This document shows positions 1 to 64,000 of a stretch of 64,000 bases of DNA, piece after piece. The stretch lies in contig CAYRXT010000001.1 in assembly GCA_964428315.1 (NCBI GenBank), positions 18,944 through 82,943 on the forward strand, written 5' to 3'. The DNA comes from an uncultured Planctomycetales bacterium. GTDB taxonomy: Bacteria > Omnitrophota > Gorgyraeia > Zapsychrales > CAYRXT01. How positions within the stretch are numbered: the first letter of the stretch is position 1; the number at the start of each line of letters is the position of its first letter. The translations under genes were made by a program, and so were the position numbers. The notes beneath the pieces were generated by a model. The model was not told where the DNA came from. It made no database searches and was given only the letters and a program-made list of their open reading frames with translations.

Positions 1-154
1 GCGGAGGCGTTCAAAAACGGATTTTCGCGTTCAAACGCGCGAAAATCTCATTTCGGGTGTTGACGCCCCAAGGGCCGGTGTTATACTAAATGGTGCCAAA
101 TTGTCCAAAATAAAAAATTGATGTCCATTCTTACATTTTTAAAAAGGAAATCTT

Positions 155-2020
155 ATGGGGGTTATTTATAAATTAACGGACGATGTGCTTCGATTTATAA
201 TCGACCGGAAGAAGGCTGACCCGAACCTCAGCTGCCGCAAACTCGCGGACATTGTCAGGCAAGCCTTTAATATCCATGTTTCAAAGTCTTCGGTGAATGC
301 CGTGCTCAAGGAGACCGGGCTCAGCAGTCCGGTCGGCCGGCACGCCGGAGAGAAAGGGCCCGGAAAGGAGCGCTCCCCCGCGGGACGGAAGGACAGGTCT
401 GGAGAGGGCCGGCGAGCGATCAAGAAAAAGCCCGCGGCAGACCCGGGGTCTGATGAGCTTCCGATGTCTCGCGGATATGCCGTTAGCTCTCGACCGGAAG
501 GGCGAACAGTCGGTGGAGGTAAAGGATCAAGGTTTGATGTCCAGAGTGGACAAAAAAGCATTGTAAATAATGTCCAAAATAGCAAAGAGGCCCTTGCTCT
601 TTCCCCCGAAGGGGCGCCGCCGCGGGATATGAACAGCGAAGAGGCGATCACGCTGAAAACCACTGAGGATCTCGGCGTGTTGCGCGACGCCATGGGCATG
701 TTTTTTTTGAAGGCGGCCCAGTGGGAGCTCATGGGAGACAACGTCCTTTTCCGTTTGTTTAAAGAAAGCCTTCCGGATGTCCGGGACGCGACGGCCCGGG
801 CCGCGGCGGATTTGCTGGTTTACGGCCCGGCGTTGGACATAGACCGCCCTGACAAGATCGTCCTGGCGCGGGAAGCTTTTTCCTGGGTCGAACGCGGTCC
901 GGAGTCCTGGCCGCAGGACAACGACATCAGGGCGTTGCTTTCGCGGATAGAGGATAACGAAGCCATCTGTTTTCATTTTACGAATGAAATCCCCGCGGCC
1001 TTTGCTGAGGCGTCCTGCCTGTGTCTGCATTTGGCCGACGGGTCGCGCCTGTGTTCAGACGGACAAAACGGGGGTATCGCCCGGGAGGCCAAAGAGATTC
1101 AGGGTCCGTCTTCTCCGCTCAATCAGCTGCTGGGGCTCTGTGTCCGACAGGTCATGGTCAATGACGTCCCGTTTTTTGTGCGCAGGCTCCGGGCCGGAAA
1201 ATATTTCGCGCCGTCATTTTTTAATCTGGTCTGGTCCTTTTGCGGATCGCCGCATAAACAGATACAGAGGATCAGCGTCCTGGATCCCGGCGGGCGCGAA
1301 GAGGTGTCTTTCTCGTCGATACCGCATAAGACACGCCGTTTTATCGGCTGTCTCCACGAGGACCAGCCTGTTTTTCAGGATTTTGTCTCGAAAAGACGGC
1401 GCGGCCCGAAGGCGCTGAATTTCCCCTGGACGTCGGAGAAAATCTTTTATGAGGAGATCCCCGCGGAGGTCAACATCCGCCATGAAGAACGAAGCGCGTC
1501 CCTGCGCGCCGTCCTTCTCCTGAAAGAAGACCGCCCGCGGATGGTCCTGCTGACAAACGCCTCCCGCGAGGCCTTGAGCGCCGAATCCCTTGTGCGCGCT
1601 CTTTTAAACCGTTGGCCTGATATGTTGTCGCAGGAAGAGGAAGTTGGCGGAAAAGGCACAGGGCTCCCCTTGACCGACAGCCTGAAATCTCCGGAGGGCA
1701 AAGAGGTGGACATCCAGGCGTTGCCCCCCGATCCCTGGGAATACGGCAGGCTGGTTTTAGCCGGCCTGAACGCCTGTTGTCAGAAATACTATTTTTCACG
1801 GACGGTCAGCCAGTGGCCGTTTTCCGCGCTCAACGAAAAAGTTTACAGGCTTCCCGGCTTCTTAAAGATTAACGGAGAGGTCCTCGAGGTTTCTTTAAAG
1901 GCCGGGAATCTTGAGATGGAAGAAGTCCGGGAGATTAAGCGGGCTGCCCGGGCTGTGACCAATCGCTGCGTTGTCAGTCCCCGGAGCAAAAGGCTGATTC
2001 TGGATGTTGTGGACGAATAA
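155..2020 (+). CDS. hypothetical protein with N-terminal helix-turn-helix-like segment (possible DNA-binding regulator; transposase-derived HTH not excluded)
   Basis: 621-aa ORF from the track. N-terminus 'LTDDVLRFIIDRKKADPNLSCRKLADIVRQAFNIHVSKSSVNAVLKETG' has an HTH-like pattern. A low-complexity Pro/Gly/Arg linker follows, then a ~400-aa C-terminal region with no motif I recognise. No Walker A, so it is not the missing TadA/TadZ. Confidence 0.55.
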   Translation: MGVIYKLTDDVLRFIIDRKKADPNLSCRKLADIVRQAFNIHVSKSSVNAVLKETGLSSPVGRHAGEKGPGKERSPAGRKDRSGEGRRAIKKKPAADPGSDELPMSRGYAVSSRPEGRTVGGGKGSRFDVQSGQKSIVNNVQNSKEALALSPEGAPPRDMNSEEAITLKTTEDLGVLRDAMGMFFLKAAQWELMGDNVLFRLFKESLPDVRDATARAAADLLVYGPALDIDRPDKIVLAREAFSWVERGPESWPQDNDIRALLSRIEDNEAICFHFTNEIPAAFAEASCLCLHLADGSRLCSDGQNGGIAREAKEIQGPSSPLNQLLGLCVRQVMVNDVPFFVRRLRAGKYFAPSFFNLVWSFCGSPHKQIQRISVLDPGGREEVSFSSIPHKTRRFIGCLHEDQPVFQDFVSKRRRGPKALNFPWTSEKIFYEEIPAEVNIRHEERSASLRAVLLLKEDRPRMVLLTNASREALSAESLVRALLNRWPDMLSQEEEVGGKGTGLPLTDSLKSPEGKEVDIQALPPDPWEYGRLVLAGLNACCQKYYFSRTVSQWPFSALNEKVYRLPGFLKINGEVLEVSLKAGNLEMEEVREIKRAARAVTNRCVVSPRSKRLILDVVDE

Positions 2021-2466
2021 TAGCTCCTCTAATGGCTTTAATGTCCAATCATAACAACATTATTGTCCATTCTAATTTACCAATCCCCCCTCCTTGTGTC
2101 CGGTCTTTTTCTAAAGGCTGATTGATGTCATTGCGTCCTTTTTGGGAAAGCCGCTTTTAATGATCAGACGGCTCGATTTTGAGGCTGTTTTGCCTTGTGT
2201 TCGAAAATCCGCATTTTTGCCTTCCAGGTGAATACCGTGCTGCCGGCAGGAGGCCTGCGGAGGTGTGGATGAATCGGGTGAGGCGGGAGTCACGCCGCAT
2301 AATTTCACCGCAAGAATGTCTAATTAGAACGACGAATTACGCTTTTGGCAAATGAATCAATAGAGGCTTGTTTATTAAGAAAAAATGAGCAGAAATTTGT
2401 TGTAAAAATATTTTTTAAGATTTAAAAAATGCGGGTTAACATCAATAATTATATAGGCTTATTTAC

Positions 2467-2495
2467 TTGACGGTTCACATAGTGTGTGCTATATT
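2467..2495 (+). promoter_or_regulatory. candidate sigma70-type promoter for the pilin-operon leader (TTGACG-N17-TATATT)
   Basis: -35 TTGACG at 2467-2472, a 17-nt spacer, -10 TATATT at 2490-2495. It sits in an AT-rich intergenic region upstream of the first pilin gene. Confidence 0.4.
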
Positions 2496-2632
2496 AGTAG
2501 CGCTTCACATGTTTAGTAATTTAAACGAATGAATTGTTTCTTAGCCACGGAGAAGCAATGAAATATAGATTTAAACGGTTATGGGATTTTGTCGAAAATT
2601 TCTTTCTGTCATCAGGGATGCAAGCGCGTAAG

Positions 2633-2669
2633 CTCCAGATTTTCGGGTCTGGAGGTTTTTTGTTTTTTG
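2633..2669 (+). terminator. intrinsic-terminator-like hairpin inside the pilin-operon leader (possible attenuator)
   Basis: Stem CTCCAGA (2633-2639), 8-nt loop, stem TCTGGAG (2648-2654), then GTTTTTTGTTTTTTG (2655-2669). It lies ~140 nt downstream of the predicted TSS and ~230 nt upstream of the first pilin ATG at 2901. Confidence 0.4.
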
Positions 2670-2900
2670 TGAATCAGGATATTACACCGGAAGGTGTTTT
2701 AATCCCGGTCCGCGGGTTTGACTTTACCGGGCCGGGGATCAGCCCTTTTTCTATAGGGGCGGGTCATAGACATCCCCGTCCAGGAATTCAGGCTCCGGAA
2801 GGGTTGCCCTGTTTTAGCGCCGTGCGGTCTCAACGGCAGTATTGAGGGCAGGGGAGCATGCGGGGGATCTATTTTCTTCGATGCACGCGGGAGGAAACGG

Positions 2901-3062
2901 ATGCGGTTCATCAAACGGTTGGGACGAAGAGGACAAAACATAGTGGAATACACCGTGATCGTTTCCCTGGTTTCTGCGGCGATAACAGCGATGAGTACCT
3001 ACGTGTATCGTTCGGTTCAGGCAGCCCAAAAGAAAATAGAGGCTGAATTCCGGTCGCATTAG
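2901..3062 (+). CDS. flp: Flp/Fap-family type IVc prepilin (53 aa; below the ORF-track size cutoff)
   Basis: Manual translation gives MRFIKRLGRRGQNIVEYTVIVSLVSAAITAMSTYVYRSVQAAQKKIEAEFRSH. It has the G-XXXX-EY class-III signal motif (RRG|QNIV|EY) followed by a hydrophobic helix. Shine-Dalgarno GGGAGGA at 2888-2894. Confidence 0.7.
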   Translation: MRFIKRLGRRGQNIVEYTVIVSLVSAAITAMSTYVYRSVQAAQKKIEAEFRSH

Positions 3063-3120
3063 TCCTTAGGCCTTCCTTTGAATGTAAGGGAGGGATAAAA
3101 GTCTAAAGGAGGGAAAGTCA

Positions 3121-3324
3121 ATGTTTAAACGATTAAGATCAAAAAAAGCGCAGAGCACCTTGGAATACATCATTCTTGTCGCGGTGATCATCCTGGTCCT
3201 CACGATCTTTCTGCCGGGGATTTTCCAGACCCACTTGACGCAGACGTACACCTACGGGACCAACGGGATGCTCGATATGGCCAACCGCCTGAGAAACTCC
3301 CGGCCCGCGTCAAACGCGCAATAA
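3121..3324 (+). CDS. flp: Flp-family prepilin paralog
   Basis: MFKRLRSKKA|QSTL|EYIILVAVIILVLTIF. The Flp motif has Ala at the cleavage position. AAGGAGG RBS at 3102-3108. Confidence 0.8.
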   Translation: MFKRLRSKKAQSTLEYIILVAVIILVLTIFLPGIFQTHLTQTYTYGTNGMLDMANRLRNSRPASNAQ

Positions 3325-3374
3325 TGAAGCAGATAACTTGTCTATGAGAAGGTTTAATCAGGAGGTGAATATCA

Positions 3375-3752
3375 ATGTTTAAAAAGATAAGAAAAAACAA
3401 AAAGGCGCAGTCCACGGCCGAATACGCGATCATGCTCGGTTTGGTCATCGCGGCGGTCGTGGCCATGCAGGTCTATATCCAGCGCGCCATCAAGGGTAAG
3501 CTGTTCGACGCAACGCAGTTTCTGACAACAGCGGGCGCCAACTTCCTCAGGGACGACGGCAAGGCGACCAGCCAGTACGAGCCGGATTATCTGTCCAGCG
3601 ATTACACCTCGACCAGGGACTCGCGTTTGGAGATATCCCAGGAGGTGAGGGATACTGAGATCGGCGGTGTCGGGCAGACAGGCAGTACCAATTCCACGAG
3701 GACAGGACAGCAGATCACGACCTACAACGGTGCTGATGAGATCGATATCTAA
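3375..3752 (+). CDS. flp: Flp-family prepilin paralog with long Ser/Thr-rich C-terminal extension
   Basis: MFKKIRKNKKA|QSTA|EYAIMLGLVIAAVVAM. AGGAGG RBS. The 125-aa length is unusually long for Flp. The C-terminal part contains 'YTSTRDSR'. Confidence 0.8.
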   Translation: MFKKIRKNKKAQSTAEYAIMLGLVIAAVVAMQVYIQRAIKGKLFDATQFLTTAGANFLRDDGKATSQYEPDYLSSDYTSTRDSRLEISQEVRDTEIGGVGQTGSTNSTRTGQQITTYNGADEIDI

Positions 3753-3825
3753 CGCCGGCTTTGTCCTTGACGGCAGTACGCAACCGTTTACCTGTTGAAG
3801 CATAATTGAGGAGGTGTAAAGAGAC

Positions 3826-4158
3826 ATGTTTAAAACACTCAATAAAAAACGCAAAAGAAAAGGGCAGAGTACCCTTGAGTTCACGGTGCTGATCATCATC
3901 ATCATCGGCGCCTTATTGTCCATCCAAGTGTACATCAAACGCGCGGTCCAGGGGAGCCTGAAGTCGGCCGCGGACGACGTCTCGGATGAACAGTACTCTC
4001 CGGGAAACACCAACTACTCCAAGGTCATCAGTTCGAGCTCCACCTCGAGACAGCAGAATGAGTTTGGCGAATTGACCTCGCAGATCATCGGGAACGAGCA
4101 GACCAACGAGACCATCAACACGCAGATCCACAACACGCAATACGAATACTGGGGTTAA
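3826..4158 (+). CDS. flp: Flp-family prepilin paralog
   Basis: MFKTLNKKRKRKG|QSTL|EFTVLIIIIIGALL. GAGGAGG RBS. Followed by a terminator hairpin. Confidence 0.8.
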   Translation: MFKTLNKKRKRKGQSTLEFTVLIIIIIGALLSIQVYIKRAVQGSLKSAADDVSDEQYSPGNTNYSKVISSSSTSRQQNEFGELTSQIIGNEQTNETINTQIHNTQYEYWG

Positions 4159-4192
4159 TCCTGCGTGAAAACAGACGGGCTTACCCGGAGAG

Positions 4193-4219
4193 AGGCTTTC
4201 CGGGCAAGCCTGTTTTTTT
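4193..4219 (+). terminator. rho-independent terminator after the 4th pilin gene
   Basis: AGGCTT (4193-4198), loop tccgggc, AAGCCT (4206-4211), G, then TTTTTTT (4213-4219). Confidence 0.5.
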
Positions 4220-4322
4220 GGGCAGAAAGGTGGAAAAAAGGGCGGCGCCGCAAAAATATGAACCAGGTATGGACGGCCGGCCCTTTTTGCGACATAACAG
4301 TATAAGGTTGGGTTTGAGCGTT

Positions 4323-4739
4323 ATGAAAAGACGTCTTCTCTTATATACGCGACGCCTGCGGCAGGGGCAGGTGGCCACGGAATACGTTATTGTCCTGGGG
4401 GTGGCGCTCGCCGCGGTGAGCGCCATGGCGGTCCTGGGCAAACGGGCCATCCAGGGCAAGCTGTTCGATGCCAGGATGCACATGACCGACAGCGTCCGGG
4501 GGGCGGTCCAGACCCTGAACGACAGGGGGTACATGGCGGAGGGCACGGTCCTGTATTCGGGATACGAACCTTATTACACCCTCACCAATTCGGTCGTGGC
4601 CTCGAACTCGGTTGACACGTACCGCCTGACGGTGGATCCCGATACCGGTCCGACGGCCGTAAAGGAAACAGACGCCTCATCCCGGATCGAGACGACGAGC
4701 GTCCAGCTTCCGCCGGGAGAGGGCGAGGAGACGCCGTGA
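4323..4739 (+). CDS. flp: Flp-family prepilin paralog (track ORF starts at 4218; an in-frame ATG at 4323 gives a typical prepilin leader)
   Basis: MKRRLLLYTRRLRQG|QVAT|EYVIVLGVALAAVSAMAV. The 4218 start would overlap the upstream terminator U-tract, so I prefer 4323. Confidence 0.65.
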   Translation: MKRRLLLYTRRLRQGQVATEYVIVLGVALAAVSAMAVLGKRAIQGKLFDARMHMTDSVRGAVQTLNDRGYMAEGTVLYSGYEPYYTLTNSVVASNSVDTYRLTVDPDTGPTAVKETDASSRIETTSVQLPPGEGEETP

Positions 4740-4761
4740 GATTTCTAGACGGAGACAAACC

Positions 4762-5112
4762 ATGATGTTAGGCGCAAAAAGGGACAAAGGCCAGTCGCTA
4801 CTCGAGCACATCATGCTGGCCTCGATCGTCATCGGGGCCCTGGTCGTCATGTCGGTCTTTATCCGCCGGGGGATCCAGGCGGCGGTGAAGGTGGCGGCCG
4901 ACCAGATCGGGCGCCAGAACGAGGCGGAATTCCGGGAGGACGCGACGAGCGGCTACCTGGTCAATTCCTATACCAGTACGCGTTCGCGAAGCACCAAGAC
5001 CACCCTGCAGAGGCCTTCCGCGGCGGACTCCCTGGGGTATTTGTACGATGACCGCGTGAGGCAGGAGACTCGGACGCTCAGCAACCTGGGGTTCCGTAAT
5101 ACCGTCGATTAG
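4762..5112 (+). CDS. flp: Flp-family prepilin paralog (EH variant of the EY motif)
   Basis: MMLGAKRDKG|QSLL|EHIMLASIVIGALVVMSV. C-terminal 'YTSTRSRSTK' is shared with the paralog at 3375. Confidence 0.75.
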   Translation: MMLGAKRDKGQSLLEHIMLASIVIGALVVMSVFIRRGIQAAVKVAADQIGRQNEAEFREDATSGYLVNSYTSTRSRSTKTTLQRPSAADSLGYLYDDRVRQETRTLSNLGFRNTVD

Positions 5113-5140
5113 CCCTCCGGGGCGCCAGCTGGGAGAGGAT

Positions 5141-5473
5141 ATGTTTAAGAACATCCGTTCGTTCAACAGTACGCGCAAAGGCCAGACAACGGTGGAATAC
5201 GCCTTTATTTTTGTCATCGTCATCGGGGCCCTGATCGCCATGACCCTCTATATCAAACGGGGCATCCAGGGCCGGTGGCGGGAGGCGGTGGACAGCCTCG
5301 GCGACCAGTACGACCCGACCAACATGGACACCCAGATCACGCATACGCTTGATACGAACATCGAGTCCGTGGTATGGACCGAAGAAAACGCTTACGGCCT
5401 GACGACCATGCGCAACGACGTCGTCGAATCCCTGGACACGAGGACGGGCGACTCCACCGTGAGAGGGTATTAA
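5141..5473 (+). CDS. flp: Flp-family prepilin paralog
   Basis: MFKNIRSFNSTRKG|QTTV|EYAFIFVIVIGALIAM. Confidence 0.8.
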   Translation: MFKNIRSFNSTRKGQTTVEYAFIFVIVIGALIAMTLYIKRGIQGRWREAVDSLGDQYDPTNMDTQITHTLDTNIESVVWTEENAYGLTTMRNDVVESLDTRTGDSTVRGY

Positions 5474-5492
5474 GGATCGGGGGAACCTGGCA

Positions 5493-7133
5493 ATGGAAGG
5501 CGCAAGAGGAGAGAAGAAAAAGGCTCCGGCCATTAACCGCATGCCGACCCGCGCCCAGACCGTGTCGGAGCTGGCGGTCTTCGGGGCCATCCTGATCTTT
5601 GTCATAGGGGCGATGATCCGCTACGCGGTCAACTTTAATTACAACCAGAACCAGCAGCTTGCCGCCATGCGCATGGCTCTAAAGCTTTCTTATCAGGCGG
5701 GAGTCGCAGACAACACCGCCCGGAAATCCGCCACGGTGATTTACATCGAAGACCGGCAGGATGTTTCGCCCGGAAAATACGCTTCGCAGAACCGCACGCC
5801 CTACATCGTGACGGGATCGGGCGCCTTCACCAACGACCTTATGCTCCCGACAGACTGGATGAAGGACAGCGTGCCCATGATGGATATTTTTGTGAACGGC
5901 GAACCTTTTACGTTTTCGACGGCCAGGTACAAGGTCGTGACGGTTGCGCGCGTGACAAATACCGAAAACAATTACGGCTATGATTGTTCTCCGGGCCGGA
6001 GGGACGACGAAGTGCATCCGTGCACGCCGGCGTTTCCGGACGAATGCCCTGATGGCATTGATTACAGGAGGGTCTGGTCCACGGAGAACAACTGGACAGT
6101 TCAGCCGGCGCCCTGTTTTGCCTCCGGGGGCTCCGGCTGCGGCGTGTTCCTTGCGCGGCTCGCCAATCTGCCTTTGTCCCGCGACAAACGGTTTTGTCTG
6201 GTGAGGGAAAGGTGTCCGGTCCATTTTCCGTGGGACATGCCCCTCCAGGACCGTTTCAACCTTGATCTGAGCAGTACGTTTTACACAGGCGGGCGGGGTC
6301 AGAAATGCACGGGTAATACGGGTAATCCTGATTATTGCGACGTCATAGGGTCGGATCTGGCCATGACGGCCTTTCCCTGGCAGTGGGACTATGTGAAGGG
6401 CACGACCTCGGTCGTCAATTTCGGCGAAGGGGGCGTGACCGGCCTGGACGTCGATCTCGACGGCAAGGAAGAGCAGGTGATGGGGTATACCGATCACCTT
6501 GACCGCACTGTTTGGGCAGACGGCAGCTCTTCTTCTCCGGACGAAGAGGAATGTCCTTTGTCGAGCACAGACGCGATCATAGTCAAATTTTACGTCATGG
6601 ATTCCCAGGACGGAGACTGGGACGGAACATTCGGTGATTGGGACAAAAGGTTCCATCCGGATAGGGTGGCACCGGGACTGGCCTCGGAGCAGGCCATGGT
6701 TACCCAGACCAACGTTGAAGGCCGGCGGGGGACATTCCTTCGGATTACCGAGGCAAACAGGCAGTCCCGTTCCGAGCAAAAGAGCGACCGTCTGGACATC
6801 ATAGAGAGGAAGATCCAGCTGAGCAACGATACCGGCCGGCTGTGCCGGAAGAATTACGGTCCCGACGTTGTTTGTTGCTGTGATCCCGCGCAGGATCCTT
6901 TTTGTCCGCCTGACCCGGGGGCAAGCGTGACCATCCCGGTCGGAGGGCGCAGGCGCGCCGTCTACTGGAACTGCGGACCGGAGGCGTGCCTTTCGCAGGG
7001 CGCCGGGGCCCCGATTCCGGATTTGATTTACCGGCATTGCTTCGACCAGAAGACCAAGGTTTTGCACATCCGCAGCCGGATAGGCGAGAGGCGCGGCACA
7101 CGGTGGATCACGGACACCAGCCCGCGGAATTAA
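5493..7133 (+). CDS. TadE/TadF-like pseudopilin with a large Cys-rich (~18 Cys) C-terminal domain; putative minor pilin or tip adhesin
   Basis: N-terminal class-III signal-like 'RA|QTVS|ELAVFGAILIFVIGAM'. The 546-aa size is far larger than canonical TadE/F. Cys clusters include 'VVCCCDPAQDPFCPPDPG'. GGGGGA RBS. Confidence 0.6.
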   Translation: MEGARGEKKKAPAINRMPTRAQTVSELAVFGAILIFVIGAMIRYAVNFNYNQNQQLAAMRMALKLSYQAGVADNTARKSATVIYIEDRQDVSPGKYASQNRTPYIVTGSGAFTNDLMLPTDWMKDSVPMMDIFVNGEPFTFSTARYKVVTVARVTNTENNYGYDCSPGRRDDEVHPCTPAFPDECPDGIDYRRVWSTENNWTVQPAPCFASGGSGCGVFLARLANLPLSRDKRFCLVRERCPVHFPWDMPLQDRFNLDLSSTFYTGGRGQKCTGNTGNPDYCDVIGSDLAMTAFPWQWDYVKGTTSVVNFGEGGVTGLDVDLDGKEEQVMGYTDHLDRTVWADGSSSSPDEEECPLSSTDAIIVKFYVMDSQDGDWDGTFGDWDKRFHPDRVAPGLASEQAMVTQTNVEGRRGTFLRITEANRQSRSEQKSDRLDIIERKIQLSNDTGRLCRKNYGPDVVCCCDPAQDPFCPPDPGASVTIPVGGRRRAVYWNCGPEACLSQGAGAPIPDLIYRHCFDQKTKVLHIRSRIGERRGTRWITDTSPRN

Positions 7134-7197
7134 AGCGGCCTCGCAATGACAGCAGTTTGGACAGCATTGATTTGGCAGTAATTATGAGGCAGGTCTT

Positions 7198-7503
7198 ATG
7201 AAAAGAAAAGTTTATGGTAACCACCGCGGTCATCCCAAGGGCCAGGTCCTGCTCGAGTTTGCCTTCTGTATGATCGCCCTGATGGTTCTTGTCTACGGCA
7301 CGGTCATGGCCTTCCGCTGGTGCGGCATGAGCCTGGTGGGCCGTTCGTCCGCCCACTGGTCTGTGTTAACGAGGGAAGTCAGAGACGATTTTGAAAATAA
7401 TGATCCTGTAAGGCCTGACACCCAAGTTTCGATAAGCTTTGAACGGCCGGCCAGGGACGGTTTCGACTTTGTCATGCCCAACGACGTCATCTATGGAGAA
7501 TAG
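7198..7503 (+). CDS. tadE: TadE-like pseudopilin
   Basis: 'KG|QVLL|EFAFCMIALMVLVYG' matches the TadE/TadG N-terminal motif. 101 aa. Confidence 0.6.
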   Translation: MKRKVYGNHRGHPKGQVLLEFAFCMIALMVLVYGTVMAFRWCGMSLVGRSSAHWSVLTREVRDDFENNDPVRPDTQVSISFERPARDGFDFVMPNDVIYGE

Positions 7504-7506
7504 GCC

Positions 7507-10500
7507 ATGCTGACATCAATGAACAGGTGGATGCGGGGAACAAAGAGGAAGGGCATTTTTTCCGCGATCGGCGGTAGCCGCCGGGGCCAGGTCGCGTTAC
7601 TCCTGGTGATCCTCATCGCCGTCGGCCTGATCTTTTTCGCGGTGACCCTTAATCTGGGCAAGATCGCCCAGATCCGGGTTTACACGACCATGGCCTCAAA
7701 CACGAGCGCGGCTTTCATGGGATCCCTCATGGCCAGTTACGCCGAGAGCATGTATCAAGCGCAGCTTGGCGGCGAAGAGGAATGCGGCGATGACCTGACT
7801 GTTGACAAGTGGTCCGGGTTGGCGGTGGCTATTCTGACGATTTTTGCGGCCATTATATCGGTGCTCACCTGTCAGCCGGGACCGGTTATGGCAGTCGTTT
7901 CTATCATTGGCCTGTCGGCGGCGCTGGGTTCGGCGGCCATTCAGCTTTCTGTGATCCAGCCCGGGCTGGATCAACTGCTTAATACGATGTTCGAGTCCAT
8001 CGAATCGCCGGCCGACCAGTTTGTCGAACGGGGCATCTACACAGCGTTGAGGAACAGCGTCACGGACTCCGAGGTCGTCGATGATATCTATGACATGGAT
8101 ATGGACGGGCTTTTCGCGCCGCATGACAGAGTCAGCCGTTTCGCTTATTATTACACGGCCTTTCGCGTCCAGGATTTCACGCCTCCCACGGCCAACCCGC
8201 AGGCCGTGGCGAATTTTCTGACGGATCTCGGCGAGTTCGTCTATGAGCCGTATTATTACCTTAAAGGTCTTTCTGGTTCGAATGCCTGGCGGGTTCCCCA
8301 TCTGAATGTTCACGGAGACGACTGGGCGCTTTTCTCTCCAGTAAGATGTGAAAATGACATCGCCCACGTGTGTTGCGCTCCTCCTCCTGTCCCACCGTGT
8401 CTGGGCCTGGACTGCAGCGATCCGCAGGCGCGTGATGAACATCCGGAATGCTGTCGCGCTGCTTATAATTTTTGCCGGACGAATACCCCCCTCGATCATT
8501 CCGAATGCTCCAGGGATAACGATGATTTTGAGGATATCGGCCGGGCGTACGCGGAGTGCAACCCCTTGTGCGCCTTCTCTTGGGCGGGGTGCTCATCCCT
8601 GGGGCATTACTGCGGGACAGACTGCTATGATGGGCGTTGCCGCATCTATGACCCGTTTTTCCACAACGACGAATTAGATCCCGGGGATACCCTTTATTTT
8701 AAACCTTTTCTCGGTCGGGACGACGGAAACGCGAAATGCATAGACGATCCAGTTTCCGGCATTCCGGAAGATGACCCCATCGGCGGCGACCGTACTGTTA
8801 ATACGTCCGGCGGGCGGATGGTCACGGACGCGAAAGGTCTGTTCCGTCTTTTGTGGGTTTTCGGCAAAATGGTCGATCTGCGTGAAGTGAACGAAATTCA
8901 TGTCTCCGCGTTTGGCCGCCGGGAACTGTGCGTGTGGTGCAATACGGACTATGAGGCATGTGAAGTCCCTTCCGTCAGGAATCCGGATTTGCCGGATTGT
9001 CCTCTCAGGGCCGTCGATCTTCAAACCTGCTGTGTGCATGAGGGAAACCGCTTCGACGCCGTTCCGAATGCGACGGACCTGGTTATGGATGAAGACGCCT
9101 GTCCGCACCAGCCCGGCATACCTTATGAAGAAAATGCCCACCATGAAGTGATACAGGTCAACAGCCTTTGGAAGCCCGGCGACGACATGTATTGTTCTTT
9201 CGATGCCGTTTCGCCGTATGATGAGCTCTGTCCCTGGCTGCATTGTCTGCCCGGGTGCGACGCCTGTGATCCGGACGGCGGGCCGTGCGCGGCCGACGGG
9301 GCGTGCTATACAGAGCATACGGACAACCCTGCAGGGACTACACTTACCGACCCCTACAATTGGACCCGGGATCCTTTGGACCAGATGTCTATGGAGATCA
9401 ATGAATTTGTGGCCTGGGCGGATTCGATTCTTTCCAAGGATGTTTTGGTCCTGGGCCGGACCGTTGCTTCCTGGTTCCCGCAAGCCTTTTACTGGATTCA
9501 CCCCGAACGGGGCCGTCTGGCTCACTGGCTGGCCTATCTCAGGGGCGTCAAGGAAAAGCTCGAGGAGTGGAGGGACGGCACCTACATCGATCAGGACGGG
9601 ACCGACTGCCTCACCGTGTGTTACGAGAGCGGGGCCAATTGTTCCGATAACACGCCGCCCGAAGGGGTGACGGGAACCATGTCCGACATTGTCGCCTGCC
9701 TTGAAGAATACCGGGACACGTTTGATCCGCAGAACAACACATACGCCAAGATCGATTACCGCGTCAAGTTTCTCCGGGAATACGTAACCGACGATGACAG
9801 CGTTTTGAACAGATTGATCAATGACACGGACGGGACGCTGACGACCGCTATCAGGAAAATCGAGGATTTTCTTACGCATGCTTCCGGTGATTACGGCGGC
9901 GTTCAGCAGATGATAGAAGAATGGGAACGGTTTATGAAAGAAACAGATTACGCCTTGCCCGGACGGGCCATGTACGGCTGGAAGGATACGGAAGAAGACG
10001 GCGGGATGTGGCATATCGTGTACGCTGAAACGAAACTGCCGACGCGCTGTGACTGCCGCTGCGGGAGGCAGGGCCATAACTTGGGCGGATATAACGATGA
10101 TTGTCCAGAATCGGATTTCCCCTATGTGCACCACTATAAGCGTTACGGGGGCTCGAAACGTTATTATTCGCTGGTGGACAGTCTGGACCGGCACGTTGCG
10201 TGCGATGAAGACTCTGTGGGCGATAGGGAATACGATGATGACACGCATTGTTTTCGGGGAGGGACGGTCAAGTCACGCGTTATCCGCTATGACCAGGACC
10301 ACGACTTTGTCGAATTTGCCAATAGATTTCGCATCTGGCGTTTCGTGTACAGCCGTCCGGGCACAACGCCTATCAGCCCGGAAAGGCTTGATTCGGTCTG
10401 CGCCCCCCAGAGCAGCGCTGTTTCCAGACCCGGAGAGGAGGCTTTTCTTTTGAATCGGAGAGGGGATAATCCTCGGTGCTGGGATCTTGCCTCACAGCTA

Positions 10501-10629
10501 TTACGTCGGGGTGTTAAAGATGAGACGTGCGTTGAGTACTTCTTCCGGGATGTCGGCCATTTGGTTGATCTTGCGGAGAGGCGCAGGGGTATTTATACCG
10601 CGTTTACGCCCTGTGAAGGAGAGTGGTAA
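7507..10629 (+). CDS. TadG-like pilus-associated protein; 1040 aa, extremely Cys-rich (~46 Cys); putative pilus tip/adhesin
   Basis: N-terminal 'RRGQVALLLVILIAVGLIFFAVTL' is a pseudopilin-like hydrophobic segment. Many CxxC, CC and CxC clusters. Coding is tightly packed with the flanking genes. Confidence 0.55.
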   Translation: MLTSMNRWMRGTKRKGIFSAIGGSRRGQVALLLVILIAVGLIFFAVTLNLGKIAQIRVYTTMASNTSAAFMGSLMASYAESMYQAQLGGEEECGDDLTVDKWSGLAVAILTIFAAIISVLTCQPGPVMAVVSIIGLSAALGSAAIQLSVIQPGLDQLLNTMFESIESPADQFVERGIYTALRNSVTDSEVVDDIYDMDMDGLFAPHDRVSRFAYYYTAFRVQDFTPPTANPQAVANFLTDLGEFVYEPYYYLKGLSGSNAWRVPHLNVHGDDWALFSPVRCENDIAHVCCAPPPVPPCLGLDCSDPQARDEHPECCRAAYNFCRTNTPLDHSECSRDNDDFEDIGRAYAECNPLCAFSWAGCSSLGHYCGTDCYDGRCRIYDPFFHNDELDPGDTLYFKPFLGRDDGNAKCIDDPVSGIPEDDPIGGDRTVNTSGGRMVTDAKGLFRLLWVFGKMVDLREVNEIHVSAFGRRELCVWCNTDYEACEVPSVRNPDLPDCPLRAVDLQTCCVHEGNRFDAVPNATDLVMDEDACPHQPGIPYEENAHHEVIQVNSLWKPGDDMYCSFDAVSPYDELCPWLHCLPGCDACDPDGGPCAADGACYTEHTDNPAGTTLTDPYNWTRDPLDQMSMEINEFVAWADSILSKDVLVLGRTVASWFPQAFYWIHPERGRLAHWLAYLRGVKEKLEEWRDGTYIDQDGTDCLTVCYESGANCSDNTPPEGVTGTMSDIVACLEEYRDTFDPQNNTYAKIDYRVKFLREYVTDDDSVLNRLINDTDGTLTTAIRKIEDFLTHASGDYGGVQQMIEEWERFMKETDYALPGRAMYGWKDTEEDGGMWHIVYAETKLPTRCDCRCGRQGHNLGGYNDDCPESDFPYVHHYKRYGGSKRYYSLVDSLDRHVACDEDSVGDREYDDDTHCFRGGTVKSRVIRYDQDHDFVEFANRFRIWRFVYSRPGTTPISPERLDSVCAPQSSAVSRPGEEAFLLNRRGDNPRCWDLASQLLRRGVKDETCVEYFFRDVGHLVDLAERRRGIYTAFTPCEGEW

Positions 10630-10898
10630 TTATGGCCGCTTTTTGCAAAACAAGATACGGTTCGGCCATGAGCGAATATGCGGTGTTAATCGCAGTTATC
10701 CTTGCCGCCTTTATCCTGATGGCTCCTTATTTGTTGCGGGGTATTGCGGGGTATTGGAAGGAGGCCGGTGACAGTTTCGGCTATGGCCGGATTTATGATC
10801 CCGAAAGAACAGTAGAATGCGCCTATTCGCCTATTGCAGGGGCGTGGTACAGGGTCGACTTGTACGAGGAGTGCGCAAACAATCTGGATCCGTTCTGA
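10623..10898 (+). CDS. flp: Flp-family prepilin paralog (track start GTG 10623; alternative ATG at 10632)
   Basis: MAAFCKTRYG|SAMS|EYAVLIAVILAAFILMA. Overlaps the stop of the upstream gene. Confidence 0.7.
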   Translation: MVIMAAFCKTRYGSAMSEYAVLIAVILAAFILMAPYLLRGIAGYWKEAGDSFGYGRIYDPERTVECAYSPIAGAWYRVDLYEECANNLDPF

Positions 10899-11068
10899 AC
10901 GACTCTGCGTTGTATAGATCCCAGGTGTGTTCCGGTGGCAAAGGACGGCCGGTGCGGTTCAGCCCTGCCTCCCCGGTGATGTCCGGTAAGCGCAAGATTT
11001 TTGTTTGGCCTGCGTTGTTTTTGACAAGCGGACAGGAGTGAAGAAGAATATCAAGGGAGAAAATAGCC

Positions 11069-11929
11069 ATGTGGGTCGTTATAATGGCCTTGACATTCGG
11101 ATCGGTGAGCGCCTTATGCCACTACCTGCTTCTGCCTTCGGTGGTGGAGAAGGCCCGACAGGTCAACCGTAAACGGACGAACGAGCTCTCGGACCGCCTG
11201 GACCGCATGTTTATGCGCGAGCAGACCAGCAAGGTCCTTTTTATGTACACTTTCGGCCCCTTTGTCCTGGCCTTTTTGCTCTTTATGCTGTGTCCGCCCG
11301 AGTTCAAGGCCGCCGGTGTGGTCCTGGGTTTTATGGCTGGCCTGGTCATCCCGATGATCGCGGTAAGATCCATGGAGCAGAGGCGGAGGGACAAGTTCGA
11401 CAGCCAGATGGTCGACACGCTGATGATCATGTCCAGCGCCCTCAAAGGGGGGTTGAGCCTCGTCCAGGCCATGGAAGTTGTGGTAGAGGAAATGTCGGAG
11501 CCGACCAATCAGGAGTTCGGGATCCTTCTTGGGGAAAACAAGATGGGAATCCCCCTGGATGAGGCCTTTGCCCACCTCTACAGCCGCATGCCTTCGGTTT
11601 CCCTACAGCAGGTGATCACGACGATTTTGCTGGCACGGGAGACAGGAGGCAACCTCCCGGTTATTTTTAACCGTATCGTGAACACGATCAGGGAGAACAG
11701 GAAGCTGCGTGAAAATCTTAACAATTTGACGCTTCAGGGCCGGATCCAGGGCGGGGTCATGTCGATCCTGCCGATTGTCTTTGCCTCCATCGTACTTTCC
11801 AGTAATCCCAATTATTTCGACAGCATGTTTAACACGGAAATCGGCCGGACTTTGCTGGGGGCGTGCGTCGCCATGGAGCTTATAGGCGCATTTTTAATTT
11901 GGAAGATTAGCAATTTCAAAGACTTCTGA
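11069..11929 (+). CDS. tadB: Tad pilus platform protein TadB-like (T2SS F-domain)
   Basis: 286 aa with N-terminal TM helices and T2SSF-type core 'SSALKGGLSLVQAMEVVVEEMSEPTNQEFGILLGENKMGIPLDEAFAHLYSRMP...LLARETGGNL'. Confidence 0.85.
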   Translation: MWVVIMALTFGSVSALCHYLLLPSVVEKARQVNRKRTNELSDRLDRMFMREQTSKVLFMYTFGPFVLAFLLFMLCPPEFKAAGVVLGFMAGLVIPMIAVRSMEQRRRDKFDSQMVDTLMIMSSALKGGLSLVQAMEVVVEEMSEPTNQEFGILLGENKMGIPLDEAFAHLYSRMPSVSLQQVITTILLARETGGNLPVIFNRIVNTIRENRKLRENLNNLTLQGRIQGGVMSILPIVFASIVLSSNPNYFDSMFNTEIGRTLLGACVAMELIGAFLIWKISNFKDF

Positions 11930-11951
11930 TAAAACCCCTTCCACCTACGAG

Positions 11952-12887
11952 GTGGAACCGGTCGGTTTGGGGAGGATACGGTTCATGCTCGGTTTTTCAT
12001 TTCTCCTGGCTTTTATTTCGGCTTTTTTCGTGATTTACGGCCTCTTCGGGACCCACACAGAGGAGAGGCCGCATCTTAGCCGCTTTGAAGAGCCCCAGCA
12101 GAGGAGAGCGCCCAGGAAGAGGCACAGGACGATTGTCGGAAAAATGCTGTCCCGCCTGGCCCTTTTTAACAGGCCCCTGTGTCATAATGTTGTTGGCCGT
12201 CGTCTCGCCAGGGACCTGGGGGCGGCCCAGCTGGACATAACCCCGGAAGAATTTATGCTCTTGAAGCAGGTCCTGATCGTCTTTTTGTTCATGGCCTTTT
12301 TCCCCCGGGCGACGCAGGAGACCCTTGTCTTCTTCATCCTTGTCATTATCGGGGGAGGCTATTACATCCCCGAATTCTGGCTGAAGACGAAGGTCAGGAA
12401 GGTGAAAAACGCCATTATCAAACAGCTCCCCGACACCGTAGACCTCCTGAGCCTTTGCGTCAACGCCGGTCTGGACTTCATGCTGGCCCTCAAGTGGGTT
12501 ATCGACAAATCCCCGCCGTCCATCCTGCTCAACGAACTGAGTCTGATCCTTCAGGAGATCAACGTGGGCAAACCCCGTCGGGAGGCCTTGCGGGATATGG
12601 CCAAAAAGTACGAACTGCCCGACCTGTCGACCTTTTCCCGGACGCTCATCCAGGCCGACCGCATGGGGACCTCCATAGGCGACGCCCTGAACATCCTTTC
12701 GGAGGATATGCGTATGGTCCGCTACCGCCGCGGGGAGAAGATCGCCCTGAAGGCGCCCCTGAAGCTCCTTGCCCCCCTTCTCCTTTTTATCTTCCCTGTT
12801 GTGGCCATCCTGGTCGGCGCGCCGATCATCCTGGATTTCATGTCGCGCAGCACAATGGAATCCATGAGCATCCTGACAGGGGGATGA
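11952..12887 (+). CDS. tadC: Tad pilus platform protein TadC-like (T2SS F-domain)
   Basis: 311 aa; 'LCVNAGLDFMLALKWVIDKSP...ILQEINVGKPRREALRDMAKKYELPDLSTFSRTLIQADRMGTSIGDALNILSEDMR'. Confidence 0.85.
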   Translation: MEPVGLGRIRFMLGFSFLLAFISAFFVIYGLFGTHTEERPHLSRFEEPQQRRAPRKRHRTIVGKMLSRLALFNRPLCHNVVGRRLARDLGAAQLDITPEEFMLLKQVLIVFLFMAFFPRATQETLVFFILVIIGGGYYIPEFWLKTKVRKVKNAIIKQLPDTVDLLSLCVNAGLDFMLALKWVIDKSPPSILLNELSLILQEINVGKPRREALRDMAKKYELPDLSTFSRTLIQADRMGTSIGDALNILSEDMRMVRYRRGEKIALKAPLKLLAPLLLFIFPVVAILVGAPIILDFMSRSTMESMSILTGG

Positions 12888-13086
12888 GGTTAGGGCTAAG
12901 AGATAAGAACTGATGTAAAAACAGCGTATTATCCGGCAGGTCTTTTATTCTCCGCGTCCCCTGTCCTTCGCTTTACGCCCTGCGCTCTATGCTCAACGCC
13001 CAATGCCCCCTATTTTCAATACCCAACGCAAGGCCCCATGCTCTCAGCTTAACCCTTCGCACCCTTTCGCCGGCATCTGCCCTTAT

Positions 13087-13120
13087 AGATTGGACATTTA
13101 TGTCCAATCTGATTGGACAT
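13087..13120. promoter_or_regulatory. perfect palindrome AGATTGGACAT-tt-ATGTCCAATCT plus an adjacent third GATTGGACAT copy; candidate operator site
   Basis: Read directly from the sequence. The same (A/T)TGTCCA(A/T)T motif is paired at 101-130 and 2041-2073. Confidence 0.4.
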
Positions 13121-13667
13121 AAATAGCCCCCCTCCCGTAGTCCGTTCTTCTATTTACACCTTATAGGATTATGTTTTTCTTCTAATGATGCCGGTATTTT
13201 CACCCGTGAAACAGTCTTTGTGCCGGGTGTCCCGGCCTCTGCCCGATTGCCTTAAGACCTCCTTAAGTCCCCCAGCGAACACATGAGCCAGTTTGCGGAT
13301 AAACCCGCAATAAACCGCGTCAGCAAAAAAAATCCTTCCAGAATGGAAAAGCGCGCATTTATAATGAGAGTTTTTTGACAAGAGTGTATAAAAATTTCAT
13401 CAGACATAAAATGACCGGAAAATTAAACAGTTGCGAAAAATCAACAGCTCGTACTAATGAAAATAAGAATTTCTCGACGATAAACAAGTTAAAAAAGTTG
13501 ATAATAAGTCGTGGAACCTGTTTGATAAGTTGCACATAAAAAGCGTCCCTGTGAAAGGTCTTGTTAAAAATCGGCATAGGTATGACTTAATAATTTTTAA
13601 ATTAGAAATAAAATTGTTTCACCAACGTAACTAATTGGTAAATATGATGTTAAAAAAATCCGGCCGC

Positions 13668-13696
13668 TTGCAGAAGCATGATTAATATGGTATAGT
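13668..13696 (+). promoter_or_regulatory. candidate sigma70 promoter TTGCAG-N17-TATAGT
   Basis: -35 at 13668-13673, -10 at 13691-13696, in an AT-rich spacer. Confidence 0.35.
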
Positions 13697-13702
13697 TATA
13701 AC

Positions 13703-13886
13703 GCAAGAACGGAGTCAAAGCATAGGCCGGCAACGGCTTATGGTAGCCCTGAACCCGGAGTGCTAAAGGGAAAGCCACGGAAATGATCACTTTTTTGCAG
13801 ACAAAAAAAGATTTTGTCTTCGCATTATATTTTAATAAGAATATAATGGGCTGCCATACAGGAATGACTGGCAGCCCTTTTTGTTT
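13703..13886 (+). ncRNA. candidate ~180-nt small RNA or terminated leader between the Tad locus and the giant gene
   Basis: Bounded by the promoter above and an intrinsic terminator. No ORF of 60 aa or more lies within it. I cannot assign a family by eye. Confidence 0.3.
13848..13886 (+). terminator. rho-independent terminator
   Basis: GGGCTGCCA (13848-13856), 12-nt loop, TGGCAGCCC (13869-13877), then TTTTTGTTT. Confidence 0.6.
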
Positions 13887-14347
13887 GCCGCCCGTCGGGA
13901 ACCTAGGACTGACGGCGGCAATAGATCATTCCCGGCACAATCATTAAAGAAGGCATCGGCCGGGACAAGTCCCGAGCGCAAGCGAGGGCGCAAAAAAAGC
14001 CACGGAGAAAGCATTGGTAATTTTTTCTACAAACAGCGCGCGCTGTTTTCAACCGCTTCATCTTTTGGACCCGGATAACAACTTCTGTTGTTGTCGGGCT
14101 CTCCGAACGCCATATGATCTTCCCCGCGGCTGGACGCAGATCCTGGTTCCGTTGTTTGAATTATTAAGAGGATGGACCGCGGTATGGCTGCCCGCCATTT
14201 TCACCGATCCGTACAGGCCGGCTCCGGTTCTTGCGAAAACCCATGCCGTCAGGCCGAACCGCGTGTTTTTCCCTCAGGGATCAGAAAAGAACAATCTCAA
14301 TGTCCAGACTGGATATTTATGGGCATTGAGACAGCAAAGGGAAATGG

Positions 14348-17300
14348 ATGAACGTTAAAGAAGACATATTCGGGCCCAGGCCCGAGCCCCCCGAGGAAGG
14401 GCAAAAGCCGTTCAAAAGCCGGTTCAAGGGCTGGATAAGGACGGTGGCCTTGGTCCTGGTGCTTGTCTTTGTCCCGGACCAGATCAGCTGGGCTCTGAAC
14501 TATAACCCGGCGGTCCTCTGGAAGGACCGGGCGGCCCATTATGTCAGTCCGGACGCCACCCGGGATGAAAAGATCTCGGCCGAGATCGCGGCCAGCGTGG
14601 AAAACCTCCTGCGCCAGGTCGCCTATAAAGAAGAGCCGCGGATCAGCCTGACCCTGACCGATTTGTCCATCACCGACCCTGAGCTGGCCAAGCGAGACCT
14701 CCACATCCAGTCCAAAGAGTTCTTCACCAACGCCCGGGTGCGCAGGTTCTATTCCTGGATACGGGCGAAAACAACCTATCCGCTCAACTGCGCCGTCTAC
14801 GCCCTGCGCGACCTTCTGACGCGGCACGATATCGAAGCGCCCCTCATGGACCTTTCCGTGGTCACCCTGATGGTCGACATCATGAACAACGTCATCCACC
14901 CCAACGACACCCGGCTGAAGACCTCGCTGTTCGCCCTCGCCAAGGTGGCCGAGGCCTACGGCCTGCGCTTCAGGCCCGCGCGCCTGCGGCCGGTCGAGAT
15001 CATCCATCTCGAAACGCCCTTCATCGCGAGCCTGGAAGACGAGCATTTCGTCATGGTCACGGCCTTTGACGAGGACAACGTCTTCTACACGGACATCGGC
15101 CGGGCCATGATGCTCAGCAAGGATGAATTTTCCGGAAAGCTCACCGGCTATGTCCTCGCCGATGAAGGTAAAATTAAGGAGAAGAAGATCGTCTCCGACG
15201 CCATGTCAGCCTTTGTCTGGGGTTCCAAGTGGCACAGCAACGTCGACCAGCTTCCCGGCATGACGAACACTCAATTCGCGATTACCGCTCTGGTCAAGAT
15301 TCTTAGCGCCCTTGCTGCCGGAGGCGCCCTAGGCGAGACCGCGGGCAAGCTCGCGGGCAGTGCGGAGTGGTTCGTCTTCAGCGAGGGCATTTCGGCTTTG
15401 GCGAATGGCATTACTACGGCCAAGATCCTCAGCGGGGAATGGAACGCGGAGGACGCCCGCGCCTTCGCTTCGGTGCTCGGCACGGCGTTGGTCGTGGGCC
15501 GCCTGGCCGCCGGTTCGTACCACGATTCCGTCATCAAGGACGGGTTCCAGTGGAAGACCTTTTTGGGCAACTTCGCCAAGGGAGGCGTCATGGGTCTCGG
15601 CAAGGGCGAACTGACCAAATGGATTACCGGCTTCTTGGAACGGCATATCAAGACCAAGGATCCGATCCTCAGAGAAGCTATAATAAGCACCGTCTCCTCC
15701 ATCGCTGCGTCTTTTGCCATGGCCGGCATGATCAAGGCGGCGGGCCTGAGCAAACAGTTTGGATTTGTACACCAGGAAGGAGAAAATACGACCGAAGGCG
15801 CCGGCAAGAGCCTGGTCAAGGTCGAGGCCATGGGCCTGGGCGAGATCCTGGAAACCGTCCTTATCAACGACGCCCTTCCCCTCCTGCTCACCGAGGCCGT
15901 GGGCACGGCCTTCCGTCTGGCGCATCGCGCCCAGGGCGGGGACCCCTTCAGCCGCGCCTCGCGCTCCATGGGCGCGCTGGGACGCTCGCTGGCCGCGGCG
16001 GCCTATAACGCCTACCTCCGTCCGGCCAACAAGATCGTGTCCAAGGACGGACAGGAAAAGGGGTCGATCAAGAGAGAAGGGGAGGATACGGTCGTGGTCA
16101 GGACCGAACGGGAACTGACCAAAGAGGAAGCGCAAAAGATTGAAAACGGCGAAGAGTTCCGCAAGACGCTTTTTGACAAAAAGGGCCGGGCCTACGCCTT
16201 CCTCGTGATCAAAGACGGCAAGGCCATGGTCAGCGAGGCGGTGTCCTGGGAAAAAGGTGAAAAAGAAGACGGCAGCACGCCCTCCGGCCTCCGTGACACG
16301 CGCTTCCTGACGGTTGAGGCGAAGCGGGATGAGGATAAAAAGAAAGAAAAGGAGCCTTACTCCAAAGGTGATGTGACCGTCGAAAAAAGGATAGACAGGG
16401 ATACCGGCGGCGTCCGGTATGTCCTAGTCAAAGATTTTACGTTCAAGGAGAACCCCGACGGTTCCCTGCCCTCCGGGTTCTGGCAGGAGTACACCCAGTT
16501 CGGCGCCTGGCTGAACGACGATTACCGCGGCGGCCTGAAAAACGTCATCGCGTCCCTCGGCACGGGGCTGACCCATTATCTCGTGTCCAAACAGCTTGAC
16601 GACATCGAGGCCAGGAACGTCGGCAAGGGCATGAACAAGGAAGAGTTCACGGCGGTCGCGTTTTTGACGACGATGTTCTCGGCCGGTTTCGCCGGGGCCC
16701 TGATCGACGAGATGGGCCTGGGGAGGGCCTCCGGCCTGCGGAAGATCGAGACCGTCAAGGTCGACGCGGACCGCGACGGGGAGGAAGAAAGCCGGCAGGT
16801 CTACGAGAAGGACGACGGAAACGGCAAAAAAGTCCGGGGCGTCCTCCTTACCACAAGGCGGGGCGTAAACGAAAAGACAGAATTTATTCCCGTCACGGAA
16901 GACGCCGAAACAGGCGAGGTCGCGCTGGCCGAATCCGGACGGGAAGAGGTTGACGACCTCAAAGACGCCGACAAGGACGGCACGCCCGACGGCTATTCCG
17001 AGGCGACGGTCCTCCTCACCGGCAGATCGGCCAGGGATTTCTTTGACAAATTTCTCCAGCTCTCCGCCCTCCAGCTGCAGGGCATGCTCCTCAACCGTTA
17101 CGTCGGCGTGGGTCTGAACCCCTTTAAAGACATGACCGCCTTCGGAAGCCCCGAGATGCGTTCCATGCAGAGCCCGTTCTTTTTCCGGTACATGAACAAC
17201 GTGACCAAGGTCCAGGAGGCCTCGGACGCGGCGGACTTCATCGTCCAGAAGGCCGGGCTGACCGACGACCTCCTCCTGCAGATGAAGGCCCGCAAGGAGC

Positions 17301-20300
17301 AGATGCGCGAGAAAAACGCGCTTCTCCCCGAAGATGAGAGGAAGTCGGAAAAGGAACTGCGCAAAGAACTGGCCTACGCCATGTACAACCAGTACAGCGT
17401 GGGAGGGGCCATGCTGAAATTTACCCTCAGCGCCCTGGACGCCGGCACGATCGACAACACGGTCGCCGGCCTGGAATACCTCTCTTCCCTTAAATATGTT
17501 CCGTCCGCCTTTCATGAATACTCCGGCTGGCAGCAGAGAGGCGTCGTGGACATCGCCCTGGACGAGGCCTGCGGCAGCGGCGACTGCGTGGCCTTCAGGG
17601 ACGGCAAAGGGCGGCTGTTTTCGGCGGACAGTGACAGTGACGAGGCGCGCAGGGCCAGGGAACAGGGCCGGATAGTGTCCGAGGATTTCAATAAAGACAG
17701 GCTGACCTTCGCCTGGTCCAAGAACGCCATCACCGGCGACACGACCATGCACATGATGGAAGGGGCCCGCTTCTTCGTGGGCAGCCGCAACTGGGAGGTG
17801 GGTTACGCCCGTCTCAAAAAAGACGAGCCCACCCAGCTGATACTCGACTTCGGCCAGCTGACACCTGCCGAACAGCTCCGGCTGGGGATGCTGGAGAGCA
17901 ACCTGGGCTGGCATTCGCAGAACATGGACGGCTCCTTTAACACGGCCAAACTGCTGACCGCGAACGGCCGGGTCATGGGATCCGAAGGCCCTGAACTGAA
18001 ACGAGGCTACACCTCCAAACTGGAAGAAAAAGACGGCGAAATGAAGATGGTCTACCGCAACGCCGTCGGCGAAGAGGTTGAAGCCGGCGAGGCCGTTGCC
18101 GACGATTATTCCTCCGCAGAACGGATGGAGGTCTTCACCAAGGGCAAGTCCGGTGTCCTCGGCGGTACCGTCAGCCGGGACATCCTCCTTGGCCAGGACA
18201 AGGCGAGCGTGTACGTTATGTACGAAAACCGGCGCAAGTCGTTCCTGGGGCTTGGCAACACGGCCCTGGGCAGCGCGCTGGGCATGACGCGCACCGACCG
18301 CCGCGTGGACGTGGAGTTCAACCGCCACGGCGATTACAACTTTGATGTGGAGGCCGATGTTTATGACATAAGCATGCCCGGGGGCGGCTACGCGGACAGG
18401 CGTGAAGAACGCCATACCGGCAACGTCCGGCTGGGCGTCACCATGTTCATCGGCGGTTCTCTGCGGGATAAAGAGGAGGGCGACTTCATCAACTCCTTCC
18501 GCACCATCGGCCTGCGCACCGACGGCGTGGACAGGGCCGATATCGTGGCCCAGCGCTTCAGCCACGCCGATGACGCGGACATGTCGAAATACTTCGTTGC
18601 CAGCCTGGATTATTTCGCCAACAAGAATGTGGATTTCATAAAGGCGCGCCTGCTGGAGACCTTGGCCGAAAGCCGCGGGATTTCGGCGGAAGGCCTGAAA
18701 GATGTCGTCCGCACGCCTGACCTGAAGGCCGGTTATACGCGCGCGGTCGATGGGACCGGCGACGAGCAGAAGCTGGTGTATTACAGCCTGGCGACCGGCG
18801 CCGAAGTGGAACGGGAAGAGGCCCTCAGGCCTGACGGCGGCAGTGTCGTGGCCGTGTACGACGACGGAAACGGCGGCGAAAGGCGGGTGGACATCACCCG
18901 GAACGACGATAAGACCGGCCGGCCGGAGGCCGGCGAGGCCATCGCGGACCGTGAGCACAGCCTCCTGGAAGAGAGGGACGTCCAGATCGCCCTTTCCCGT
19001 GAGGAGAACGGGGCGGTCAACCACGACCGGTTTCATATATTGTCCAATCTGAGCCGCCTTTCCGGGAACGTGGCGTCCAAAGAGCTGGTCCAGGCGGATT
19101 TTCATGTCGACGCCTTCGCCCGGGAACGCGGCAGGGCCCTGACGCCTCCGCTCAACGATAATGGTAAAGTCAGGGACGATGTGGAGATCCTTGGGGGCAA
19201 TACCTCTGCCCCCGTTTATGTGGACAAAAGAACGGGCGATTTCCTGACCGCCGAAGAGGCCGGCGTCACCGAAGACAGGGGCCTGTTCTTCCAGGAAATA
19301 AGGACCTACAGGAATCTGCCGTATATGGCCGGCATGGGCGGCGATGAGGCCGAACGGGAAAGGGCCGGCGCCCTTTCCGACGCGATGTATATCGAGACGG
19401 TTTACAGCATGCCCACCAGGGGCAGAAATACGACCCTGATCAAGCAGGACGAGCTGTCTTTCGGCATGGGGGACAGGGAGCAGGCTAAGAAATTCCTCGA
19501 CTTATACAAGAAGACGGAGGCCGCGAAGGGCGCTGACATCGGCGAATTCGGACACCTGGCCGGCGCCAAGGGCCGCATCGCCTTCCAGACCACGATATTC
19601 GACAAGGAGTTCACCGGCTCGAAATACGGCGAGATCAACGACAAGGTCCTCAGCGAGCTCAACGACATCAAGGGCGCGATCTTCGACTCCTACGCCGTCG
19701 CCGGAGGGGAAACCCTCGATAAGGGCCGCATGCTCTTCGGCGACCTGAAGGAAATGAAAGAGGTCACCCACCATGTCAGGGCGAATTTCGGTTTTGACAT
19801 GCACGAGATCAGGGCGCAGGACAGAGAACAGCTGGACAAGGCCGTGGCGCAGTTCGACCAGGGCGAGATCGATGAGATCACCATCAGCGGGTACACCGAC
19901 GAGGCCGGGTCCGTCGCCTACAACCTGGAGCTCGGCCAGAAACGGGCCGAGGCCATGAAGGCGTATCTCATCGAGAGGGGCGTGTCCGGAGAGAAGATCA
20001 AGACCGTGTCTCACGGTGAGAAGAAGGTCACGGTGACCGGCAAGGCGTACTCCAAAGAGGCGGGCCTGGTCGACCGCAAGTCCGAGTTCGAGTTCAAGAC
20101 GCTTGAAGAAGGGGAGACCTCGGGCCGTTCGTACGTCAATATCGACAACATCCGCGCGGACGGCCGGATCGAGGGGAACGTCGGCGTCGACGGCTTCCTG
20201 GTCCACGGCGGTGAGGGCATCTCCAACGACACCCTGATCCTGGCGCCCACCGGCGGCATGGAACTGCAGAGCCGCGCGGCCTTTGTCACCACCTTTAACG

Positions 20301-23300
20301 ACGGGATCCGCCAGGGCATGGGACGCAAGGAGGCCCTGGAGCTGGCCTTCGCGGCCGTCAGGCCTCCGGAAGCAGAGTTGAAAACCCTTGCCCCGCCACT
20401 GAAAGACGGTTACATGCGCGTCCTTCCCGGTGACGGGAACGGACCGGCGGGTTACTGGGACATGAACGCGGAGAAGTGGGTCTCCAGGGAAGAGGCCCTG
20501 GATATCCCCGCGGCCGGGGCGGAGTCCGAGGCCGGATCCGTGGACGGCGTGGCCAAGGCCCGCGACCTTGACGCCGGACTGGTGGCCTACGCCACGGAAC
20601 TGCGCAAGGTCGGCGCGGACAAGCCCGGACAGTATGTCCGCGTCCAGGACAACATGCCGGTCCTCCCCAAGAAGGTCATCTTCGACAAGAAAGGCGCCTG
20701 GAACCCCTGGGACACCAAGCGCGTCGATGACGAGGGGACGATGGTCGTGGCCAGCCGGTTCCGCGACGGGACGGTCACGATGAGCGAAGGCGGAGCCGTC
20801 TATTCCAAGGGCCTCAAGGCGACGATCTTCACGAACAAGAACGCCCGGGAAGACCAGGGCCCCATGTACGAGATCCTCGACGGGGTGACCGAACAGCTGG
20901 CCGGCTATGAAGTGGAAGGCAAACAGAGCTTCGCCGTGGTCGCCGGCGCGGGCACCGAGATGGAATACGACGGCCGCAGATGGCTCCTTAAGGACATGGA
21001 CGGCAACATCGTGGGCGAGAGAAAGCTGGCCTACGGCGACGCCGTGGGCACCGGCCGCATATCAAAGAAGGCCGAGGAAAGAGAGAATGTTGACCAGGAC
21101 GAAAAGAGGACCTACCGCTACCGCCTGGGCCACGGCATGGAGGGCGCCACGGCCAACAAGGACGGGATCATCTCCATGGTCTCGAAGTCGGGCGGGGATG
21201 ACAGCGTCATCGTCACGGTCACCAAGACCAAGGGCGGCGCCGGGGAATCCCCCGAGTTCATTTCCTCTTACAAGACCACTTACGACAACATCCATAATAA
21301 GGAAGGCGGGAAGTCCATATTCCAGCACCACACCGTCCGCGAAGAGGGCGAACAGCTCGAATACATCCTCGCCGGAAGCGGCCTGGAATCCACCCGCACC
21401 TACGAAGGCGCCCGGTTCCGCGTCGACCAGGAAGACAAGTCCAGCCTCCACCGGCAGGGGGATAATTTGTATGAGATAACGGGCGACGCAAATAGAGACT
21501 CGGCCGGTTATATCGAACTGGGCAGGCACGGCCTCATCAAGGGGGCCTATGCCAGGATGTGGAACCACGACGGCCTGCACGAAATGAAACAGTTCGGCCG
21601 CTTCGCCGACGCCGAATTCACTATTGTCGCGAAGGGAGACATGTTCATCGAGGACGGGGGCGTTGACGCCTCGCGCTCCGGCGAGTTCTTTTATGTCACG
21701 AAGGACACCAGGAAAGAGCTTCTGCCGGGGATATCCGTCGAGGCCATGTCCCACCTGGGGCTGGGCGACCGCAACCAGGTTGATTCCGGGATCATGGTGA
21801 AGGACTGGAGAGGAAATCTGGTCTTCAAAAAGCTGGCCGAGGCCAGGCTGGACGGGTTTGCCAAAAGAGATAAAGATCTGGTCCTGATCTCTTCGAACGG
21901 AAAACTGTCCGTTGACCGCGGGAAGTTCCTTTATCTTCAGCAGGACATCAAGGAGAACAGCAAGACCGGACCGTCGGGCGGCGGGGAAAACAAGAAGAAA
22001 ACATTTGAAGAGACGGATCCTCGCACGGCCGACCAGAGGCTGGTCTCCCAGGCCAACAAGCAGAGCGGGGAATCCCGCGCCGGCATCCAGGGACTTTACC
22101 GGGGGGACAAGGAGATCATCGACGCTTCCGACGAGGCCATGGCCGAGGCCCAGGCCATCGGCGGCGCAGATGGCGTCGCGCTCCCCGACTTCAAGCTGGA
22201 ATTCATCCCCCACGCCACCGGCGTGACGCCTAACCTCCACACGGCCGGGTCCATGCTGTTTGTCTCCAAAGAGACGACCAAAGACAAGTCCGTCAAGGTC
22301 GGGCACAAGATCACCAAGGTGGCCAAGAACGGCCGCAGGCGCACCGGCCACGACGAAAAGCTGGATGTTTCTAGTGCGGGCGGCGAAGGCAGTGTCATCA
22401 ACTGGGACAAGAACGGAAACATGGTTTTTCTCGGCGGGGACAAACGCTGGAAGGGCGAGAACTATCAATGGACGCACGACGACCACGCCGTCCTGCAGAA
22501 CAAGACCGGCGAATGGGAGGGCGGGCATCTCAGCGCCGCCGCCTTTTCCAGGGAAGCCCGTCTGACCACCGACGGGAAGTGGGCCCTTTTCAAAGGTTTG
22601 GAAGGCAGTTCCTGGGCCAAGGGGTTCTTTGATGTGCAAGGCCAGAAGGTCAAGGTCATCGAGGGGATACGCAACACTTATGTCGGGGTCAAGGAAAACA
22701 AGACCCTCAAGGGCGGGTTCACAGTGCCGGTATATGTGGAAGGCAGCAGCCGGCTGAGCGGCTGGGCCCTGAACGCCGTGGCCGGGACCTCGGGCGTGAC
22801 GCCCTTTGCCGAGGCGCAGGCCGATCCTTCTTCTGCGCAGGAGACGCCGCGTTTCGCGACGTTTGAGCACTTCGGAGAGGTCAAGACCGAAAAAGGTTTG
22901 ACCTTTGAAGGCCAGACATTCAACTTCGATGAAGTCGGCATCAAGATCGAAGAGGCCGGACAGAGCCTCGCGATGAAGATTCAGGGAGTGGACAAGCACG
23001 GCAACCTTCAGCTGGAAACCACGGACGATTTTGTCAACACCCGGGCCGAACACGAGATCGCCGGAGAGATGTACGTTTACGCCCATGATATCGCCGGCTT
23101 CCGGGACCTGCTGGTTGCCAGGGGAGGTCCCCGCATGACCATTCACCTGAGCGGAAAGAAGGACGCCAAGGCCCAGAAAAAAATATTGAAGACAGAATTG
23201 GATGCGCTCAGGACCTACCTCCACGAGCGTTCCCTGCAGGGTTCATCCGATGAGAATATAGCCGACCGTTACAATCCGGAAAAGAGGAACGTCCTGGAAG

Positions 23301-26300
23301 GGATCACATTTGACAATGTCAGAGAAAAAGTCGCGGTCGGGCTGGGCGGCGCGCATCGGTCCACCACCGGATCCTTCGGGACAGTGATGGGACGGGAATT
23401 CAGGGTCCACGGACAGAAGGCCGAGGTCCGTGACGAGAATGGCGAGTACGTAACGAGGTTTGTCGTGGAAAACAACGATTTTCAGACACGGTCCAAGCGC
23501 AAGATCGAAGGGGCCAAGGAAGATGACGAGGTCGTTGTCACGGCGATGTCCACCCGCGGCGGCATCATCGAAAAGGACGACAAGGTCACGGTCTACCACA
23601 GAGACGGCACCTCCACCGAAGGCGCCCTGAGGGCCGTGCCCGTTACAGTGACGGAGAAAGGCAAGGAGGTGGAGAAGCAGAAGCTTACCTTCTTCAAGAA
23701 CGGCGCCACCCTTTCACACAAGGAAAAACTTAAATCACCCGGCGGAGAGGAGTTTACCCTGGTCAGCCACCTCAAGGTCCACGACGGCCAGTTCGTCTCG
23801 GATTCCGAGAAGAAACCCCAGCTTCTGGACAAGAACAACGAGGACTTGATCGCCCTGGCCGACGGCGGCAAAAACCAGAGGGTTGTTATCGACTCGGTCC
23901 ATTCGGGAGATGTTTCCGACGCGGCGGGCAAGACGAGGTCACTGATAACCATAAGGTTTGAAAACGAGGTTGAGGTGGGTTACGATTCGAATCTCACTTT
24001 CAAAAGGAAAGCGATTAAATCGAAAAATAACATCATCGACCTCGTCACCAAGACCCTGTTCAGCCGTGAAGACGCCCTCAGCGAGTTCGGGAAAGGCGCG
24101 GAAGGCGGCAAGACCCTGACCTTTGTCCACAAGAATTTGGGCTACGACCATATCGCGAAATTGTCCCAGGACGAGGGGGAGATCGAGGAGAAGCAGTATG
24201 TCCGGTATTATGACTCGCGGTTGAAGAAAGAGGTGACCGCCGAGTTGATCGTCGGTTCGGAGGTTGAGGGCCGCGATTTTGCCTCGGGCGCCGACAGGAA
24301 GCTTGTCTTTATAGACACCCGCAATGTTAAAGGGATAAAGGAAGATACCCAGGTCTTCGACATGAACACCGGCGACCGGGTGGCAAGCTGGGTGCGCATA
24401 GAGGCCGGCGGCAAGGTTATCGGCGCCACGAAGGACCGTTTCTTCCACCGCCACAAGAAACAGGACGGCTGGCTGGGTCAGAACACGGGACTCCTGAAGG
24501 ACATGAATGACAGCGCCTTCCACCGTACCGGAAAGATGACCTGGGTGAAGAGGAAGCTGATGGACGCCGGCATGAGTTACCATGCGGCGACGGCCCTGGA
24601 TCTTTCCGACCCTTCCGCCTTGACGGTCCTGACCGCCCCGCTGATGGTGATGGGTGTCGCAGCCAAAGCCGGTCAGGCAGCGCGGATGGTCAGAGCCTAT
24701 AAAGCAGCGAAAGATGTTGCGGGGGTGGCCAGAGTTGTGCAGGCCTGGAAAACAGCTAAAAACATTGGAAGGGGAATGGAGGCCCTTTCTCTCCTCAACA
24801 CGGCGAGGAGCGGGGAAAATGTCATGCTGACCATGACCGGGATCCAGAAGGCGGCCGAGGGGGCCAGTCTTGCCGTCAAAGGCAATTCGGCCCTGGCCAT
24901 GTATAAGGCCTCGAGGGCCGTGTCGGCCACAACAAAACTTATGCGGCTCGGCAATACCATGATTAACCAGGGCGCGTTCTTGGGTGCGCTTCAGGCCGGT
25001 GTGTACACGTACCAGGCCGGCGGTGACGCGACCTGGAGCGGGGCGCTCGCAGCGGGGGCCGAGGGCTTTAAGTCCGGAAGAAACTTTGCCCTGATGCTCG
25101 GCAGCGCGTCGGTCCTGGCCAAGGGCACGCGGATATTCCAGGGCATCCAAGCAGGCCGCCGTCTGGAGAAAGCCGCAGAAACCCTGGCTGAAATAGGCAA
25201 AAATTCGAGCGGCCTGAGGTCTTTGACCGCCAAGGTGTCTTCCAAAATACTTGGAGGAGGACTCAAGGTCGCCCGCTCTTCTTATACGGCTGGCGCCCTG
25301 CAGGGCGCGGCGGTCAACGTCGTCCGGGGATACGTGACGGCCCTGCTCGATGATGAAAACGACAACCTCGATGATGAAAACTACAACTGGGGCGATTTCG
25401 GCCGCGACGCTCTCGTCGGCGTTGCCCTCGGAGCGGCCTTCAACGGTACTGTTCTTAACCGCTTTGCGAAAGGTAAAAAGCTTGGGCTTACGATTAAGGA
25501 CAGAACCTACGGCTTCAAGGCGATGGAGGGCGGCAGGTCCTTCGCTGCCGTGAACACGATGAAGCTCGCCGGTTACACGGGGCTCGGCGTCATCGGCGGA
25601 CAGGTGGATTCCTGGCACCGCGGTAAAGGATGGAACTCCCTCGGCGAGGTGGCCATGGACGCCGGGTTCAGCTTCCTTGGCGCTTACGCGACGGTCGCGG
25701 CACCGAAGTGGTCCAAGAGGGTGCTGTATGGTGAAGACGCCAGCGCGTCGATGTTCCTGCGCAAAGGAGAGTTCGCGGAATATTTATTGAACCGCCAAAA
25801 CATCGTAGGAAAAATTTCCAAAACAATCCACAAAAGTACTCAAGGCGTGTTCGGCGCGGAAGGCCTTCTGGCCACATCTCAAAACCCTCTCCTGAGGGGT
25901 CTGCGGGCATACCGTCAGTCTAAGGTCGGGGCCGTCCTCAACACCGGCTTCAAGGGTTTCGGCGCCGGATATGGTCTTTCTTATTTTGATGACGATATCA
26001 AAGGCGGTGCTTTCAGCATGGAAAGGATGAACTACGGCCTGGCCGGCATGACCGCCCTTGGCCTCATGAAGGTCGGCCGTATGGCTTCGAAATGGATTAA
26101 TGAAAAAGCGGTCCAGTCGGCGGTGCAGGAGATGGGGCTGACCGGGCGACAGATCGGTCTTGCGAATATCATAGACAACCCCGCTCTTATAACCCGCATG
26201 TCCATGGCCGGCGCCGTGGATTTCGCCGCCATCGGCCCGGCGTGGGGCATGATGGACATGGCCGCGGTAGGCCTGATCAACAAGGTGACGGGCAGTGACC

Positions 26301-29300
26301 ATGACGCCAAACGCCATTCCTTTATTATGAAGAAGACCGACGCCTACGGCAACGAGACCGGAGACATGGGGCTGTGGGAGTCCATGGCCATGCACGTTAT
26401 GTCCATGGCGCCCAACGGCGCGACGCTGGGGCCGCTTCTCGGCGTGGCGCAGATGCCGTTCACCGCCTTTGCCAGGGCCGGGGAAGGCGAAGCCGCGACA
26501 AAGACATTCGAGTTTATCGCCTCCAGGACACACACCATGCCTTTGACCGTCCTCCAGCTTGCGGGAACGGAGCTGGGCGCCGAGGCCCTTATCGCCCGTT
26601 CACAGTACGGCAAAAATCTCATCGCCGAGCACGGCAAGGACAAAGGCCACCAGATGATCAAGGGTATCGGCCAGCAGGTCGCCTTCATCAGCCTGTTCCT
26701 GAAGCCCAACGCCCGCGCCCTGTCGCCGACCCACAAAATTCTGGAAAAAATCAGCGTTGACACCAACGGCGCCCCGAAAAGGGTTATCAATCAAATCCGG
26801 TACCGCATAAGACAGATTAAGGAGAGAGGCGGATCCCCGTCCGAACTCGATGTCCAAAAGACCATGGAACAGGTCACTAATAAAGCTTTTACAAAATTCA
26901 CCGAAAGCGAGCTCAAGCTCATCAAACAGGGCCTGGAAATGGCCAAAAGGTCTCCGGAAGGGAAACTGGACGTCGATCAGTTGAACCGGATGGCCGACAA
27001 CAACATGATTGAGAATGGAGTGACCCCGGATTTCCTGAAAGGCGAGGAAAGCGTGTTCAAAATACACGAAGGCGAGACCTATCTCATGGAGACGTCCCAT
27101 CAGTTGGAGGGAATGCGGAGACAGATGAAGAAGCAGATCGCCGAAAAGGGCGCGGCGGACCCGAAACTTGTCAAAGATTACAGCGTTTTATACGACCATT
27201 TTACCCACCAGTATGAAATGGGCAAGATGGCAAGGCAGGTGGGTGTTCCTCTTAAATCCGTCGCTGACACGGCCTTGGACGGCCTGTTGGAGAAAGGCCT
27301 CGACCATTTGTTAACACAGAAGGACGGCCAGCGCTTCGAGATGGTGGTGCACTATTCGGGACGGGCAGGCGAGGCGACTCCCTCGGGAAAAAGGAAGACC
27401 GCCACCCTCAGTACCGAGTCCGGCACGGTCACCATCGACGGCAAGACAAGACCCCTGACGGAACAGACGTACAATGAATTCATGGACCGCGTCATCGCGG
27501 ACAAGAAGAGCGGCAAGATCGAGAGGATCGTCGAGATGGGCCTTGACCCGAACGCCATGTTCGAGGGGCAGGCCTCGTGCTATTCCGGCGTCGAGCATTA
27601 TGTTGTCGACGGGAAAATGGTCGACGTCAAGGTCTCGCGGATCTTCGCCAGGGACGCCCAGGCCATGGCTCATGAGACGGCCAAGCTGATGGTCTCCAGC
27701 CACCGGCGCGATCTCCGCGTACGGCAATCTCAGGGCGAGACACCCCGACACACGACGCAGACCGATGTCAGCGCGGCCGAACAATATGTCAATCCCGTGA
27801 TCGCCGCCGAGGGCACGGGCATGCGTCAGTTGGTCTTGGATACGGTCGGCCGGCGCAAAGTGCGGGCCCCGGAGGGCGAATACCGCTCCGGCAAGAATAA
27901 GACCGGCACGCCGCAGGCGCCCCTGCGCGCTTCCTTCGATTCCTTCGCCAGCCTTAACCATGGGGTGGATATCCTTCCTACCGGCGTTCTCCCCGAACAC
28001 CTTGTCAATCCTTCCCGGGAACAGATTTACGAGCAAAAAGAACAGGCCCAAAAAATCCGTTCCCAGATTATGTACCGCATCAAGCGGTATGAACAGAGGA
28101 CGGGAGATAAAAAGCTCGAGGGATTTGATATTGAAAGCGTCATGAACCAGATCGAGACCCGCGGCCGTACGAAGTGGAGCGAAAACGACCTTTTTTTGAT
28201 ACGGGAGTCTCTCGAGAGGGCCAAGGATACCGGCGGCAAGTGGGACCACACGGTCGACCAGATCTTCGGCGGGGCCATGGAGCTGAAGATTTCGGACCGT
28301 CTCCTTAAGGAAGGGTTCACGGCCCGGGCGGTCATCAATTCGCGCGCCGGCATCGGCAAGACGGAGTTTGCGCGGCCGATTGCCGCGGAGGTTGTTCGCC
28401 GGGCCGCGGTGCAGGGGAGCCAGCAGATCATGGTCTGGTCCACCACCACCAACAATCTCCAGAAGGCGATCGAATATTTCAGGGGAGACAACAGGGGAAA
28501 CAACAAGGAAAACAAAGGGCTCGGCCCGGATCGCGTCAAGCATGTCAAAGGCGACGGCCAGGCCATGGACAAGGCCCTCGAGGGCCTGGACGCCAAGCCC
28601 GGCGACATCATCGTGGTCGACCACGGTCAGCTTCAGATGCTGGCCAACGCCGGAAAACTGCGCGGCAAGTTCCTGTTTATCGACGAGCCGCAGGCGGGAT
28701 TCCAGTCTCCGGGCCTGAACGTCGGCCGCCTCAACGGCCAGGGGGCCAGGATTTTTAACGAGGTGCTGGACGCCAAAGGCCGCAAGGAGCGGGAAGGCCA
28801 GTACGATCATGACTGTGGCTTGTACGAGCTTCTGGCCACAAAGATCGAGGCCTATCAAAAAGCCAATGGAGAAGGTGCGGGAATCAAGACAAAGAGCGTG
28901 GAGGGCGTCGAGATCAGGGACCTCAGCCAGGTGGTGGATAAAATCAGGTTTGAAATAAAAAGCGAATGGAAGCAGACCAGACAATATAAAAAGAACCGTT
29001 ATTACGGCAAGGGCAAAAAATTCGACGGCGGCCGCAATTCCGCCGACCGCTACCTGGATATCCTGATCGACGCCGCGGCCGACATCTACTCGGCGAAGAC
29101 ATACGAAGTCACGATCGATAAGAAAACGGGTAAATACGAATCCTACGCGACAATCGACTCAAACACCGGGAAGAAGATGGAACGCACGATGTTCGGCGAC
29201 GACGGCACCGGCATGAACGCCAAGGCCAGGATGCTCATCGCCGGCAAGGCCTCGCGCACCAAGTCGTCGCGTCTGGAACTCCTTCATCACTACACGGAAG

Positions 29301-32300
29301 CCTCGTATCACCAGAGCGATATCTCGACCAATTTCATCAAGGCCGTCGAGCAGGCCGAAGGCTTCATCGCCCTGACGGCCACCGCCAATTCCTACAAGTC
29401 CACGTTTGACAAGCTGAACGCCGAGATTATCCAGACCGGCAAAAAAGAGGTCGATTACGCCGATATCCTGAACAAAACGCTGGATATCCGGGTCGATAAC
29501 CGTTCTCCGACCGAGACCATGCAGTCGGGGCTGGACCGTTTCTTCCAGGGTGAGACCAAAAAGTACGCGTCCGCCCTTAAGAAGCTGACGATCGTTGAGA
29601 GCCGCTTTAGGAAAGGGCGGGCCACTCAGTCGGAAGCGGACCACGCGCGCAAAGAACTTGAGACGGCTAAGAGCCGCATGGAAAAAGACATGACAGACCT
29701 CCTTATCCTTTCGACTAATGACGGCAAGGTGAGGGAGGCCCTGGAGACATACGCCTCTTCGCATGACATGAACGGCGGTAAATATGAGGTCGTGCGCGTT
29801 GAGACCAAGGAACAGCTCGCTTCCCTGCAGAAGCAGATCAAAAGCGAAGCGGAAAACGGCAGGGCCAAGAAGCGCATCGTCATTATGCAGGTTTACGACG
29901 GGATCAACCTGGCGGCGGACTACGGCAGCGGCAAGGGCCGTCTTATCCTGGGTAACCTGGCCTCGAGCGCCGATGCCCTCCAGGGTTTTCAGCGCGTCGG
30001 TGTCATAGCGGAGCTGGCCAAACGCCGCCTCCAGGGCCGCGCGGAATGGCTGATCTCGACCAAGGACAAGCGCATGACCGACGGCGAGTCCGCGAGGTTC
30101 AACGAATTTCTTTCCGCCCACGAGACGGCCAAAAGCGAACTGAAGGAGATCAGGAAAAAGGTCCGCCGTGGCGAGGCCGGTGAGGCTGACGTCCGGAGGG
30201 CCTCGGAGGCCCTGGCCGACGCCAGGACCAAGCTTGTCGCGGAATCCATGCGCGTCTCGGAAAGGATGGACCTGGAGGCGAACGACCGCAGTATCCGCAT
30301 GATGTCGCAGTCTTCAAAGATGTCCGCCAAGGAACTGCGCGACGCCGTGCACGACGCCGACATGGCCGTTCAGAAAAAGAACGCTGAATACTATTTCAGG
30401 CAGGCGGACAAGGACGGGCGGCGGCCGGAGACATTCGAAGTGACCAATCATGAAAATTCGGGCTACGACACGTACAGGGCCCTGCGCGACAAGTCGGGCC
30501 AGTTCACCGGGCTTGAGCACGTCGCCCTGACGGCGACCACCGCGCCGGTCCAGCTTGATCTGCAGGCTCAGCTCCAGCCCGGCCAGACGCTGAGCTTCAC
30601 CGAAGCGCTGTATGACAAAGACGGCGAGGAAACCGGACAGGTCATTTATGGTGAAGACAAACATGTCGCCGGTATTTACAAGACAGAGGTCATCCCGCAG
30701 GCCGGCGGCGAAAACGTCGAGATGGGCTTTGTCTACAACGTCGGAGAGGACAAGGCGTTCACGGCAGGGACGTTGTATGATATCAAGACAATCGACTATA
30801 TCAGACAGAAAGGGACTGATGCGCAGGAAGGCATCCTGCTGGTGAACGGCATGGGCGTCATCCATCTCGATAAGGACAATAAATTTTCTGTGGACGTTCA
30901 AAGCGGTCTTTACAGCATGCCTATCGAGGTCGACCGGATCGCGGGCCGCTTCGACCGCAAGAAAGAAAAGCTTATCAAGGACGAGGTCGTCCTGGCCGCC
31001 AGGCCGGAGGATTTCGCAAAAGAAGGCATTGAGGTACCGGAAGACGCTCTGCAGGCATTGGACAAAAAGGGCCGAGCCCGCGTGAGCCTGGCCGGGGATG
31101 TTTTCGAGAAAAAGTTCGGCGGCGGCTACAAGCTTATGAATGAGACAGTCAGCGCCTTTACACAGAACGCCTTTATCGCGAAGAGGCTCAGCGAAGACGC
31201 AAAAATCAATCGGGACAAGGCCAGGAAGGTCGCCGCGCACGCCCTGAAACGGATCCGTGATCGCAAACAGCGTCTCAGCAGGCTGAACATGGCCGGGGGA
31301 AAATACCAGGACAGGATGAACCAGCTAAACAATCTGGAAAACTATTTCGTGCAGACCCTGGATAATGATACGGAGAACTATAACCTGTATTACATCGACA
31401 TGGACAGCGACGAGATCAGGCAGGACTACATGGAGACCGTCGAGAAGATGGTTGAGCTGGCCGCGTATGATGAGGGGAGCTTGCTGACCATGCTCCAGGA
31501 TTCAAAGACGCCGGAACAGGACCGGCACGCCATTAAAGGGGTTATGGAACTCAGAAAGGAAGGGTTTGAGGTCAACCATATCCTTATAGACCGGTTTAAG
31601 AACTACGCGAAAGGACAAAGATTCGGAGGCCACAGCGGGTCCGGCGGACAGGGCCTCGGGCACAGCACCTATTTGACCAAAGACGCCCCGAAGTCCATTA
31701 ATATCTACAGCCAACAGGTCGGTTTGGACCGAAGCAAGCTTTCGGATCTGGATGCCATGGCCGAGGTGGCCATCCATGAGGCCATTACGGCCACAAAGAA
31801 AGACCAAAGCCATGAGATGGCGGTTGACCTTATTAAAGACATTTACGCGTGGGATAACTCTCTTCAGAATGTGGATATGGAGGACTTGAGCACAAAGACT
31901 GTGAAGGATGTCATCAATTTTCGCGGCGAGGAGTTGCAGTTTGGGGGGGGTATTGGCAATATCACTCTTGATATCCAGGAAGTCACCGAAGATGTGGACG
32001 GCATGAAAGGCCTGCGTCTTGCCCAGGCGAAGATCAATATTGATGCAAGACAAGATCGGATTTTCAATGGCCTGATCCGAAACGGCGATACGCTTGACCT
32101 CAACACGGGCGTAGTTACCCGTGAAAAAGAGACGGTGGCAGTCTTCGTTAACACAGACGTCCTTATCGGCAAGTCCAAGCAGGGCCTGCAGTCCAGCGGT
32201 TTCGACAGGCTGGTGGCGGTGCGGGACAACCATTTTGATCTCGGTTCCCCGTATGGGCCGAACTCCTGGCTGGGCCGGGTCTCGGGCGATATCGTCAACG

Positions 32301-35300
32301 GCGATATCGTGAACCGGCGGTATTTTGTCAATTATACTCCCGATGATGTAAAGGCCAGGGGCGTAGAGGTCAGCGGTACAGCGGAGGACGGCTCGCAGTC
32401 CGCCCTGAGTCATCACAACCTGGTGGATTTCCGGTATCATCTCGAACGGGAGGCCTATATAAACAATATGTATAAAAATCAGGGGCCGGCACCGGTCGTC
32501 GAGAGGGACACCTCGATGGCCGATGGTCCCGGTGGCATTACGCATGTCCCGGATATCCGGGTTGAGATGCCGTCTCTGTCTGTGCCGGGATCCGGCCTGC
32601 ACTCAACGGTGCCGTCCTCGTTATGGATGTCGGGGCAGGCGGATACAACAGATCAAAGGACAGGCGGCCCGGGGAATCGCCGGTTGGCCGCCGGGGAGGT
32701 TACGCGCAATACTATGCGAGAGGCCCTTGAACAATACAGCCTCGGCGGTTCGCCGTTGGCTGATTGGCTTATGCGTGAGCAGGCGACGGCGGCAGGTAAG
32801 CCCGTCCGCGCGGACGCGGACCATGCCATGAGCGATGATGTTCAAACAAAGCATACGCTGGGGCTGGGACCTGGGAGCGCGGTCGAAGATTTGACGGAGA
32901 TGTTACGGAAAAAAGCCTTGGAAGAGACAGGCCCATCAGATACCGGGACGGGTTCTCCTGTAATCCGGACCGCCAACGGCCGCGGTGATGTTCCGGTCCA
33001 TACAACACAAATCAATCCAGCACTGGCCTTAGGCGGCTGGAGTGGAAGAAACGGCCGGCCGGGTTTCAATCCAGAGCGGGCCGGAGACGTAACCGGCCCG
33101 ACGACCGGGACGGCCGGATTTGATCCCTCTTCTCTTGCGTCAAATCAAAACGGCAATCAAGAGACCGGAACAAATGGCGCGGATAGATCGGCAAACGCCC
33201 CAGCCGGTCCGGATTTTCAGGATGAATGGAGGGTCATAAAAGTCCCGGGCACCTCCGGCCGGCGGGTTAAGCTGGTGCGGCGGGACGATGCCCAACCTTC
33301 TGTGAGGATGGGCAAAAGAGGGGATCGACCGAATGCATTCCATGATGGCCGTGACTTTGATTTGCCAGATAGGTGGCAGTGGAGCGATGTCGTCCCTGAC
33401 CAAACTCGCGCGCCGGAAATTGCGCCTCAGCCGAAGGCTGTCCCACCGTCTCCCGAAGCCGGGATCGCGCTCATCGCGAAAAACCACGCGGTGAACGGGA
33501 TTATCCCGGTGTTGGACCTGAATTTGCACAACCTATCGTCTGGGCCCGACCGCGACTTCAACAGGGCCGACAACTTCATGGCGGAGGATGTGACGGCGGG
33601 GCTTCAACCGGGAAGTTTGTCGCAGGATCCCACGGACTGGAGGCGGGTGGTGGTGGGGGAAGGGGAAAAAAGGACCTGGCGTCAATTAGGGGGAGGGAAC
33701 AGTGTCGACCAAATGTTTGCTGGCCTTATAGAAAAACCTTACAAATCAAGAAGCATATATGTGCCGGTCATGGAACGCGACTCGAGGCTGGAGCAAGCCC
33801 AAAAGAAGCTGTCGGAGATAGGGGACGGACTGAAAGAATCCCTGGTGGATTTGGCTCCGGATAATAAAAATGTTCAGCGCGTTGCCGCTTCATTTCAATT
33901 CATTCCAGCAGAAAGCTATATAGATATCGTTGAATCCGAACCCGTGCCAGTGGCGGCGCAGTTGTTTGTGCCGAATATTCTTCTTATTCATCCGGCATTG
34001 ATAACGCAGCTGGGGGAACACGGAAGGCTAATCGCTAATCATGAAATCGGCCACGCGGTATCCGATTATCTTTTGCCGGTAACTATGGCGGACCTTAACA
34101 GAAAATTGAAACAAGACTATGCCGAGTGGGTTCAAAAGAATGGTGCCCAGTATGCCCAGTTGTGTATGCAAGATTTTGTTTCTAAGGTGAAAACCGGAAA
34201 TGTGCTTGAGCCCGGCTCTTTCGACAAAAGGACGCACCGCGAAATGACAAACCAATTCACACATTTAGCCCGGCGGGTTGCATATGTTAGTGAATATGCT
34301 GCGGACGCCATGGCGCGGATCCTTATGCTGCGTCAGACAGGAGAGGATATCAATTTGTTGGATTATTTGTGGCAGATCCAGGCAATAATGCGCCAAGAGG
34401 CGACCGCACAAATGCCGAAGGCAATGGCGTTTTGGGCAGGCGTGTCGGATTCTCTGTTGCCTGGGCGGCCATTGTTGCGATGGCGACGGCATTGGGGTGA
34501 AGCTTTTAAGCCGGAGACCAGTCATCCCAGTTATTATGCCAGGCATGTCGCTCTTCAACATTTCGGGACAGATAAGGTTGTTGAAGTGGAGCCACCTGAA
34601 ATTCATGGGGTGGAGGCCCGCGGAGACCACTTCATGGCGGAGGACGCGACACAGGCGCCGATGCCCACTCAAGGAGAGAGTATCCGGGAGTCCTTTCTCG
34701 CGCGGGCCGAATGGGAGCCTTCCACGGTGACGGGATCCTCCTTTCCCGGGGGGGCCGGTGCCGGCGTTCCCGATGACGCTATCGGCGCGGCCGTCCTTGA
34801 AGCAGTTGACGAATATCTGCGGGACACAGCCCGTCTCGGAAACGGCGGGCAGGAGGGGGTCAGGATCGATCCCGCCGGTTCGCCGCTGTTCCTGGATGTC
34901 CCGCGCACGCAAAAGGGCTCCCCTAAGATAAGACCATCCGCAGAAATCATCCTCCAGTATTTTCATGATACTAGTGGCGTCAGGACGGAAATGGAAGGGT
35001 TCGTGGAGGTCCTCAGCGGCTATCGAAGCGATCTCCCGCCAAACGCGCAAAAGAGTCTGGATCATTTGGCCGGGCTCGTGGGAGACCTGCGGGCCGAATT
35101 CGCGCCGGTTTATGGCGAACTCAATAGCAGGACAACCACCGGGCGTGAGAAAATGCGGTTATTCGGCAGGGCCCTTGAGATCACCCTTGAAAAGGGGCCG
35201 GAGATAAAGTCGGCGGCGGCGCGTCTGCAGGAAGCCATCCCGTCAAGCGGCGAATTTGAGGGTCTTCGGGACGATGCCGCGATCGTCTATAACGCGAGCG

Positions 35301-38300
35301 CCGGACTTTACCGCATGGCGGCGCATGCCGCCGGCCTGGGCGCGGAGCGCCGGGTGATGCTTCCCGATGATCCGTCTTATCTGCTCTCTCTTGTTCCCGG
35401 CGCATTTAAAGTGCGGCGAAAGGTCGGAATTAATTTTTCCACAAAGACAAATCAGCCGGTTGTTGTCCCTGCGGGTGCTGTAGGCCTTGCGTTTGGCAAT
35501 ATTAACGATCATGTCTCAAGTCATCCGGAGATAAACCAGTCAGATGTGAAAGTCGGCGTTTCTTTTACCCCCTTGGAAAACAAAGGCAAAGTGAAGCTCG
35601 TGATCAGCGATAACGGGCCCGGGATACCGCCGGCCATTTTGAGCAGAATATGGGATGCCGGCGTGACCTCGAAAGCGGATAGCATCGGCCACGGCCTTGG
35701 GATGGGGTCGATGTTGCGTCAGGTGACAGAAAACGGCGGTCGGATAAGGATCGACAGTACAGCAGGCGAAGGAACGGCGGTTACGATCGAAGCGGAACCC
35801 GCGGCACCCGGTCTTATCGTGAAAGAGATGATATTATCTGCCCTGGAAGGCGATCTTGATTCAGCGCGCTTGTTGCAAGGGGCGCTGGATGCGAAGACCC
35901 TGCCCGCGAGACAGGGAAAGAACTTTCAAGAAGCCCTTGTCCTCGCGGAGCTCCGGCTAAGGAATAGCGGGCTGCGGGAAGAGGCGAACAGCGTCGGGGT
36001 GCTGATGAAGGAGAATCCCGATACATTGCCGGAGGTCCTGCGGGAAGAAAAAAGCGCGGTTGATCCAGCCGGGCCCCGTGTCGTAGGTATGCAAGATATG
36101 ACAGATGGGTTTTTCGGCAGGCCCAGGGCGACGCACGGGCTTTCCGCGCTGGAGGTCCTGCGGGAAGAAGAAAGCGCGGTTGATCCAGCCGGGCCCCGTG
36201 TCGTAGGTATGCAAGATATGACAGATGGGTTTTTCGGCAGGCCCAGGATGACGCGCGGGCTTCCCGTCCCGCAAAAGCAGAGTTTAGTTAACATAGCTGG
36301 CTTAAAAAGCACAATTAGACGGATAGCTGAAAGTGCAGTCAACGATTATTTTGAAAGACAAGACTACGCGCCCGATTCGGAGGCCTCGTTCAGGCTGGAT
36401 GTGGAAAAAACAGCGTTCCTTCAAGGTGTTCAAAGATTAGAGGACGGCACCCTTACCGCGGAGAACGGACGCGCATGGGAAATTGCGAAGAGATTGGACG
36501 CTGTCCTGCATGATCTTAATAAGCCTGTTTCTTCGATGCTTCTTGTTGGTCAAATGCTTGAGTCTTATATGGGCGAAGATCCTTTATTAATCGATGAGGA
36601 ATCCGGGGCTGAGTGGTTGACCTCTGCCTTGAAGAAGTTCGCGGTAAAGTTCAAGGATGCCAGGAAAGCATATCAAGCAGGGGATCGGGGCTTGCTTCAG
36701 CTGGCACACCCCGATGAGGCCGTTATTGACTCTCTGCGCGGTAAAGTGGCATATCTAGAAGGCGTCGTCGACGCCATACTCAAACGGGCGCACCAGGTCA
36801 AGACGACGGCCGCTTATGTCCGGGACTATCTGGTTACGAACGCCGGGGGCTCGGAGGAGTTTGAAGACAGAAAAAACATGAAGGATTTTTTGACCCGCCT
36901 TGAGAAGGCGGCCGAACGCTCGATCCAGATCGCGCGTCAGGTCGCCGGACTGAGCGCGGAACGCAGAACCGTCATATCAACCCCGGAATGGCTGAAAGAA
37001 AATATATTCCTGGCAGGCCCTGTAGAGAAAATGGCCGGGGAATTAAAAATCGATTCGCAGATCGGGCCAAGGCCCCTTTTGCTTAATCCGCGGGTTTTTG
37101 ACAATCTTTTTTCTAATGTATTGGATCACGTTGTCCCTGGACGGGAAGGAAGCATCAGGGTCGACGTTTCTTATCAGCCCGCGGAAGGCCAGGACAATAT
37201 GGCCAAAATCGTTGTCTCTGACAACGGGCCGGGCCTAGATCCAAGCATCCAAAATCCTGAAGATATTTTTAATTATGGACGGACCACCCGGGACAGCGAA
37301 GCAGGCCACGGCATCGGAATGTATTCGGTGCGGTCCCTGGTCGAACAAGCCGGGGGACAAATCAGGGTCAGGAGCACTGCGGGAGAAGGCACGACGTTTA
37401 CGCTTCTTGTGCCGGTCGCGAAGGAGGAAGACATATTTGAAGAGGCGCTCCAGCAGGCCATGGAGGGCAATACGCGTTCAGCCTTGGAGTTGACGAAAAT
37501 GTTGAGCCTAGGTCCGGACTATTTTAGCGCTCTTGATAATGTTGAGCAGGCTCTGATTAATCTGGAGGAGAAGCAACAACAACCCGTCTTTGATTTGTAT
37601 GCCGCATTCCCGGAGTGGTTTTCACGTAAAGAAGAGACGCAGGACGTCGAGGCGGTCCCCGCCGACCACGCCATGGCCGATTCCGGGCCGGATGAGGTGC
37701 CGGCACTGGTGGTCGTGGATGCGATGGAAGGGCGGCCGGCACGCATGAGCAAGGTCTTACGGTCGCTCGGCATCGCGGCGGCGGTTACGTTTTTTACATT
37801 GCTTCCCCCCTTAAACAGTATGGCGCAGGATAAGATCGCTTTGGGGCAATATTCCACACAGGACGTCGCGGAGGTTTTCGCAAGGCAGTTGAGGGATGTT
37901 TTGGAGCAAGCCGGACATCCCGCGTCTGTCAGGCAGGCCCTTCTTGGCTATGCGTGGAAGGCCGGCTTTCCGGGTGAAGATTTTGCCGGACTCAGCACTG
38001 AGGAAAAAATAGACAGGACCGTCAACAGGCTGATCAGAGAGACCTGGGGTCTGCGTCCTTTGCCTCTGGCCGAGATTCCCTCAAATGTTGAAGAACAGGA
38101 AAAATATAACATGCTGGAGTTGGAGCCCATCCGGAACAATCAGGCCCTGTGCATGGCCTTTGCCGACGCGGTCGTGTCATACCTCAGGGCCGCGGATGTG
38201 GACGCGACGCCTATGAAAATACCCGGCAGGGGTTCACTGGGGCATCACGTGGTCGCCGTGAGAGACGGCGCATATGGTTTTATCATTGACCCGGCGGTCG

Positions 38301-41300
38301 TGGGTGACGGCCCGGCTATCGTCAGCAAACGGTTCGTCTGGGATGAGGCCTTTACGCTCGGGGAAGACGGTTTCTATGTTATGAACCCGGACGCGCCGGA
38401 TATCTTCCATGAAGGGACGGTCAGGGATCCCGCGTATTACGCCCGATTAACTGAGGTGTCCGGTAAAAATACCATCGGGATCAAGAACCGTTATGAGGAG
38501 CAATTGGATAAGGCCTGGGAACTGCAGGCGGCCGGTGTAGAGAGGTTTAACACAAATAAGAAAAAAGGTAACCTGCCTGAGAAAATCGCAGTAGCTCAGG
38601 CAGGGCTGGAGCAGTATACCCTGGCGGTCCAAGCTTTTCAAGAGACAAAAGAATGCTGGGAGGAAAACAGCGAGGCATTACGCGAACGGTATGTGTTTCC
38701 CGATGAGGAGGAGGGTAATCTGCGAGAGGTTATCATGTCCTCGCAAGCGAACATGGCAAAGATGACGAAGTTCCTCGAGTATCTTCAACGAGAGCAGGAA
38801 AAGATATCCCAGGTGGCCGCCGAACATGCCGCGCCGGAATCCGACAACCACATGGCGGAAGACAACGCCGAGCCGGATTATTATGATTTAGAGACACTTA
38901 TTAAGGATCGGGCCTACGGCTCATGGACGGTCTCGGCCGTTCGCGAAGAGCTGAAGAAGCTCCTGGCCATGAAGAGATGGATGATAAACGCCGTGAGGAT
39001 CGATCCCCTGACCGGGCTTTACAATCGGGCCGGTCTGGAAGAAAAGCGGAACCGGTTGAGAGAACTGCTGGCGCGCGAGGAGGAAAACCGGGCCCTGGCG
39101 CACTTGATGCTGGACATTGATTATTTCGGGGCCTTTAACAAGATTTTTGACCAGGAGACGGGCGACAGGGTTCTGGAGGGTTTTGCCCGTGCCATTAGAA
39201 GGACAATAAGGGACGGGGACGTGGCGGCGCGTGTCGGAGGCGAGGAGTTTTCCCTCGTCCTGCCCGGAACGAATATGGAAGAGGCGGAATCGCTTGACCA
39301 ACGGATCCGCGAGGAGCTTGCCGGAACAGAGAATCCATTATTCGGGGATCTTAACAGAAAGCAGTTTGTTCAGTGGCGCTTGAACGGGGTGATGCGTAAG
39401 ATAAAGGAAAGAACGATCCGCAATAGTGACGATATCAAAAACATAAAAGCCGCCCTTGTTCACCAGCTCCATGTCCAGGATATCCTTGAAAAGGAAAAAG
39501 CGGAGAAAATGGCCATACACGAACTTCCCATCGGTAAGTTGCGGAAATGGGTCGTGACCTACAGCGCGGGCGCGGCGGAGTACAGCGAATTCCAAGCGGC
39601 AGGAAACGCTTTGCGGTTCCTTGACGCCGCGGCGGATCGGGCTCTGTATGCGGCCAAGCAAGGTGGCCGCAATAAGACGGCCCGGTTCCAAGGCACGATT
39701 GATAAGTTTGAAGAGGAGAATGAAATATCGCCGGCCGGGCCCGCTTCTGGGGGGCTTGAACTTTCCGGAATCGACTGGGCCGATAGTGAAGTGGAGAAAA
39801 AAAGAAAAAAGACGCTGATTCGGGATATAAACAAGGTGAAGCAAGACCTGCAGGTCCTTAGGCCTTTGACCGAGACGGATCCTCTCACCGGCCTTGCCAA
39901 CAGAAGGGGGGGTGCCTTTTCTTTCGCCGCGACGCGGTCTCTGCTTGCTCACGCCTTGAGGAAACGGCATCTGTCCATAGCCTTATTGGATCTGGACCAT
40001 TTTAAGGTTATAAACGACATTTTCGGCCATGACGGGGGAGACCGGGTCTTGAGTTTTCTGGGAAAAGTTTTGGGGGATAAGATTCGGGGCATGGATCTCG
40101 CCGCAAGGTTCGGGGGCGAGGAGTTCACCCTGGTCGCGCCTCATGCCCGTCCGAGCGAGATGGCGGGGGTCACAGAGCGGATAAGACAAGCTTTGCGCAA
40201 TGATTCTCTTGTTCCGGACTTTTTGAGCGACCGCGAAACCATCCATACAAGGATTAAAGAGATCATTAAAAAGGGCGACACGAGAGATATGAGCAAAACC
40301 GCCGCCGCGGTCAGGCTTCAGTTGATCACGCAGGGGCTGGCCGAAGCGGGGGATCTGGTGGACAAAGGACTGGAAGACTTGCCATGGCATAAACTTGAAA
40401 AATGGATCGTGACCTTCAGCAGCGGTATCGCCGGTTATTCCGTTGCTCATAATCGGGAGGAAGGCACCCCTGCCTGGCAGGAGGCAGGGAAGCGTGCCGA
40501 AGAGAAGCGCAAGGAGGCCAAGCACGGGGGCCGGGACACTGACGAGGTAGACGATAGTGGCGGTTTCACCGAAGATGTTCAGGCAATAGGCGAGGTTTGG
40601 TTCGACGAAAACAACAGACCACAGGTAAAATTACCATCCCCCGACAATGACCGTGACGTTAATATGGCTGAGAGTATTGAAGCCGGACAAGCGGCAGGTA
40701 CGGCGGTACGGAACACCGGCTCAGTATCGTTGGGCGGTCCGGGAAAGCTTCCGCCGGGCAGTTCGGTGGAGACGGGTTCACGGCCGCCTACGCCGGAGGA
40801 GTTGTCGGCGCATAGGGGAGATGCGGGATCTTCCGGGCCACCCGCATGGGCCTCTCATCCCGCCGTGGGGGACAAGGGTCCCTTGGGCAGTTCAACCTTT
40901 AGCACGGTCATGCCGGTGCGGAAAGATGACGGTGCGGCCGGCGATGTCGGCAGTACCGTGTTCATGGGCAGTATGCCGGTGTCCATGAAGCTTCTGGCCC
41001 GGGTGACCGCCGATGCCGTGGTTTCGACGGCGGACCTCAGGGAAGATATCCTGCGCATCCTGGAGAAGGACCCGCGCACGCTGATCCGCTATACCCACAA
41101 CGGCCGCGATTTCTACGCGCTGACGCGCGATGAACAGGGCCGCGTCCGGGTCGAATCCATAAGCCCCGACGACGTGCTCGCCGAGATCAAGGCCAAGAAG
41201 CAGGTCGCGCTGTTGGCCAACCCGTACACCCTGTACCCGGACAACCCCGATTATCCCGAACACGTGGACACCCCTGTCAGGCAGGCCGTGGCCGCGGCCG

Positions 41301-44300
41301 AGCAGGTCAATGAGGACATCTTCGGCGTGTTTGCCGGCCGGCAGAAGCCGGGGCGCGGCGCCGCGCGGACCGGAGGACAGGCCGGTGACGGCACGTTTGA
41401 GGCCCCGGGCGCGCTTCCCGGCGAAACTCCTTTTATCCCGGGAACGCCCGCCATGCCGGTCAACCCGGTCAGCCCGGTCAATCCCCTGCTCCACATGGGC
41501 ATCATGATCTTCGGCATGATCGGCGGCGGCGCGGACGAGTTCCTCGGAAGGACGCTGGGCCGTTCACAGAAGCATAAGAGCCGGCAGAGGGGCCTGATCG
41601 AACTGGCGGCGCGCCGTATCAGCAAAAACTTCGCAGAGGAAGCCCCGGTCACGGTGAGGGACGTGGACACGGGCCTTGTGCCTGAAGAGAAAGAATTTTT
41701 GTACATGATGGAGGAGGACACCAATTTCGCCCTCCGGCTTCGGGATAAGATCATTGTCCCTCCGGAACCGGGGAAAGACCACGATCCCCGCGGCCCGCCG
41801 GAACGCCCTGAGCGCGATGTCTTTATGGTCGAAGATGTCCCGCCTGCTCTGCCCGGGAGCGTTTTCTCCAACGTCAGGCCCATCGAGAAGGTCGAAGTCC
41901 CCGCGTCATTATATCCTTACGAAGAAAAAATCAAACCGGCCGGTCAAAGAAGGACCCAGTTCTCCGAGATCGATGCCGTCGACAAAGCGTCCGACCTCCT
42001 TGACGGGGCCGCGAAGGCCGGCGACATATCAGACGAGGTGCGGCACATGTGGGTCCAGTTATTCGAGCTGAACAGCGATGAGGACGGAAAGCTGTTGATC
42101 GGCTACCGCCCGGACCAGATCTTCCTCGACCAGATCCTCTTTGAAGACAAGATCGGCATCCTCGAGAACGCCAGGGGCAAGTCCGCCGTCCTCGCGAACC
42201 AGTCCATCCGCAACGTCCGCAAGGGCCATAATACCCTCCTGGTTGCCAAGAACATCGCGCAGTATACCGGAGACGCCGACGCCCCGTTCGTCAAGAGCTG
42301 GAACGAGACGGCCCGGCATATCCTGAAAGACGACGGGGCCGCCTTCATGGACCTGGACAAACTCTTCGAGACCTGGAAGAAGGCGAAGGGTCCGGAGCGG
42401 GACGAACTCGAGAGGGAGATGCTGGAAGCGCTGAAAGATCCCCGGAAGGTCAAGGTGGTCACGAAGGATACCATCGGGTACATGCTCCTCCATTTTATGA
42501 AATACGGGGAGTTTGAGCTTTTGGGCGCGCTGACAAAGCTCGTGCTGGAAGGCAAAGGCGTCGTGGACGAGATCGACGAGGTTTACCTGGCCACGGTCAA
42601 GAGCTACATCATTGCCCTGGGTTCCGGCGAGGAGATCCCGGCCCTGGTGCGGATGCACGAAAAACAGCTCGAGAAGCTCTTCAAGCGGCTGAACATGGAG
42701 GGCAGCAGCGAGCCCCACGCCTTCGACCGCGATTCGCGCTGGCCGGTCATCCACCGGGCCGAGACACCGGAAGAGTTCGAGGCGTACCAGAAAAAGAGCA
42801 AGCTGGCCTATTACGCCGGTCCCACGGGCGGCCCCATGGTCACCGGCCACCACGATTTTCTCCTCACCGAGGCCGTGTACCAGCACCGGGCGTTCAGGAA
42901 CATGTCGAGGAACATGGTTTACCAGGCCGCCAAGGCCAAGGTCGAGCCCCTCACGGCCAACATCACCTTCGCGGAGGACGAGAACGGCAAGATCGTCAGG
43001 CTCGGCCACCAGGAGATCGCCGGAAAGCTCGTGGAGAACATGCGCGTCTCCAACATCCCCTACATGGTCATCAAGGCCAAGCAGTACGGTGTGAATATCA
43101 AGGACCTGCCCTTCTCGGAAGGTTCGTCGCTTTCGGTGGCCATGACGCACGCCTTTTCCAAGAACGTGGTCGGCGTGTCCGCGACCAACATCGGGCTGGT
43201 CGCCTTGCTCGGCCTCACCGGCAAGCGCATCGCGGTCATCAAGTCGAGCGACATCCTGGAACAGATCGCCATGTCGCCGGAAGACCCCGGTTATAAGACA
43301 AAGTACGTGAAGATCGTCCATGACGACGGCGCGGACGTCCAGGATGAAAGGCTGAAGACCCTGGTGCTGGAGAAGCTGGGCAAGGGCGGATTTTCCGATG
43401 GAATATACTGGGAATTCTCCATCTTCGCCGCGAAGCCGGACGAGCGCGAGCGCGTCAGGAGGGCCGTTAACGCGGCGATTGATGCCACCGTCAAAGGGGA
43501 TGACGGTCAGGGCCTTGTCAAACCGGTCCTGGTCAACCTGTCCACGAACACACCGGAAGAAGACAAAAAGCTCATCGCCCGCAACGAAGAACTGCCCACG
43601 GACACGGAAGACGAGAAACTGAACCGGACCAACAAAGAAAAGAACAGGCGCTACCGCCTCGGCCACCCCCGCAGGATCATCCTCTGGTCCTTCGACGCCA
43701 AGAAGGCCCTCACCGTGAAAGGCAAGAGGAGCGTCAACATCCAGTTCGGCCTGGACGACACCCTGGACTCCGCCGCGCACGGCTCCAAGCGGACCCAGCG
43801 CGACGATGACGACATCGAGGGCGAGCGCTACCTCTTCCTAGAGACCGGGGCCCTCAAGAAGAAGCTGGCCACCGTGCCGACCGTGGTCCTCGCCTTCGAA
43901 GAGCTGATCAATAAAAACCGTGACCTCCTTGAAAGGCTCGGCCTCGGGGAGGACGTCCTCAAGGAGAACGTCCACGTCTTCATGGACCATTTCAAAGGAA
44001 AAGTCCTTGGCGCCGGCCTCCTGGAGAAGGAGGAGTTCACCCGCCAGGAGATGATCGAAATGTACACGGCCCTGGTCAGGTACAACACCATCCTCCAGGT
44101 CAACGTCACCACCAAGGCCAGGATCAACGCCCTGAACAAGGACACCCGGATCGTGGACCGCGTCCAGGAATGGATCGAGAGGAACAAAAAACTCCTGTCC
44201 CAAGCGGAGGAGCGGCACGACAGGGACGGGGTCAAAATGTACAAGAACAATGCCGCCATCCTGGAGACGCTTTACCGCCAGGTCACCTGGGGCCTTTTTG

Positions 44301-47300
44301 AGGGCGAGGACAAGCTTTCCCTGGACCCGGTCACCGGCGGCGGCTGGGCCTTCAAGGCCTCGGAGATGAGCTGGAAGAACGTCCTGCAGATGTGCGAGAC
44401 CGCGCTCAAACTGCGCGAGAACGGCCAGGGGCTGTCACAAAAACTGCGGTACATGGTGGAGGCCCACGCGAACCTGGCCAAGGACCGCATGGAATGGGAG
44501 ATGAAAAACACCACGGAGATCCTGAGGTTTTCCGACTTGACGCGGGTCATGACCGGCCTCAAGGATTCCGTCAAGTCTGAGGGCATGACCGCGGCGGATT
44601 ACGAGAACCTCTACCGCTTCAGCGTGGAGATGGCCGAGGTGACGCTCCTGCCCACCCGGGTCGTCTCCGACACCCCGAAATCGGCCCTTTACGCCCTGCC
44701 GGCCGAGATGCAGTCCGTGGGCCGCGACCTAGAGACCGTGACGCTCGACGAACTGCCCGCCTATCTGCGGACACTGTGGCAGGACCTCTCGGACAAGTTT
44801 GAGACAGGGGCGCAGGGCTTCGACGCCTGGATCCGCGCGGACGGAGGAGGCAAACAGATACGGGATATCATCGAACAATACGGCTGGCTCGTGCCCGGGA
44901 CTCGGAAGCTGGGCGAGCACGCGGTCCAGTTTGTGCGCATGGCCCTCGATTTCATGGCGCGGCCCGTGGAGGTCCGGGAGAAGCTGGTGGCCCTGGCCGG
45001 CGCGCGCTCGCCGCTCGAGGCCGCCTACAAGCTGTTTGTCAGCGGGATCACCAGCCAGAGGACCCTGATGCTTTTGGTCTTCATGTACAGTTTTTACGTG
45101 GAGAAACTGGAAGGCGGGGGCCTGAGCCTGAAGCAGCTGCGGGAGGTTATGACAGCCGTTGCCGACAGGCCCCACGAGCTGGCCGTCGAAGTGGCCCGGC
45201 GCATGGGGCTGGAAGAAAGTTACATCATCCGGAACTTTGAACAGTGGTTCAGGGATGAAGGCTTCGGGGAGCTCACCGAGGAATACCTCGAGGAATGGAG
45301 CGACGCGCTGAAGCACGAAAACAGGATCAGCCGTCTCCTGCGCGGCAGGATCGCCAACGCGCGCCAGCATTTCAGGCAGAAGAAGGTCCGGGAGACCGTG
45401 AGCCGGCTCATGAACCTGTGGGCGCCGCCGCTCAAGAAGATCGAAGGCCTCCTGGAGCGGGTGCGGAAGTCCGCCGTCATGGATGACCTTTCCCACGTGG
45501 AGCTCATGAGCATCATGGGCGTGAACCCCCCGATGAACAAGGTGCTGGGCCTCAGCGGGCGTTACAAACATTTTCTTGAATCCGCGCGCGAGGTGTTTTC
45601 GGACAAACACTACCGAAAACAGACCGTGCCGACCATCGCGTACCTCGCCGCCTTCCCGCGCAACATCGTCAGTTTTATCATGAGGCCGCGGCAGAGACAA
45701 GATAACCTGGGGACGGTCGGCGCGCAGAAGGCCGTCGAACAGGAAATGGCCTTCATCGCCGAACACGGGTTTGTCCCTGTCAGCGAGATCAGGGCCCTCC
45801 TCCGGGAGAGGATGACGTCCGATGAGCGGGGTGATACTAAGGACCTCTCAAAGGGCGACGCCGGCAGACTGCGTGAGCTGATCGGCCGCGCGGTGGACGG
45901 ACATGTCGCCGCGGAGCGGTTCCTGCGCAGTCCCGAACTCGCGAAATATCTCTCCCGGGTGCGCGTCGTCATCCGGGGCCGCCTCAACAGCAAGACGGAG
46001 ACCGACGAGAATAAAAAGGAAAAACACGTCAAGGGCGTGCTCGAAGACTTGGCGGACAAACTGGGCGCGCTGGAAGAGGACGTGGACGAACAGGGGTTCC
46101 TTGAGAGGGTAACCGGGGAACCGGGGATCACAATTGTTCAGATCGAGCGGATCCACAACATGATCCGAGACTGGCACGAAAAGACAGGGCTGGACATCGA
46201 ACTGTCCCTCGACTCGGTCCTGCGCGCCGGTATTGACGCGCTGGAAGAATACCTGGCCGCGTACGCGGAATTCAGGCAGGAAGAACTTGACGTTGAGGCA
46301 TTAATAGAAGGGACTAGGAAAGCCGGACCGGATGCCGCGTCCTTGGAGGATGTCCTCAAGGGTAAAGACAGCCGGGGGGCGCGGGGGGCGGTTTTTGAGG
46401 CCGTGGAGCGGGGCAGTCTGCCGTTGCGCGCCGCTTTGGCCCAGCTCAAGGACGCGGCCGTCATGGCGTTCAGACAGCGCGGGGCCGCCGAGCAGAAGGC
46501 CAGGGAGGCATCCATTGTTATCGGGCATAACACAAAGAACCGCGTCAACGTGGTCAACACGACGGGTATCCGGGGACGGAGCGGGTTTGCCGCGCTCCTT
46601 GAAAAGCTGGAGACGTTCATGGAGAATGTCTCCTACTACACAAGGGGCCTGCCCGTGTCCGATATTGTCCGTCAGATCAAGCTCGTGGAGGGTTCGGACA
46701 ACCTCTGGTCCTTCACCGTGCCGCCGGCGGACGTGGGCCTGGAAGAAGGCGAGGTAGACCTCAGGCTGGATATCTCCGCGCTCGAATGGTCCCCGGTTGA
46801 GCAGGCGGCGCTGGCCGTCCTTTTGGCCCGGAGCCTGAACGACCGTGAGAGCCAGCTGGCAAAAAAGATTGACAGGGAAGGGGCCGCCGGAGAGCAGGCC
46901 AGGGAGCTTGCGGACATTCTGTGGGGAGGCGAGAAAAACTCGTTCAACCACAAGGACCTGGCCGGGCTCAGGAAGGCGTTGGACGACATACTTGATGTCA
47001 TCAGTGAAAAGGCCGGTAAAGCGGATATCAGGAAACTCGCAAGAAAGATCCGCGGCATACTGAAGAAGGCTGATAAGCAGGACAAAGGCGCTCAATGGGC
47101 GGACAAGGAGATCCAGACGCTGTTGAAGAAATTTTTACACAGGTTTCAGAAGACGCTGGATGAAGACTCCATTAAGCATTCCGTCAGGACCGCGGCAGAG
47201 GAGGCCCTGGGGGTCGTGTGGGACAACAACGCCGGCCTTCTTAACGATGCCGCCGAAAAAGACAAAACCAAGGACAAGGACAAGGATGATGACGAGGATG

Positions 47301-50300
47301 ATGATTCTCCGCTCTGTTCTTTCGATGAGGAGACCGTCGACGGGGTTGCAAAGCACATACGGGATCTGATAAATGAAGAATACGGTGACATCGTCCGCGG
47401 ACGGGTTGAAGAGAGATCAGGGTATAAAAGCAGAGAGGATGCCGCGGATCAGCAGAGTTCATCGGAGGCCGCCGAAACCGTTGATAAAGGAGAAAAGGCT
47501 GAAGGCGGAACTGGGGCTGCGGAGAACCAGTCCGGAGAGAAAAAGGACGAGAAGACAGAGGAGGAACCACAGTCAGCGCCGAGCGATGGGGACACAGGGA
47601 CCCGGGCCGCGGATCAGACTGACGATCACCCCAGCGAAGGGGCAGGTTCGGGCACGGCAGAGGAAACAAAAACAGAGGATTCAAAGGCAGACGCCAAACC
47701 GCGTTCGTTCCGTGAGAAGGTTGTCCGCTTCTTCAGAGGCAACGGCGAGAAGGCGCGCGAGGTAAGCCGTCAAGTCAAAAAAGACGCCGAAGATAAGCTG
47801 AAAAAACTTTACGCTAACCATGATAGTAATGAAAAGAAACGATTGAGAGGGAAGACTCTCAGCGAAAGCCGCGGGCGCGAGGTCTATGGGCCGAAGGGGC
47901 TGGGACGCCTGTTCGATATTTTGACCAGGACGCGGTATTTCCGTATCAATCTGCCCTTTATCGGCTATTTTTACTGGGGTTACGACGGCAGGGGCTTTTA
48001 CGCGAACAAGGAGATCAGGGACGAGGAAGGCAGCACCGCCACTTTCCCGCTCCCCTCCGTCGTGGTGGCAACCGGGGGCGGGCTGACCTATTTCGACTTG
48101 ACGGACCTGGCTCCGGCTGTCGCCGGGTTTTTCATCGGCGGACCGGCCGGCGCCGCGGCCGGCCTGTGGATGGCGGCGAGCAGTCTTTTTCAGCACGAGG
48201 TCAAGGGCCCGGTGGTCGGGTTTGTTTCGGGCCACGCGCGGACCGCGGCCATGTACGGGCGCAAGGCTTCGTCCACGGCGATTTCTCTCTTCGGCGGCGT
48301 CAACAAGGTCAACCTTGACGGGCTGGCGGTGTGGCGGAAACTGCGCGTTATGGCGGCCGGCCCCATGGCTAACCTCCTGGGCGCGGGCGTGGCGGTCTTT
48401 CTTGGCGCCCTTCTGGGCGGTCTGGGATTCGAATCCCTGGCCGGCGTCCTGAGCGGCGCGTCGGATTTCAGCTCTTTCGGCGCCATGATAGCCAGCATGG
48501 GACAGAACATCGCCGGGCTGGTGCAGTCCGTGGGCAGCGGGCTGTGGTTCTCGCTCGATTTTTACCAGAACATCAACCTCCTTACCCTGAACCTGTTCCT
48601 GGCCCTGTTCAACCTCCTGCCGTTCGGGTTTACCGACGGCGGACGCATGCTGAGTGAAGGCCTTACCGCGTTGCTGAAGTCCACGTTGTACAGGAACGAC
48701 GCTTACGGCGCGGAGCGCGCGGCCAAGACCGTGATGAAATGGTGGACACGCTCCGCGGGCTTGATCGGGGTCGCCGCCCTCGCGGTCAGCGGGATAGACT
48801 GGATCGCGGCGTTCAGGACCGGAGGCGGCGTGCTCCTGGGCGGGACCCTTGTTCTCGGGACCGCCGGTTATCTGGCCGGGAAGATGATCAAAAAGTTGAC
48901 CAACGCCCGGGTTCCGGCTGCCGTGAGATACCTTAGAAACGGCATGCTGATAGCGGCCGGTTCGGTTGTCGCGCTTCATTTTGGGGCGATGCTGTTCAGC
49001 CACGCGGCGGCGTCCGCGGCCGGGAGCGTCGCGCAAGGCCGGCTGCCGGCCTCGGTTTTCCTGAGCGCCGCGGCGATAGCCCTGATCGCGAAGATCATCA
49101 AGAAAGACAGCGCCATTGGCCGCGTGGTCAGGCCCATGACGACACGCGTTTTCTGGAGCGGCCTGGTCATGGGTATTCTGGTCATAGGGGGCAACATGGG
49201 GCTTGTCTCGCTCGGGGCCGGGTCTGGGGCGGCCGCGGGACTCAAGGTCTTTGAGGGCGTTATGCAGAATTTGAACGGCCTGGCGCCGGCGATGCTGAAC
49301 GGCGCGGCCTCCTTCCTCGGGCTGACGGCCCTGGCGCCGTTCGCGGGTCATGTCGCTGGACACTGGCTGTTTGCCTCCGGGGCCCTGAGGGTCCTCGTGG
49401 TCGGCCTGGTGTCCGAATTCATGGACAACGATCCCTACAGCCACGGCAATAACACCGATGACGAATATCAGGACGGTGAACTTCACGGTAGTCTTTTCCC
49501 CAATGTTTTCAATATAGGGACATCTCTGCTCAGGACAGCGGCTGATATAACCGGAGAAGACGGCGATCCTCATTGGCAGCAGGTGAGCGTGACCGATCCC
49601 GGGCTGTCAGATTTTGGACCGGGACCGGATGAAGACGGTTATGTGCCTGACGCCGTCGGCATGCCCTTGCCGCCGGCTCCGGCCGCGGGTCCTTTGATCC
49701 CGGGGACGCAGACGCCGTTATATTTCTTTGAGCCGTCTTCTTCGACGTTTCCGCTGATCTTCGGCGCGACGACTCCGGGCCCTGACGGAATGAGAATGAC
49801 AGTGGCCTCGGCTTCGCGCGGGGACGCCGATCCCTTCCAGGCGGCCACGACCGACAGGGGCCCGTTTGCCAATGTCAATTCCGCCGCGCCGGTCGAACCG
49901 GTGCCGCCGAACCCCGGCTCCGGTAATAACAACCCGGGCGGTCCGGGAGGCGGGAATCCTCACGCGGTGATCGCCTTTGTCAATAGTCAGGCAGGCGACC
50001 GTGCCGCTGTGGCACATTCCAGTGTTACCGATCCGAATATCTCAGGTTATCGTTGGACTCTATCGACATCTAGCAATGTCAAAGCGTCACATTATATGTC
50101 AGGCAACACAAGTCCCACGCCGTTTCGCGCTGCCGCCCTTTCCACAAAGGGTCAGGCAGGGAACGCAGTAGAGTGGATCATTGATCAAACAGGAAGAGCA
50201 GTACGTGTAACAGTACACGCAGTTGCTGGTCTGATTTTGCCGACGCCGGTGTACGCGGCTGAGGTGAAAGACAGTGAAGTCTCTAACACGCTTATCGGCA

Positions 50301-53300
50301 AAGGGTTGTATGGATTCGGCCCGGCGTCGGTCGCGGGTGATGTGACAGGTGTGCGAGGTGTGCGCACGCGGAACAGCAGTGCCACAAGTGAAAACGGTCC
50401 AGCCATCCGGGTTACATCGGGCGTTGACGAAGCCCCGATGGGCCGAAAAGGCGGTATCCCGAGTGTCTATACCGGAAACGGTACAGGCGCGGAGGCGTTC
50501 TTTGGTGGTGTCAGTTTTGCAGGTAACAACGGTCAAGATCGGCCTGTGACAACGGCGACGGTACCTGTCGTCCACGGCTGGAACGGATTGACCGGCGGGG
50601 TTACCGGTGGTTCGGGAAGTGCGTCCGGTCGGAACGCGGGGAGATCCGCGGGACAATCGGGCCGGAACCTGAGAGATGTTCCAGAAAATCTCAGGTTCTC
50701 TGGTGTTTCCTCCACAGGCGGCCAAGCCACGGACTACCGCTATAACAGCGGCAGAGAAAGCCGGGAATCCGGGACAGGGACAACAGGCATCCCCACGGAC
50801 GATGCCGGGGACGGCGAAGCCGGTCCCGAAGGGTCCAGGGCCACAGTCACGGGAGGATCGCGAGGAAAGGGTGTTACCCGAGGTTCGATTCGTGTGTCCG
50901 GTACCGAAACGGTCCATGAGACCGGAATGGCTGCCGGCGAAGCCTTTAATGCGAATCGGCCCCGCACTGAAGACAGTACCGTCCGGCATGACGGACCAAA
51001 TGAAGTTGTAAATAACCCTGTGAGCCGTTTAGGAAACAGAAGAAACGGTCTGCAGGAATTTTCTGTATTCCCCACAGACGTCATTTCCCTCTACAGCGGG
51101 TTCGATTTCTCCCGTATTTTCCAACGGATATTCAACTCAATCAAACTGTCGTTGCGGGCCCTGAAAGGGCCAAGCGATGACACAAGCCACGGAGGTGCGC
51201 GATGGTTTACCCAAAGCAGAACTTTACGGACATGGATCTCTCGCACGCGGTCGAGTTTCCGGAATGCGATGTCTCGGTTAACACGGGCCGTGAGCGTTCG
51301 ACAGGACGAACGCGGATCTTCCTCATCTTCCATCACACGGGCCGGGCGTTCGCCCGTTACCGCAACGCCTGGTCGCCTCTGGCGAACGATGACGCGCGTC
51401 TTGTCCTGGCCCTCGCGGCGAGCTCAGATATCCCGCGCTATCGCGCTTCCGGCAGTCCTGATAGCCTTATTCTCCAGTAATGAAGCCGTGGCGGCCGGCG
51501 GGCTTCCGGCCGAAAACCTTCATTTGACCCCGGCCGGCCTGGCGGTGTTCCTGGCCCTGGGCGCGGTCGCGCTGGGGATCTACCTCTATCATGCCGCCAA
51601 TAATGAAAAGGCGCCGGGCCTGTCCGGAACCGGTCTGATCATGCGTGAATGGCTTTACGGCGGGGCAGATCTCCTGGCGCTTGTCGGCAGTGACCCTGAA
51701 ACGGCCCGGGACGTCCTGAAGACGCTCGAGGCGCTTACCGGCGAACCGGGCGCGGCAGGAAAGAATTTCCATGATAAAGAGGTTTATTTGAGGGCCCGGG
51801 ACACGTTCTTCGCTGATCTGGATTCCCGGGGCGTTACCTGTGAAGAATTGGAGCGTCTGACCGCCTCTCTCAGGGAAACAGCGGGCCTGGCCGGTGAGGC
51901 CCGAGAGGAGGAGACCGCTGAGGTTGTCCGTTACGCGCGAGAGGCGCGGACCGGCGTTTCCATGGCGAAATGGATCGGATGGGCGGCGGTCGCCGGGAGC
52001 GTCATCGGCCTGCTCGGCCGCATTGTCCTGGCCGGCCCGGTTGACGCCGGCATCCTCTGGCTGTCCGGCAGTCTGACCGCGGCCGGGGCGGCCATCCTTG
52101 TTGCCGACCTGACTGCCGGGCGCTGGGAAGGCATCAGGGATTCCCTGGAGAGCATTACGGACCGGTTGACAACCGGAGACGCCCGATTCTTCCCGCGCAT
52201 CCGCTATTCGAGGAAGACCCTGGCCCTGGTCATCGGCCTCATGATGGCCGTGCTTGCGGCCGGGATGGTCGGGGACGCCCTCCAGTCTCAGGAGCCATGG
52301 ACAACCACGGACTCCGGATACGTGAATGACGCCGCCGCCGGGACCGCGGGCGGCAGCGCGGCAGGCCCCGCCCCCGAGAACGGAGAGGGCAGGGAACCGC
52401 CGGATCCCGAAAAGACGCTCTCCCGGAACGCGGACGAACATCCCTTGCGGCGGGACCAGGACGTTGTTTTCGCCTCCATGGTGGATTGCGAGCTGGCGGT
52501 TAAACTCGCCGTGAAGTCCGTGACATGGGTTAAGGATCTGGTGGAGAAACTTCCGTTTGTTGATAACCCAGGGCGCGCGACGAGGTCTTATGAATCATGG
52601 ATCATTCCGGAAACGCCCGGGTCATGGCTCCGGGTTCAAAATGTGCACGGCAATACCGTTTATAACGCGAACCTCAACGGGATTGATTCATTCCAGTGGG
52701 ACGGCCGGGACAACCAGGACCGTGTTTTGCCCCAGGGCGTCTATCCCGCCCGGATTCGGGCCGGAAACAAGGAGTTCGGCTTTAAGTACCTTATCTCCGG
52801 AGATGATTTGGCAAGGGCCGCTTACGCCGTAGCCAAGAAAGGGACGATCAAGGCCTTCATCCCTGACCTCTTTGCGCAGGGTTTTATAGCGCCGGTAAGC
52901 ATGGCCGTTTCACCCGAGATACTCGTCTTGCTGGAAATGGAGAGGCAAGCCGCAAAGAAGAATTCCTTGGAAGATTCGCTTGCGCGGTCCCGGATGAGGG
53001 ACCTCTCGCCGTACGGTTACATTTACGACATGATGGGCCGGGAAAACCTCGAGCCGCGGGATATCCAGAGGATCGCCTTTCATTTCAGCGAACTTATGGA
53101 GAGCGAGGACGTGGAAGGCTTCAAGACAGCCGCGGACCTCTTCATGCCACGACATCAGGCGATCCTGAAGACGGAAGGGCATCGGCGGCTCTTCTGGCGT
53201 TTCTGCGACATTAACGCGGAGTTCCTGAATTGGATGGCCTGGAGAGAGGACCTTATGGTGAGCAGCGCATTCTTCCTCAAAGGCGCCGGTGAATGGCTGG

Positions 53301-56300
53301 CCGTGATTGAAGAAAACGATGAATCTGAAACGGCCGCGCGCCGTCTGGGACTGCCCATCGAAGAGAGCCGCAGTGTCGGACCGGGGATGACAGAAGATTT
53401 AACAGGGATGAAAATGGCCCAGGCCTCGACGGGCCGATACCTGGTGGCGGCCAACCTTTACAGGGCCCTCCCCATCTTGACAAGGAAGCAGATAAACCGG
53501 TTGGCCGGCGGCGTTATCGACCATGTGCGCTTTGTCCTGACCGGAGAAAACGCGCAAGGCGTCATTGAACTTTATCCGGTCCAGGCGCCCGAACCCTGGA
53601 CCTACGCCCTGGCGAAGGTCCCGTCAAATTCTTTCTTCGGTGATGCCAGATACCGCGATATACATACAGACTGCGTCACGCACGAAGCCGAGCATTTGTT
53701 CAAATATAACCGGATGGACATGCCGCTTTACATGAACACGGAGGTGGCTTTCAACGGCGGGTACATCCGGCTGGGGCCGGACGTCGTGCTTATGCGCGCG
53801 GTAGCGGTTTCCTTGTATAACCACTTCACCGGAAAGGACATGGTCGAGCCCGGGACAGCCTGGCAGGGGAGGCCGTGGCTCCAGTATCCGCATTTTGAGG
53901 AAGGCGGCTGGGCCGACTGGCAGGGGAAATGGGGCGGCTGCGTCGATTCACTGAGAAATTATATTGCGCGGAAAGCGGAGCGTGAAATCGTTTCCGACCG
54001 CAACTCTGAGATCGAAGAGGCCATCGCGGCGTACAGCCGCGGCCGGGATCTTTACCGCCTTTCCATGGGATACAGGGAATTCCTGGAGGAAAAATACGGT
54101 CCGGCGGCCGCGCGGTTCGGCGCGGACGTCTTCTTTGAATGGGTTAGCCGTTTCCCGGTCCTGGACGCGGACGTCGACACCTTGAGCCAGAAAGGCGTTT
54201 ACGGGCTGAGCCCGGCCGGGGCGGCGGTGGCCGCGGAGGCGACCGCGCGTTCCTATGCGTCGGACATCAGGGATATCTTCGTTGATGTCTGGAAGGGGAT
54301 ACGGCTTTGGAGCCATCAGGGCGTGACACCCGAGCAGGCCGCCGGCCGCGCGCGTTCGGCCTTTTACCGGACCTATGTGCCGGTGATCGTGGAAACCGTC
54401 AGAAGTATGAACGTCCCGCTGAGGGCCGAAGGGGCTCAGCTGGATTCTCTCGTCGGAGTTGTTATCGAAAAATTGGAAGATTTCGCGTATACGGGCGGCG
54501 ATATGTTTGACCCGGCTGTGCCGATGGATATTGCCGACGCGGCGGTTGTCGCGGCGGTGCTTGACGAAAATATCGGGCACAACTACACCGTGGACAACGG
54601 AGGTTTCAGTGTCATGGCCGATTCGCTGGACGAGGCTGAAGGAAAACAAGTGGCGATGAGCGCCGCCGGCGAGGCCGTTTTCTGGCAGGAGGACCCCGTC
54701 CCCGGCGAGCCGGGCCCGCTGCCCGTTGTCCCGGGGCGGCAGAACTTTATCGTCAGTTCGGTTTTCCTGACGGCAAACTGGATCCGGTCAATGCTGTCTC
54801 AAGACGCGCGGGCCCTTGACAAGACCTCCTCCGCGGCCGTGGAGGGCTTCTTTTACACGCCGCTTCCCGACGCCGATAATGTCGTCGAGGATACGGCGAT
54901 GACGGCGCTGTTCCGGGACAAGGTCTCGGAGATGGGCTGGCCGCACCCGTATCTGTTCCGCGCGATCCCGGTGTTTTACGTGGACAGCCGGACGGCGGAT
55001 TCCCTCGGGGTGACATGGGTCGGGCCCTACGAAGACTTCACGTCAAATGGATTCTCCCCGGAGGCGGACCCGGACCAGGACAGGGTTGTTTGGGCGCCGG
55101 TGGTGGACGGGATGTGGGGCGGACCGGGTCCGGCTCCGGAGTACCAGGACTATTACGACCCGGACAACCCGGATTACGACATGGCCGAGGATTATTCGGT
55201 GAGCCTGGCCGATACGGTTACCGGCGAGATGTGGGACTTCTGGTATTTCCGGGTGGATGTCCACGGCAATTATTACGCCTCGGCAGTGAAGTACTGGGGG
55301 CCGGGCAGCTGGCGGGGAGACGGGATCAGCACCTGTCAATATCCGGGGATCCGGGGCGCCGGGACACCGCTGGGCGCCGGACTGCTGACGCAGGAAGAGA
55401 TCCTGCGGGCGCGCGGAGGAGACATGGACGCGGTCACCCACAAGCTGATTTTCGCCTGGCCCTATTCCAGCAGTGAGATGAGATGGCCGGCGACACGCTC
55501 CGACGGGTGGAGGAGCGCGGGCGAGGGGATACCGGAAGGAACACTCTTACAGCTTGACCCGGGACATGATTATGAGCCGTATATCCGCCATTTGTCTTCC
55601 GAAGAAGACAGGAACGTGGCCCTCGCGCTGATCCGCGCGCTGAAGACATACGGCGCGGTCTGCGTGGACAACGGCGGAGGGTTCGGGATCATCGTCGAGC
55701 AGGTGGACGGCACGCACGCGAAACTGAACCCGGACTGCCTGGCGGGGATCAACCTGGACAAGTTCCTGGTCGTGGCGCCGGAGAGTTTCCCCGCGGGCCT
55801 GGCACTGGAGCGGAGGATTGATCCGGAGGATCCCCTTGAGGGATATAAAGAGGTCGGTATTGAGCTGATTGTCAACAGGGACGATCCGGCGGCCGCCTCG
55901 AAGGTCCGCGCCGAGTTCCGTTCGCTGGACGGCGAAAGCCTGGTGGAAGACAACAGGCACTTGATGCGGATGAACCTGGCGGCGGGTGAATTCGCGTGGC
56001 AGGACATGGGAGACGGCCGGGCGCGGATCGCCTTCGGGGTGGAGACTTCCAGCCGGGGCGGGGCGGAGAGCCTCATGGCCGACACGAGATACATCATGCG
56101 CCTGACCGTGGAGGACGGGCGGGGCGCCGAGAGCTATCCGCTGATCCATTCCTTCCGGTCGCCGGCCGTGGCGACGGACGTGGTCCCGGCCGCGGACGGT
56201 GACGGCGAAGATGGAGGAAATCTCCCGCAAAACTACCCGAACCCGTTCAATGCGGCCACGTCGGTGTGGTATGAGGTGCCGGAGGCCGGGCGCGTGGAGC

Positions 56301-59300
56301 TTAAGGTGTACACGGTCTCCGGGCGGGAAGTGAGGACGCTGGTGGATGAGTACCGTGAGGCCGGGCAGTACAGCGTGGTGTGGGACGGGCGGGATGATTC
56401 CGGCAACAGCGCCGCCGCCGGCGTTTACCTGTACGTGGTGAGGCTTGACGGCAGGGTCATCGCGTCGAAGAGGATGACGCGGATGGCGGCGCAGAGGGAC
56501 GGCCGGCAGGGATGGCTGGGAAGCCTCAAGGACCTCTTCAGCATCTCTGAGGCGAGCGCGGCGGTCGAAAATCGGTACGCGGCGGCGCGGATGAAGGCTG
56601 GACCTTTCGCCCTCGAGCCGGCCGAAGCGGCCGCGCGGGCGGTCAACACGCCGGAGCCCGCCGGTCAAAACGCTGAAGAAGGCCGCGTCAGCCTGACGCT
56701 GGGGGATGTTTACGAATATATTGACATGCTCAGGGATTACAGTGACGGGCAGATACAGGGATATTTTGACATGGTCCCGGCGCTTCAGACGGCGGAGGTA
56801 TGGGAGGATTACGCGGTCATGGTCCGGATCCTGCTCCGGGAAAAAGGCGTTGCCGGGGACCCCCTGCGGTATGAACTCTTTGCCAGCCGGCCGGAAGGTC
56901 CCGGGACCGAAGTCGTGCCGGCGGTCTCCGAAGAGGAGGCCATGGATATCCTGACCGGGAAGAAATACGCCTACGACACCTTGGCCGTCAAAAGACTGTA
57001 CAAAGAAGTTATCGAGGAGCATCAAAGCAGGATGGTCCGCGACCCCGGGCTTTCGCGGCTGGAGGTCTTCCTCATGCGGTCCCAAAACATCACGCCGGCC
57101 GAGGGGCCGGAGGCGCGTTTTGGGCGCTTACAACGGACACACGCGGACGATGAGTTTGTCTCGGCCAATAGGCGTATAACCCTTTATGGTAAGGACATTT
57201 TCCACCCGACATACATCCTGGACATAAGGGGAACCGAAGTTGTGCTTAATGTGAGCCTGAAACCGGTGTTCCAGACCGCCGCGGCCGAACAACTCCTTGG
57301 GAAAATTGATGCCCGCGGCGCCGAAACCCAGGCGCTGGATATGGTGGACACACTGATGATATATATGGAAACCGCCTGCCGGGCGGAAGAGGCCGGGGAC
57401 AGGGAAAGCGCCCTGATCAACTGGAAACACGCGCTGTGGCGCGCGGAACAACTGCAGAGACTGCCCCAACCATCCTTCAGGTGGTGGTATTACGAATTCG
57501 CTGAGGACCTTGTCGATTCTATCAGGCAGTATATCCGCCGTCATTATGAGGCGCCGGGCCGGGGTATTTGGGATCGGCCCGGAGCCGTCCTCCACGGTTG
57601 TTTAAAAGGAAAGACGGGGCCGGCGGCCGGTTCGATCGTGATGAGCCTGGCGCCGCTTATGGCGCGCGCGGCCGATCAATTGGCCGGCGCCTTTGCCCAA
57701 AAGCGGCCATCGCGGGAGCCATCTATTAAAGATATTAATGGAATTATTAAGAAAATAGACGGATTAAAGGCAAGCGTGACCAGGGAAATAGCATCTCGAG
57801 AAGATGAAAGGAAGGTTAAGGATGCGAGGAAGAAGATTTATGCGTTGATATCGAAACTATACATTTACGCGTCAGAAAGCAATATCGGTATCGAAGGTTT
57901 TAAGAAGGAGGCCTGGAAGCTGATCGACCTCGCGGAGTGGGGCAACATTAACGTCAGGATGAAAGCCAGAGATCAATTACGAAGTATCTTGAACAAGAGG
58001 ATCCCGTCCATGAAAGAAGATCCTCGGCATAAAGATCATTTGGATGAAATAAAAAAGATCGAGAAGGAAATGAAGAGAATTATTGATGAATTTGATAATC
58101 GAGGCAAGAAGAGCCCCCGCGGATGTGCCCCGGCGCCTTCCATGGTCAAGACGGTCCTGCGGGCGGCGATGAATGGAGTTCAGTATATCCTTGCCGGCCC
58201 CGAGCTCCAGGCGGCGGAGGCCGCTCATGCCGCCGGGGACAAGTTCTGGCAGGATGTGGCCGCGCAGGGAGAATACAACCAGGCGGACATCGACGAAATG
58301 GCGCGGGTCACCGACAGCCTGTGGCTCGCCGCGGACCTCCCCTCGCCGGATGACGTGGAACAGGACTTGGTGCCGGCCCTGAAGACGGTCTCGACCGCGG
58401 AAGATTCCCTGGAACTGGCCCGGTCGTTCCTCTCGGCATGGGAAGTGGAAAAATTCAGGTTTCAAGACGCAAGGCAGCATGTCCTTTTCTCGCGGATCTT
58501 CGCCGCCCCGCTGGCCGCCGCTGACAGTATGCGGAGGGTTTTGAGCGGAGACCGCGGGACAGACAGGATAGAAGATGTCCTCGGCGAAGGCTGTGCTCTG
58601 GGCAGGCCTTACGCCGGGGCCGTCCTGTCCCGTATTTTTGAAGAGACGGCTGTTGATGTGCTGGGGATGGATTTGCCGGGGCATGTCTGCGTCTTTGTTG
58701 CCCTGAACACGGAGTACGGGTTTATTTATGACCCTTCATCGCTGACAACAAGCCGGGTCTTCCGTCTGGCGCGGTACACGGAGAAGGCGGGAGAGACCTA
58801 TTACTTCAAGGAGGCGTTCTACACCGAGGTCATGCCCGAAGGGTGGGCACCTGACAGGGATATATACACGGAGTTCCGGCTGTTATCCGTTGAGAAGTTC
58901 GCGGCAAAGATTCTGTTCAATATTGGCACTTACTATCTTGACCTTGATGCATTCTCAGCAGCGGCGGATTATTACAGACGAGCGCTGGCCGTGGATTCGA
59001 CGGACGCGGACGTCCTTAACAATTTGGGTAACGCTTATTTCAATCTGGGCGAATACGGGGCCGCGGCCGAACAGTACACGGCGGCGCTGACCTATAATCC
59101 CGAGAGCATTGAAAGCCGCAAATATCTGGCCCTGACCCTTGCTGAGCAAGGCAAAAAGACGGAGGCCATAATCAATCTTAAGGCATACCTGGGCGAACGG
59201 CCCGACGATTATGCAATGATGTTTCAATTGGCCCGTATGCATACGGCGAAGATTTGGATGATTTTGGGGACTTTTTTGGCCGCTTGTATCGTGGTCCTGG

Positions 59301-62300
59301 GAAGAAAACTCGGCGGACGGAACAAGGGCCGCGGCGACGGGAGCCAGGACCGTAAGGCGGGGGCGCCGGATAACGGGCGAAAGGGAGAAGACACTCATCT
59401 CAAAGCCGGGATTGAGATTGAGGGGCCGGCCGCGCGGATCATCCGGACTGTCCGCGGGTGGATGAGGAAGCTGGTTTTCAGGCGGTATGCTTCGGACACT
59501 GTTAAGGCCGCGCGCGAGAGGGCGCCTCCTGTCCGGAAGATATTCTCCCGCCTTGCTGCTTATTTTACTCAATCCCAAAGGACAAATTCCGCATCACAAG
59601 CCAATGACCATATCGAATTTTTAAATCCCAAACGGTTTCGGGCTTTGACATTTTTGACGTTCCTGACGGCCTTCTTCTTCAGCAGTGACCTGCTGGCGGC
59701 CGGGAACGCGGCGGCGCAGGAGGCCGCGCGGTCTTCCGGCCTGGAAGGCCTGGTAATCCTGCTGGCGCTGGGCGCGCTCGCGCTGGGGATGTACTGGTAT
59801 CACGCGGCAAGAGATGAAGAAGAGCCGGGCCTCTCCGATACCGGCGAAATCATGAGCCGCTGGCTTTACCAAGGGGAAGACCTCCTCGCGCTTGTGGACG
59901 GCGATCCCGACACCGCCGCGGAAGTCCTCAAGGTCCTCGAGGTGCTGACCGACCTGACCGGATTGAGGGGCGCGAAAGATCCCAAACTTAAAGCCGTTTT
60001 TGAAAACGGCCGTGACCAGTTCATGATTGCTCTGGACCGGCGGGGTCTCGGGCCGGAAGACCTGGAGCCGGTCATGGCGTCTCTCAAGACGTCAGCCGGC
60101 AAGGCCGCGCGGACTTTGCGTAATGAAGAATCCGTTGAACCCGCCGCGCGTAAGGATGAGGTAAGGCAACCCGTAGACCCCGGCGAATTTTCTCTGGCGA
60201 AATGGCTGGGCGGCGCCGTGGCCGCCGCCGGCCTCGTCGGACTGCTCGGCCGGCTGGCCCTGGCCGGAACGGCGGAAGCCGGCATCCTCTGGCTGGCCGG
60301 GGGCATAATTGTGGCCGGGGCGGCCACAATTCTCCTGGACCTGATTGTCCCGCGGTGGGATGACTTCGCGGAGGGCCTGAAGCGGATGAACGATCCGGAG
60401 TGCCGGCCGGAGCCGGTCCGGGGCGCGAGCCCGATGAAGCATTTCTGGCGCTGGACCGGCATCATCGTCCCGGTCCTCGCCGCGGCCGCGTTCCTGGCGG
60501 GCGTGATTTCGGTCCCCGCCGCCTTTGTCTCCGCGTTTTTCGGGCTGACGGCGCTGTTCGTCAGCTTCGGCTACGGCCGCGAAGGCGGTTCCTACATGAG
60601 CGGCGTGCGGCATTCCAGGGTGTTCCGGTTCGGCATGGCCCTGATGGCCGGCCTGCTCGTGATCGGGGTGTTCGCGGGCGGGGCCGACGCGCAGGACATG
60701 GGGCGGGTCGTCCAGGTCGACTACGACCGCGACGGGTTCGACGACATATCGGTGAGGCTGCCCGAGAGGGCCGGGCTCCACAGCCTCGCCGGCAAGGCCC
60801 CGGAAAAGAGCGTCTCCGAGCTGGAAGAGTTCTTTGCCGGGAACCCCGGTGTCATCGCGATGGTCCGCGAGGACCTCGCCCGGGACAGCCTGAAGCGGAC
60901 GATCCGCGATTCGCTCGACACCGAGGACTTGTACCGGGGCACGCTGGATTCGCTGGCGGCCGCGAAGACCGAAGAACTGGCCAAGTACAACCCCGGCACG
61001 GACCTCGGGGCCGACGCCGCGCTGGCCAGGAAGATGCGCGGCATCGTGCTCGACGAAGAGGCCGAGCTCCGCGCGCGCGAGAGGATCTCCCGCGACCCCG
61101 AGGCCGCGGCCGCTGTCGAGGTCAACGACGAGGCAATCAGCGAGGCGATTAAGCGGACCGCGGCCGCCGTGGACCTGCGCCACGTCTGGCCCGTCCGCGC
61201 CGAAAAGCACGGCCTGCCCGTCAACGACCTCTGGATGGCCTACGCGATCCTGGGCGGCAACTTCCCCGACATGACCGGGGACGAGATCAGCGCCACGGTC
61301 TATCGCCTGTTGAAAGAAAACGACGATTTCGGCGCCGCGTTCACGGATTTCCTGGAGAAGAAAAAGGCCGGCGCGGCCGCGGACGAAGAAGAGGCCGCCC
61401 TCAAGGCCCTCGAGGTCACCTTCGCCGACAACCCTGATATCATCCCGTCCATCGTCCGGACCTGGAACGAGCGCCGGGAATTGCTGGAAACCTATTTCTC
61501 GGACCTCGGCGCCTTCGGCAAGTTCACCCGGGCCGTGATCATGCAGGAGAGCGGGTTCGGCACCTACGCGACGAGCCACAGGTTCGACAGCTCCGGCAGG
61601 AAGATCCCGCTGGCCAAGGGCCTGATGCAGATCATAGACGCGACCTATGCGGACCAGAGCGGGAAGCTGGGGCTCGGTCCGGACGTTTACCACCGTCTCG
61701 ACAACGTCCGGGCCGGTACCGATTATTACGCGGATCGACTCAGGGATTTCCGGGATATCGAAATGGCCCTGGCCGCGTACAATTACAGAGCTTATAAGGT
61801 CGCGGCAGCTATTGCCGAAGCCAAAGGCATTTTGCTGACTGTCGCGAAGGAGAGTTTTACAGATTTGATAGCCGGAGGAAATATTGACGCTTTTCTGGAC
61901 GAGAACAGGGATTCCTTTAGAGAGTCTCCTGAAGAGATCAAGGCCGCGGCCGAACATCTGTCTGCCGATATGGCCGGGTTAAATGCGCTGCTGGGCATGA
62001 CGGCGTCTGATGCAAAGCGCGATAAGGTCACCAGGAAGCTCGCGGCGCCCAGGGTCTTGGAGATGATCGCCGAGGGCTCGCTGAAACCCAGTTTTGGGGA
62101 GACCGTTTCTCTGCTTCCCTCCGAGACCCAGAATTACGTGCCCAGCATCCTCCACATGTACGGCCGTGCCGTCGAGTACGTGGAGGCCAAAACCAGCGGC
62201 AGGCCGGCCGCCGTCAAGGCGCGGCCGGGAGCGCCGGATTACAGCAAATATATTCCGACAGAAGAGAGCCGGACTTACGACCCCGCCCTCGAGATGAGGG

Positions 62301-64000: not shown

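Follow-up and report, generated by a model that had tools for sequence, protein, structure and literature searches.

Giant genes that accompany a pilus locus have been described before in the Omnitrophota, where they are among the largest genes known in biology. A preprint by West-Roberts et al. (2023, bioRxiv 10.1101/2023.11.21.568195) reports Omnitrophota giant genes with an N-terminal C39 domain and with SLT, GGDEF and TPR domains, and delimits such loci by an open reading frame (ORF) of more than 30,000 aa (>90 kb), an N-terminal C39 (or S8) domain near a signal or transmembrane (TM) segment, and numerous TM helices. Directly upstream of the giant gene it describes a conserved locus for secretion or a pilus, which includes small genes with class-III signals, and it mentions a divergent SecA_DEAD domain and PilZ genes downstream. 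A 2026 preprint (10.64898/2026.06.07.730766) repeats this coupling and names a Tad-pilus assembly cassette. Both preprints already offer the same hypothesis of adhesion combined with cell-wall attack. In Velamenicoccus archaeovorus LiM the giant protein measures 39,678 aa; attached cells of this species express the Tad complex and contain 3-fold higher levels of giant-protein peptides.

The 64,000-nucleotide stretch of DNA analyzed here (the window) begins mid-cassette; of the conserved Omnitrophota locus of pilus cassette plus giant gene, it covers the two thirds on the downstream side. The association between a Tad-type pilus cassette and the gene for a giant membrane protein (>16,500 aa) is real and strongly conserved, and it is typical of tiny Omnitrophota bacteria, whose lifestyle is probably predatory. 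The locus agrees with the described giant-gene loci in having homologues in Omnitrophota MAGs only, an N-terminal C39 domain by a TM/signal segment, many TM segments, SLT, GGDEF, HATPase_c and TPR domains, and an upstream pilus locus with class-III-signal genes; the hypothesis of attachment and wall degradation applies to it equally. The original prediction had held that the layout could not be placed in any described system. Because the two preprints already describe the pairing, the present locus is a new example of a known, experimentally uncharacterised arrangement and not a new system.

With the N-terminus of the giant ORF as query, matches were found in Omnitrophota MAGs only. The order of pilins, 546-aa protein, 101-aa protein, 1040-aa protein, pilin, TadB, TadC, spacer and giant gene is retained in essentially every locus with adequate flank. 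In a reverse search, with the 546-aa protein as query, 12 of the 14 informative loci had the giant N-terminus following TadC. The conserved synteny proposed as a check in the original prediction was therefore found in both search directions and across dozens of Omnitrophota species. TadB and TadC are 47-57% identical in relatives and the giant N-termini about 35-53%; the order is nonetheless kept. At least one relative (L072) carries ordinary genes after the cassette instead of the giant gene. In relatives, the 5' part of the complete cassette encodes RcpC/CpaB, a secretin fused to TonB_C, a TadZ-like::TadA ATPase, a DUF192 protein and a helix-turn-helix (HTH) protein, and the 3' part encodes five to eight Flp-like pilins, a minor-pilin-like trio, one further pilin, TadB and TadC. 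There, TadC is followed by a spacer of 0.6-3.7 kb and by a giant ORF whose first encoded features are a TM helix and a C39 peptidase domain. The RcpC and secretin head of the cassette, present in 16-17 of 18 relatives (Pfam: Secretin E=1e-42, T2SS-T3SS_pil_N, RcpC E=3e-23), is known from these relatives only, since its position falls beyond the sequence at hand for the source genome. Upstream of the window, the contig of the source genome (L109) does contain the ATPase C-terminus, which is 65% identical to a protein with ParA-like and T2SSE domains from a relative (L104), and the DUF192 gene. No cassette protein was named by NCBIfam. With these data the gene order of the pilus cassette can be stated exactly and for the whole phylum; the accessible text of the two preprints contains no mention of this order, of the HTH member or of the shared DNA motif described below.

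All genes of the window discussed here lie on the plus strand. Seven tandem genes (2901-3062, 3121-3324, 3375-3752, 3826-4158, 4320-4739, 4762-5112 and 5141-5473) encode putative prepilins with Flp/class-III signals, as judged by their N-terminal site, by profiles and by homologous arrays in relatives. An eighth Flp-like pilin gene is located at 10623-10898, where the gene caller sets the start at ATG 10632 and predicts an 88-aa product. All eight small pilins show a basic leader, then the motif [G/A]|[Q/S]xxxE[Y/F/H], then a hydrophobic helix. Profile support for the pilin and TadE assignments is weak but present, with scores at or under threshold: the gene at 3121 matches Class_IIIsignal with 24.6 bits (cutoff 23.7), while the gene at 2901 matches Flp_Fap with E=0.004, which is below the profile cutoff. 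The original prediction had placed eight Flp pilin paralogs immediately upstream of the giant gene; their number and strand hold, but about 9 kb of cassette genes separate the main pilin block from the giant gene.

Between the pilin block and the eighth pilin gene lie the genes of the minor-pilin-like trio. The 546-aa protein (5493-7133) has a TadE/KilL-like N-terminus (AQTVSELAVFG) and conserves a DVDGDxKEE motif as well as its C-terminal cysteines. The 101-aa protein (7198-7503), a TadE/TadF-like small minor pilin whose position is conserved, is the only member of the trio that touches the TadE profile (E=0.009). The 1040-aa protein (7507-10629) has a TadG-like N-terminus (RRGQVALLLVILIAVGL...) and is a candidate tip or backbone minor pilin; it may have three TM segments, not one. 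The two large proteins share the pilin-type N-terminus and contain 18 and 46 cysteines, respectively, compared to 25 in 16,551 aa of the giant protein, consistent with their earlier description as very large, Cys-rich and pseudopilin-like. A PDB profile search with the family of the 1040-aa protein gave no match, and an AF2 model of this protein, based on 7 sequences, was unusable (pLDDT 39.5). As a candidate host-recognition tip, the trio provides a testable handle.

The cassette ends with adjacent but separate genes for a TadB-like platform protein (11069-11929, 286 aa) and a TadC-like platform protein (11952-12887, 311 aa), each with a single T2SSF domain (PF00482, E=9e-17 and E=2.3e-13), in line with the TadB/TadC assignment made beforehand. 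A prepilin peptidase of the A24 type (TadV/CpaA) was not found in the window or among the scanned genes of the representative upstream cassette; its gene may reside elsewhere in the genome.

In comparison with the Tad/Flp (type IVc) pili of Aggregatibacter actinomycetemcomitans (tad) and Caulobacter (cpa), the common features are Flp-size prepilins, a G|xxxxEY-type site, separate TadB and TadC, candidate TadE/F/G-like minor pilins and, in the source genome or its relatives, RcpC/CpaB, a secretin with a pilus N-terminal domain and TadZ-like and TadA-like ATPases. Unlike those systems, this cassette has eight pilin paralogues, Cys-rich minor pilins of very large size (546 and 1040 aa), TadZ and TadA fused into one protein of about 720 aa, a secretin fused to TonB_C, and DUF192 and HTH proteins inside the cassette; in addition, a prepilin peptidase was not seen in the genes scanned and the pilin profile matches are marginal. 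A further relative in kind is the Tad-like killing pilus Kil of Myxococcus xanthus with its KilL/M/N "Tip" minor-pilin complexes (Seef 2021, PMC8460266; Herrou 2025, PMC12075869). Both are Tad-type machines of a contact-dependent predator, putatively so in the present case, and both have a TadE/F/G-like trio, a candidate one in the present case. It consists of one small and two extended proteins, in which the distal domain is very large and variable and numerous disulfides are predicted. This likeness is one of layout, and the T3SS* partner of Kil is replaced here by a giant membrane protein.

The giant ORF starts at its first ATG at 14348 and is cut by the end of the window at 64000, so that at least 16,551 aa are visible. 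Frame 2 of the plus strand is free of stops from 14330 to 64000 (16,557 codons) and the ORF runs past the window. An assembly artefact can be dismissed for the giant gene. In a Logan assembly made independently from another read set, the 5' segment of 21.7 kb is identical and encodes the N-terminal 7,244 aa unchanged, internal repeats are almost absent from the protein, and homologous giant ORFs are open to the end of the available sequence in 46 of 49 loci. These observations, together with 49.7 kb without a stop in one frame and intact catalytic motifs, speak against an artefact or a decayed pseudogene, an explanation for which we found no supporting point and to which we assign practically no probability. 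An assembly artefact had been raised as a refuting case in the original prediction and is not borne out; the window instead holds a clean, non-repetitive example of an Omnitrophota giant gene. Inside the giant gene, many long ORFs on the minus strand could pass for real genes; we read them as putative shadows of one strongly biased coding frame.

The visible part of the giant protein carries a series of recognizable domains. An N-terminal Peptidase_C39 domain (14765-15157, aa about 140-270; PF03412 at aa 191-270 with 29.1 bits, cutoff 22) comes after a TM segment at aa 28-46. Cys148 and His233 are invariant in nine homologues, and, since the region had no match among PDB sequences, it is this invariance on which the assignment of the catalytic residues is based. 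An OmpA/Pal-like peptidoglycan-binding domain (19787-20044, aa 1814-1899, E=3e-15) has the motif TDxxGxxxYNxxLGxxRA, retains the D and the R of the binding motif, and is nearest to Pal lipoproteins, whose ligand is the producer's own peptidoglycan. Two paralogous GHKL/HATPase_c modules (35174-37504; aa 6943-7180 and 7474-7719) are followed by two GGDEF domains (38891-40402; aa 8182-8400 and 8488-8685; E=3e-55 in total). Both GGDEF domains have GGEEF and an RxxD I-site five residues upstream, and both diguanylate cyclases are apparently active. Further downstream are a Peptidase_M50-like multi-TM region (48254-48691, aa 11303-11448) with a degenerate HExxH motif (HEVKG) and a retained NLLPxxxxDG motif, two copies of a TM module (51536-52147, aa 12397-12600, and 59747-60379, aa 15134-15344) that are 49% identical, and TPR repeats (58934-59239, aa 14863-14964). 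A search of representative proteins with the TM module gave zero matches, in a library from which the query protein was also missing and which may lack the giant proteins altogether. An SLT lytic transglycosylase domain (61529-61825, aa 15728-15826, E=1.7e-11), directly 3' of a TM cluster, contains the family-1 set of motifs ES (QESGFG), GLMQ (GLMQI) and AYNY (AYNYR) and is apparently active.

The OmpA, SLT and paired GGDEF domains and the paralogous TM module that had been read from the letters alone were all recovered. The predicted sensor-kinase modules are present as two HATPase_c domains, but the HisKA profile gave no match near either of them. Histidine sensor kinases carry a DHp/HisKA domain with a phospho-accepting His by HATPase_c; here, the second module aligns with the DHp and CA region of FixL-type kinases, with AHQVKT in place of the H-box. 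The supposed T9SS-tail-like tag does match TIGR04183 (31.7 bits, cutoff 23) as a Por_Secre_tail/FlgD-Ig beta-sandwich (56234-56470, aa 13963-14041). In T9SS cargo the type A sorting domain is C-terminal; this one is internal, being followed by several TM segments and by 2,500 aa or more, which does not support its reading as a C-terminal sorting tag. The N-terminal C39 domain, the M50-like region, the TPR repeats and the cassette membership of the 621-aa gene at 155-2020 had been missing from the original prediction.

In comparison with the named subtypes of Omnitrophota giant genes, the visible 16.5 kaa lack the defining glycosyltransferases, HEAT repeats, NUDIX, SecA_DEAD and dockerins. SecA gave no match in this part, and the features of the archaeovorin subtype (glycosyl transferases, methyltransferases, glycosyl hydrolases, NUDIX and HEAT repeats) were absent from it at E<=0.01. 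Conversely, we found no mention of OmpA/Pal-like, M50-like or internal Por_Secre_tail domains in term searches of the two preprints. Family-1 SLT motifs and a Pal-like domain encoded with a trans-envelope apparatus also recall machine-associated lytic transglycosylases (VirB1, EtgA, FlgJ) and Pal/OmpA anchors (Pal, MotB). Those are separate small proteins, whereas the small domains are embedded here in one polypeptide of more than 16,000 aa.

A hydropathy scan found about 30 hydrophobic segments along the giant protein. Because the domain order allows it, a concrete topology can be proposed, with the Pal-like anchor outside the cytoplasm, the GHKL/GGDEF block inside and SLT outside. The segments at aa 28-46, 6535-6553 and 9607-9625 would place the OmpA-like domain outside and the HATPase/GGDEF block inside the cytoplasm, in a crude scan in which three weaker hydrophobic segments (310-786) could invert the assignment.

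The gene at 155-2020 encodes a 621-aa protein in which a disordered linker (60-170) connects a Tc3/IS630-like HTH domain (aa 1-58) to a C-terminal domain (170-621) without a clear fold match. Since this gene is syntenic in 17/18 relatives, we rejected its interpretation as a transposase insertion and consider it a cassette member and a candidate regulator. A PDB profile search with the HTH family returned nothing, nor did a Foldseek search of the HTH model against the PDB at E<0.3. A promoter-like sequence (TTGACG-16-TATACT, 60-87, plus strand) lies ahead of the gene. A second one (TTGACG-17-TATATT, 2467-2495, plus strand) and a terminator-like hairpin with a T-run (2633-2668, plus strand, -13.5 kcal/mol, z -2.2) lie 5' of the pilin genes.

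The spacer of 1.46 kb between TadC and the giant gene (12888-14347) is AT-rich as originally described, with a GC content of 0.49 compared to about 0.58-0.60 around it. It contains a terminator-like hairpin (13848-13877, T-run to 13887, -20.3 kcal/mol) and copies of a conserved motif of 12-16 nt, (A)ATGTCCAATCTG(A), for which we found no earlier report within the literature searched. Three overlapping copies form a hairpin or palindrome (13086-13120), and a degenerate palindromic pair (14300-14316) lies 32 nt before the giant ATG. Outside the spacer, the leader of the HTH gene holds two degenerate copies (TTGTCCAA, 101-108, and ATGTCCATTCTT, 121-132, plus strand), and two more are located directly 3' of that gene (ATGTCCAATCAT, 2041-2052, and TTGTCCATTCTA, 2064-2075, plus strand). 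The motif is about 12-fold enriched in TadC-giant spacers, with its heptamer occurring at 2.16 per kb in 44.9 kb of spacers versus 0.18 per kb elsewhere; 93/157 matches to the 12-mer fall in spacers and 25/157 within 100 nt upstream of the HTH gene. In relatives, the motif lies 13-40 nt 5' of the start codon of the homologous HTH gene, and spacer copies are absent in loci without a giant gene after TadC. In many loci, a reverse copy does overlap the giant gene itself, at codons 3-7 following its first in-frame ATG. As a source of the giant gene's start codon (ATG TCC AAT CTG) the motif was rejected, because such copies are out of frame.

Enriched in the spacers and also located immediately 5' of the HTH gene, the motif points to a regulatory circuit dedicated to the locus, in which the link between motif and regulator is positional. 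We tentatively consider, at somewhat less than even confidence, that the transposase-derived HTH protein, whose position is conserved throughout the phylum, binds the motif in its own promoter/leader, in the spacer and at the giant 5' end, and so acts as a switch; if so, expression of a gene of 50-250 kb would be tied to the pilus cassette. Motif and HTH protein together offer a second testable handle, on a candidate regulator of giant-gene expression; neither handle alters that the pilus-giant coupling itself is already in the literature. The spacers hold several copies, often as 12-bp inverted pairs, and a more speculative reading would make these pairs recombination sites of a phase-variable switch. 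An invertible promoter is unsupported: related spacers are collinear in all pairwise comparisons, as judged on consensus assemblies in which an inversion could be hidden, and the minus-strand matches are palindromes only. Rfam returned nothing at gathering score for the whole window, and the only match in the spacer, ctRNA at E=0.12, overlaps the terminator-like hairpin; known riboswitches, those for c-di-GMP among them, are therefore not recognized here. When the spacer was compared with those of relatives by six-frame tblastn, no conserved small ORF emerged.

Taken as a whole, a conserved locus in which a pilus contact apparatus is combined with a giant envelope partner is the explanation that we moderately favor. 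The Tad machine would polymerize Flp-like pilins, cleaved at [G/A]|Qxxx-E-[Y/F], into a pilus. The disulfide-rich trio of 546, 101 and 1040 aa would form the tip that touches a host or prey cell, in parallel to the KilL/M/N Tips of the Myxococcus pilus. The giant protein would be a multi-pass inner-membrane polyprotein, perhaps cut into pieces by its own C39 domain. Its large periplasmic or surface stretches would present the Pal-like peptidoglycan anchor, the Ig-like domain, TPR and SLT, and a cytoplasmic stretch would hold the two GHKL ATPase modules and the two diguanylate cyclases. In this form it could serve the pilus as an envelope-embedded partner for adhesion, wall remodelling and c-di-GMP signalling. 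Because of the terminator-like hairpin in the spacer, the pilus operon and the giant gene are apparently separate transcription units, and the HTH protein would probably autoregulate and control the giant gene through the shared motif. As originally proposed, the pilus may conceivably deliver or anchor the giant protein, to judge from the gene arrangement.

Instead of an adhesive pilus, the cassette could alternatively encode a machine dedicated to secretion or assembly. A pseudopilus piston of the T2SS type would then work with the secretin to export or insert, through the outer membrane, either the giant protein itself or fragments left by C39 cleavage. West-Roberts et al. indeed term the locus a secretion system (gspD/E/F homologues). 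The conserved secretin and ATPase, an N-terminal C39 domain typical of export-coupled processing, the conserved position of the cassette directly 5' of its cargo gene, and an internal Por_Secre_tail-like domain that would come to lie at a fragment end in a cleaved polyprotein all fit this explanation. We nevertheless consider it unlikely: RcpC, a secretin with a pilus N domain, a TadZ-like partner, single-domain TadB and TadC and Flp-size pilins constitute the set of a Tad pilus, not of a T2SS, and the eight pilin paralogues and the large Cys-rich trio resemble the tip complexes of adhesive or killing Tad pili. The many TM segments also argue that the giant protein is not a soluble periplasmic T2SS substrate. 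Even less probable, in our estimate, is a neighborhood of merely inherited synteny with pilus genes and giant gene functionally uncoupled. Separate transcription units are probable given the 1.46 kb spacer and its terminator-like hairpin, and one relative has the cassette without an adjacent giant gene; against this stand an order that is kept in both search directions despite identities of ~50% for TadB/TadC and about 35-53% for giant N-termini, and a spacer motif common to the cassette HTH gene and missing where the giant gene is missing.

The favored contact apparatus leaves room for two targets of the peptidoglycan-directed domains. An attack of the SLT/OmpA pair on prey can be imagined from the domain content, and a role at the own wall is equally possible for this pair. 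In its full form, the latter idea makes the Pal-like domain a tether between the giant protein and the producer's sacculus, with SLT opening local gaps that let the giant protein and the pilus machine span the envelope. The giant protein would then be a self-envelope "coat" and c-di-GMP scaffold and not a weapon, a reading that we regard as less likely than not. It draws on the kinship of the OmpA/Pal-like domain to Pal lipoproteins of the producer's envelope, on the position of SLT directly after a TM cluster, and on the known prey of the sole studied Omnitrophota predator, an archaeon without murein. Dedicated lytic transglycosylases also go with trans-envelope machines (VirB1, EtgA, FlgJ), which counts in the same direction. 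Carbohydrate-import and glycoside-hydrolase genes, found downstream in other genomes according to the literature, instead fit feeding on wall polymers, and giant-protein peptides are up in attached cells. Both of these observations are still compatible with a role in the producer's own envelope, and the own-wall reading is itself compatible with the pilus reading.

The Tad pilus genes and the giant gene of the original prediction were both confirmed by gene and domain evidence. On the + strand of the window, a gene for a 621-aa protein (155–2020) is followed by seven small tandem genes (2901–5473), the genes for three minor-pilin-like proteins of 546, 101, and 1040 aa (p546, p101, p1040; 5493–10629), an eighth small gene (10623–10898), and two TadB/TadC-like genes with T2SSF domains (11069–11929 and 11952–12887). 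Past a 1.46 kb spacer (GC 0.49 vs about 0.58–0.60 in flanking DNA), a + strand frame is stop-free from 14330 to the window end. From its first ATG at 14348 it encodes at least 16,551 aa, a lower bound because the open reading frame (ORF) continues past the window. The many minus-strand ORFs of 150–900 aa listed within 16–63 kb are read as putative shadows of one biased coding frame. The giant ORF is not an assembly artefact: the independent Logan assembly SRR7048225 is identical over the cassette and the initial 7,244 aa. The N-terminal 700 aa match only partial proteins from 'Candidatus Omnitrophica' MAGs, and 46 of 49 homologous ORFs are open to the end of their available sequence (up to 3,845 aa).

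The linkage is conserved. With one genome taken for each species, a scan with the giant N-terminus returned 37 loci from MAGs labelled Omnitrophota, 'uncultured Planctomycetales' or, once, only 'bacterium'; the last two kinds are taken to be mislabelled. In every locus with enough upstream DNA, tblastn recovered one order: pilins, p546, p101, p1040, pilin, TadB (47–56% identity), TadC (49–57%), a spacer of 0.6–3.7 kb, and the giant N-terminus. The reverse search of metagenomes with the p546 family yielded 69 loci, and the giant N-terminus follows TadC in 12 of the 14 that extend more than 1.3 kb past this gene. Two loci carry the whole Tad cassette and lack the giant N-terminus in the 2–4 kb past TadC; ordinary genes follow in L072 (17800–21638) and 2.2 kb of ORF-free DNA in L082 (19077–21323). 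Upstream of the pilins, 16–17 of 18 relatives encode RcpC/CpaB, a secretin fused to TonB_C, a ParA-like::T2SSE fusion ATPase (about 720 aa), DUF192, and a protein homologous to the 621-aa one. The source genome encodes an ATPase C-terminus and DUF192 just 5' of the window, which therefore begins midway in a complete Tad-type cassette. Because the 621-aa gene recurs in this cassette, we rejected its assignment as a stray transposase. In relative L104, the secretin with C-terminal TonB_C (1042–2784) and the ATPase combining a ParA/TadZ-like domain with T2SSE (2810–4963) are fusions unusual for Tad systems. The source genome also encodes a double zinc-ribbon protein of about 76 aa between DUF192 and the 621-aa gene (contig L109, 815–1045, − strand), and this gene (cluster c7) recurs in several relatives.

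All eight small proteins carry a short basic leader and a [G/A]↓[Q/S]xxxE[Y/F/H] site before a hydrophobic helix; cysteine is absent from them apart from three residues in the eighth. Pfam lends thin support to their putative identity as pilins, with Class_IIIsignal slightly above cutoff in one gene and under cutoff in two others, and a sub-cutoff Flp_Fap match in one. NCBIfam named none of the window's pilus-gene proteins. Pilin-type N-termini are also found on p546 (AQTVSEL...), p101 (GQVLLEF...), and p1040 (GQVALLL...), a trio called Cys-rich (18, 2, and 46 cysteines). Across 13 species the p546 family conserves this N-terminal segment together with a DVDGDxKEE motif and cysteines at the C-terminus; the AF2 model of p1040 has a pLDDT of 39.5. 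The closest mechanistic analogue is the Myxococcus Kil Tad pilus, in which the TadE/F/G-like KilL/M/N trios form 'Tips' that are variable, rich in disulfides, and determine prey range (PMC8460266, PMC12075869). The window trio resembles these Tips in the features compared, namely size pattern, N-termini, and Cys content. The giant contains 25 cysteines in 16,551 aa (0.15%) vs 3.3% in p546 and 4.4% in p1040, a contrast that could stem from distinct compartments or folding pathways.

Searches of Pfam, PDB sequences, and NCBIfam located in the giant Peptidase_C39 (aa 191–270), an OmpA/Pal-like domain (1814–1899), two GHKL/HATPase_c modules (about 6943–7719), two GGDEF domains (8182–8685), an M50-like multi-TM region (11303–11448), a weak CHU_C-like region (12756–12805), FlgD-Ig/Por_Secre_tail (13963–14041), TPR (14863–14964), and SLT (15728–15826). 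HisKA was not found by these searches in the visible 16,551 aa. Only kinase-like, GGDEF, and TM modules (the TM pair 49% identical) are duplicated in a protein essentially without repeats. Cys148 and His233 of C39 are invariant across nine homologues, both GGDEF domains have intact GGEEF and RxxD I-site motifs, and the M50-like HExxH is degenerate. A hydropathy scan placed one TM at the N-terminus (28–46), isolated segments at 6535–6553 and 9607–9625, and TM clusters at 11334–11692, 12364–12642, and 15099–15443. If three weak hydrophobic segments at aa 310–786 do not span the membrane, the Pal-like domain would be extracytoplasmic and the block that uses ATP/GTP cytoplasmic, which would be a coherent topology. 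A zincin-like HEIGH at aa 6565 (window about 34040), directly past the predicted TM 6535–6553, and a third GGEEF string at aa 3132 (about 23741), outside every detected GGDEF domain, may each be chance.

These data partly support the proposed contact pilus with cell-wall attack. In the reading favoured here, the Tad pilus would make contact and the giant, as a multi-pass polyprotein, would be its envelope partner. What fails is the T9SS tail as a sorting tag, because this domain is internal. Its QNYPNPFN... signature of T9SS type A sorting domains (TIGR04183; window 56234–56470) precedes TM segments and could terminate a fragment only given polyprotein cleavage. The OmpA-like domain retains its peptidoglycan-binding D and R, and SLT retains ES, GLMQ, and AYNY. 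The main alternative, which we consider rather unlikely, is that these two domains serve the producer's own wall instead of prey attack. For Omnitrophota giant genes with N-terminal C39, many TM helices, SLT, GGDEF, and TPR, West-Roberts et al. 2023 (10.1101/2023.11.21.568195) propose a role in adhering to prey and digesting walls. Seymour et al. 2023 name the Tad complex and giant ORFs as hallmarks of Velamenicoccia and also relay that V. archaeovorus expresses its Tad complex in co-culture and that giant-protein peptides are up 3-fold in attached cells. A 2026 preprint (10.64898/2026.06.07.730766) reports that secretion or pilus genes flank 13 of 14 giants, among them a 'Tad-pilus assembly cassette', with C39 as the largest architecture cluster. 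Hence the central idea is a rediscovery: the layout, which the original prediction could not place in any characterised system, appears with the same hypothesis in West-Roberts et al. and the preprint. The locus is another example of a known, uncharacterised Omnitrophota giant-gene kind, and its main value lies in the candidate tip trio and a testable regulator–motif pair.

The spacer contains ATTGGACATTTATGTCCAATCTGATTGGACATAAA at 13087–13121, which folds as RNA with a z of −5.1; three overlapping ATGTCCAATCTG copies cover 13086–13120. A degenerate palindromic copy lies at 14300–14316, 32 nt 5' of the giant ATG, and further sites at 101–132 and 2041–2075. In relatives, 44.9 kb of TadC–giant spacers contain 97 copies of the heptamer TTGGACA/TGTCCAA, compared with 93 in 523 kb elsewhere, and the motif (A)ATGTCCAATCTG(A) shows about 12-fold enrichment in this interval (homologous spacers, L003–L039 and L043–L106). 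Allowing at most one mismatch, a 12-mer scan of 1.33 Mb gave 157 matches: 93 in spacers, 25 within 100 nt 5' of the start of the 621-aa (HTH) gene, nearly all in + orientation, and 20 inside that gene. The motif stands 13–40 nt 5' of the HTH-gene start, often directly after a TATACT/TATAGT box. The window shows the same pattern, with TTGACG-16-TATACT at 60–87 and two degenerate copies before ATG 155. Inverted pairs are frequent, either as 12-bp arms with a 10-nt gap or about 105–113 nt apart at the giant-gene 5' end, and many loci carry a reverse copy that overlaps giant codons 3–7. Spacer copies are absent from loci without a giant gene after TadC (including L072 and L082). The HTH protein is modelled with a Tc3-like DNA-binding domain of three helices, joined by a disordered linker to a C-terminal domain whose predicted structure weakly resembles Tn5 transposase. 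From motif position and conservation we therefore propose that this protein binds the motif and regulates both its own gene and the giant gene. A full-text literature search for the motif returned unrelated primers only, and its sharing by spacer and HTH gene is apparently new.

The pilus operon and the giant gene are probably transcribed separately, as suggested by a terminator-like hairpin at 13848–13877 (−20.3 kcal/mol). Around it, at mid-spacer (13819–13887), a promoter-like TTCGCA-17-TATAAT leads directly into this 9-bp GC-rich hairpin with its U-run. The sole Rfam match here, ctRNA_p42d (E = 0.12), is taken to be the hairpin itself. Upstream of the first pilin gene, the segment 2467–2668, which has no Rfam match, contains a strong promoter-like TTGACG-17-TATATT and, about 140 nt on, a terminator-like hairpin with T-run; a leader/attenuator is one possibility and a small RNA another.

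Follow-up and report, generated by a model that had tools for sequence, protein, structure and literature searches.

Eight small ORFs on the plus strand, seven at 2901-5473 and an eighth at 10632-10898, were confirmed in the window, i.e., the whole analysed stretch of 64,000 nt (Table 1). As indicated by sequence comparison with related genomes, the encoded pilins represent old, distinct orthogroups which are kept in fixed order and are not recent paralogs. The cassette probably encodes the filament subunits of a Tad (type IVc) pilus or secretion machine of the Omnitrophota type. In their mature forms, its small pilins comprise a Flp-like one of 42 aa, another of 57 aa, five with 96-123 aa, and a Cys-containing one of 78 aa.

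Table 1. Features of the prepilin locus. Positions refer to the window; arrows mark predicted cleavage sites.
Feature	Position	Strand	Precursor	Mature	Cleavage site	Remarks
621-aa protein	155..2020	+	621 aa			N-terminal helix-turn-helix; weak HTH_Tnp_Tc3_2 and HTH_32 matches
Putative promoter	2467..2495	+				sigma-70-like match, TTGACG-17-TATATT, extended TG; best upstream of array
Pilin 1	2901..3062	+	53 aa	42 aa	G↓QNIVEY	Flp-like prepilin
Pilin 2	3121..3324	+	67 aa	57 aa	A↓QSTLEY	
Pilin 3	3375..3752	+	125 aa	114 aa	A↓QSTAEY	type B long pilin
Pilin 4	3826..4158	+	110 aa	97 aa	G↓QSTLEF	type A long pilin
Intrinsic terminator/attenuator	4173..4219	+				hairpin with ~19-bp stem, then T7 tract
Pilin 5	4323..4739	+	138 aa	123 aa	G↓QVATEY	type-B-like
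Pilin 6	4762..5112	+	116 aa	106 aa	G↓QSLLEH	
Pilin 7	5141..5473	+	110 aa	96 aa	G↓QTTVEY	type-A-like
546-aa protein	5493..7133	+	546 aa		A↓QTVSEL	pilin-type N-terminus and helix; 18 Cys
101-aa protein	7198..7503	+	101 aa		G↓QVLLEF	putative TadE-like minor pilin; N-terminus conserved in orthologs
1040-aa protein	7507..10629	+	1040 aa			46 Cys; N-terminal GQVALLLVILIAVGL helix without Glu at +5
Pilin 8	10632..10898	+	88 aa	78 aa	G↓SAMSEY	likely start
TadB-like protein	11069..11929	+				inner-membrane platform; single T2SSF domain PF00482, E 9e-17
TadC-like protein	11952..12887	+				inner-membrane platform; single T2SSF domain PF00482, E 2.3e-13
Giant gene, 5' part	14348..64000	+				at least 16,550 codons; runs off the window

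Signal motif and composition of the prepilins

The aligned N-termini of the eight proteins display a basic leader, the signal (G/A)↓Q/S-x-x-x-E-(Y/F/H), then ~20 residues that form a hydrophobic helix, and lastly the motif Y-I/V-x-R-x-x-Q-G/A. This agrees with the initial annotation, which had ascribed a class III signal and a hydrophobic helix to all of them and mature lengths of 40 to ~125 aa, and it supports their assignment as class III signal (type IV filament) prepilins with a Flp-type G↓XXXXE-Y motif. Glu+5 occurs in 8/8 pilins and Gln+1 in seven, with Ser in pilin 8; residue -1 is G or A, and residue +6 is Tyr in six cases and Phe or His in one case each. A regular expression for signal plus helix, applied to all six translated frames of the 64 kb, returned exactly 10 sites, which are all located on the plus strand between 2.9 and 10.7 kb, each at an ORF N-terminus, and correspond to the eight small pilin genes and the 546-aa and 101-aa ORFs. 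The same search gave no site on the minus strand or in the 50-kb giant ORF.

It is rather improbable that the class III signal is a mere anchoring or export tag and that these are non-polymerising proteins displayed on the cell surface or on the giant protein. Some archaea use class III signals in this way (PMC4858521), bindosome substrate-binding proteins being an example, and the C-terminal parts of the pilins are polar (Ser, Thr, Asn, Gln) and weakly structured in models. However, Glu+5 is invariant among the eight window proteins, the helix and the post-helix YxxRxxQG are the best conserved regions, as expected from filament packing, and a complete set of assembly ATPase, platform, and secretin is co-encoded.

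Ser and Thr account for 22-27% of the residues beyond the helix in genes 3-7 versus 9-13% in other proteins of the locus, and thus the approximately twofold enrichment is real for these five genes; the earlier description of Ser/Thr-rich mature domains does not hold for genes 1 and 8. The block YTSTR is indeed common to genes 3 and 6, but its interpretation as a glycosylation site found no support: each protein contains only 0-2 N-x-S/T sequons, the copy of gene 3 (QYEPDY...YTSTRD) is part of the type B motif QYEPYYLxSxYTxTR, and the block is not conserved among orthologs of position 6. Pilin 5 contains GYEPYY, and pilin 4 terminates with ...EYWG.

Pilin 1 was correctly predicted to fall below the 60-aa limit of the ORF track and to be missed by it; since well-conserved orthologs are present in 35/35 syntenic loci, it is a real gene. 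All eight ORFs of the initial array exist, except that the eighth, whose longest ORF begins at 10623, likely starts at the ATG at 10632, which is preceded by the Shine-Dalgarno sequence GAAGGAG and gives a product of 88 aa. Orthologs of pilin 8 are rich in Cys (median 8). In case of pilin 5, the longest ORF opens at TTG 4218; the start assigned by public gene callers is too late and results in a 122-aa product which has lost the leader.

Conserved gene order and orthology

Among 83 related loci that were fetched, 43 contain eight matches, of which 35 display the canonical 7+1 arrangement. These 35 genomes are nearly all labelled Omnitrophota, and the records of the relatives bear titles of bacterial MAGs, in most cases of Omnitrophota. 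For each position, an HMM was built from the other genomes and scored against each window protein. Every window protein scored best with the HMM of its own position (80.7, 86.5, 108.9, 137.3, 84.5, 106.7, 132.4, and 86.0 bits for pilins 1-8, respectively), so that the diagonal ranges from 80 to 137 bits versus at most 78 bits off the diagonal. Homology across the positions is indicated by hhalign, with probabilities of 97% for position 1 versus type A and 99.8% for type B versus type A.

Both observations bear on the term paralogs in the initial annotation. The proteins are homologous, but the implied tandem expansion is misleading, since eight ancient orthogroups keep a fixed order in 35 genomes. 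Recent amplification of a single flp gene for antigenic or phase variation or for dosage, as known from some pathogens, would fit the tandem arrangement on one strand and the similar N-termini; nevertheless, it is hardly conceivable in view of a pairwise identity to gene 1 of only 13-29% within the window, own-position orthologs in 35 genomes, and lengths and C-termini that differ systematically from position to position. A single, horizontally spread and near-identical cassette as source of the synteny was ruled out as well, as type A relatives share 39-62% identity with the window protein.

A conserved terminator after the fourth pilin gene

A rho-independent terminator after the fourth gene had been proposed at 4193-4219. 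The terminator is real, but its extent is larger: a hairpin at 4173-4215 with a dG of -29.2 kcal/mol leads into a T7 tract at 4213-4219, and 4193-4219 comprises only an inner alternative stem. Defined as a hairpin of at most -15 kcal/mol plus a T-run, such a structure follows position 4 in 28/35 genomes and any other position in 0-2/35. The hairpin core GGCTTAC...GCAAGCC was found in 44 of the 83 fetched loci, almost only after position 4.

Due to its conservation across genomes, the terminator argues for differential expression within the array, as had been suggested at the outset. Transcription from upstream of gene 1 would largely end at this site, and we therefore propose that genes 1-4 supply the abundant subunit or subunits; four array genes, not one, are situated upstream of the terminator. 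Pilins 5-8, the tip proteins, and TadB/C would be made at a low level by read-through. In the tad locus of A. actinomycetemcomitans, termination reportedly also occurs after the pilin gene. The putative promoter (Table 1) is a consensus match. The long 5' leader of the array holds another terminator-like hairpin at 2633-2654.

Relationship to Flp and class III signal families

Gathering scores are 32.2 bits for Flp_Fap (PF04964), 23.7 for Class_IIIsignal (PF04021), and 22.9 for TadE (PF07811). The initial assignment of all eight proteins to the Flp family was not borne out by PF04964, which matches gene 1 with 17.3 bits and genes 2-8 not at all. Judged by HMM, only gene 1 among the eight is thus Flp-like, with a score below the threshold in the window. 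Except for one, all of the 29 orthologs of position 1 match Flp_Fap at E<=0.1 (28/29, best 3.2e-7). In the wider family, matches at E<=0.01 are restricted to 2/83 type A and 0/35 type B members.

Class_IIIsignal matches gene 2 with 24.6 bits, i.e., above its gathering score, and genes 7 and 3 with 20.1 and 14.1 bits, respectively, below it; the other genes gave no match. Among the relatives, 6/83 of type A and 4/35 of type B match this model at E<=0.01. Neither N_methyl (PF07963) nor T2SS pseudopilin models match any of the eight window proteins or of the aligned type A and type B proteins, and a weak N_methyl match (E 0.018) was obtained for 1/29 orthologs of position 1.

Only genes 1 and 2 comply with the small size of Flp precursors (50-80 aa), whereas genes 3-7 encode 110-138 aa. 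The latter are not unusually long Flp pilins, as assumed before, but belong to a separate, unmodelled large family of ~100-125 aa with ~4,400 clusters at 50% identity. Relatives of pilin 4 are encoded in 153 species genomes, and its N-terminal part is almost invariant within the family; this type A pilin is the prime candidate for a major subunit. AlphaFold2 predicted a helix (residues 3-58) followed by a long beta hairpin for pilin 3 (mean pLDDT 68.8, with low confidence of the C-terminus), and a helix (16-53) plus four strands for pilin 4 (mean pLDDT 66.6). With pLDDT values of 50-65 for the beta C-terminal domains of the modelled pilins, the C-terminal part of the long pilins is predicted to be beta at low confidence. 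A search for structural neighbours of the modelled pilins found none.

Genomic context

The gene content around the array supports its location in a Tad-type locus. The C-terminal end of a T2SSE ATPase is encoded 1 kb before the window begins (L083) and shares 67% identity with the ATPase of the syntenic locus L012; a DUF192 gene is also found just upstream of the window. In L012, genes for a PPIase, RcpC, a secretin, a ParA/TadZ::T2SSE fusion, DUF192, and the HTH protein are followed by seven pilins, three large proteins, pilin 8, TadB, and TadC. Its ATPase is an AAA_31/ParA::T2SSE (TadZ::TadA) fusion, and its secretin carries a TonB_C domain. RcpC, secretin, and TadZ were read from L012, the upstream part of the own genome being represented by the ATPase fragment and DUF192. 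The 621-aa protein has its ortholog in an ORF of 569 aa which occupies the equivalent place in L012; the N-terminal 62 residues are 61% identical. The protein is a conserved locus member between DUF192 and the array and a putative regulator.

An ORF for an A24 prepilin peptidase was not found in the window, and in 80 related loci, the +-10 kb around the cassette contain no conserved ORF with a GxGD motif. A prepilin peptidase gene may be separate from the other genes of its system (Denise 2019, PMC6668835).

Downstream of the platform genes, one frame is free of stop codons from 14330 to 64000. The first 10,000 aa of this giant ORF contain Peptidase_C39, OmpA, two HATPase_c, and two GGDEF domains, the protein beginning with a transmembrane segment and the C39 peptidase domain. 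Considering this neighbourhood, the locus might serve secretion, with the 10-11 pilin-like proteins forming a short periplasmic pseudopilus, similar to GspG-K in type II secretion, that pushes the giant protein or fragments of it, or else other exoproteins, across the secretin. Tight linkage to the giant ORF with its minimum of 16,550 codons, the N-terminal architecture of its product, and the many differing pilin-like subunits, which resemble a pseudopilin/minor-pilin set more than a classical flp locus, point in this direction, and passages of West-Roberts et al. (10.1101/2023.11.21.568195) describe the linkage as conserved and the system as type II secretion-like. Yet the core is of the Tad type, with split single-domain TadB/TadC, a TadZ-type ParA fused to the ATPase, and RcpC, and lacks a two-domain GspF and GspC/L/M. 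The absence of N_methyl and T2SS pseudopilin matches, residues Gln/Ser and not Phe/Met at +1, and the size of at least 16,000 aa with transmembrane segments, which makes for an unlikely T2SS substrate, also disagree with a type II secretion pseudopilus. Furthermore, the strong terminator behind gene 4 points to one or a few subunits of very high abundance, as for a long filament. Overall, a pseudopilus is unlikely.

In a Tad-type filament, the prepilins would insert into the inner membrane, and an A24 peptidase encoded elsewhere would cut after G/A at -1 and expose Gln+1. Polymerisation via Glu+5 and the hydrophobic helix would be driven by the TadB/TadC platform and the upstream T2SSE ATPase, and the filament would pass through an RcpA-type secretin. 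Together with the downstream giant surface protein, it may mediate contact with prey or host cells.

Large proteins between pilins 7 and 8

Orthologs of the 546-aa protein keep the N-terminus (G/A)Q(S/T)AxELA(I/V)FG, which makes this protein a candidate large minor pilin or tip subunit. The 101-aa protein matches TadE with 16.5 bits, below the gathering score. By position and size, the 1040-aa protein is a candidate TadG/KilN-like tip subunit (compare PMC12075869). Pfam and NCBIfam searches gave no match for the proteins of 546 aa and 1040 aa. Judging from TadE/F/G and from KilL/M/N of Myxococcus, the three proteins probably form a priming tip complex.

Likeness to known systems

Upstream of Omnitrophota giant genes, passages of West-Roberts 2023 (10.1101/2023.11.21.568195) describe a conserved locus of gspD/E/F, rcpC, and PPIase with "many small genes ... 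class III signal peptides". According to these passages, it is of the same type as the locus described here, i.e., gspD/E/F-like genes, rcpC, a Rotamase_2 PPIase, and small genes with class III signal, and likewise precedes a giant gene with GGDEF domains. In passages of Seymour 2023 (PMC10066038), Omnitrophota are reported to possess Tad complexes, with expression in the predator V. archaeovorus. Thus, the locus type is already in the literature. The small genes take up one sentence in these Omnitrophota passages, which contain no mention of eight orthogroups, a Flp-like first gene, the long-pilin family, pilin-like N-termini of the large proteins, or a conserved terminator, and judging by them the pilin set has had no earlier analysis. 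Signal motifs, homology of the eight pilins, their order and orthology, terminator conservation, and locus composition are established here.

With the Tad/Flp loci of Aggregatibacter (flp-tad), Caulobacter (cpa), and Pseudomonas (flp-tad-rcp), the locus has in common the G↓XXXXE-Y motif, a short Flp-like first gene, split TadB/TadC, a CpaF/TadA-type ATPase with a TadZ-type partner, RcpC, an RcpA-type secretin, and, as candidates, TadE/F/G-like pseudopilins downstream; the peptidase may also be encoded elsewhere in those systems. Tad/Flp loci contain one to three pilin genes, in contrast to the eight conserved here. Tad pilins are 50-80 aa in length and fully helical without a beta domain (PMC12075869, PMC11067988), whereas five of the pilins described here have 96-123 aa in mature form and a predicted non-helical C-terminal part. 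Further differences are Gln at +1, seven of eight pilins unrecognised by Flp_Fap, the TadZ-ATPase fusion and TonB_C secretin of the syntenic genome, the lack of tadV in the locus, DUF192, PPIase, and the HTH protein as conserved locus members, and the adjoining giant gene.

The Epd pilins of Methanococcus maripaludis carry a leader of 5-13 aa ending with Gly, Gln at +1, and Glu at +5 (PMC3875500), and Tad and Epd are sister systems (PMC6668835). The leader type, residues +1 and +5, many pilin-like genes of varied size, and two single-domain platform genes recur here, and gene 2 passes the gathering score of PF04021 (DUF361). In contrast to Epd, the host is a diderm bacterium, secretin and RcpC are present in syntenic loci, Tyr+6 of the Flp motif occurs, which is absent from Epd pilins, and most family members fail PF04021. 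An EppA-type peptidase with 9 TM was not seen in the loci examined.

The Kil predatory Tad pilus of Myxococcus xanthus comprises the 97-aa major pilin KilP, 59-aa Flp adapters, and a disulfide-rich tip of the TadE/F/G type (Herrou 2025, PMC12075869). KilP is long for a Flp, similar to the long pilins here, and the ~59-aa adapters are comparable to genes 1 and 2. The minor-pilin trio, predicted to form the tip and with one short and one very large, disulfide-rich member, may be likened to the 101-aa, 546-aa, and 1040-aa (46 Cys) proteins; a predatory or putatively predatory host lineage is also common to both. KilP is predicted to be fully helical, whereas beta strands are weakly predicted for the long pilins. 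Kil genes are scattered among several loci and provide four alternative tips, in contrast to one compact cassette with one candidate tip set, and Kil cooperates with a needleless T3SS, whereas the cassette described here adjoins a giant protein gene.

A Common N-Terminal Plan of the Eight Small Genes

The seven small prepilin genes described as a tandem array in the initial annotation, as well as the eighth one further downstream, are all present on the + strand. They encode proteins of 53, 67, 125, 110, 138, 116, 110, and 88 aa (pilins 1 to 8), and the mature lengths of 42-123 aa agree with those claimed. In the alignment, all eight proteins are built alike: after a basic leader with a length of 10-15 residues come G or A at -1, Gln at +1 (Ser in case of pilin 8), an invariant Glu at +5, Tyr, Phe, or His at +6, approximately 20 hydrophobic residues, and a Y-I/V-x-R-x-x-Q-G/A motif. 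A regular expression for signal and helix matched exactly ten times in the six-frame translation of the 64 kb. All ten matches fall within 2.9-10.7 kb of the + strand at N-termini of ORFs, namely of the eight small genes and of two ORFs situated between pilins 7 and 8, encoding 546 and 101 aa. This clustering is far beyond chance. In profile-profile comparisons, position 1 was related to the type-A subtype of long pilins with a probability of 97% over signal, helix, and YxxRxxQ motif, and the second long subtype, type B, to type A with 99.8%; thus the members of the array are homologous.

In public gene calls pilin 5 begins at an internal GTG start (122 aa from MATEY), which removes leader and cleavage site. 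The call in question corresponds to L001 5540-5908.

The claimed richness of the mature parts in Ser and Thr holds for pilins 3-7 (22-27% beyond the helix), not for pilins 1 and 8. Compared to 9-13% in other proteins of the locus and the giant ORF, this is an approximately twofold enrichment. The "YTSTR" block ascribed to two genes is indeed found in pilins 3 and 6. In pilin 3 it is part of the conserved type-B motif QYEPYYLxSxYTxTR, and it is not kept among the position-6 orthologs. Its reading as an N-glycosylation site was rejected due to the absence of a sequon from what is a family motif; 0-2 sequons occur per protein, and the glycosylation suggested earlier is unsupported.

Features of the pilin locus and its surroundings (a slash separates residues -1 and +1)
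Feature	Position	Strand	Remarks
621-aa ORF	155-2020	+	Weak resemblance to IS630/Tc3 transposase HTH domains
Leader before pilin 1	2021-2900		880 nt, unusually long; contains AT-rich stretch
Pilins 1-7	2901-5473	+	Seven small ORFs
Pilin 5	4323-4739	+	ATG 4323 is the biologically sensible start; mechanical ORF begins at TTG 4218
546-aa protein	5493-7133	+	N-terminus A/QTVSEL; 18 Cys
101-aa protein	Downstream of pilin 7	+	G/QVLLEF; TadE 16.5 bits, sub-threshold
1040-aa protein	7507-10629	+	46 Cys; N-terminal GQVALLLVILIAVGL helix without Glu+5
Pilin 8	10623/10632-10898	+	ATG 10632 after GAAGGAG Shine-Dalgarno; gene caller also gives 88 aa
TadB-like and TadC-like proteins	After pilin 8	+	One T2SSF domain each
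tadC-giant gap	12888-14347		1.46 kb; no convincing genes; AT-rich middle; hairpin with T-run 13840-13885
Giant ORF	14348-64000	+	At least 16,550 codons, one open frame, runs off window end

One Flp-Like Member and a Family of Long Pilins

The proposed assignment to the Flp family applies to pilin 1 alone, the only one of the eight matched by Flp_Fap (PF04964), at 17.3 bits compared to a gathering score of 32.2. Of its orthologs, 28 out of 29 match this model at E<=0.1 (best E 3.2e-7). Class_IIIsignal (PF04021, formerly DUF361) is passed by pilin 2 (24.6 vs. 23.7), and pilins 7 (20.1 bits) and 3 (14.1 bits) stay below its threshold. A search against NCBIfam returned nothing useful. Most of the eight belong to a large family which is unrecognised by any Pfam-A or NCBIfam model searched. 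Among the relatives, at E<=0.01, PF04021 was found in 6 of 83 type-A and 4 of 35 type-B proteins, and Flp_Fap in 2 of 83 and 0 of 35, respectively; DUF4244 matches occur in 7 of 35 type-B proteins. Due to these HMM results, including those of the orthologs, the 53-aa pilin 1, which was missed by the ORF track, is regarded as the sole Flp-like member and the long pilins as a family of their own. Thus, the initial observation is confirmed and its interpretation holds in part: the genes encode prepilins of the Tad class, but the Flp designation fits pilin 1 only.

Type A (~108 aa, ...GQSTLEYAvLIIIIIGALLSIQVYIKRGiQGRLKsAxDDIGDQfSPGNTN...QEfWG) is represented by pilins 4 and 7. Type B (110-130 aa, AQxTAEY...QYEPYYL...) is clearest in pilin 3, with pilin 5 being similar; pilin 6 was aligned with the type-B set, yet forms its own orthogroup. 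A profile of the eight window proteins retrieved 1,446 proteins at E<=1e-3 from the indexed database, typically of 106-133 aa and without precomputed Pfam domain, the named ones of which come from Candidatus Omnitrophota MAGs. The type-A profile, searched exhaustively against 1.84 billion 50%-identity representatives, matched 4,425 clusters at E<=1e-3, of which 1,467 also reach E<=1e-10. Among GTDB contigs, taken from one genome per species, a type-A relative is encoded by 153 stretches; 80 of these were kept and analysed as related loci.

The titles of nearly all of these 80 read Omnitrophota or, in the case of MAGs produced by bulk binning projects, "uncultured Planctomycetales". A few type-A loci occur in records titled Saccharibacteria, Phycisphaerae, or Planctomycetales; off-title records are L005 (CAYGMC010000055.1), L060 (BPJO01000031.1), and L073 (SBBO01000024.1). 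Many binchicken MAGs are labelled "uncultured Planctomycetales", and the odd titles are probably labelling or binning issues.

Eight Orthogroups in Fixed Order

HMMs of the window set were run against the ORFs of all six frames in the 80 related loci. Eight matches per locus is the commonest count (43 of 83 fetched loci), and the canonical arrangement of seven clustered genes and an eighth 5-8 kb downstream occurs in 35 loci, window included. One HMM per position was built from the other 34 genomes. Every window protein scored best against its own position, with 80.7, 86.5, 108.9, 137.3, 84.5, 106.7, 132.4, and 86.0 bits for pilins 1 to 8, respectively; the best off-diagonal score is 77.9 bits. 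Judged from these scores and the 7+1 order in 35 loci, the array consists of eight ancient orthogroups in fixed order, which replaces the earlier designation as paralogs. Recent duplication is rejected by the same score matrix.

The mature proteins comprise ~42 aa at position 1 (Flp-like), ~56 aa at position 2, and ~96-109 aa at positions 3, 4, 6, and 7. In most other genomes, position 5 carries Glu at +6 through a one-residue insertion, or Gln instead. Position-8 orthologs are Cys-rich (median 8 Cys).

Locus Architecture

As deduced from its predicted genes, the core of the locus is of the Tad type (type IVc) and not a T2SS. The C-terminus of a T2SSE ATPase and DUF192 are located just before the window start (same contig, Logan assembly). 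The 621-aa ORF is a conserved member of the locus. Its ortholog in the syntenic locus L012, part of the complete chromosome of a distant member of the Omnitrophota, is a 569-aa ORF (6994-8703) which likewise lies between DUF192 and the pilins; the N-terminal HTH is 61% identical. We presume that it probably encodes a regulator rather than a transposase.

The order in L012 is Rotamase_2 PPIase, RcpC, secretin, ParA/TadZ::T2SSE fusion ATPase, DUF192, HTH protein, seven pilins, three large proteins, pilin 8, TadB, and TadC. The L012 secretin (1570-3606) has a C-terminal TonB_C domain, and the ATPase (3799-5955, 718 aa) is a fusion of ParA/MinD (TadZ-like, AAA_31) and T2SSE. The DUF192 gene and the Rotamase_2 PPIase are fixed members of the locus.

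Neither the 546-aa and 1040-aa proteins nor the position-8 proteins were matched by a Pfam or NCBIfam model; the Cys richness of all of these suggests disulfide-stabilised extracellular domains. No A24 prepilin peptidase was found within the 64-kb window, and the A24 motif GxGD[VAILFMT][KR] gave only scattered, non-syntenic matches when every ORF within +-10 kb of the cassette was scanned in the 80 loci. A prepilin peptidase gene can be encoded apart from its system (Denise et al., PMC6668835).

A Conserved Terminator after Gene 4

The terminator proposed after gene 4 is real and stronger than first described. Its extent had to be corrected, since the 4193-4211 stem is the inner alternative of a larger, 43-nt hairpin (4173-4215, -29.2 kcal/mol), which runs into a T7 tract (4213-4219). 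Terminators, defined as hairpins of <=-15 kcal/mol followed by a T-run at most 150 nt past the stop codon, occur after position 4 in 28 of 35 genomes and after any other position in 0-2 of 35. Gene 4 is followed by a gap of 155 nt (median), compared to 8-58 nt at the other internal gaps. Many hairpins have the stem GGCTTAC...GTAAGCC in common, variants (GGCTTGC...GCAAGCC) keep the pairing, and in some genomes unrelated sequence adopts the same hairpin shape. The core motif was detected in 44 of 83 fetched loci (1.24 Mb), nearly always ~45 nt after a type-A gene. Between 4220 and 4322, no promoter-like site was found on the + strand. The conserved terminator supports the differential expression suggested earlier, in which transcripts of genes 1-4 would be abundant and those of genes 5 onward would require read-through.

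Predicted Structure of the Long Pilins

The family alignments of type A and type B served as input for AlphaFold2 modelling. The N-terminal helix is confident (pLDDT above 90 over ~30 residues) and is followed by four short strands in type A and a long beta hairpin in type B (pLDDT 50-65). The non-helical C-terminal part is a weak prediction, and this part may order only in the filament. In a PDB fold search with the type-A model, nothing reached E<=0.001; the matches obtained, such as MS2 coat protein and pA104R, were discarded as meaningless for a model of pLDDT 66. Searches of both profiles against PDB sequences found nothing.

Comparison with Known Tad Systems

Omnitrophota are abundant, uncultured, and ultra-small, and a predatory or parasitic life is presumed. 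Giant genes and the adjoining secretion locus are the main genomic clues to their attack on other cells. Exactly this locus type is placed upstream of Omnitrophota giant genes by West-Roberts et al. (10.1101/2023.11.21.568195), and Seymour et al. (PMC10066038) report Tad complexes across Omnitrophota and the expression of a complete one by the predator V. archaeovorus. Term searches in both papers and in a 2026 preprint led to passages in which no analysis of the pilin set was found. The locus type itself has thus been described before, whereas the resolved anatomy of the pilin module, the large unmodelled family of long pilins, and the conserved terminator are new. What had been "small class III signal genes" is a fixed set of eight distinct pilins accompanied by three large pilin-like proteins.

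The best functional analogue of the Omnitrophota locus is the Kil predatory Tad pilus of Myxococcus. Its major pilin has 97 aa, its Flp adapter pilins have 59 aa, and TadE/F/G-type trios rich in disulfides form interchangeable tips; the system's own peptidase processes some subunits only (PMC12075869). By analogy, the 546-aa, 101-aa, and 1040-aa trio would be a candidate tip, pilins 1, 2, and 8 candidate adapters, and types A and B candidate shaft subunits. Testable candidates for major filament subunit, adapters, and tip are now at hand.

Classical Tad pilins are described as short and fully helical without a beta domain (PMC12075869; PMC11067988), whereas pilins 3-7 are longer and have a predicted non-helical C-terminal part. 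The known range of Tad-type pilins would be extended beyond short, all-helical Flp proteins. Both the Epd pilins of archaea and the Flp pilins of Gram-positive bacteria typically have Gln at +1 (PMC3875500). The window pilins combine the Flp traits Glu+5 and Tyr+6 with this Gln at +1, and the mixed signature fits the Epd-like origin proposed for Tad systems (PMC6668835).

It is tempting to speculate, though we consider it rather unlikely, that the cassette encodes a compositionally differentiated Tad-derived filament, and that this filament and the neighbouring giant protein (at least 16,500 aa) are mechanistically coupled. Such a filament would consist of a Flp-like core or adapter, beta-decorated long subunits, and a Cys-rich tip, and might, e.g., export the giant protein, anchor it, or present it on prey cells. 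If true, this would represent a type IV filament machine of a new functional class, restricted to predatory Omnitrophota of ultra-small size, and Epd-like (+1 Gln) pilins with non-helical domains would have been retained in a bacterial lineage.

Giant ORF and Non-Coding Regions

The first 10,000 aa of the giant ORF contain a transmembrane segment, Peptidase_C39, OmpA, two HATPase_c, and two GGDEF domains. Twenty large minus-strand ORFs at 21-63 kb gave no Pfam match and seem to be shadows cast by the giant ORF on the + strand.

Rfam models matched nothing over the whole window at gathering thresholds and nothing in the 5' leader at E<=1, and in the tadC-giant gap they gave chance-level matches only (ctRNA_p42d, E 0.11). 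Nhmmer searches of the 80 related loci with three non-coding queries (leader, gene 4/5 gap, tadC-giant gap) found nothing, because the non-coding DNA, except for the short hairpin, is too diverged. In the leader, the best sigma-70-like promoter match (2467-2495) lies ~135 nt upstream of a terminator-like hairpin with T-run (2633-2665), which could represent a small RNA or a leader attenuator; the folding z-score is only -1.9.

Two copies of an element of ~60 nt are present, one directly behind the 621-aa gene (2041-2110) and one directly behind tadC (13087-13150). Both copies are followed by CCCCCCTCC and together bracket the pilin-to-tadC block. The element might serve as an operator to which a shared regulator binds, or might be a small repeat element. 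The exact 9-mer ATGTCCAAT is present in four copies in the window, three of which form nested palindromes at 13087-13124.

Follow-up and report, generated by a model that had tools for sequence, protein, structure and literature searches.

Which described systems come closest to this locus? In Myxococcus xanthus, KilL, KilM, and KilN—homologues of TadE, TadF, and TadG—form the tip complexes of the Kil Tad pilus, which carry a large distal domain without a PDB homologue and numerous predicted disulfides (Nat Commun 2025, PMC12075869), so that the view of the earlier note on this DNA that none of TadE, TadF, and TadG is Cys-rich is outdated. In Bdellovibrio, TadZ and TadA are fused (TadZA), and prey invasion requires the TadG tip protein. 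Within the phylum Candidatus Omnitrophota itself, passages of West-Roberts et al. (10.1101/2023.11.21.568195) and of Seymour et al. (PMC10066038, on Velamenicoccia Tad complexes) describe the same type of locus as the one studied here: a secretin, an ATPase, two GspF/TadBC genes, small genes with class-III signal peptides, and a giant ORF that carries a C39 domain at its N-terminus. A passage of the second paper places Omnitrophota TadB/C in one group with their Bdellovibrionales counterparts (PMC10066038). The passages in question mention neither cysteine nor the two large Cys-rich pilin-like families described below; the word "pseudopilin" is absent from those of West-Roberts et al., and "TadE" and "TadG" are absent from those of Seymour et al.

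How does the present locus compare? The window—the whole 64,000-nt stretch of Omnitrophota DNA that we analyzed—contains a Tad-type locus in which Flp and pilin-like genes lie upstream, and two T2SSF-domain genes downstream, of a pair of Cys-rich genes (Table 1). In syntenic relatives, the upstream part of the locus includes RcpC, a secretin, a TadZ-TadA fusion, and Flp_Fap. Pilin-like genes number eleven in total, well above canonical Tad loci. The stop of the 101-aa gene lies 4 nt ahead of the start of the 1040-aa ORF, and the slot of the 88-aa gene is filled in relatives by a syntenic gene for 113-172 aa. Two antisense ORFs on the minus strand (5679-7067 and 8674-10248) are shadow ORFs, and an Rfam search of window positions 1-16000 returned no match.

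Table 1. Genes of the Tad-type locus in the window (slash, predicted cleavage position)
Feature	Coordinates	Strand	Comment
621-aa protein, weak N-terminal HTH	155..2020	+	337-978-aa gene at same position in relatives
53-aa Flp-type pilin, RRG/QNIVEY, likely major subunit	2901..3062	+	counterpart in relatives matches PF04964 Flp_Fap
67-aa pilin-like protein, KKA/QSTLEY	3121..3324	+	faint Class_IIIsignal match
Five Cys-free pilin-like paralogues, 110-139 aa	3375..5473 (3375-3752, 3826-4158, ~4323-4739, 4765-5112, 5141-5473)	+	[KR][GA]/Qxxx E in all; PF04021 weak
546-aa Cys-rich minor-pilin-like protein	5493..7133	+	leader, RA/QTVSE (Q+1, E+5), alpha1, beta-rich domains
101-aa short pilin-like protein, PKG/QVLLEF, between both large genes	7198..7503	+	conserved position
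1040-aa Cys-rich TadG-like protein	7507..10629	+	leader, RRG/QVALLL (no Glu+5), long alpha1
88-aa pilin-like protein, YG/SAMSEY, directly 3' of 1040-aa gene	10632..10898	+	
TadB-like platform protein (T2SSF domain)	11069..11929	+	PF00482, E=9e-17
TadC-like platform protein (T2SSF domain)	11952..12887	+	PF00482, E=2.3e-13
Giant ORF, 5' part	14348..64000	+	Peptidase_C39, OmpA, HATPase_c, GGDEF domains

Are the two Cys-rich reading frames real genes, and are they inherited together? The earlier note had given their coordinates correctly; both lie on the + strand, between Flp/pilin-like genes and TadB/TadC. The Cys-rich strings that it quoted can all be read there: the 546-aa protein has VVCCCDPAQDPFCPP at residue 459, and the 1040-aa protein has ECCRAAYNFC at residue 314 and CDCRCGRQGHN at residue 848. 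A frame artefact is rejected, because both ORFs belong to conserved families with homologues at syntenic loci. The 546-aa protein has 58 homologues, and its family as a whole comprises ~100 members; a third word-index homology search, with profile A1, added nothing new. For the 1040-aa protein, a profile from a 3-sequence alignment, searched against 1.84 billion representatives, recovered 640 clusters at 50% identity, including 276 at E≤1e-30; tblastn of this protein against plasmids gave no match. Members of both families were found in Candidatus Omnitrophota only, and both lie on the + strand at syntenic loci in about 40 genomes. In each of the 37 fetched loci whose sequence continues for more than ~1.1 kb downstream of the 546-family gene, a 1040-family gene lies 3' of it (the nine fetched loci that lack one have at most 1.1 kb of sequence remaining past the 546-family gene), and in these 37 loci the gap between the two—about 230-520 bp, mostly 230-420 bp—houses a pilin gene of ~100 aa. 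The two families are thus strictly co-inherited as a phylum-specific module of a 546-like protein, a ~100-aa pilin, and a 1040-like protein. They are not detectably paralogous, because in an hhalign comparison of the two families only the leader and alpha1N align, at 10% probability.

The syntenic partner of this Tad-type locus is the giant ORF just downstream of the Cys-rich genes, which ranks among the longest genes known from bacteria. Its frame is stop-free from position 14330 to the end of the window (at least 16,557 codons); counterparts in relatives reach 42,417, 44,129, and 85,803 aa, and in most other fetched loci, too, open frames extend past the 3' end.

Both Cys-rich proteins keep the pseudopilin-type N-terminus attributed to them earlier—a basic leader, a cleavage motif, and a hydrophobic alpha1 stretch (TRA/QTVSELAVFGAILIFVIGAMI in the 546-aa protein and RRG/QVALLLVILIAVGLIFFAV in the 1040-aa protein). 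In the 546 family, conservation of Gln+1 and of Glu+5 (E26) is 90% or more, and the residue at -1 is either Ala (38 cases) or Gly (16). Gln+1 is invariant in the 1040 family, and Gly-1 occurs in 122 of 125 members; position +5 is Ile, Val, Leu, or Met in 124 of 125 and never Glu. The leader annotated for the 546-aa ORF is long relative to the homologues in the alignment, so its true start may be Met17 (nt 5541). A crude regex search of the fetched loci did not turn up any A24-type prepilin peptidase motif.

The TadE kinship entertained for these N-termini fared less well: none of 59 members of the 546 family matches TadE PF07811 at E≤0.1, and the 546-aa protein of the window gives nothing against it at E≤1. 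The 1040-aa protein of the window matches neither PF13400 (TadE/G-like N-terminus) nor any other Pfam family. Six of 43 1040-family members do match PF13400 at E≤0.1 (best E=1.4e-5), and one of the six, P0092, aligns with it over residues 19-60 at 19.6 bits, against a gathering score of 22.3. For the 101-aa protein, the score against PF07811 is 16.5 bits (E=0.009), below the cut-off of 22.9. No Pfam or NCBIfam model reaches threshold in either Cys-rich protein of the window, and PDB sequence-profile searches returned only noise.

Structure prediction, which the earlier note had singled out as a check, gave a usable model for one of the two proteins. The 546-aa protein is modeled as a pilin, with a 54-residue alpha1 helix (residues 18-71) and then beta strands in beta-rich domains (AF2 pLDDT 76.8, pTM 0.77). 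Foldseek found nothing for the whole model in PDB at E<1, and nothing in PDB and BFVD at E<0.4. A hypervariable Cys-rich insert occupies residues ~151-295, and two DxDxDG-like acidic loops (DVDLDGKEE at 319-327 and DSQDGDWD at 370-377) hint, at the level of the motif, at possible calcium binding. The model of the 1040-aa protein, built on a 7-sequence alignment, is unusable (pLDDT 39.5), which leaves its pilin fold putative.

What, then, do the two Cys-rich genes encode? Most likely, they specify oversized, disulfide-stabilized tip or priming subunits of a pilus. We consider it probable that the 546-, 101-, and 1040-aa proteins, probably together with the 88-aa protein, supply an Omnitrophota Tad-type machine with its minor pilins, as functional counterparts of TadE/F/G (KilL/M/N), and our best reading of the machine itself is that it is of the predatory type. 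Against this reading count the subthreshold Pfam and NCBIfam scores of both Cys-rich proteins, the absence of PF07811 matches from the 546 family, the poor alignment between the two families, the unusable model of the 1040-aa protein, the negative result of the crude peptidase regex, and the surplus of pilin-like genes over canonical Tad loci. The analogy with Kil would extend to the gene set, in which genes for a short pilin-like protein and two extended ones lie side by side, in what would likewise be a predatory-type Tad system. The largest protein (TadG/KilN-like) has in both cases a big distal domain without a PDB homologue; disulfides are predicted for the Kil proteins and inferred from Cys parity for those of Omnitrophota. 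Unlike their Kil counterparts, the Omnitrophota proteins are much larger (~720-1700 aa in the 1040 family) and contain 2.5-6.3% Cys. The 1040 family also has an extra conserved hydrophobic hairpin past alpha1, the second protein bears the hypervariable Cys-rich insert, there is no Pfam match, and the locus adds seven further pilin-like genes and the giant ORF. With canonical TadE/F/G (Aggregatibacter, Caulobacter, Pseudomonas), the proteins share their setting in a tad-type locus that also encodes Flp and TadB/C, a prepilin-like leader, a hydrophobic N-terminus, and the PF13400 and weak PF07811 matches of some 1040-family members and of the 101-aa protein, respectively. However, the window proteins fall below Pfam thresholds, are two to three times larger than the canonical ones, and lack a vWA domain; their genes precede TadB/C, unlike in the canonical tad order, and Gln occupies position +1, as it does in archaeal class-III signal peptides.

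Could the machine instead resemble a type II secretion system? On this account, which we hold to be unlikely, the Cys-rich proteins would cap a short piston, in the manner of GspK/I/J, that pushes or docks the giant protein, or hydrolases encoded nearby, through the secretin. The strict linkage of the locus to the giant ORF speaks for it, as does the resemblance of the many pilin-like genes to a pseudopilin set. The absence of Glu+5 from the 1040 family also fits, since GspK, the largest T2SS tip pseudopilin, lacks Glu5; under the pilus reading, too, the largest Omnitrophota subunit would by this analogy be expected at the tip. Neither GspK nor the PilY1/PilC adhesins have a sequence or fold match to the Cys-rich proteins. 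The core of the locus, however, is Tad-type—a Flp_Fap pilin, RcpC, a TadZ-TadA fusion, and split TadB/TadC—and the Pfam families of T2SS minor pseudopilins found no match. West-Roberts et al., in the passages cited above, describe the conserved locus upstream of giant genes as T2SS-like, a reading that stands against a pilus tip. Passages of the same preprint report many transmembrane regions in the giant proteins (10.1101/2023.11.21.568195), which are on that ground unlikely to be classical, periplasm-folding T2SS substrates.

A second alternative concerns the 1040-aa protein, in which a conserved hydrophobic hairpin (residues ~100-150) is followed by an ectodomain of ~890 aa. The hairpin could represent two further transmembrane helices, which would count against a place at the tip, as extraction into the filament would then be costly. 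Across the family, 85 of 125 members have three hydrophobic segments within the first ~140 mature residues, and 123 of 125 have none beyond. One may accordingly picture the protein as a three-helix periplasmic scaffold, anchored in the inner membrane and linking the platform to the secretin or the giant protein, which would reserve the role of genuine minor pilin for the smaller proteins; we think this quite improbable. The missing Glu+5 fits such a scaffold, and so do variants from four lineages in which the family is split in two ORFs. There, the second ORF maps to residues ~555-1012 and opens with a classical Sec signal peptide, which places the C-terminal half of the family outside the cytoplasm. 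As a separate exported protein, this half would need noncovalent docking—conceivably on a pilin-like partner, by analogy with PilY1/PilC, the tip adhesins of type IVa pili. However, the essentially invariant Gly-1 and Gln+1 are hard to explain without prepilin-type processing, the N-terminus of the family borders PF13400, and in Myxococcus and Bdellovibrio the homologues of TadG/KilN are modeled as, and taken to be, tip proteins. In addition, the 90% conservation of Cys93, which lies in the loop ahead of the hairpin, is consistent with exposure and oxidation of that loop.

How are the cysteines distributed, and what might they do? The 546-aa protein contains 18 (3.3%) and the 1040-aa protein 46 (4.4%), against 21 in the 2125 aa of 12 other locus proteins pooled (0.99%; binomial P=1.3e-5 and 1.5e-16, respectively), 25 in 16,556 aa of the giant ORF (0.15%), and none in the five midsize pilin paralogues upstream. 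Their number is even in 56 of 59 mature 546-family proteins (p=1.2e-13), in the C-terminal region of all 59, and in 117 of 151 1040-family members (p=7e-12); in this second family, 20 Cys columns reach a conservation of 80% or more. Variable cysteines are gained and lost pairwise (phi of 0.85-1.0 for paired columns). Candidate conserved pairs include C899-C915 and C315-C323 in the 1040-aa protein and C208-C216 in the 546-aa protein. The even parity, together with the Sec signal on the split C-terminal half, makes extracytoplasmic disulfides the most likely role. Of the two options that the earlier note had left side by side, disulfide-knotted C-terminal domains are thus favored. Binding of metals or Fe-S clusters, for example in extracellular electron transfer or redox sensing, is very improbable and was rejected: the density of Cys, the local CC and CxC clusters, and the mostly anaerobic life of Omnitrophota, in which disulfide formation is less expected, would suit it, but the 546-aa protein has no CxxC motif and the 1040-aa protein only two, Fe-S, zinc, cytochrome, and other metal-binding families of Pfam and NCBIfam gave no match, and the even-number bias, the paired gain and loss, and the extracytoplasmic location all oppose it.

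How might a tip or priming complex of minor pilins work? The class-III/prepilin-type N-terminus would insert each subunit into the inner membrane, and cleavage would probably follow the Gly or Ala that precedes the invariant Gln. In the periplasm, the large ectodomains would fold and be locked by many disulfide bonds. The hydrophobic alpha1 helices, joined by the extra hairpin of the 1040-aa protein, would gather on the TadB/TadC platform into a bundle that primes polymerization of the 53-aa Flp pilin; because the bundle would start the filament, the complex should end up at its distal tip. Two parts would be exposed there, the conserved ectodomain of the 1040-aa protein and, in the 546-aa protein, the hypervariable Cys-rich insert. 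Both would make contact with a target: the surface of prey or host cells or, possibly, the product of the downstream giant gene. We infer leader cleavage and incorporation at the pilus tip, as well as a part in adhesion or recognition for the 546- and 1040-aa proteins.

A bolder version, which we regard as a long shot, would make the 546/101/1040 complex a prey- or host-recognition head that is mechanically coupled to the downstream giant protein and, for example, docks or deploys it onto the target. If this were true, host range would be determined by the hypervariable Cys-rich insert of 546-family proteins, and 1040-family proteins would, through their triple-helix N-terminus, nucleate a type IV filament in a new way.

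Omnitrophota are widespread, uncultured, ultrasmall bacteria thought to prey on or parasitize other microbes. The analysis singles out two large, phylum-specific families, unannotated in Pfam, NCBIfam, and PDB, that probably form the exposed end of the Tad machine always encoded beside the giant genes. Both are concrete candidates for determinants of host range. The concept of an "adaptable tip" for Tad pili, drawn from Myxococcus and Bdellovibrio, would thereby extend to a third predatory lineage.

Are the two large, cysteine-rich proteins of this Tad-type locus real, and how unusual is their composition? The 546- and 1040-aa ORFs lie where an earlier note placed them, with the Cys counts it gave—18 (3.3%) and 46 (4.4%), respectively—and the three peptide strings it quoted are all present in the translated proteins. 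Against 12 other locus proteins pooled (0.99% Cys), both are enriched (binomial P = 1.3e-5 and 1.5e-16, respectively); the five mid-size pilin paralogues upstream contain no Cys, and Cys makes up 0.15% of the giant ORF downstream. For the 546-aa protein, 58 homologues (26-56% identity) were found, and a three-sequence 1040-aa profile searched against 1.84 billion representatives matched 640 clusters (276 at E ≤ 1e-30), which identifies both as genuine genes rather than frame artefacts. Antisense ORFs overlapping them (462 and 524 aa) are shadow ORFs, as all homology and synteny support falls on the plus strand.

Named homologues are Candidatus Omnitrophota MAG proteins, and scanning GTDB with a single genome for each species yielded 41 loci. 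These came from Omnitrophota MAGs or from TPA bins under the name "uncultured Planctomycetales," and one carried the label "Saccharibacteria." When local HMMs of both families were run against all fetched loci, a 1040-family gene followed the 546-family gene wherever the DNA downstream exceeded about 1.1 kb (37 of 37 loci), across a gap of ~230-520 bp (mostly 230-420) that contains a ~100-aa pilin gene; the nine loci lacking a 1040-family match have at most 1.1 kb downstream. The module of 546-family gene, ~100-aa pilin gene, and 1040-family gene is thus strictly conserved. Gene order in the window locus starts with a 621-aa protein and the Flp-type pilin of 53 aa, goes on to a pilin-like protein of 67 aa and five pilin-like paralogues (110-139 aa) free of Cys, and then reaches the 546-aa, 101-aa pilin-like, 1040-aa, and 88-aa pilin-like genes before ending in two T2SSF (TadB/TadC-like) genes. 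Its eleven pilin-like genes far exceed the canonical tad count. Upstream, syntenic relatives encode RcpC, a TonB_C-bearing secretin, a TadZ(CpaE)-TadA fusion, and DUF192. They carry an unannotated 337-978-aa gene in the place of the 621-aa gene, whose product may thus be a regulator or component kept across these loci.

Features of the window locus and of loci fetched from relatives (L numbers)
Feature	Position	Strand	Remark
621-aa protein	155-2020	+	weak N-terminal HTH/transposase-like matches only
Pilin-like genes	2901-5473, 7198-7503, 10632-10898	+	
546-aa protein	5493-7133	+	
Antisense ORF, 462 aa	5679-7067	-	
Acidic loop DVDLDGKEE	6447-6473		residues 319-327 of 546-aa protein; nearly invariant
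Acidic loop DSQDGDWD	6600-6623		residues 370-377 of 546-aa protein; nearly invariant
1040-aa protein	7507-10629	+	
Antisense ORF, 524 aa	8674-10248	-	
TadC-to-giant-ORF gap	12888-14347		
Stop-free frame, start of giant ORF	14330-64000	+	open to window end
Secretin with TonB_C; TadZ (ParA/CbiA) fused to TadA ATPase	L003 33-3826; L004 425-4280; L005 133-5132		related loci
Split 1040-type gene	L005 12042-17055; L032 12383-18134; L035 12225-17776; L039 6927-11530		

Do the N-termini mark these proteins as pilins? A common motif, [KR][GA]↓Q-x-x-x-E-[YFLH], occurs in 10 of the 11 pilin-like proteins of the locus, with Gln+1 after [KR][GA]; the 88-aa protein departs from it (G↓SAMSEY), and the 1040-aa site (RRG↓QVALLL) lacks Glu+5. 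Conservation of Q+1 and E+5 in the 546 family is 90% or more, and position -1 there is Ala (38 members) or Gly (16). The 1040 family has Gly-1 in 122 of 125 members, an invariant Gln+1, and I/V/L/M at +5 in 124 of 125. Proteins with Gln+1 weakly match the archaeal Class_III signal model PF04021; together, these features give a bacterial Tad system an archaeal, Epd-like signature. In the profile search proposed in the earlier note, none of 59 members of the 546 family matches TadE (PF07811), to which the 101-aa neighbour scores 16.5 bits (cut-off 22.9). The window 1040-aa protein has no match to PF13400 (TadE/G-like N-terminus), which 6 of 43 relatives do match (best E = 1.4e-5); one of the six, P0092, scores 19.6 bits at residues 19-60 (cut-off 22.3). 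Formal family membership is therefore not established, but the 1040 family appears from these profiles to lie on the margin of the TadG-type N-terminal family. No relationship between the 546 and 1040 families was detectable past the leader and alpha1N.

An AF2 model of the 546-aa protein (59 sequences; pLDDT 76.8, pTM 0.77) has a 54-residue helix (18-71) and then beta strands—in prediction, a pilin layout—with further beta-rich domains after these. Foldseek with this model found no solved or viral structure at E < 0.4, and a PDB sequence-profile search returned only noise. Conserved scaffold motifs (EDR, WQW, DVDGDLKEE, DSQxGDxD, IERxIQLSNDTGRFC, and VRSRxxDxRGRKW) accompany a hypervariable insert (reference residues 151-295; 76-325 aa long, 2-28 Cys), the region where the model is of low confidence. 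Both acidic loops resemble, at the motif level only, DxDxDG-type calcium-binding loops of FG-GAP/PilY1-like proteins.

On the best-supported reading, which we consider probable, the minor-pilin set of the Tad-type machine would be encoded by the 546-, 101-, and 1040-aa genes and probably by the 88-aa gene as well; the set would correspond to TadE/F/G. An unlikely alternative is that they cap a T2SS-like pseudopilus which serves the giant protein. About 1.4 kb past TadC, a plus-strand frame opens that runs past the window end, stop-free for 16,557 codons, the start of a giant ORF with Peptidase_C39, OmpA, HATPase_c, and GGDEF domains; counterparts in three relatives reach 42,417, 44,129, and 85,803 aa. 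The intervening gap lacks a large ORF on the locus strand, has no Rfam match, and is lower in GC (0.49 in 12001-14000); relatives have small ORFs (59-162 aa) there. West-Roberts et al. (bioRxiv 10.1101/2023.11.21.568195) describe this locus as a "T2SS-like locus upstream of giant genes," and Seymour et al. (PMC10066038) as a Tad complex. Their passages matched by term mention neither cysteine nor the two large proteins, and term searches found no "pseudopilin" in the former and no "TadE" or "TadG" in the latter.

For the 1040-aa protein, AF2 from 7 sequences gave no usable model (pLDDT 39.5). By sequence, a long alpha1-like segment is followed by a loop bearing Cys93 (90% conserved), a conserved hydrophobic hairpin, and an ectodomain of about 890 aa, with 20 Cys columns at least 80% conserved. 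Three hydrophobic segments fall within the first ~140 mature residues in 85 of 125 members, and 123 of 125 lack later ones; the hairpin suggests a membrane-anchored scaffold as a rival role, slightly less likely still than the T2SS-like cap. In four lineages (L005/L030, L032, L035, L039) the gene is split, and the second ORF, mapping to residues ~555-1012 of the window protein, starts with a classical Sec signal peptide, which places the C-terminal half outside the cytoplasm; this arrangement suggests a separable distal domain docking on the pilin-like half.

What are the cysteines for? Their number is even in 56 of 59 leader-free 546-family members (p = 1.2e-13), in 59 of 59 for the C-terminal region, and in 117 of 151 1040-family members (p = 7e-12). 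Variable Cys come and go jointly: in the 1040 family C899 does so with C915 (phi 0.96) and C315 with C323 (phi 0.85), and in the 546 family C208 with C216 (phi 1.0). Such joint gain and loss is consistent with pairing, though confounded by phylogeny. CxxC motifs number zero and two in the 546- and 1040-aa proteins, respectively, and neither matches a metal-binding family. Parity, paired gain and loss, scarce CxxC, and export of the C-terminal half thus favour many predicted structural disulfides, upholding that half of the earlier note's disulfide-or-metal proposal; Cys as metal ligands are very improbable.

How does a minor-pilin set compare with known Tad systems? The Myxococcus Kil Tad pilus bears KilL/M/N tip complexes, in which a short pilin joins two extended ones; the distal domain of the largest is without PDB homologue, and numerous disulfides are predicted (PMC12075869). 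Bdellovibrio requires its TadG tip protein for prey invasion and has a recently reported TadZA fusion like that in related Omnitrophota loci; TadB/C of Omnitrophota group with those of Bdellovibrionales (PMC10066038). Loci of this type are already known, and so is the idea that Tad tip pilins can be large and disulfide-rich. What is new is a pair of unannotated, phylum-specific families that reach ~1700 aa and a Cys load of 6.3%, or 106 Cys, and that are strictly paired; new too are the hydrophobic hairpin, hypervariable insert, and split variants, and the constant link to giant ORFs. By analogy, the minor pilins would assemble their alpha1 helices into a bundle on the platform, priming Flp polymerisation, and the disulfide-locked ectodomains would thereby be positioned at the tip, where we infer that they would contact prey or host, or the giant protein.

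Follow-up and report, generated by a model that had tools for sequence, protein, structure and literature searches.

A stop-free frame of at least 16,551 codons, probably the 5′ part of an Omnitrophota giant membrane-protein gene with a C39-type head

Overview

The forward-strand frame that opens at ATG 14348 and leaves the 64,000-nucleotide stretch of DNA analysed here (the window) without a stop is, judging from its sequence, very probably the 5′ part of an Omnitrophota giant membrane-protein gene of the class with a C39 domain in its head (Table 1). The ORF measures at least 49,653 nt, or at least 16,551 aa, and exceeds the size thresholds of >20 kb (Seymour 2023) and >=10 kAA (Nielsen & Lui 2026), the core set of West-Roberts being defined by >30 kAA or >90 kb. 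Its product is probably a membrane-anchored, non-repetitive mosaic encoded by a single Candidatus Omnitrophota gene of at least 16,551 codons. It is a further example of a described kind and not a new kind, as a matching class of giant Omnitrophota proteins has been described (Kizina 2022, Seymour 2023, West-Roberts 2023, Nielsen & Lui 2026).

Table 1. Features of the window, with aa positions referring to the giant product
Feature	Position	Strand	Evidence
Seven small Flp/class-III-signal pilin-like genes, 53-125 aa	2901..5473	+	Gene calls, motif, homologues upstream of relatives' giants
Three pseudopilin-like genes (546, 101, 1040 aa)	5493..10629	+	Motif; syntenic homologues in L004-L009, L011, L015, L016
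Eighth Flp-like pilin gene, 88 aa	10632..10898	+	Gene call, motif, relatives
TadB-like platform protein, 286 aa, T2SSF domain	11069..11929	+	Pfam 61.7 bits vs cut-off 25.2
TadC-like platform protein, 300 aa as called in Logan, T2SSF domain	11985..12887	+	Pfam 50.7 bits vs cut-off 25.2
Non-coding spacer, 1,460 bp	12888..14347	.	45% GC, AT-rich core, palindromes, hairpins
Giant ORF, 5′ 16,551 codons	14348..64000	+	Stop-free, coding periodicity; 3′ end beyond window
N-terminal membrane anchor, aa 28-46, WIRTVALVLVLVFV...	14429..14485	+	Present in all homologues; helix in AF2 model
C39 (double-glycine peptidase) fold domain	14735..15172	+	Pfam PF03412, invariant columns, AF2, Foldseek
OmpA/Pal-like peptidoglycan-binding domain, aa 1802-1904	19751..20059	+	Pfam 59 bits
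Histidine-kinase-type ATPase module 1, aa 7023-7138	35414..35761	+	G1 DNGPG and G2 GHGLG boxes; Pfam, PDB
In-frame tandem duplication, 120 nt (40 aa), 95% identical	36028..36266	+	DNA repeat search
Histidine-kinase core 2 (DHp-like + HATPase_c), aa 7480-7693	36785..37426	+	Pfam; PDB FixL/CpxA/CckA cores; motifs
GGDEF domain 1, aa ~8196-8410	38933..39577	+	Pfam, PDB WspR/PleD, motifs
GGDEF domain 2, aa ~8496-8700	39833..40447	+	GGEEF and RxxD intact; Pfam, PDB, motifs
Peptidase_M50-like multi-pass membrane module	48251..49423	+	Pfam aa 11303-11448, 49.6 bits vs cut-off 27.2
Multi-pass hydrophobic module A, aa 12364-12864	51437..52939	+	47% identical to module B over 200 aa
FlgD Ig-like domain, aa 13980-14031	56285..56440	+	Pfam 40.9 bits vs cut-off 27
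TPR repeats, aa 14853-14957	58904..59218	+	Pfam and PDB sequence search
Multi-pass hydrophobic module B, aa 14967-15443	59246..60676	+	Paralogue of module A
SLT lytic-transglycosylase domain, aa 15728-15826	61529..61825	+	Pfam 45 bits vs cut-off 21.3

A single coding frame without a stop

Not one TAA, TAG or TGA codon occurs in the frame of ATG 14348 through position 64000, in agreement with an earlier note made from the sequence of this DNA. The stop-free stretch covers 14330-64000 (49,671 nt, with 3,123 nt for the runner-up on the forward strand of the window) and is bounded upstream by the TGA at 14327-14329, after which ATG 14348 is the earliest ATG, GTG or TTG. From base composition, with a stop probability of 0.037 per codon, log10 of the probability of reading 16,557 codons without a stop is about -271. 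GC3 (0.60-0.83) greatly exceeds GC2 (0.36-0.52) in all 16 of the 3-kb bins and the other two forward frames hold 20-55 stops per 1000 codons, which indicates that the frame is coding throughout and contains no hidden frameshift. Together with in-frame domains along the full length, the periodicity and the probability of about 1e-271 uphold the earlier view that this is truly coding DNA and not a chance open frame. An alternative genetic code is not needed, as TAA, TAG and TGA all serve as terminators of upstream genes and none of them occurs in the giant frame.

With no stop reached by 64000, the gene is truncated by the window and the real gene is longer, as the note had held; searches of genome contigs, metagenome contigs and protein homologues with the last 1000 aa found no extension past this position. 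The absence of the ORF from the six-frame ORF track, also remarked earlier, is explained by the fact that ORFs leaving the window go unlisted there. Over the span of the giant the track shows antisense ORFs and a single 250-aa off-frame forward ORF. The sense frame uses TTA, CTA and TCA at only 117 of 16,551 codons, so that antisense stops fall to 1-4 per 1000 codons in the GC3-rich bins and the long antisense ORFs are an artefact of codon bias; they also have no above-threshold Pfam match, and their rejection as true genes bears out their earlier dismissal. A standard ORF track silently loses the most extreme genes where they leave a contig, which is the same fragmentation bias that the Omnitrophota literature reports for MAGs.

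Independent support for the assembly covers positions 1-21929 of the window, over which contig 981 (37,249 bp) of the Logan assembly of SRR7048225 shows 0 mismatches; in that contig the giant gene is called as an open 7,244-aa product that leaves the contig end. The limitation of this match to the first 21,929 positions, the fall in GC3 from ~0.8 to ~0.6 across 32.3-41.3 kb with deviant codon usage at 32.3-38.3 kb, and the lack of a match to the source contig in GTDB representatives or JGI metagenomes would all fit an assembly artefact, namely a chimeric in-frame join of two or more fragments, possibly from different giant genes. Such a join is nevertheless very improbable, as frame and strand are kept with zero stops over 49.6 kb, exact or near-exact dispersed repeats able to seed a mis-join are absent, the codon usage of every bin correlates with that of the upstream genes (r = 0.80-0.94), and giant ORFs following the same head are normal in relatives. 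The low-GC3 segment overlaps the widely shared histidine-kinase and GGDEF modules, and a mosaic origin therefore accounts for the dip. The GC content of the window (58%) is higher than that of all 14 related loci (34-50%).

A conserved head with a membrane anchor and a C39 fold

A K/R-rich stretch precedes the N-terminal anchor, and Peptidase_C39, a domain absent from the earlier domain list, is matched at aa 191-270 (PF03412, 32.8 bits vs cut-off 22). Cys148 (14789-14791, 'LNC') and His233 (15044-15046, 'EHFV') are invariant in all seven head sequences; in the relatives the Pfam match covers the LNC motif from profile position 12-13 onward. The top 19 Foldseek PDB matches of the AF2 model of the head (pLDDT 80.6) are C39 or C39-like domains (E down to 2.6e-6, probability 1.0), the best being LahT150 6mpz, PCAT1, ComA 3k8u and HlyB CLD 3zua with a TM to target of ~0.7. 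As modelled, the head adopts a papain-like C39 fold with Cys and His at the expected positions, and cleavage is putative. The C39 domains of PCAT1, ComA and LahT and the C39-like domain of HlyB have the same fold, and the conserved Cys and His are found in the head of the giant as well. Whereas the domains of PCAT1, ComA and LahT are fused to an ABC transporter, that of the giant comes after one N-terminal TM helix, and Pfam shows no ABC transporter domains behind it; the NCBIfam match to TIGR03796 is local and confined to its peptidase part. By the positive-inside rule, the C39 domain may be periplasmic rather than cytoplasmic.

Homologues of the head (the first ~300 aa) are found only in Omnitrophota MAGs, comprising six partial proteins and 14 GTDB loci. 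In every one of these loci the head starts an ORF that leaves the available DNA, after up to 3.7 kAA, and a TadC-like gene lies upstream in 12 of them; in the remaining two the DNA upstream spans <2.9 kb. The assignment of the window to the Omnitrophota rests here on this homology and synteny and not on marker phylogeny. Three of the head homologues are labelled 'uncultured Planctomycetales' by the submitter.

Relation to the described Omnitrophota giants

The Omnitrophota hosts of such giants are tiny predatory or episymbiotic bacteria in which giant, mostly unannotatable membrane-protein genes are commonplace. Giant ORFs >20 kb occur in 77 of 116 Velamenicoccia species (PMC10066038), 46 genes >90 kb encode up to 85,804 aa (bioRxiv 10.1101/2023.11.21.568195), and a further survey holds 5,761 proteins of >=10 kAA, up to 147,155 aa, with at least one in 93.8% of complete Omnitrophota genomes (bioRxiv 10.64898/2026.06.07.730766). 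The earlier remark that proteins of this size are very rare in bacteria is thus overstated, giant genes being the rule in Candidatus Omnitrophota, and a grouping of the product with surface or membrane giants agrees with the heads and loci of the relatives and with the domain content.

The type example for giants with a C39 head is the 39,678-aa protein of Velamenicoccus archaeovorus LiM, which has 42 TMH and is expressed, peptide levels in attached cells being 3-fold higher (PMC10066038). The present gene shares Omnitrophota origin and an N-terminal TM/signal plus C39 with the 'Archaeovorin' type (West-Roberts et al. 2023) and the PF03412 'multi-enzyme' class (Nielsen & Lui 2026). The giants of this kind also have in common a mostly unannotated, poorly conserved, non-repetitive body, many clustered TM helices, GGDEF, HATPase_c, TPR, SLT and peptidase modules and, like the present gene, a location immediately 3′ of T2SS/Tad-type genes and of small pilin genes with class-III signals. 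In the available product, the peptidases are of the C39 and M50-like kinds, and two GGDEF domains, TPR and SLT are present. The first of the two preprints (10.1101/2023.11.21.568195) describes giants with N-terminal C39, GGDEF, TPR and SLT domains, class-III signal peptides and a T2SS/Tad locus in front, and the second (10.64898/2026.06.07.730766) describes an architecture cluster with PF03412, TM density, and T2SS/Tad genes flanking 13 of 14 giants. Downstream PilZ genes and solute-binding, transporter or glycosyl hydrolase genes are also reported for the class.

Unlike the 'Archaeovorins', the available 16.5 kAA hold no SecA_DEAD, glycosyltransferase, methyltransferase or NUDIX domain in Pfam even at E<0.1, and no HEAT domain; GC is 58% as against 34-50% in the related loci. 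A divergent SecA_DEAD/SecA preprotein-binding domain is reported in 'most' full-length giants, being frequent and not universal; no SecA family match was found at E<0.1 in any 1000-aa slice of the available product, and the domain could lie in the 3′ part of the gene beyond the window. The gene adds one more sequence-unique member, with a clean and independently assembled 5′ end, to the largest protein class known from prokaryotes, and clearly combines a conserved TM–C39 head and Tad cassette with an orphan body.

Modules, orphan sequence and topology of the body

The domains read from the sequence in the earlier note are largely recovered by Pfam (OmpA, two HATPase_c, two GGDEF, FlgD_ig, TPR and SLT), with the exception of the T9SS tail (CHU_C), which is sub-threshold (19.7 bits vs cut-off 27). 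The OmpA-like domain matches Pal/P6 in PDB at E 1e-13 and retains the D and R of the GYTD...R motif. The two histidine-kinase-type modules are paralogous (HATPase_c, 119 bits for both copies), as are the two GGDEF domains (37% identical, 195 bits for both copies), the first of which keeps both GGEEF (active site) and RxxD (I-site) intact and has ~80 aa inserted downstream of the former. FlgD_ig has one copy above and one below the Pfam cut-off, and module A is followed by a weak, sub-threshold FlgD_ig/CHU_C-like beta domain (aa 12761-12807). The catalytic E-S, GLMQ and AYN motifs of the SLT domain are all present. The M50-like module, with its hydrophobic cluster at aa 11334-11692, contains NxxPxxxxDG and lacks the canonical HExxH (HEVKG...GH). 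Peptidase_M50 (aa 11303-11448), like the C39 domain, does not appear in the earlier domain list.

About 90% of the body is Pfam-dark, non-repetitive orphan sequence. The region of aa 2900-4099 finds four weak matches among 1.84e9 representatives, the last 1000 aa of the available product have no protein homologues in the search, and resemblance to other giants is confined to short blocks (L009, P0007); the block shared with L009 and P0008 is aa 3290-3480, with a single-sequence AF2 pLDDT of 49. The tandem duplication within the histidine-kinase region (Table 1) is the sole near-exact DNA repeat in the gene, and self-BLAST of the product in chunks reveals only four internal duplicated segments and no tandem domain arrays. 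Size, and the occurrence of C39-like domains in T1SS ABC exporters, are what would recommend a repeat-built giant adhesin, an RTX-type T1SS substrate or an NRPS/PKS megasynthase, a reading of next to no likelihood that is refuted for the available 16.5 kAA: beyond the scarcity of internal duplications, no cadherin, Big, VCBS, RTX, condensation, AMP-binding, KS, AT or PP-binding domain is matched at E<0.1, and the C39 domain is on the giant itself and not on an ABC transporter. Classical giant adhesins (the 36,805-aa protein of Chlorobium chlorochromatii, SiiE, LapA, MpIBP) share the extreme length and a presumed role in cell-surface contact; they consist of long tandem Ig-like, cadherin or VCBS arrays and are usually T1SS substrates, whereas the giant here has essentially unique sequence, enzymatic and signalling modules and multi-pass segments.

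The product is predicted from hydrophobicity to carry numerous TM helices, with 30 Kyte-Doolittle segments vs 11.5±3.2 in shuffled sequence. The excess over shuffled expectation is in clusters, of which those at aa 11334-11692, 12364-12864 and 14967-15443 and the N-terminal anchor are robust. Isolated segments are at chance level, and the derivation of a topology from TM parity was for this reason dropped. Simple TM parity would put the OmpA-like domain in the cytoplasm.

Proposed function and competing views of the product

The function proposed for the giant is drawn from domain chemistry and the published case of Velamenicoccus archaeovorus. The polypeptide would thread the inner membrane repeatedly, with the histidine-kinase ATPase and GGDEF modules on the cytoplasmic side, where c-di-GMP would be made upon some cue, and the OmpA-like, Ig-like, TPR and SLT modules toward the periplasm or cell surface. 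These outward modules would bind and cut a peptidoglycan-type wall, either that of the cell itself for passage of the machine or that of a host or prey, while the adjoining Tad-like apparatus would supply attachment or export and the C39 head, possibly with the M50-like module, may serve to process either the giant itself or some partner. The intact SLT, OmpA-like and dual GGDEF domains accordingly predict that peptidoglycan is bound and cut outside the cell and that c-di-GMP is made within. A role in attack or attachment, by analogy with the published case, is put forward tentatively. The gene also provides a data point for the existing question of how ultra-small episymbionts make, insert and use membrane proteins of multi-MDa size.

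The requirement of the histidine-kinase-type ATPase and GGDEF modules for cytoplasmic ATP and GTP, and the lack of robust TM segments from aa ~790 to ~11,300, could also suggest a mainly cytoplasmic-face, membrane-tethered scaffold for multiple enzymes or signalling and no surface weapon, corresponding to the TM-only class to which 46% of Omnitrophota long proteins, with their bulk predicted to be cytoplasmic, are assigned (Nielsen & Lui). This is unlikely, since the OmpA/Pal-like and SLT motifs are intact and their characterised homologues all work outside the cytoplasm, the FlgD-Ig/CHU_C-like beta domains are likewise extracytoplasmic, and the locus adjoins a pilus or secretion cassette.

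Somewhat less unlikely is a polyprotein, made as one chain or from internal starts and cleaved by the C39 head and/or the M50-like module, so that no mature protein of 16.5+ kAA would exist. A C39 fold with conserved Cys and His is the sole part kept across relatives, the giant contains a further protease-like module (M50), the mix of unrelated enzymatic modules looks like an operon fused in frame, and the same possibility is raised by West-Roberts et al. On the other side, no cleavage sites are identifiable and the M50-like site has no HExxH; peptides of the V. archaeovorus giant, whether whole or processed, are detected (PMC10066038). Cleavage of this kind is compatible with the membrane-anchored mosaic preferred here and does not exclude it.

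The upstream Tad/Flp-type cassette and its possible link to the head

The genes upstream of the giant resemble Tad/Flp type IVb pilus systems in their adjacent TadB/TadC-like T2SSF genes, several small pilins of the G/XXXXEY type and larger pseudopilin-like proteins. The motif [G/A][Q/S]xxxE[Y/F/H/L], followed by a hydrophobic helix, is carried by seven of the eight small genes and by two larger ones, and PF04021 Class_IIIsignal gives a faint match on one of these only. Of the seven small genes at 2901..5473, six have it at the N-terminus as [G/A]-[Q]-x3-E-[Y/F/H], and the other (4371-4739) has no leader as called. The 546- and 101-aa proteins have the class-III-signal-like motif, the 1040-aa protein a hydrophobic N-terminus without it, and all three, which have no Pfam or NCBIfam match, are by sequence candidates for TadE/F/G-like pseudopilins. 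Homologues of the TadB-like protein are 47-60% identical in 11 related loci and those of the TadC-like protein 50-57% identical in 12; the longest ORF of the latter opens at GTG 11952, the Logan call using ATG 11985. Among the upstream genes, NCBIfam gives weak PilC/HofC-type matches for the T2SSF proteins only. The order of pilins, 546-aa, 101-aa and 1040-aa proteins, pilin, TadB and TadC is conserved in relatives.

In contrast to Tad/Flp systems, which include TadA/CpaF, RcpA, TadZ and TadV, the window has none of these, its 546- and 1040-aa pseudopilin-like proteins are unmatched in Pfam and NCBIfam, and a giant gene sits after tadC. A TadA/CpaF ATPase, RcpA secretin and TadV prepilin peptidase are absent both from positions 1-14347 and from 1.2 kb further upstream in L003, and GspD, GspE, RcpC and the PPIase known from the literature are absent from the 14 kb upstream of the giant; the missing Tad components may be encoded elsewhere in the genome. 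TadBC is widespread (PMC10066038), and Tad systems, which serve Bdellovibrio-like predators, have also been reported from Omnitrophota (Seymour et al. 2023).

Published papers note the Tad proximity and the C39 domain and do not establish a coupling of head and Tad. As the head is the only strongly conserved part of the giant and follows TadB/TadC in every locus with sufficient upstream DNA, the TM-plus-C39 head might be a module dedicated to loading and processing, by which a hypervariable, rapidly diversifying giant 'payload' is linked to a machine of Tad type, with the giant as substrate or stator and the histidine-kinase-like and GGDEF modules turning the apparatus on via c-di-GMP upon contact with a host cell. 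Such a coupling is speculative and decidedly unlikely; if true, a conserved head with an interchangeable multi-kAA body would represent a principle of secretion or processing that goes beyond a curiosity of gene length.

The spacer between the TadC-like gene and the giant is presumed to be the promoter or regulatory region of the giant gene. A promoter and terminator scan of the spacer does not rise above shuffled expectation, blastn and tblastx reveal no conservation in relatives for the spacer or for the gap at 2021-2900, and neither Rfam nor tRNA scanning finds anything in the window as a whole. Two Rfam candidates from a permissive scan of the spacer, a trpB motif and a ctRNA, are sub-threshold (E 0.1-1) and were rejected. 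In the relatives, 0.6-3.9 kb separates the TadC-like gene from the head.

An uninterrupted coding frame

The + frame opened by the ATG at 14348 is free of TAA, TAG and TGA between 14330 and the window's end, an open length of 49,671 nt that comprises 16,551 codons from the ATG. The frame is bounded upstream by a TGA (14327-14329), after which ATG 14348 is the first possible start, and the second-longest open stretch on the + strand measures 3.1 kb. As base composition predicts a stop every ~27 codons, the chance of such a frame is about 1e-271. GC3 (0.60-0.83) exceeds GC2 (0.36-0.52) throughout the sixteen 3-kb bins; the two remaining sense frames carry 20-55 stops per 1000 codons. The frame is coding over its whole length, and the earlier note, which had described a genuine gene without a stop that was hidden from the ORF track, is borne out; the gene is missing from that track solely because the lister omits ORFs that run off their source. 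The long antisense ORFs all share one antisense frame and have no above-threshold Pfam match; TTA, CTA and TCA make up 117 of the 16,551 sense codons, with antisense stops at 1-4 per 1000 codons in the GC3-rich bins.

Contig 981 (37,249 bp) of the Logan assembly of SRR7048225 carries the same locus, identical to window positions 1-21929 with 0 mismatches, and the gene caller finds on it an open 7,244-aa product that likewise runs off the contig end. An assembly chimera is highly improbable: the independent match ends at 21929, with no independent assembly found for 21,930-64,000, and the 32.3-38.3 kb bin is an outlier in codon usage with lowered GC3, but no dispersed exact repeats able to cause a mis-join are present in the giant ORF and every 6-kb bin correlates with the codon usage of the upstream genes (r = 0.80-0.94). 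As the outlier bin holds the first histidine kinase (HK) module and part of the second, a mosaic origin is its simplest reading. The 49.6-kb ORF contains a single stretch of near-identical DNA, which is also its sole recent-looking repeat: a 120-nt (40 aa) in-frame tandem duplication at 36028-36266 (95% identical), located between the two HK-like modules. Across 32348-41347, which overlaps the HK and GGDEF modules, GC3 is 0.60-0.66 versus 0.73-0.83 in both flanks and codon usage deviates, correlating with that of other bins at r 0.56-0.81. This points to either mosaic acquisition or a different constraint.

Features of the giant protein (aa numbered from ATG 14348) and of the genes upstream of it (window positions)
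Feature	Location	Strand	Basis or remark
Peptidase_C39	aa 191-270		Pfam/PDB map
OmpA/Pal-like	aa 1802-1904		Pfam/PDB map
HK-type ATPase modules	aa 7023-7138 and 7480-7693		Pfam/PDB map
GGDEF x2	aa about 8196-8410 and 8496-8700		Pfam/PDB map
Peptidase_M50-like	aa 11303-11448		Pfam/PDB map
FlgD_ig	aa 13980-14031		Pfam/PDB map; weak copy 12761-12807
TPR	aa 14853-14957		Pfam/PDB map
SLT	aa 15728-15826		Pfam/PDB map
Duplicated segment	aa 12411-12605 / 15148-15349		chunked self-BLAST; 47% identical
Duplicated segment, two GGDEF domains			chunked self-BLAST
Duplicated segment, two HK modules			chunked self-BLAST
Duplicated segment, one 70-aa block			chunked self-BLAST
Seven small pilin-like genes, 53-125 aa	2901-5473	+	gene calls
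546-aa gene	5493-7133	+	hydrophobic pilin-like N-terminus with class-III-signal-like motif
101-aa gene			N-terminus similar to that of the 546-aa protein (class-III-signal-like)
1040-aa gene	7507-10629	+	hydrophobic pilin-like N-terminus, no class-III-signal-like motif
Eighth pilin-like gene	10632-10898	+	
TadB-like gene	11069-11929	+	T2SSF domain
TadC-like gene	11985-12887	+	T2SSF domain

A conserved head and its upstream cassette

A search of 5.8 billion clustered proteins with the first 1,200 aa of the giant yields no more than six homologues, each a partial C39-domain protein from a Candidatus Omnitrophota MAG with at most 43% identity. Their alignment delimits a conserved head of ~300 aa, consisting of a K/R-rich N-terminus, one TM helix (FKGWIRAVALV...P.QISWAFNYNPAVLW) and a C39-type domain in which Cys148 ('LNC') and His233 ('EHFV') are invariant. 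AF2 models the head with confidence (pLDDT 80.6). Every top PDB match of the model is either a C39 double-glycine peptidase domain (LahT150, PCAT1, ComA) or the C39-like domain of HlyB, with a TM to target of ~0.7. A search with the head alignment across one genome per GTDB species recovers 14 loci, all from Omnitrophota MAGs, including three under the submitter's 'Planctomycetales' placeholder and one from Ca. Zapsychrus exili; in 14 of 14 the head-initiated ORF stays open to the end of the available DNA, for up to ~3,700 aa.

Past the head, the relatives' bodies cannot be aligned to the window protein, with the exception of Ca. Zapsychrus exili, whose giant ORF shares two collinear segments with it, the OmpA-like domain and another block. 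In four relatives, the C39 domain is all that Pfam detects over the first ~3,630 aa. The Pfam-dark region aa 2900-4099 (1,200 aa) has four weak matches among 1.84 billion representative proteins, the best of which belongs to a different very long protein, represented by a 5,479-aa fragment, and no homologous protein was found for the last 1,000 aa of the available giant. As the head is kept among relatives and the body is largely unmatched, the pattern is one of 'conserved head, orphan body'. One dark-region block of ~130 aa (aa 3305-3462, window about 24260-24733) recurs elsewhere, with 32% identity to the Ca. Zapsychrus exili giant ORF (L009:20009-20386) and 39% to a stand-alone 231-aa protein (P0008). 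Its single-sequence AF2 pLDDT is 49, and its recurrence suggests a mobile domain with no assigned function.

The head TM–C39 unit is linked in a conserved manner to a Tad/Flp cassette encoded on the same strand. Six of the seven small pilin-like genes combine a basic leader, the motif [G/A]Q-x3-E[Y/F/H] and a hydrophobic helix, the Flp/class-III-signal pattern; in the seventh (4371-4739), as called, the leader is missing. The 546-, 101- and 1040-aa proteins have zero Pfam or NCBIfam matches. Synteny of the 546- and 1040-aa proteins is kept across Omnitrophota relatives at 24-33% identity, and both are candidates for giant pseudopilins or TadG-like components, with no assigned fold. Homologous genes in matching order precede the giant ORF in related loci, with TadC-like homologues (50-57% identical) in 12 of 14; the two loci without one have <2.9 kb of DNA upstream. 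The window encodes no ATPase, secretin or prepilin peptidase.

The spacer from the TadC-like gene to the giant ORF (12888-14347, 1,460 bp) is non-coding, with 45% GC versus 58% for the window; the corresponding distance in relatives is 0.6-3.9 kb. It contains a perfect palindrome, GATTGGACATTTATGTCCAATC, at 13088-13109, followed by a repeated half-site, as well as a GC-rich hairpin with a T-run (13848-13887) and a second hairpin (13888-13920). The spacer shows no conservation versus relatives, no credible Rfam match and nothing significant in a promoter/terminator scan; the promoter or operator of the giant gene could lie here.

At the far end of the neighbourhood, a 621-aa ORF (155-2020) carries at its N-terminus a helix-turn-helix, matched weakly by HTH_Tnp_Tc3_2 (E 7e-4, below cut-off); unlike every other upstream gene, it has a homologue in none of the 14 related loci. 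Possibly an insertion of transposase-like or regulatory character, it is followed by an 880-bp low-GC gap (2021-2900).

Domains and membrane segments of the body

Pfam and PDB sequence searches place domains from aa 191 to 15826, in agreement with the proposal of the earlier note that they extend along the whole length and not one small sub-region; ~90% of the residues are without a Pfam match. Its view of a genuine, truncated giant gene of surface or membrane type is also supported. Judged by retained motifs, the peptidoglycan-binding and -cleaving modules are intact, the OmpA-like domain keeping the peptidoglycan-contacting D and R and the SLT domain its E-S, GLMQ and AYN motifs. The same applies to the predicted c-di-GMP-synthesising modules, both with GGEEF and the RxxD inhibitory site, and to the adjoining HK-type ATPase modules, both with G1 (DNGPG) and G2 (GHG[LI]G) boxes. 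The M50-like module (window 48194-48691, aa 11283-11448) has NxxPxxxxDG and lacks the canonical HExxH; it may be an intramembrane protease that is inactive or non-canonical. At the position of the site-2 protease HExxH it reads HEVKG...(11 aa)...GH. Isolated motifs also occur in Pfam-dark areas, namely a third GGEEF (aa 3132), HEIGH (aa 6565) and HEAEH (aa 13112).

The coding frame contains multi-pass membrane clusters. Hydrophobic segments number 30 versus 11.5±3.2 in shuffles, and as only the clusters at aa 11334-11692, 12364-12864 and 14967-15443 and the N-terminal anchor are trustworthy, no full topology is claimed. Apart from Cys, amino-acid usage (led by A, G, L, E, V and R) is what a soluble or membrane protein would normally show. 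Only 25 Cys occur in 16,551 aa (0.15%); one is the invariant C148 in the head's C39 domain, and 11 others cluster in aa 12865-14966. Chunked self-BLAST finds only four duplicated segments, and this is not a repeat protein. A classical adhesin or a megasynthase is refuted for the available part and retains almost no probability, as the 16,551 aa contain no adhesin-repeat or NRPS/PKS domain at E<0.1 in addition to so few duplications.

Proposed function and relation to described giants

The best explanation is a giant chain that would be anchored in the inner membrane and cross it repeatedly, with ATP-/GTP-dependent modules on the cytoplasmic side and OmpA-like, Ig-like, TPR and SLT modules on the periplasmic or cell-surface side. 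Together with the Tad-like apparatus, it could mediate attachment to a host or prey cell and local degradation of its wall; the target may alternatively be the cell's own wall, letting the machine through. C-di-GMP from the embedded cyclases would serve as an internal switch, and the substrate of the C39 head may be either the giant or a partner protein. A polyprotein processed into many products, which is compatible with this explanation, is a possible if doubtful alternative. A mainly cytoplasmic-face scaffold seems slightly less probable still.

Comparable giant genes have been described from the phylum. Giant ORFs >20 kb occur in 77 of 116 Velamenicoccia species and in other Omnitrophota classes, with little conservation and few annotated domains, and TadBC/RcpA are found in most Velamenicoccia (Seymour et al. 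2023, PMC10066038). The V. archaeovorus giant, summarised in the same paper, has 39,678 aa and 42 TMH, and cells attached to their archaeal prey show a 3-fold enrichment of its peptides. West-Roberts et al. 2023 (10.1101/2023.11.21.568195) describe 46 Omnitrophota genes >90 kb, encoding up to 85,804 aa, with an N-terminal C39 near signal peptides, many TM helices, GGDEF, TPR and SLT, preceded by a T2SS/Tad-like locus with class-III-signal genes and followed by PilZ genes. In Nielsen & Lui 2026 (10.64898/2026.06.07.730766), 5,761 proteins reach 10 kAA or more, the longest having 147,155 aa, and 93.8% of complete Omnitrophota genomes encode one or more; 80% of the sequence clusters are singletons, the PF03412 (C39) architecture cluster is the largest, and secretion or pilus genes flank 13 of the 14 biggest giants.

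The locus shares with this described class its phylum (as judged by homology), a size of ≥10 kAA, the C39 head, clustered TM segments, a Tad-type cassette upstream, and GGDEF, TPR and SLT domains. Of the other features of described giants, SecA_DEAD and the glycosyltransferase, methyltransferase and NUDIX set were not detected at E<0.1 in the available 16,551 aa. It is a sequence-unique addition of low novelty to a class documented since 2022-2023 and now near-universal in its phylum. Slightly beyond the published accounts are the strict TadC-spacer-C39-head adjacency in every related locus with enough upstream DNA, the head as the only conserved part, and a GC content unusually high for the group. 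The window has 58% GC versus 34-50% in all 14 related Omnitrophota loci and represents a comparatively high-GC lineage for this gene family.

Follow-up and report, generated by a model that had tools for sequence, protein, structure and literature searches.

The 64,000-nucleotide stretch analysed here (the window), from an uncultured Omnitrophota bacterium, raises the question of what a block of ATPase and GGDEF domains is doing in the middle of a giant open reading frame. An earlier note had described the block as a complete two-component-like signalling module of different origin, fused in-frame into an envelope protein. Our reading, to which we assign a probability of about 0.62, treats the block as a c-di-GMP signalling cassette within an Omnitrophota giant multi-module protein of an already described type, fronted by a C39 peptidase and associated with a Tad locus. 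The + strand frame is open from 14330 to 64000, comprising 16,557 codons with no stops, and runs off the window end; no other open stretch, whatever the frame, exceeds 1,041 codons. Judged by the open frame, the start context and the Pfam matches, the 5' part of the giant ORF spans 14348–64000, or 16,551 codons counted from its probable start, an ATG at 14348. The in-frame embedding proposed in the note was thus borne out, and a Pfam scan found two HATPase_c and two GGDEF domains where the note had put them, all above the gathering cut-offs; NCBIfam and the PDB gave matches as well. Pfam also placed a TM segment and Peptidase_C39 at the N-terminus, followed by OmpA and then the signalling block, with Peptidase_M50, two FlgD_ig, TPR and SLT domains 3' of it. 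All named homologues of the N-terminal part come from Omnitrophota MAGs. Two T2SSF (TadB/TadC-like) genes (11069–12887, + strand) lie directly 5' of the giant gene, and Flp-type pilin genes (2901–5473) are also upstream. Every feature of the ORF described below is on the + strand.

The GGDEF domains gave the strongest matches, with Pfam hits at ≈38999–39350 (E 6.5e-31, 107.7 bits) and ≈39875–40200 (E 5.8e-28, 98.1 bits). GGDEF domain 1 (38975–39712) contains DPLTGL at 39002, DIDYF..N at 39110, the I-site RDGD at 39209 and the A-site GGEEF at 39236, followed by a helical insertion at ≈39338–39547 (including ALVHQLHVQ at 39452), WVVTYSAGA at 39548 and YAAKQGGRN at 39647. GGDEF domain 2 (39851–40540) has the same layout: DPLTGL at 39878, DLDHFKVIN at 39986, RGMD at 40085, GGEEF at 40112, an insertion at ≈40217–40402, WIVTFSSGI at 40403 and KEAKHGGRD at 40511. 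A predicted helical stalk precedes each domain. The Pfam matches end at profile position ≈110–117 of 161 because an insertion of ≈60–70 residues splits each domain. An AF2 model of GGDEF 1 had a pLDDT of 88.9, with the helical insertion modelled confidently, and a Foldseek comparison gave TMt values of 0.84–0.86 to the GGDEF structures WspR, PleD and 3ign; TMq was only about 0.6, since no solved GGDEF carries the insertion. The two domains share 34% identity, insertion included, and are old paralogues. The pair is colinear with the retrieved proteins P0023, P0025, P0026 and P0044 (26–32% identity over 424–580 residues), and the named homologues of the insertion-bearing pair are all from Omnitrophota. 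These results show that the pair is a conserved tandem cassette with a well-ordered helical insertion.

When the two domains were aligned with PleD and WspR, the A-site, the I-site and the Mg2+/GTP ligands were conserved in both, and the catalytic and I-site residues were invariant in an alignment of 10 related GGDEF domains. At the level of sequence, the diguanylate cyclase determinants (GGEEF and the Mg2+/GTP-binding Asp, Asn, Asp, Lys and Arg) are intact, as is the predicted product-inhibition determinant RxxD, five residues upstream of GGEEF in both domains, in agreement with the earlier note. One residue counts against the cassette reading: GGDEF 1 has a Gly at the usual position of the conserved "DxF-K" Lys.

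Two kinase-like units lie 5' of the GGDEF pair. Unit 1 (34961–35800) consists of a conserved-His helix, FHDTSG (34961–34978), a helical region and a HK-type HATPase_c domain (Pfam ≈35493–35795, E 4e-13, 50.1 bits), with the N box GNINDHV at 35495, the G1 box DNGPGI at 35609, the G2 box GHGLGMG at 35687 and GEGT at 35765. Unit 2 (36440–37440) begins with an H-box-like helix, LHDLNKPVSSM (36506–36538), followed by ≈200 helical residues and a catalytic domain (Pfam ≈37091–37420, E 2e-20, 73.6 bits), with the N box at 37109, the G1 box DNGPGL at 37220, the G2 box GHGIGMY at 37304 and GEGT at 37382. The two HATPase_c domains and their G1/G2 boxes were thus as the note had described them, and the N, G1 and G2 boxes show no variation among the aligned kinase-like units. 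The units are 30% identical to each other and are old paralogues. In the linker at 36031–36266 there is an in-frame 120-nt tandem duplication, of which the two copies are 95% identical and each encodes ...SAVDPAGPRVVGMQDMTDGFFGRPR....

The kinase assignment did not fare as well. HisKA scored below the Pfam threshold (E 0.14, 12.7 bits against a cut-off of 26.9), so the HisKA domain of the note was not upheld, and only the catalytic domain aligned in profile–profile comparison with canonical kinases. The motif proposed as the H-box, LHDLNKPVSSM, is present, but HMM alignments to FixL and RstB put RAHQVKT (36785), within the helical region of unit 2, at the position of the canonical phospho-His. 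The AF2 model of unit 2 was unreliable (pLDDT 48). No receiver domain was matched by Pfam across the 16.5k residues. With neither a receiver nor a significant HisKA/DHp match, the block falls short of a complete two-component system. The units do contain a family-conserved His that precedes the G1 box by 215–237 residues and aligns with the corresponding units of P0158 and P0014. In canonical kinases the His is roughly 130–160 residues upstream of G1.

The sole hydrophobic segment of the block, MSKVLRSLGIAAAVTFFTLLPPLNSMAQ (37745–37828; mean KD 1.52 in a hydropathy scan), resembles a signal peptide or TM segment. It is followed at 37829–38842 by an orphan domain of ≈300 residues and then a predicted helical stalk. 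The orphan domain had no Pfam or NCBIfam match and no PDB sequence match better than E 1.3, and a word-indexed search of a 5.8-billion-sequence database yielded no homologue at E<=0.001 among the 8,000 word-sharing candidates scored. The N-terminal TM segment of the giant protein predicts an N-in/C-out orientation, and the hydropathy scan showed no strong TM segment between residue 48 and the block. On a naive reading, the segment at 37745–37828 would leave the membrane between the kinase-like units and the GGDEFs, which is contradictory because both need cytoplasmic nucleotides.

This topology, which may put domains where nucleotides are lacking, could be taken to mean that the domains are not enzymes at all, the GGDEFs serving as c-di-GMP-binding (I-site) receptors or scaffolds and the HATPase_c domains as pseudokinases or ATP-dependent clamps without phosphotransfer. 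The missing receiver and canonical DHp domains, the greater distance of the His from G1 than in canonical kinases, and the large insertion in each GGDEF all fit such a view. We nevertheless consider it improbable: all catalytic residues checked by alignment are kept in both GGDEFs and family-wide, whereas degenerate GGDEF receptors typically lose the GGDEF motif, and the N, G1 and G2 boxes do not vary.

A different view of the block is suggested by a recurrent linker motif, D[HN]xM[AS][ED][DS], found as DHAMSDD (32819–32839), DNFMAED (33569–33589), DHFMAED (34625–34645, directly 5' of kinase-like unit 1), DHAMADS (37664–37684, between unit 2 and the signal-peptide-like segment) and DNHMAED (38843–38863, directly 5' of the GGDEF pair), with a looser copy, DVNMAES (40655–40675), after GGDEF 2. 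The motif occurs six times where 0.096 would be expected (at most 2 in shuffles), was recovered independently by a repeat search, and has no occurrence in 156,577 residues of other retrieved proteins. Five of the six copies fall within a compositional island described below (P about 0.001), each in a linker exactly between modules. The giant ORF might then be a string of proteins that were once independent or are still released separately, with D[HN]xMAED marking processing sites or relic junctions. The block would yield a double kinase-like protein of ≈1,013 residues, a secreted orphan-domain protein of ≈393 residues with its own signal peptide, and a di-GGDEF cyclase of ≈604 residues. Indeed, an internal Met followed by the signal-peptide-like segment lies 25 residues past one motif copy, and both the di-GGDEF cassette (P0044) and tandem kinase-like units (P0158) are known as stand-alone genes. 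Other Omnitrophota fragments have a recurrent linker motif of their own, SSSP[IV], which in one case precedes a Met and a twin-arginine-like signal, and P0158 has a different one, AAGPAS. Still, the motif was defined post hoc, is almost missing from the remaining 81% of the ORF, and its ATGs have no consistent Shine–Dalgarno sequence upstream. C39 peptidases cleave after Gly-Gly, and we know of no protease with D[HN]xMAED specificity. A chain of separable proteins is thus possible but doubtful, and we favor the embedded signalling cassette.

The composition of the block is also distinctive. Its GC content of 0.546 is the minimum among 5.2-kb windows of the ORF (mean 0.591, sd 0.021), and the deficit sits in GC3 (0.615 against about 0.75). 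The low-GC3 island (≈31538–40868, ≈9.3 kb; GC3 0.615 against 0.766 in the rest of the ORF; 2*deltaLL 282) has a gradual 5' edge and a sharp 3' edge at ≈40.75 kb, where the looser linker copy lies. The AT-rich segment of the note is therefore real as a compositional feature of the ORF, but the island (31.5–40.9 kb) is wider than the block, exceeding it by 4 kb. Its amino-acid composition resembles that of the remaining ORF, so the difference is one of synonymous codon use. An unannotated island module (33578–34634), with no HMM or PDB match, has a HEIGH (HExxH) motif at 34040–34054 and may be a zincin-like peptidase module.

An island of this kind could stem from a chimeric assembly, or from the recent acquisition of a non-Omnitrophota fragment that stays in frame by chance. 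The sharp GC3 step, a short-read assembly that breaks within the block at the 120-nt duplication, and the failure to find a close homologue of the entire block would all be expected then. An independent Logan short-read contig was 100% identical to the window over the part compared (1–21929) and by arithmetic ends at window position 36080, inside the duplication. Independent assembly support thus reaches 36080 only, but by its length the contig would take in the island's 5' edge as well as kinase-like unit 1. The 16,557 codons without a stop, the Omnitrophota affiliation of the sub-cassettes' nearest named relatives, and an island GC3 inside the 0.55–0.83 range of the neighboring non-giant genes likewise make an artefact or foreign insert very improbable. 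The kinase-like units have two relatives, one of them also from Omnitrophota. Given the named relatives and the GC3 range, within-phylum mosaic evolution fits better than import from outside, and the foreign origin suggested in the note was not sustained. We infer that the island and its private linker motif represent a ≈9-kb stretch with its own within-phylum history, which may have involved mosaic recombination or the fusion of once-separate genes.

In the signalling cassette so envisaged, two paralogous kinase-type units, each with a conserved-His helix, ≈200 helical residues and a catalytic domain of Bergerat fold whose N/G1/G2 boxes are intact, precede the signal-peptide-like segment, the orphan domain and the two paralogous GGDEFs. 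The most likely function, based on the conserved residues, is product-inhibited c-di-GMP synthesis: the GGDEF pair would synthesize c-di-GMP under feedback control. The pair may form an intramolecular pseudo-dimer, because each GGDEF supplies one GTP half-site; if so, the >16,000-residue protein need not homodimerize. The ATPase units would be ATP-binding and may phosphorylate themselves on the conserved His, with no receiver domain as phosphate acceptor. Output would probably be through PilZ-type receptors, affecting attachment or Tad-pilus behavior.

No other instance of the complete block, with both the kinase units and the GGDEF pair, was found; only the sub-cassettes recur. P0044 (MCD4779131.1), an Omnitrophota diguanylate cyclase, is a complete stand-alone gene of 1,278 residues. 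It and the Omnitrophota fragments HPN56380.1 (P0023), MFA5150660.1 (P0110) and MFA5725804.1 (P0121) fall into the same subfamily as our GGDEFs: they share the helical insertion (k.AiiHQl.vQ ... W[VI][VI]T.SAG), keep GGEEF and RxxD intact, and usually have the domains as a tandem pair colinear with ours, although identity is only 26–35%. The flanks differ: P0044 has a large N-terminal domain and a signal peptide, P0110 and P0121 have a receiver domain, other relatives have methyltransferase-like or HD-like modules, and kinase-like units adjoin the pair in none of the four. PleD (1W25) and WspR (3BRE), which are receiver–GGDEF cyclases with I-site feedback, share with the window domains the GGDEF fold, the GGEEF A-site, the RxxD five residues upstream and the Mg2+/GTP ligands, at 21–28% sequence identity (Foldseek). 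The window block differs in lacking a receiver domain, in having two catalytic domains in tandem in one chain, and in the ≈65-residue helical insertion between the post-GGEEF helix and the next strand. With HisKA-type kinases (FixL/YF1 4GCZ, CckA, CpxA), the kinase-like units share the HK-type catalytic ATP-binding domain (hhalign probability 99.9), but they have no significant DHp/HisKA match or cognate receiver domain, occur in tandem, as they do in P0158 and P0014, and have a longer His–G1 distance.

The closest overall match is the "Archaeovorin" type of giant protein, compared here from the available parts of three reports (West-Roberts et al. 2023, 10.1101/2023.11.21.568195; Seymour et al. 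2023, PMC10066038; preprint 10.64898/2026.06.07.730766). Shared features are the N-terminal signal/TM segment and C39 peptidase, numerous TM clusters, SLT and TPR domains, embedded HATPase_c and GGDEF domains, and an adjoining T2SS/Tad-like locus with class-III-signal pilins. No SecA domain lies in the first 16,551 residues of the ORF, the part that falls within the window. As far as these sources extend, GGDEF and HATPase_c domains have already been reported, as frequent components, in Omnitrophota giant proteins (10.1101/2023.11.21.568195; 10.64898/2026.06.07.730766), PF02518 was counted in 136 long Omnitrophota proteins (10.64898/2026.06.07.730766), and PilZ genes downstream of such giant genes and a class-III-signal/T2SS locus near them have been described (10.1101/2023.11.21.568195; PMC10066038; 10.64898/2026.06.07.730766). 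Set against these accounts, the arrangement is not highly unusual, as the earlier note had called it; the C39 peptidase, the Tad/Flp neighbors and the Omnitrophota-only N-terminal homologues are typical of such giant genes, and the window protein adds a further example, with some new details, rather than a new kind of protein. The available parts of the reports do not describe insertion-bearing tandem GGDEFs, non-canonical kinase-like units, the island or the linker motif for Archaeovorin-type proteins. What is new is the conserved tandem GGDEF cassette with a helical insertion absent from solved structures, the family-conserved His that the kinase-like units have upstream of G1, and D[HN]xMAED, a motif that recurs in the linkers between modules.

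The six-frame scan found a single plus-strand frame without a stop codon that opens at 14330 and covers 16,557 codons up to the window end, whereas the second-longest open stretch among the six frames was 1,041 codons. The first ATG of this giant ORF, at 14348, is preceded by a ribosome-binding-like aaaggga, and the encoded N-terminus is basic and is followed by a transmembrane (TM) helix, placed by hydropathy at residues 30–48. Pfam searches on pieces of the giant ORF matched HATPase_c at about 35493–35795 (E = 4e-13) and 37091–37420 (E = 2e-20), and PF00990 (GGDEF) was matched at about 38999–39350 (E = 6.5e-31, 107.7 bits against a cut-off of 23.8) and 39875–40200 (E = 5.8e-28, 98.1 bits against the same cut-off). 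PDB and NCBIfam sequence searches agreed with these calls, TIGR00254 scoring 207 bits for the GGDEF pair. Because the frame is continuous and Pfam, NCBIfam and PDB agree, these are genuine in-frame domains rather than separate genes. This bears out the earlier note, which had placed GGDEF and HATPase_c domains inside the giant ORF: all four Pfam matches fall within the signalling block at 35400–40600, with no stop codon. A word-indexed search for homologues of the whole block gave nothing beyond generic GGDEF and kinase proteins, and a GTDB genome scan gave no close relative of it. On the minus strand, many long open frames, the largest of 1,025 codons, lie antisense to the giant ORF between 16427 and 63214; most likely, they are a by-product of its codon bias rather than genes.

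The two GGDEF domains (GGDEF 1, 38975–39712; GGDEF 2, 39851–40540) share 34% identity over 233 residues, a span that takes in an insertion common to both. Their GGEEF A-sites are at 39236 and 40112, and both domains have the D-x-LT-x-L-x-NR motif, the DxD metal site, the guanine-reading Asn and Asp, and the C-terminal AK..GR[ND] helix. The Mg2+- and GTP-binding residues (DxD, N, GD and AK..GR[ND]) were invariant or nearly so in an alignment of related GGDEF domains; we take their PleD equivalents to be D327, N335, D344, K442 and R446. An I-site RxxD, aligned to the I-site context of WspR, lies five residues 5' of each GGEEF (RDGD-VAARV-GGEEF and RGMD-LAARF-GGEEF). Alignment to active cyclases confirmed that GGEEF, RxxD and the Mg2+/GTP residues are present in both domains. 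In GGDEF 1, the Lys of 'DxFK' is replaced by Gly. A third 'GGEEF' (PGGEEFTLVSH, 23741–23755) was dismissed as a chance string, having neither GGDEF context nor a Pfam match.

The insertion comprises about 65 residues between the post-GGEEF helix and the 'W[VI][VI]T.SAG' strand, with a conserved 'k.AiiHQl.vQ'. An AF2 model of GGDEF 1, the one domain modeled, reached a pLDDT of 88.9 from a 10-sequence alignment and showed the insertion as confident helices. Foldseek matched this model to 3ign, WspR and DosC with TMt values of 0.84–0.86; TMq was just ≈0.6 because these solved structures, which share the fold, lack the helical insertion. By exhaustive HMMER search, the insertion variant was found in HPN56380.1, MCD4779131.1, MFA5150660.1, MFA5725804.1 and two further relatives of the GGDEF pair, P0025 and P0026, and all of the named ones belong to Omnitrophota. 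The tandem pair is colinear with that of the window in four of these insertion-bearing proteins, and MCD4779131.1 is a complete 1,278-residue gene amid housekeeping genes. This recurrence in relatives, together with the stand-alone gene, shows that the GGDEF pair is a conserved cassette and no local accident. A metagenome scan with the GGDEF alignment relied on a generic pattern and yielded ordinary GGDEF loci; its four apparent full-length matches lack the insertion. The helical insertion and tandem arrangement make up a structural variant that is not described in the accessible parts of the literature on c-di-GMP biology, and the di-GGDEF cassette could be cloned and assayed alone. Since both domains keep all tested catalytic and feedback residues in a conserved tandem cassette, this example shows that the signalling domains of giant proteins are not decayed remnants.

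The kinase-like part of the block consists of two units (unit 1, 34961–35800; unit 2, 36440–37440), and the HATPase_c regions of the two are paralogues; their alignment, at 30% identity (E = 3e-26), extends over 246 residues and takes in the preceding helix and the following tail. Their catalytic domain is of the HK type, as in canonical histidine kinases, and has the N, G1 and G2 boxes; in all six related units aligned, the N-box Asn, the DNGPG of G1 and the GHGxGM of G2 were invariant. In profile–profile comparison by hhalign, the catalytic domain alone aligned between canonical kinases and the unit profile, with a probability of 99.9. Pfam gave no significant match to a DHp/HisKA domain, HisKA being sub-threshold (E = 0.14, 12.7 bits against 26.9) and confined to the LHDLNKPV helix, and no receiver (Response_reg) domain in the visible giant ORF or the upstream genes. 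A receiver-like PDB match to DctD (E = 1.3) was dropped as a hidden receiver because it was without any Pfam support. The description of this region as a 'complete' two-component block with an H-box was therefore an over-reading. The AF2 model of unit 2 was all-helical 5' of the catalytic domain, but with a pLDDT of 48 from a 6-sequence alignment it was unreliable and could not be used to answer the DHp question.

Two histidines in unit 2 could be considered as the phospho-acceptor. HMM alignments with FixL and RstB put the canonical position at RAHQVKT (36785; His at 36791) and not at the LHDL helix, but this His, despite its canonical spacing, is not kept in unit 1 (KGPEIKS) or in the relatives. 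The motif [FL]HD[LT], in contrast, occurs just twice in the giant ORF, at 34961 and 36506 (His at 34964 and 36509), and its His aligns with the conserved 'sfgHG' His in the tandem kinase-like units of two relatives, P0158, a complete stand-alone gene with four such units, and P0014, an Omnitrophica fragment. It lies 215–237 residues before G1, farther than the phospho-acceptor His of canonical kinases. In unit 2, this family-conserved His is the one in the proposed H-box LHDLNKPVSSM, whose HisKA match is sub-threshold. We conclude from these alignments that the units are putative kinases: HK-type ATPases whose family is non-canonical and tandemly repeated and has a conserved His as candidate phospho-acceptor. 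Between unit 1 and the H-box-like helix of unit 2 is an in-frame tandem duplication of 120 nt, 95% identical, at 36031–36266, within which the independent short-read Logan contig SRR7048225_981 ends, by arithmetic at position 36080. The string 'PAGP[AR]' is found three times in the giant ORF (36065, 36185 and 39731), each time inside the block. P0158, whose taxon is unnamed, has 'AAGPAS' linkers 3' of its catalytic domains, at residues 911, 1637 and 2192.

The block had also been described as AT-richer than its flanks and as a module of different origin. Its GC content of 0.546 is indeed the lowest of all 5.2-kb windows in the giant ORF (0.591 ± 0.021), the effect residing in the third codon position. 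A two-state likelihood scan, however, delimited a wider low-GC3 island at 31538–40868 (GC3 0.615 versus 0.766; 2ΔLL of 282). On its 3' side the island ends sharply, right after GGDEF 2; its 5' edge is gradual and lies 4 kb upstream of the block. Amino acid composition is alike inside and outside the island, so the difference is one of synonymous codon use. The upstream genes outside the giant ORF have GC3 values of 0.55–0.83 (mean 0.70). That the island falls within the range of this genome, and that its parts have Omnitrophota affinity, points to within-phylum mosaicism and not to the foreign origin that had been suggested. Direct repeats flanking and bounding the island were sought and none were found. 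The stretch at 41900–45500, just 3' of the island, has a GC3 of 0.83–0.90 and a GC2 of ≈0.34–0.38 and no Pfam match. The giant ORF is compositionally mosaic far beyond the block.

A recurrent motif, D[HN]xM[AS][ED][DS] ('DHFMAED'), is present at 32819, 33569, 34625, 37664, 38843 and 55172, with a looser copy at 40655. These six occurrences compare with ≈0.1 expected; five are in the island, and other retrieved proteins, 156,577 residues in all, have none. An independent repeat search recovered three of the copies. The motif copies occupy linkers that divide four modules: an HExxH module, the double kinase-like unit, a signal-peptide-plus-orphan module and the GGDEF pair. In other Omnitrophota fragments, SSSP[IV] is a recurrent linker string, followed once by a Met and a twin-arginine-like signal. 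The motif ATGs were rejected as internal translation starts, there being no consistent ribosome-binding site before them. The motif may mark processing sites or relics of gene junctions. These findings support, without proving, the view of the giant ORF as a polyprotein or a fused-gene chain.

The block has just one hydrophobic segment, MSKVLRSLGIAAAVTFFTLLPPLNSMAQ (37745–37828), which begins with Met and is signal-peptide-like. The orphan domain of about 300 residues that follows it matched no Pfam or NCBIfam family and had no significant PDB match, and a word-indexed search gave no homologue at E ≤ 0.001 among the 8,000 candidates that it scored. Sec-signal-peptide-like internal segments, with a basic n-region, hydrophobic core and AxA-like end, were seen at 37745–37828 and near ORF residues 12359, 12624, 15099 and 15425, and MFA5150660.1 has a twin-arginine-like 'MDRRGFLKLAG' after an SSSP linker at about residues 1295–1320. 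Such segments suggest that modules derive from once-separate secreted proteins. Together with the recurrent motif, the internal signal peptide gives a concrete proteomics handle on the possible processing of giant ORFs into smaller proteins. The unannotated island module at 33578–34634 contains HEIGH, an HExxH sequence, at 34040–34054, with a hydrophobic strand before the motif. It is a candidate zincin-like peptidase; HMMs gave it no support, and PDB and BLAST searches no significant match. P0025 has a similar 'THEGTHAYL' module 3' of its GGDEF pair.

Judging by the retained residues, the GGDEF pair most likely would produce c-di-GMP from GTP under I-site feedback, and its conserved tandem layout hints that two half-sites pair within one molecule. 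The ATPase units are predicted to bind ATP. Plausible receivers of the c-di-GMP signal would be PilZ proteins; the available text of West-Roberts et al. 2023 (10.1101/2023.11.21.568195) places PilZ genes downstream of such giant genes, and the window ends before the giant gene does. The main problem for this mechanism is topology. By hydropathy alone, nucleotide-dependent domains lie on both sides of a single hydrophobic segment, possibly outside the cell, a difficulty that the same text raises for other giant proteins. A broader scheme, which as a whole we consider unlikely, would make the giant ORF a polyprotein or fusion chain in which lineage-specific linkers (D[HN]xMAED; SSSP[IV]; AAGPAS in P0158) are junctions where modules, some with their own signal peptides, are cut out or exchanged. 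On that view, the 9.3-kb low-GC3 island would serve as a signalling cassette open to exchange, and the GGDEF pair would be a self-contained intramolecular cyclase, possibly driven by the non-canonical kinase units, which lack a receiver, or perhaps even active once delivered into prey.

Elsewhere in the giant ORF, Pfam identified Peptidase_C39 near the N-terminus (E = 7e-8) and, all on the plus strand, OmpA at ≈19.8 kb, Peptidase_M50 with a TM cluster at ≈48.2–49.4 kb, two FlgD_ig domains, TPR at ≈59 kb and SLT at ≈61.5 kb. No SecA domain was detected by Pfam in the visible part of the giant ORF, which leaves the window at residue 16,551. At 51529–52155 and 59740–60387 are TM-rich modules, separated by about 8.2 kb, that share 71–72% DNA identity and represent an internal paralogous duplication. 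The N-terminal 1,200 residues match six partial C39 proteins at 29–43% identity, and the four named ones are all from Candidatus Omnitrophota/Omnitrophica MAGs. Immediately 5' of the giant gene, at 11069–12887, are two T2SSF (TadB/C-like) genes by Pfam; an array of seven small Flp-type pilin genes (..KGQST.EY..) occupies 2901–5473, and two more small Flp-pilin-like genes are at 7198–7503 and 10632–10898. This upstream locus also gave a faint Class_IIIsignal match. The 1.46-kb leader between the T2SSF genes and the giant gene (12888–14347) is non-coding and AT-rich (≈42% GC). Rfam found no riboswitch in the window or this leader, whose sole weak match was to ctRNA_p42d (E = 0.12). Logan assemblies of SRR7048225 and SRR7048224 contain the same DNA, with 100% identity over window positions 1–21929.

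No protein-coding genes longer than the giant genes of Omnitrophota are known, and the architecture and gene neighborhood found here are those published for them. The accessible text of West-Roberts et al. 2023 describes giant proteins with N-terminal C39, many TM segments, SLT and TPR, and a T2SS locus with class-III signal peptides near the giant genes; Tad loci are linked with such ORFs in the part of Seymour et al. 2023 (PMC10066038) available to us. In the available portion of a 2026 preprint (10.64898/2026.06.07.730766), 136 of 779 long Omnitrophota proteins are counted as carrying PF02518, and 65% of such proteins as having repeated Pfam domains. GGDEF/HATPase_c-type domains inside Omnitrophota giant proteins are therefore already published, and the main picture is unchanged; calling the arrangement 'highly unusual' had overstated its rarity. 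The new and testable details are the insertion-bearing di-GGDEF cassette, the non-canonical kinase-like units, the low-GC3 island and the linker motif. Like the Archaeovorin type of giant protein of West-Roberts et al. 2023, for which a size of more than 30,000 residues, a SecA-DEAD domain and downstream PilZ genes are also characteristic, the giant ORF has an N-terminal signal/TM segment and a C39 peptidase and adjoins a T2SS/Tad-type locus with class-III-signal pilins, and its named N-terminal homologues match the Omnitrophota origin of that type.
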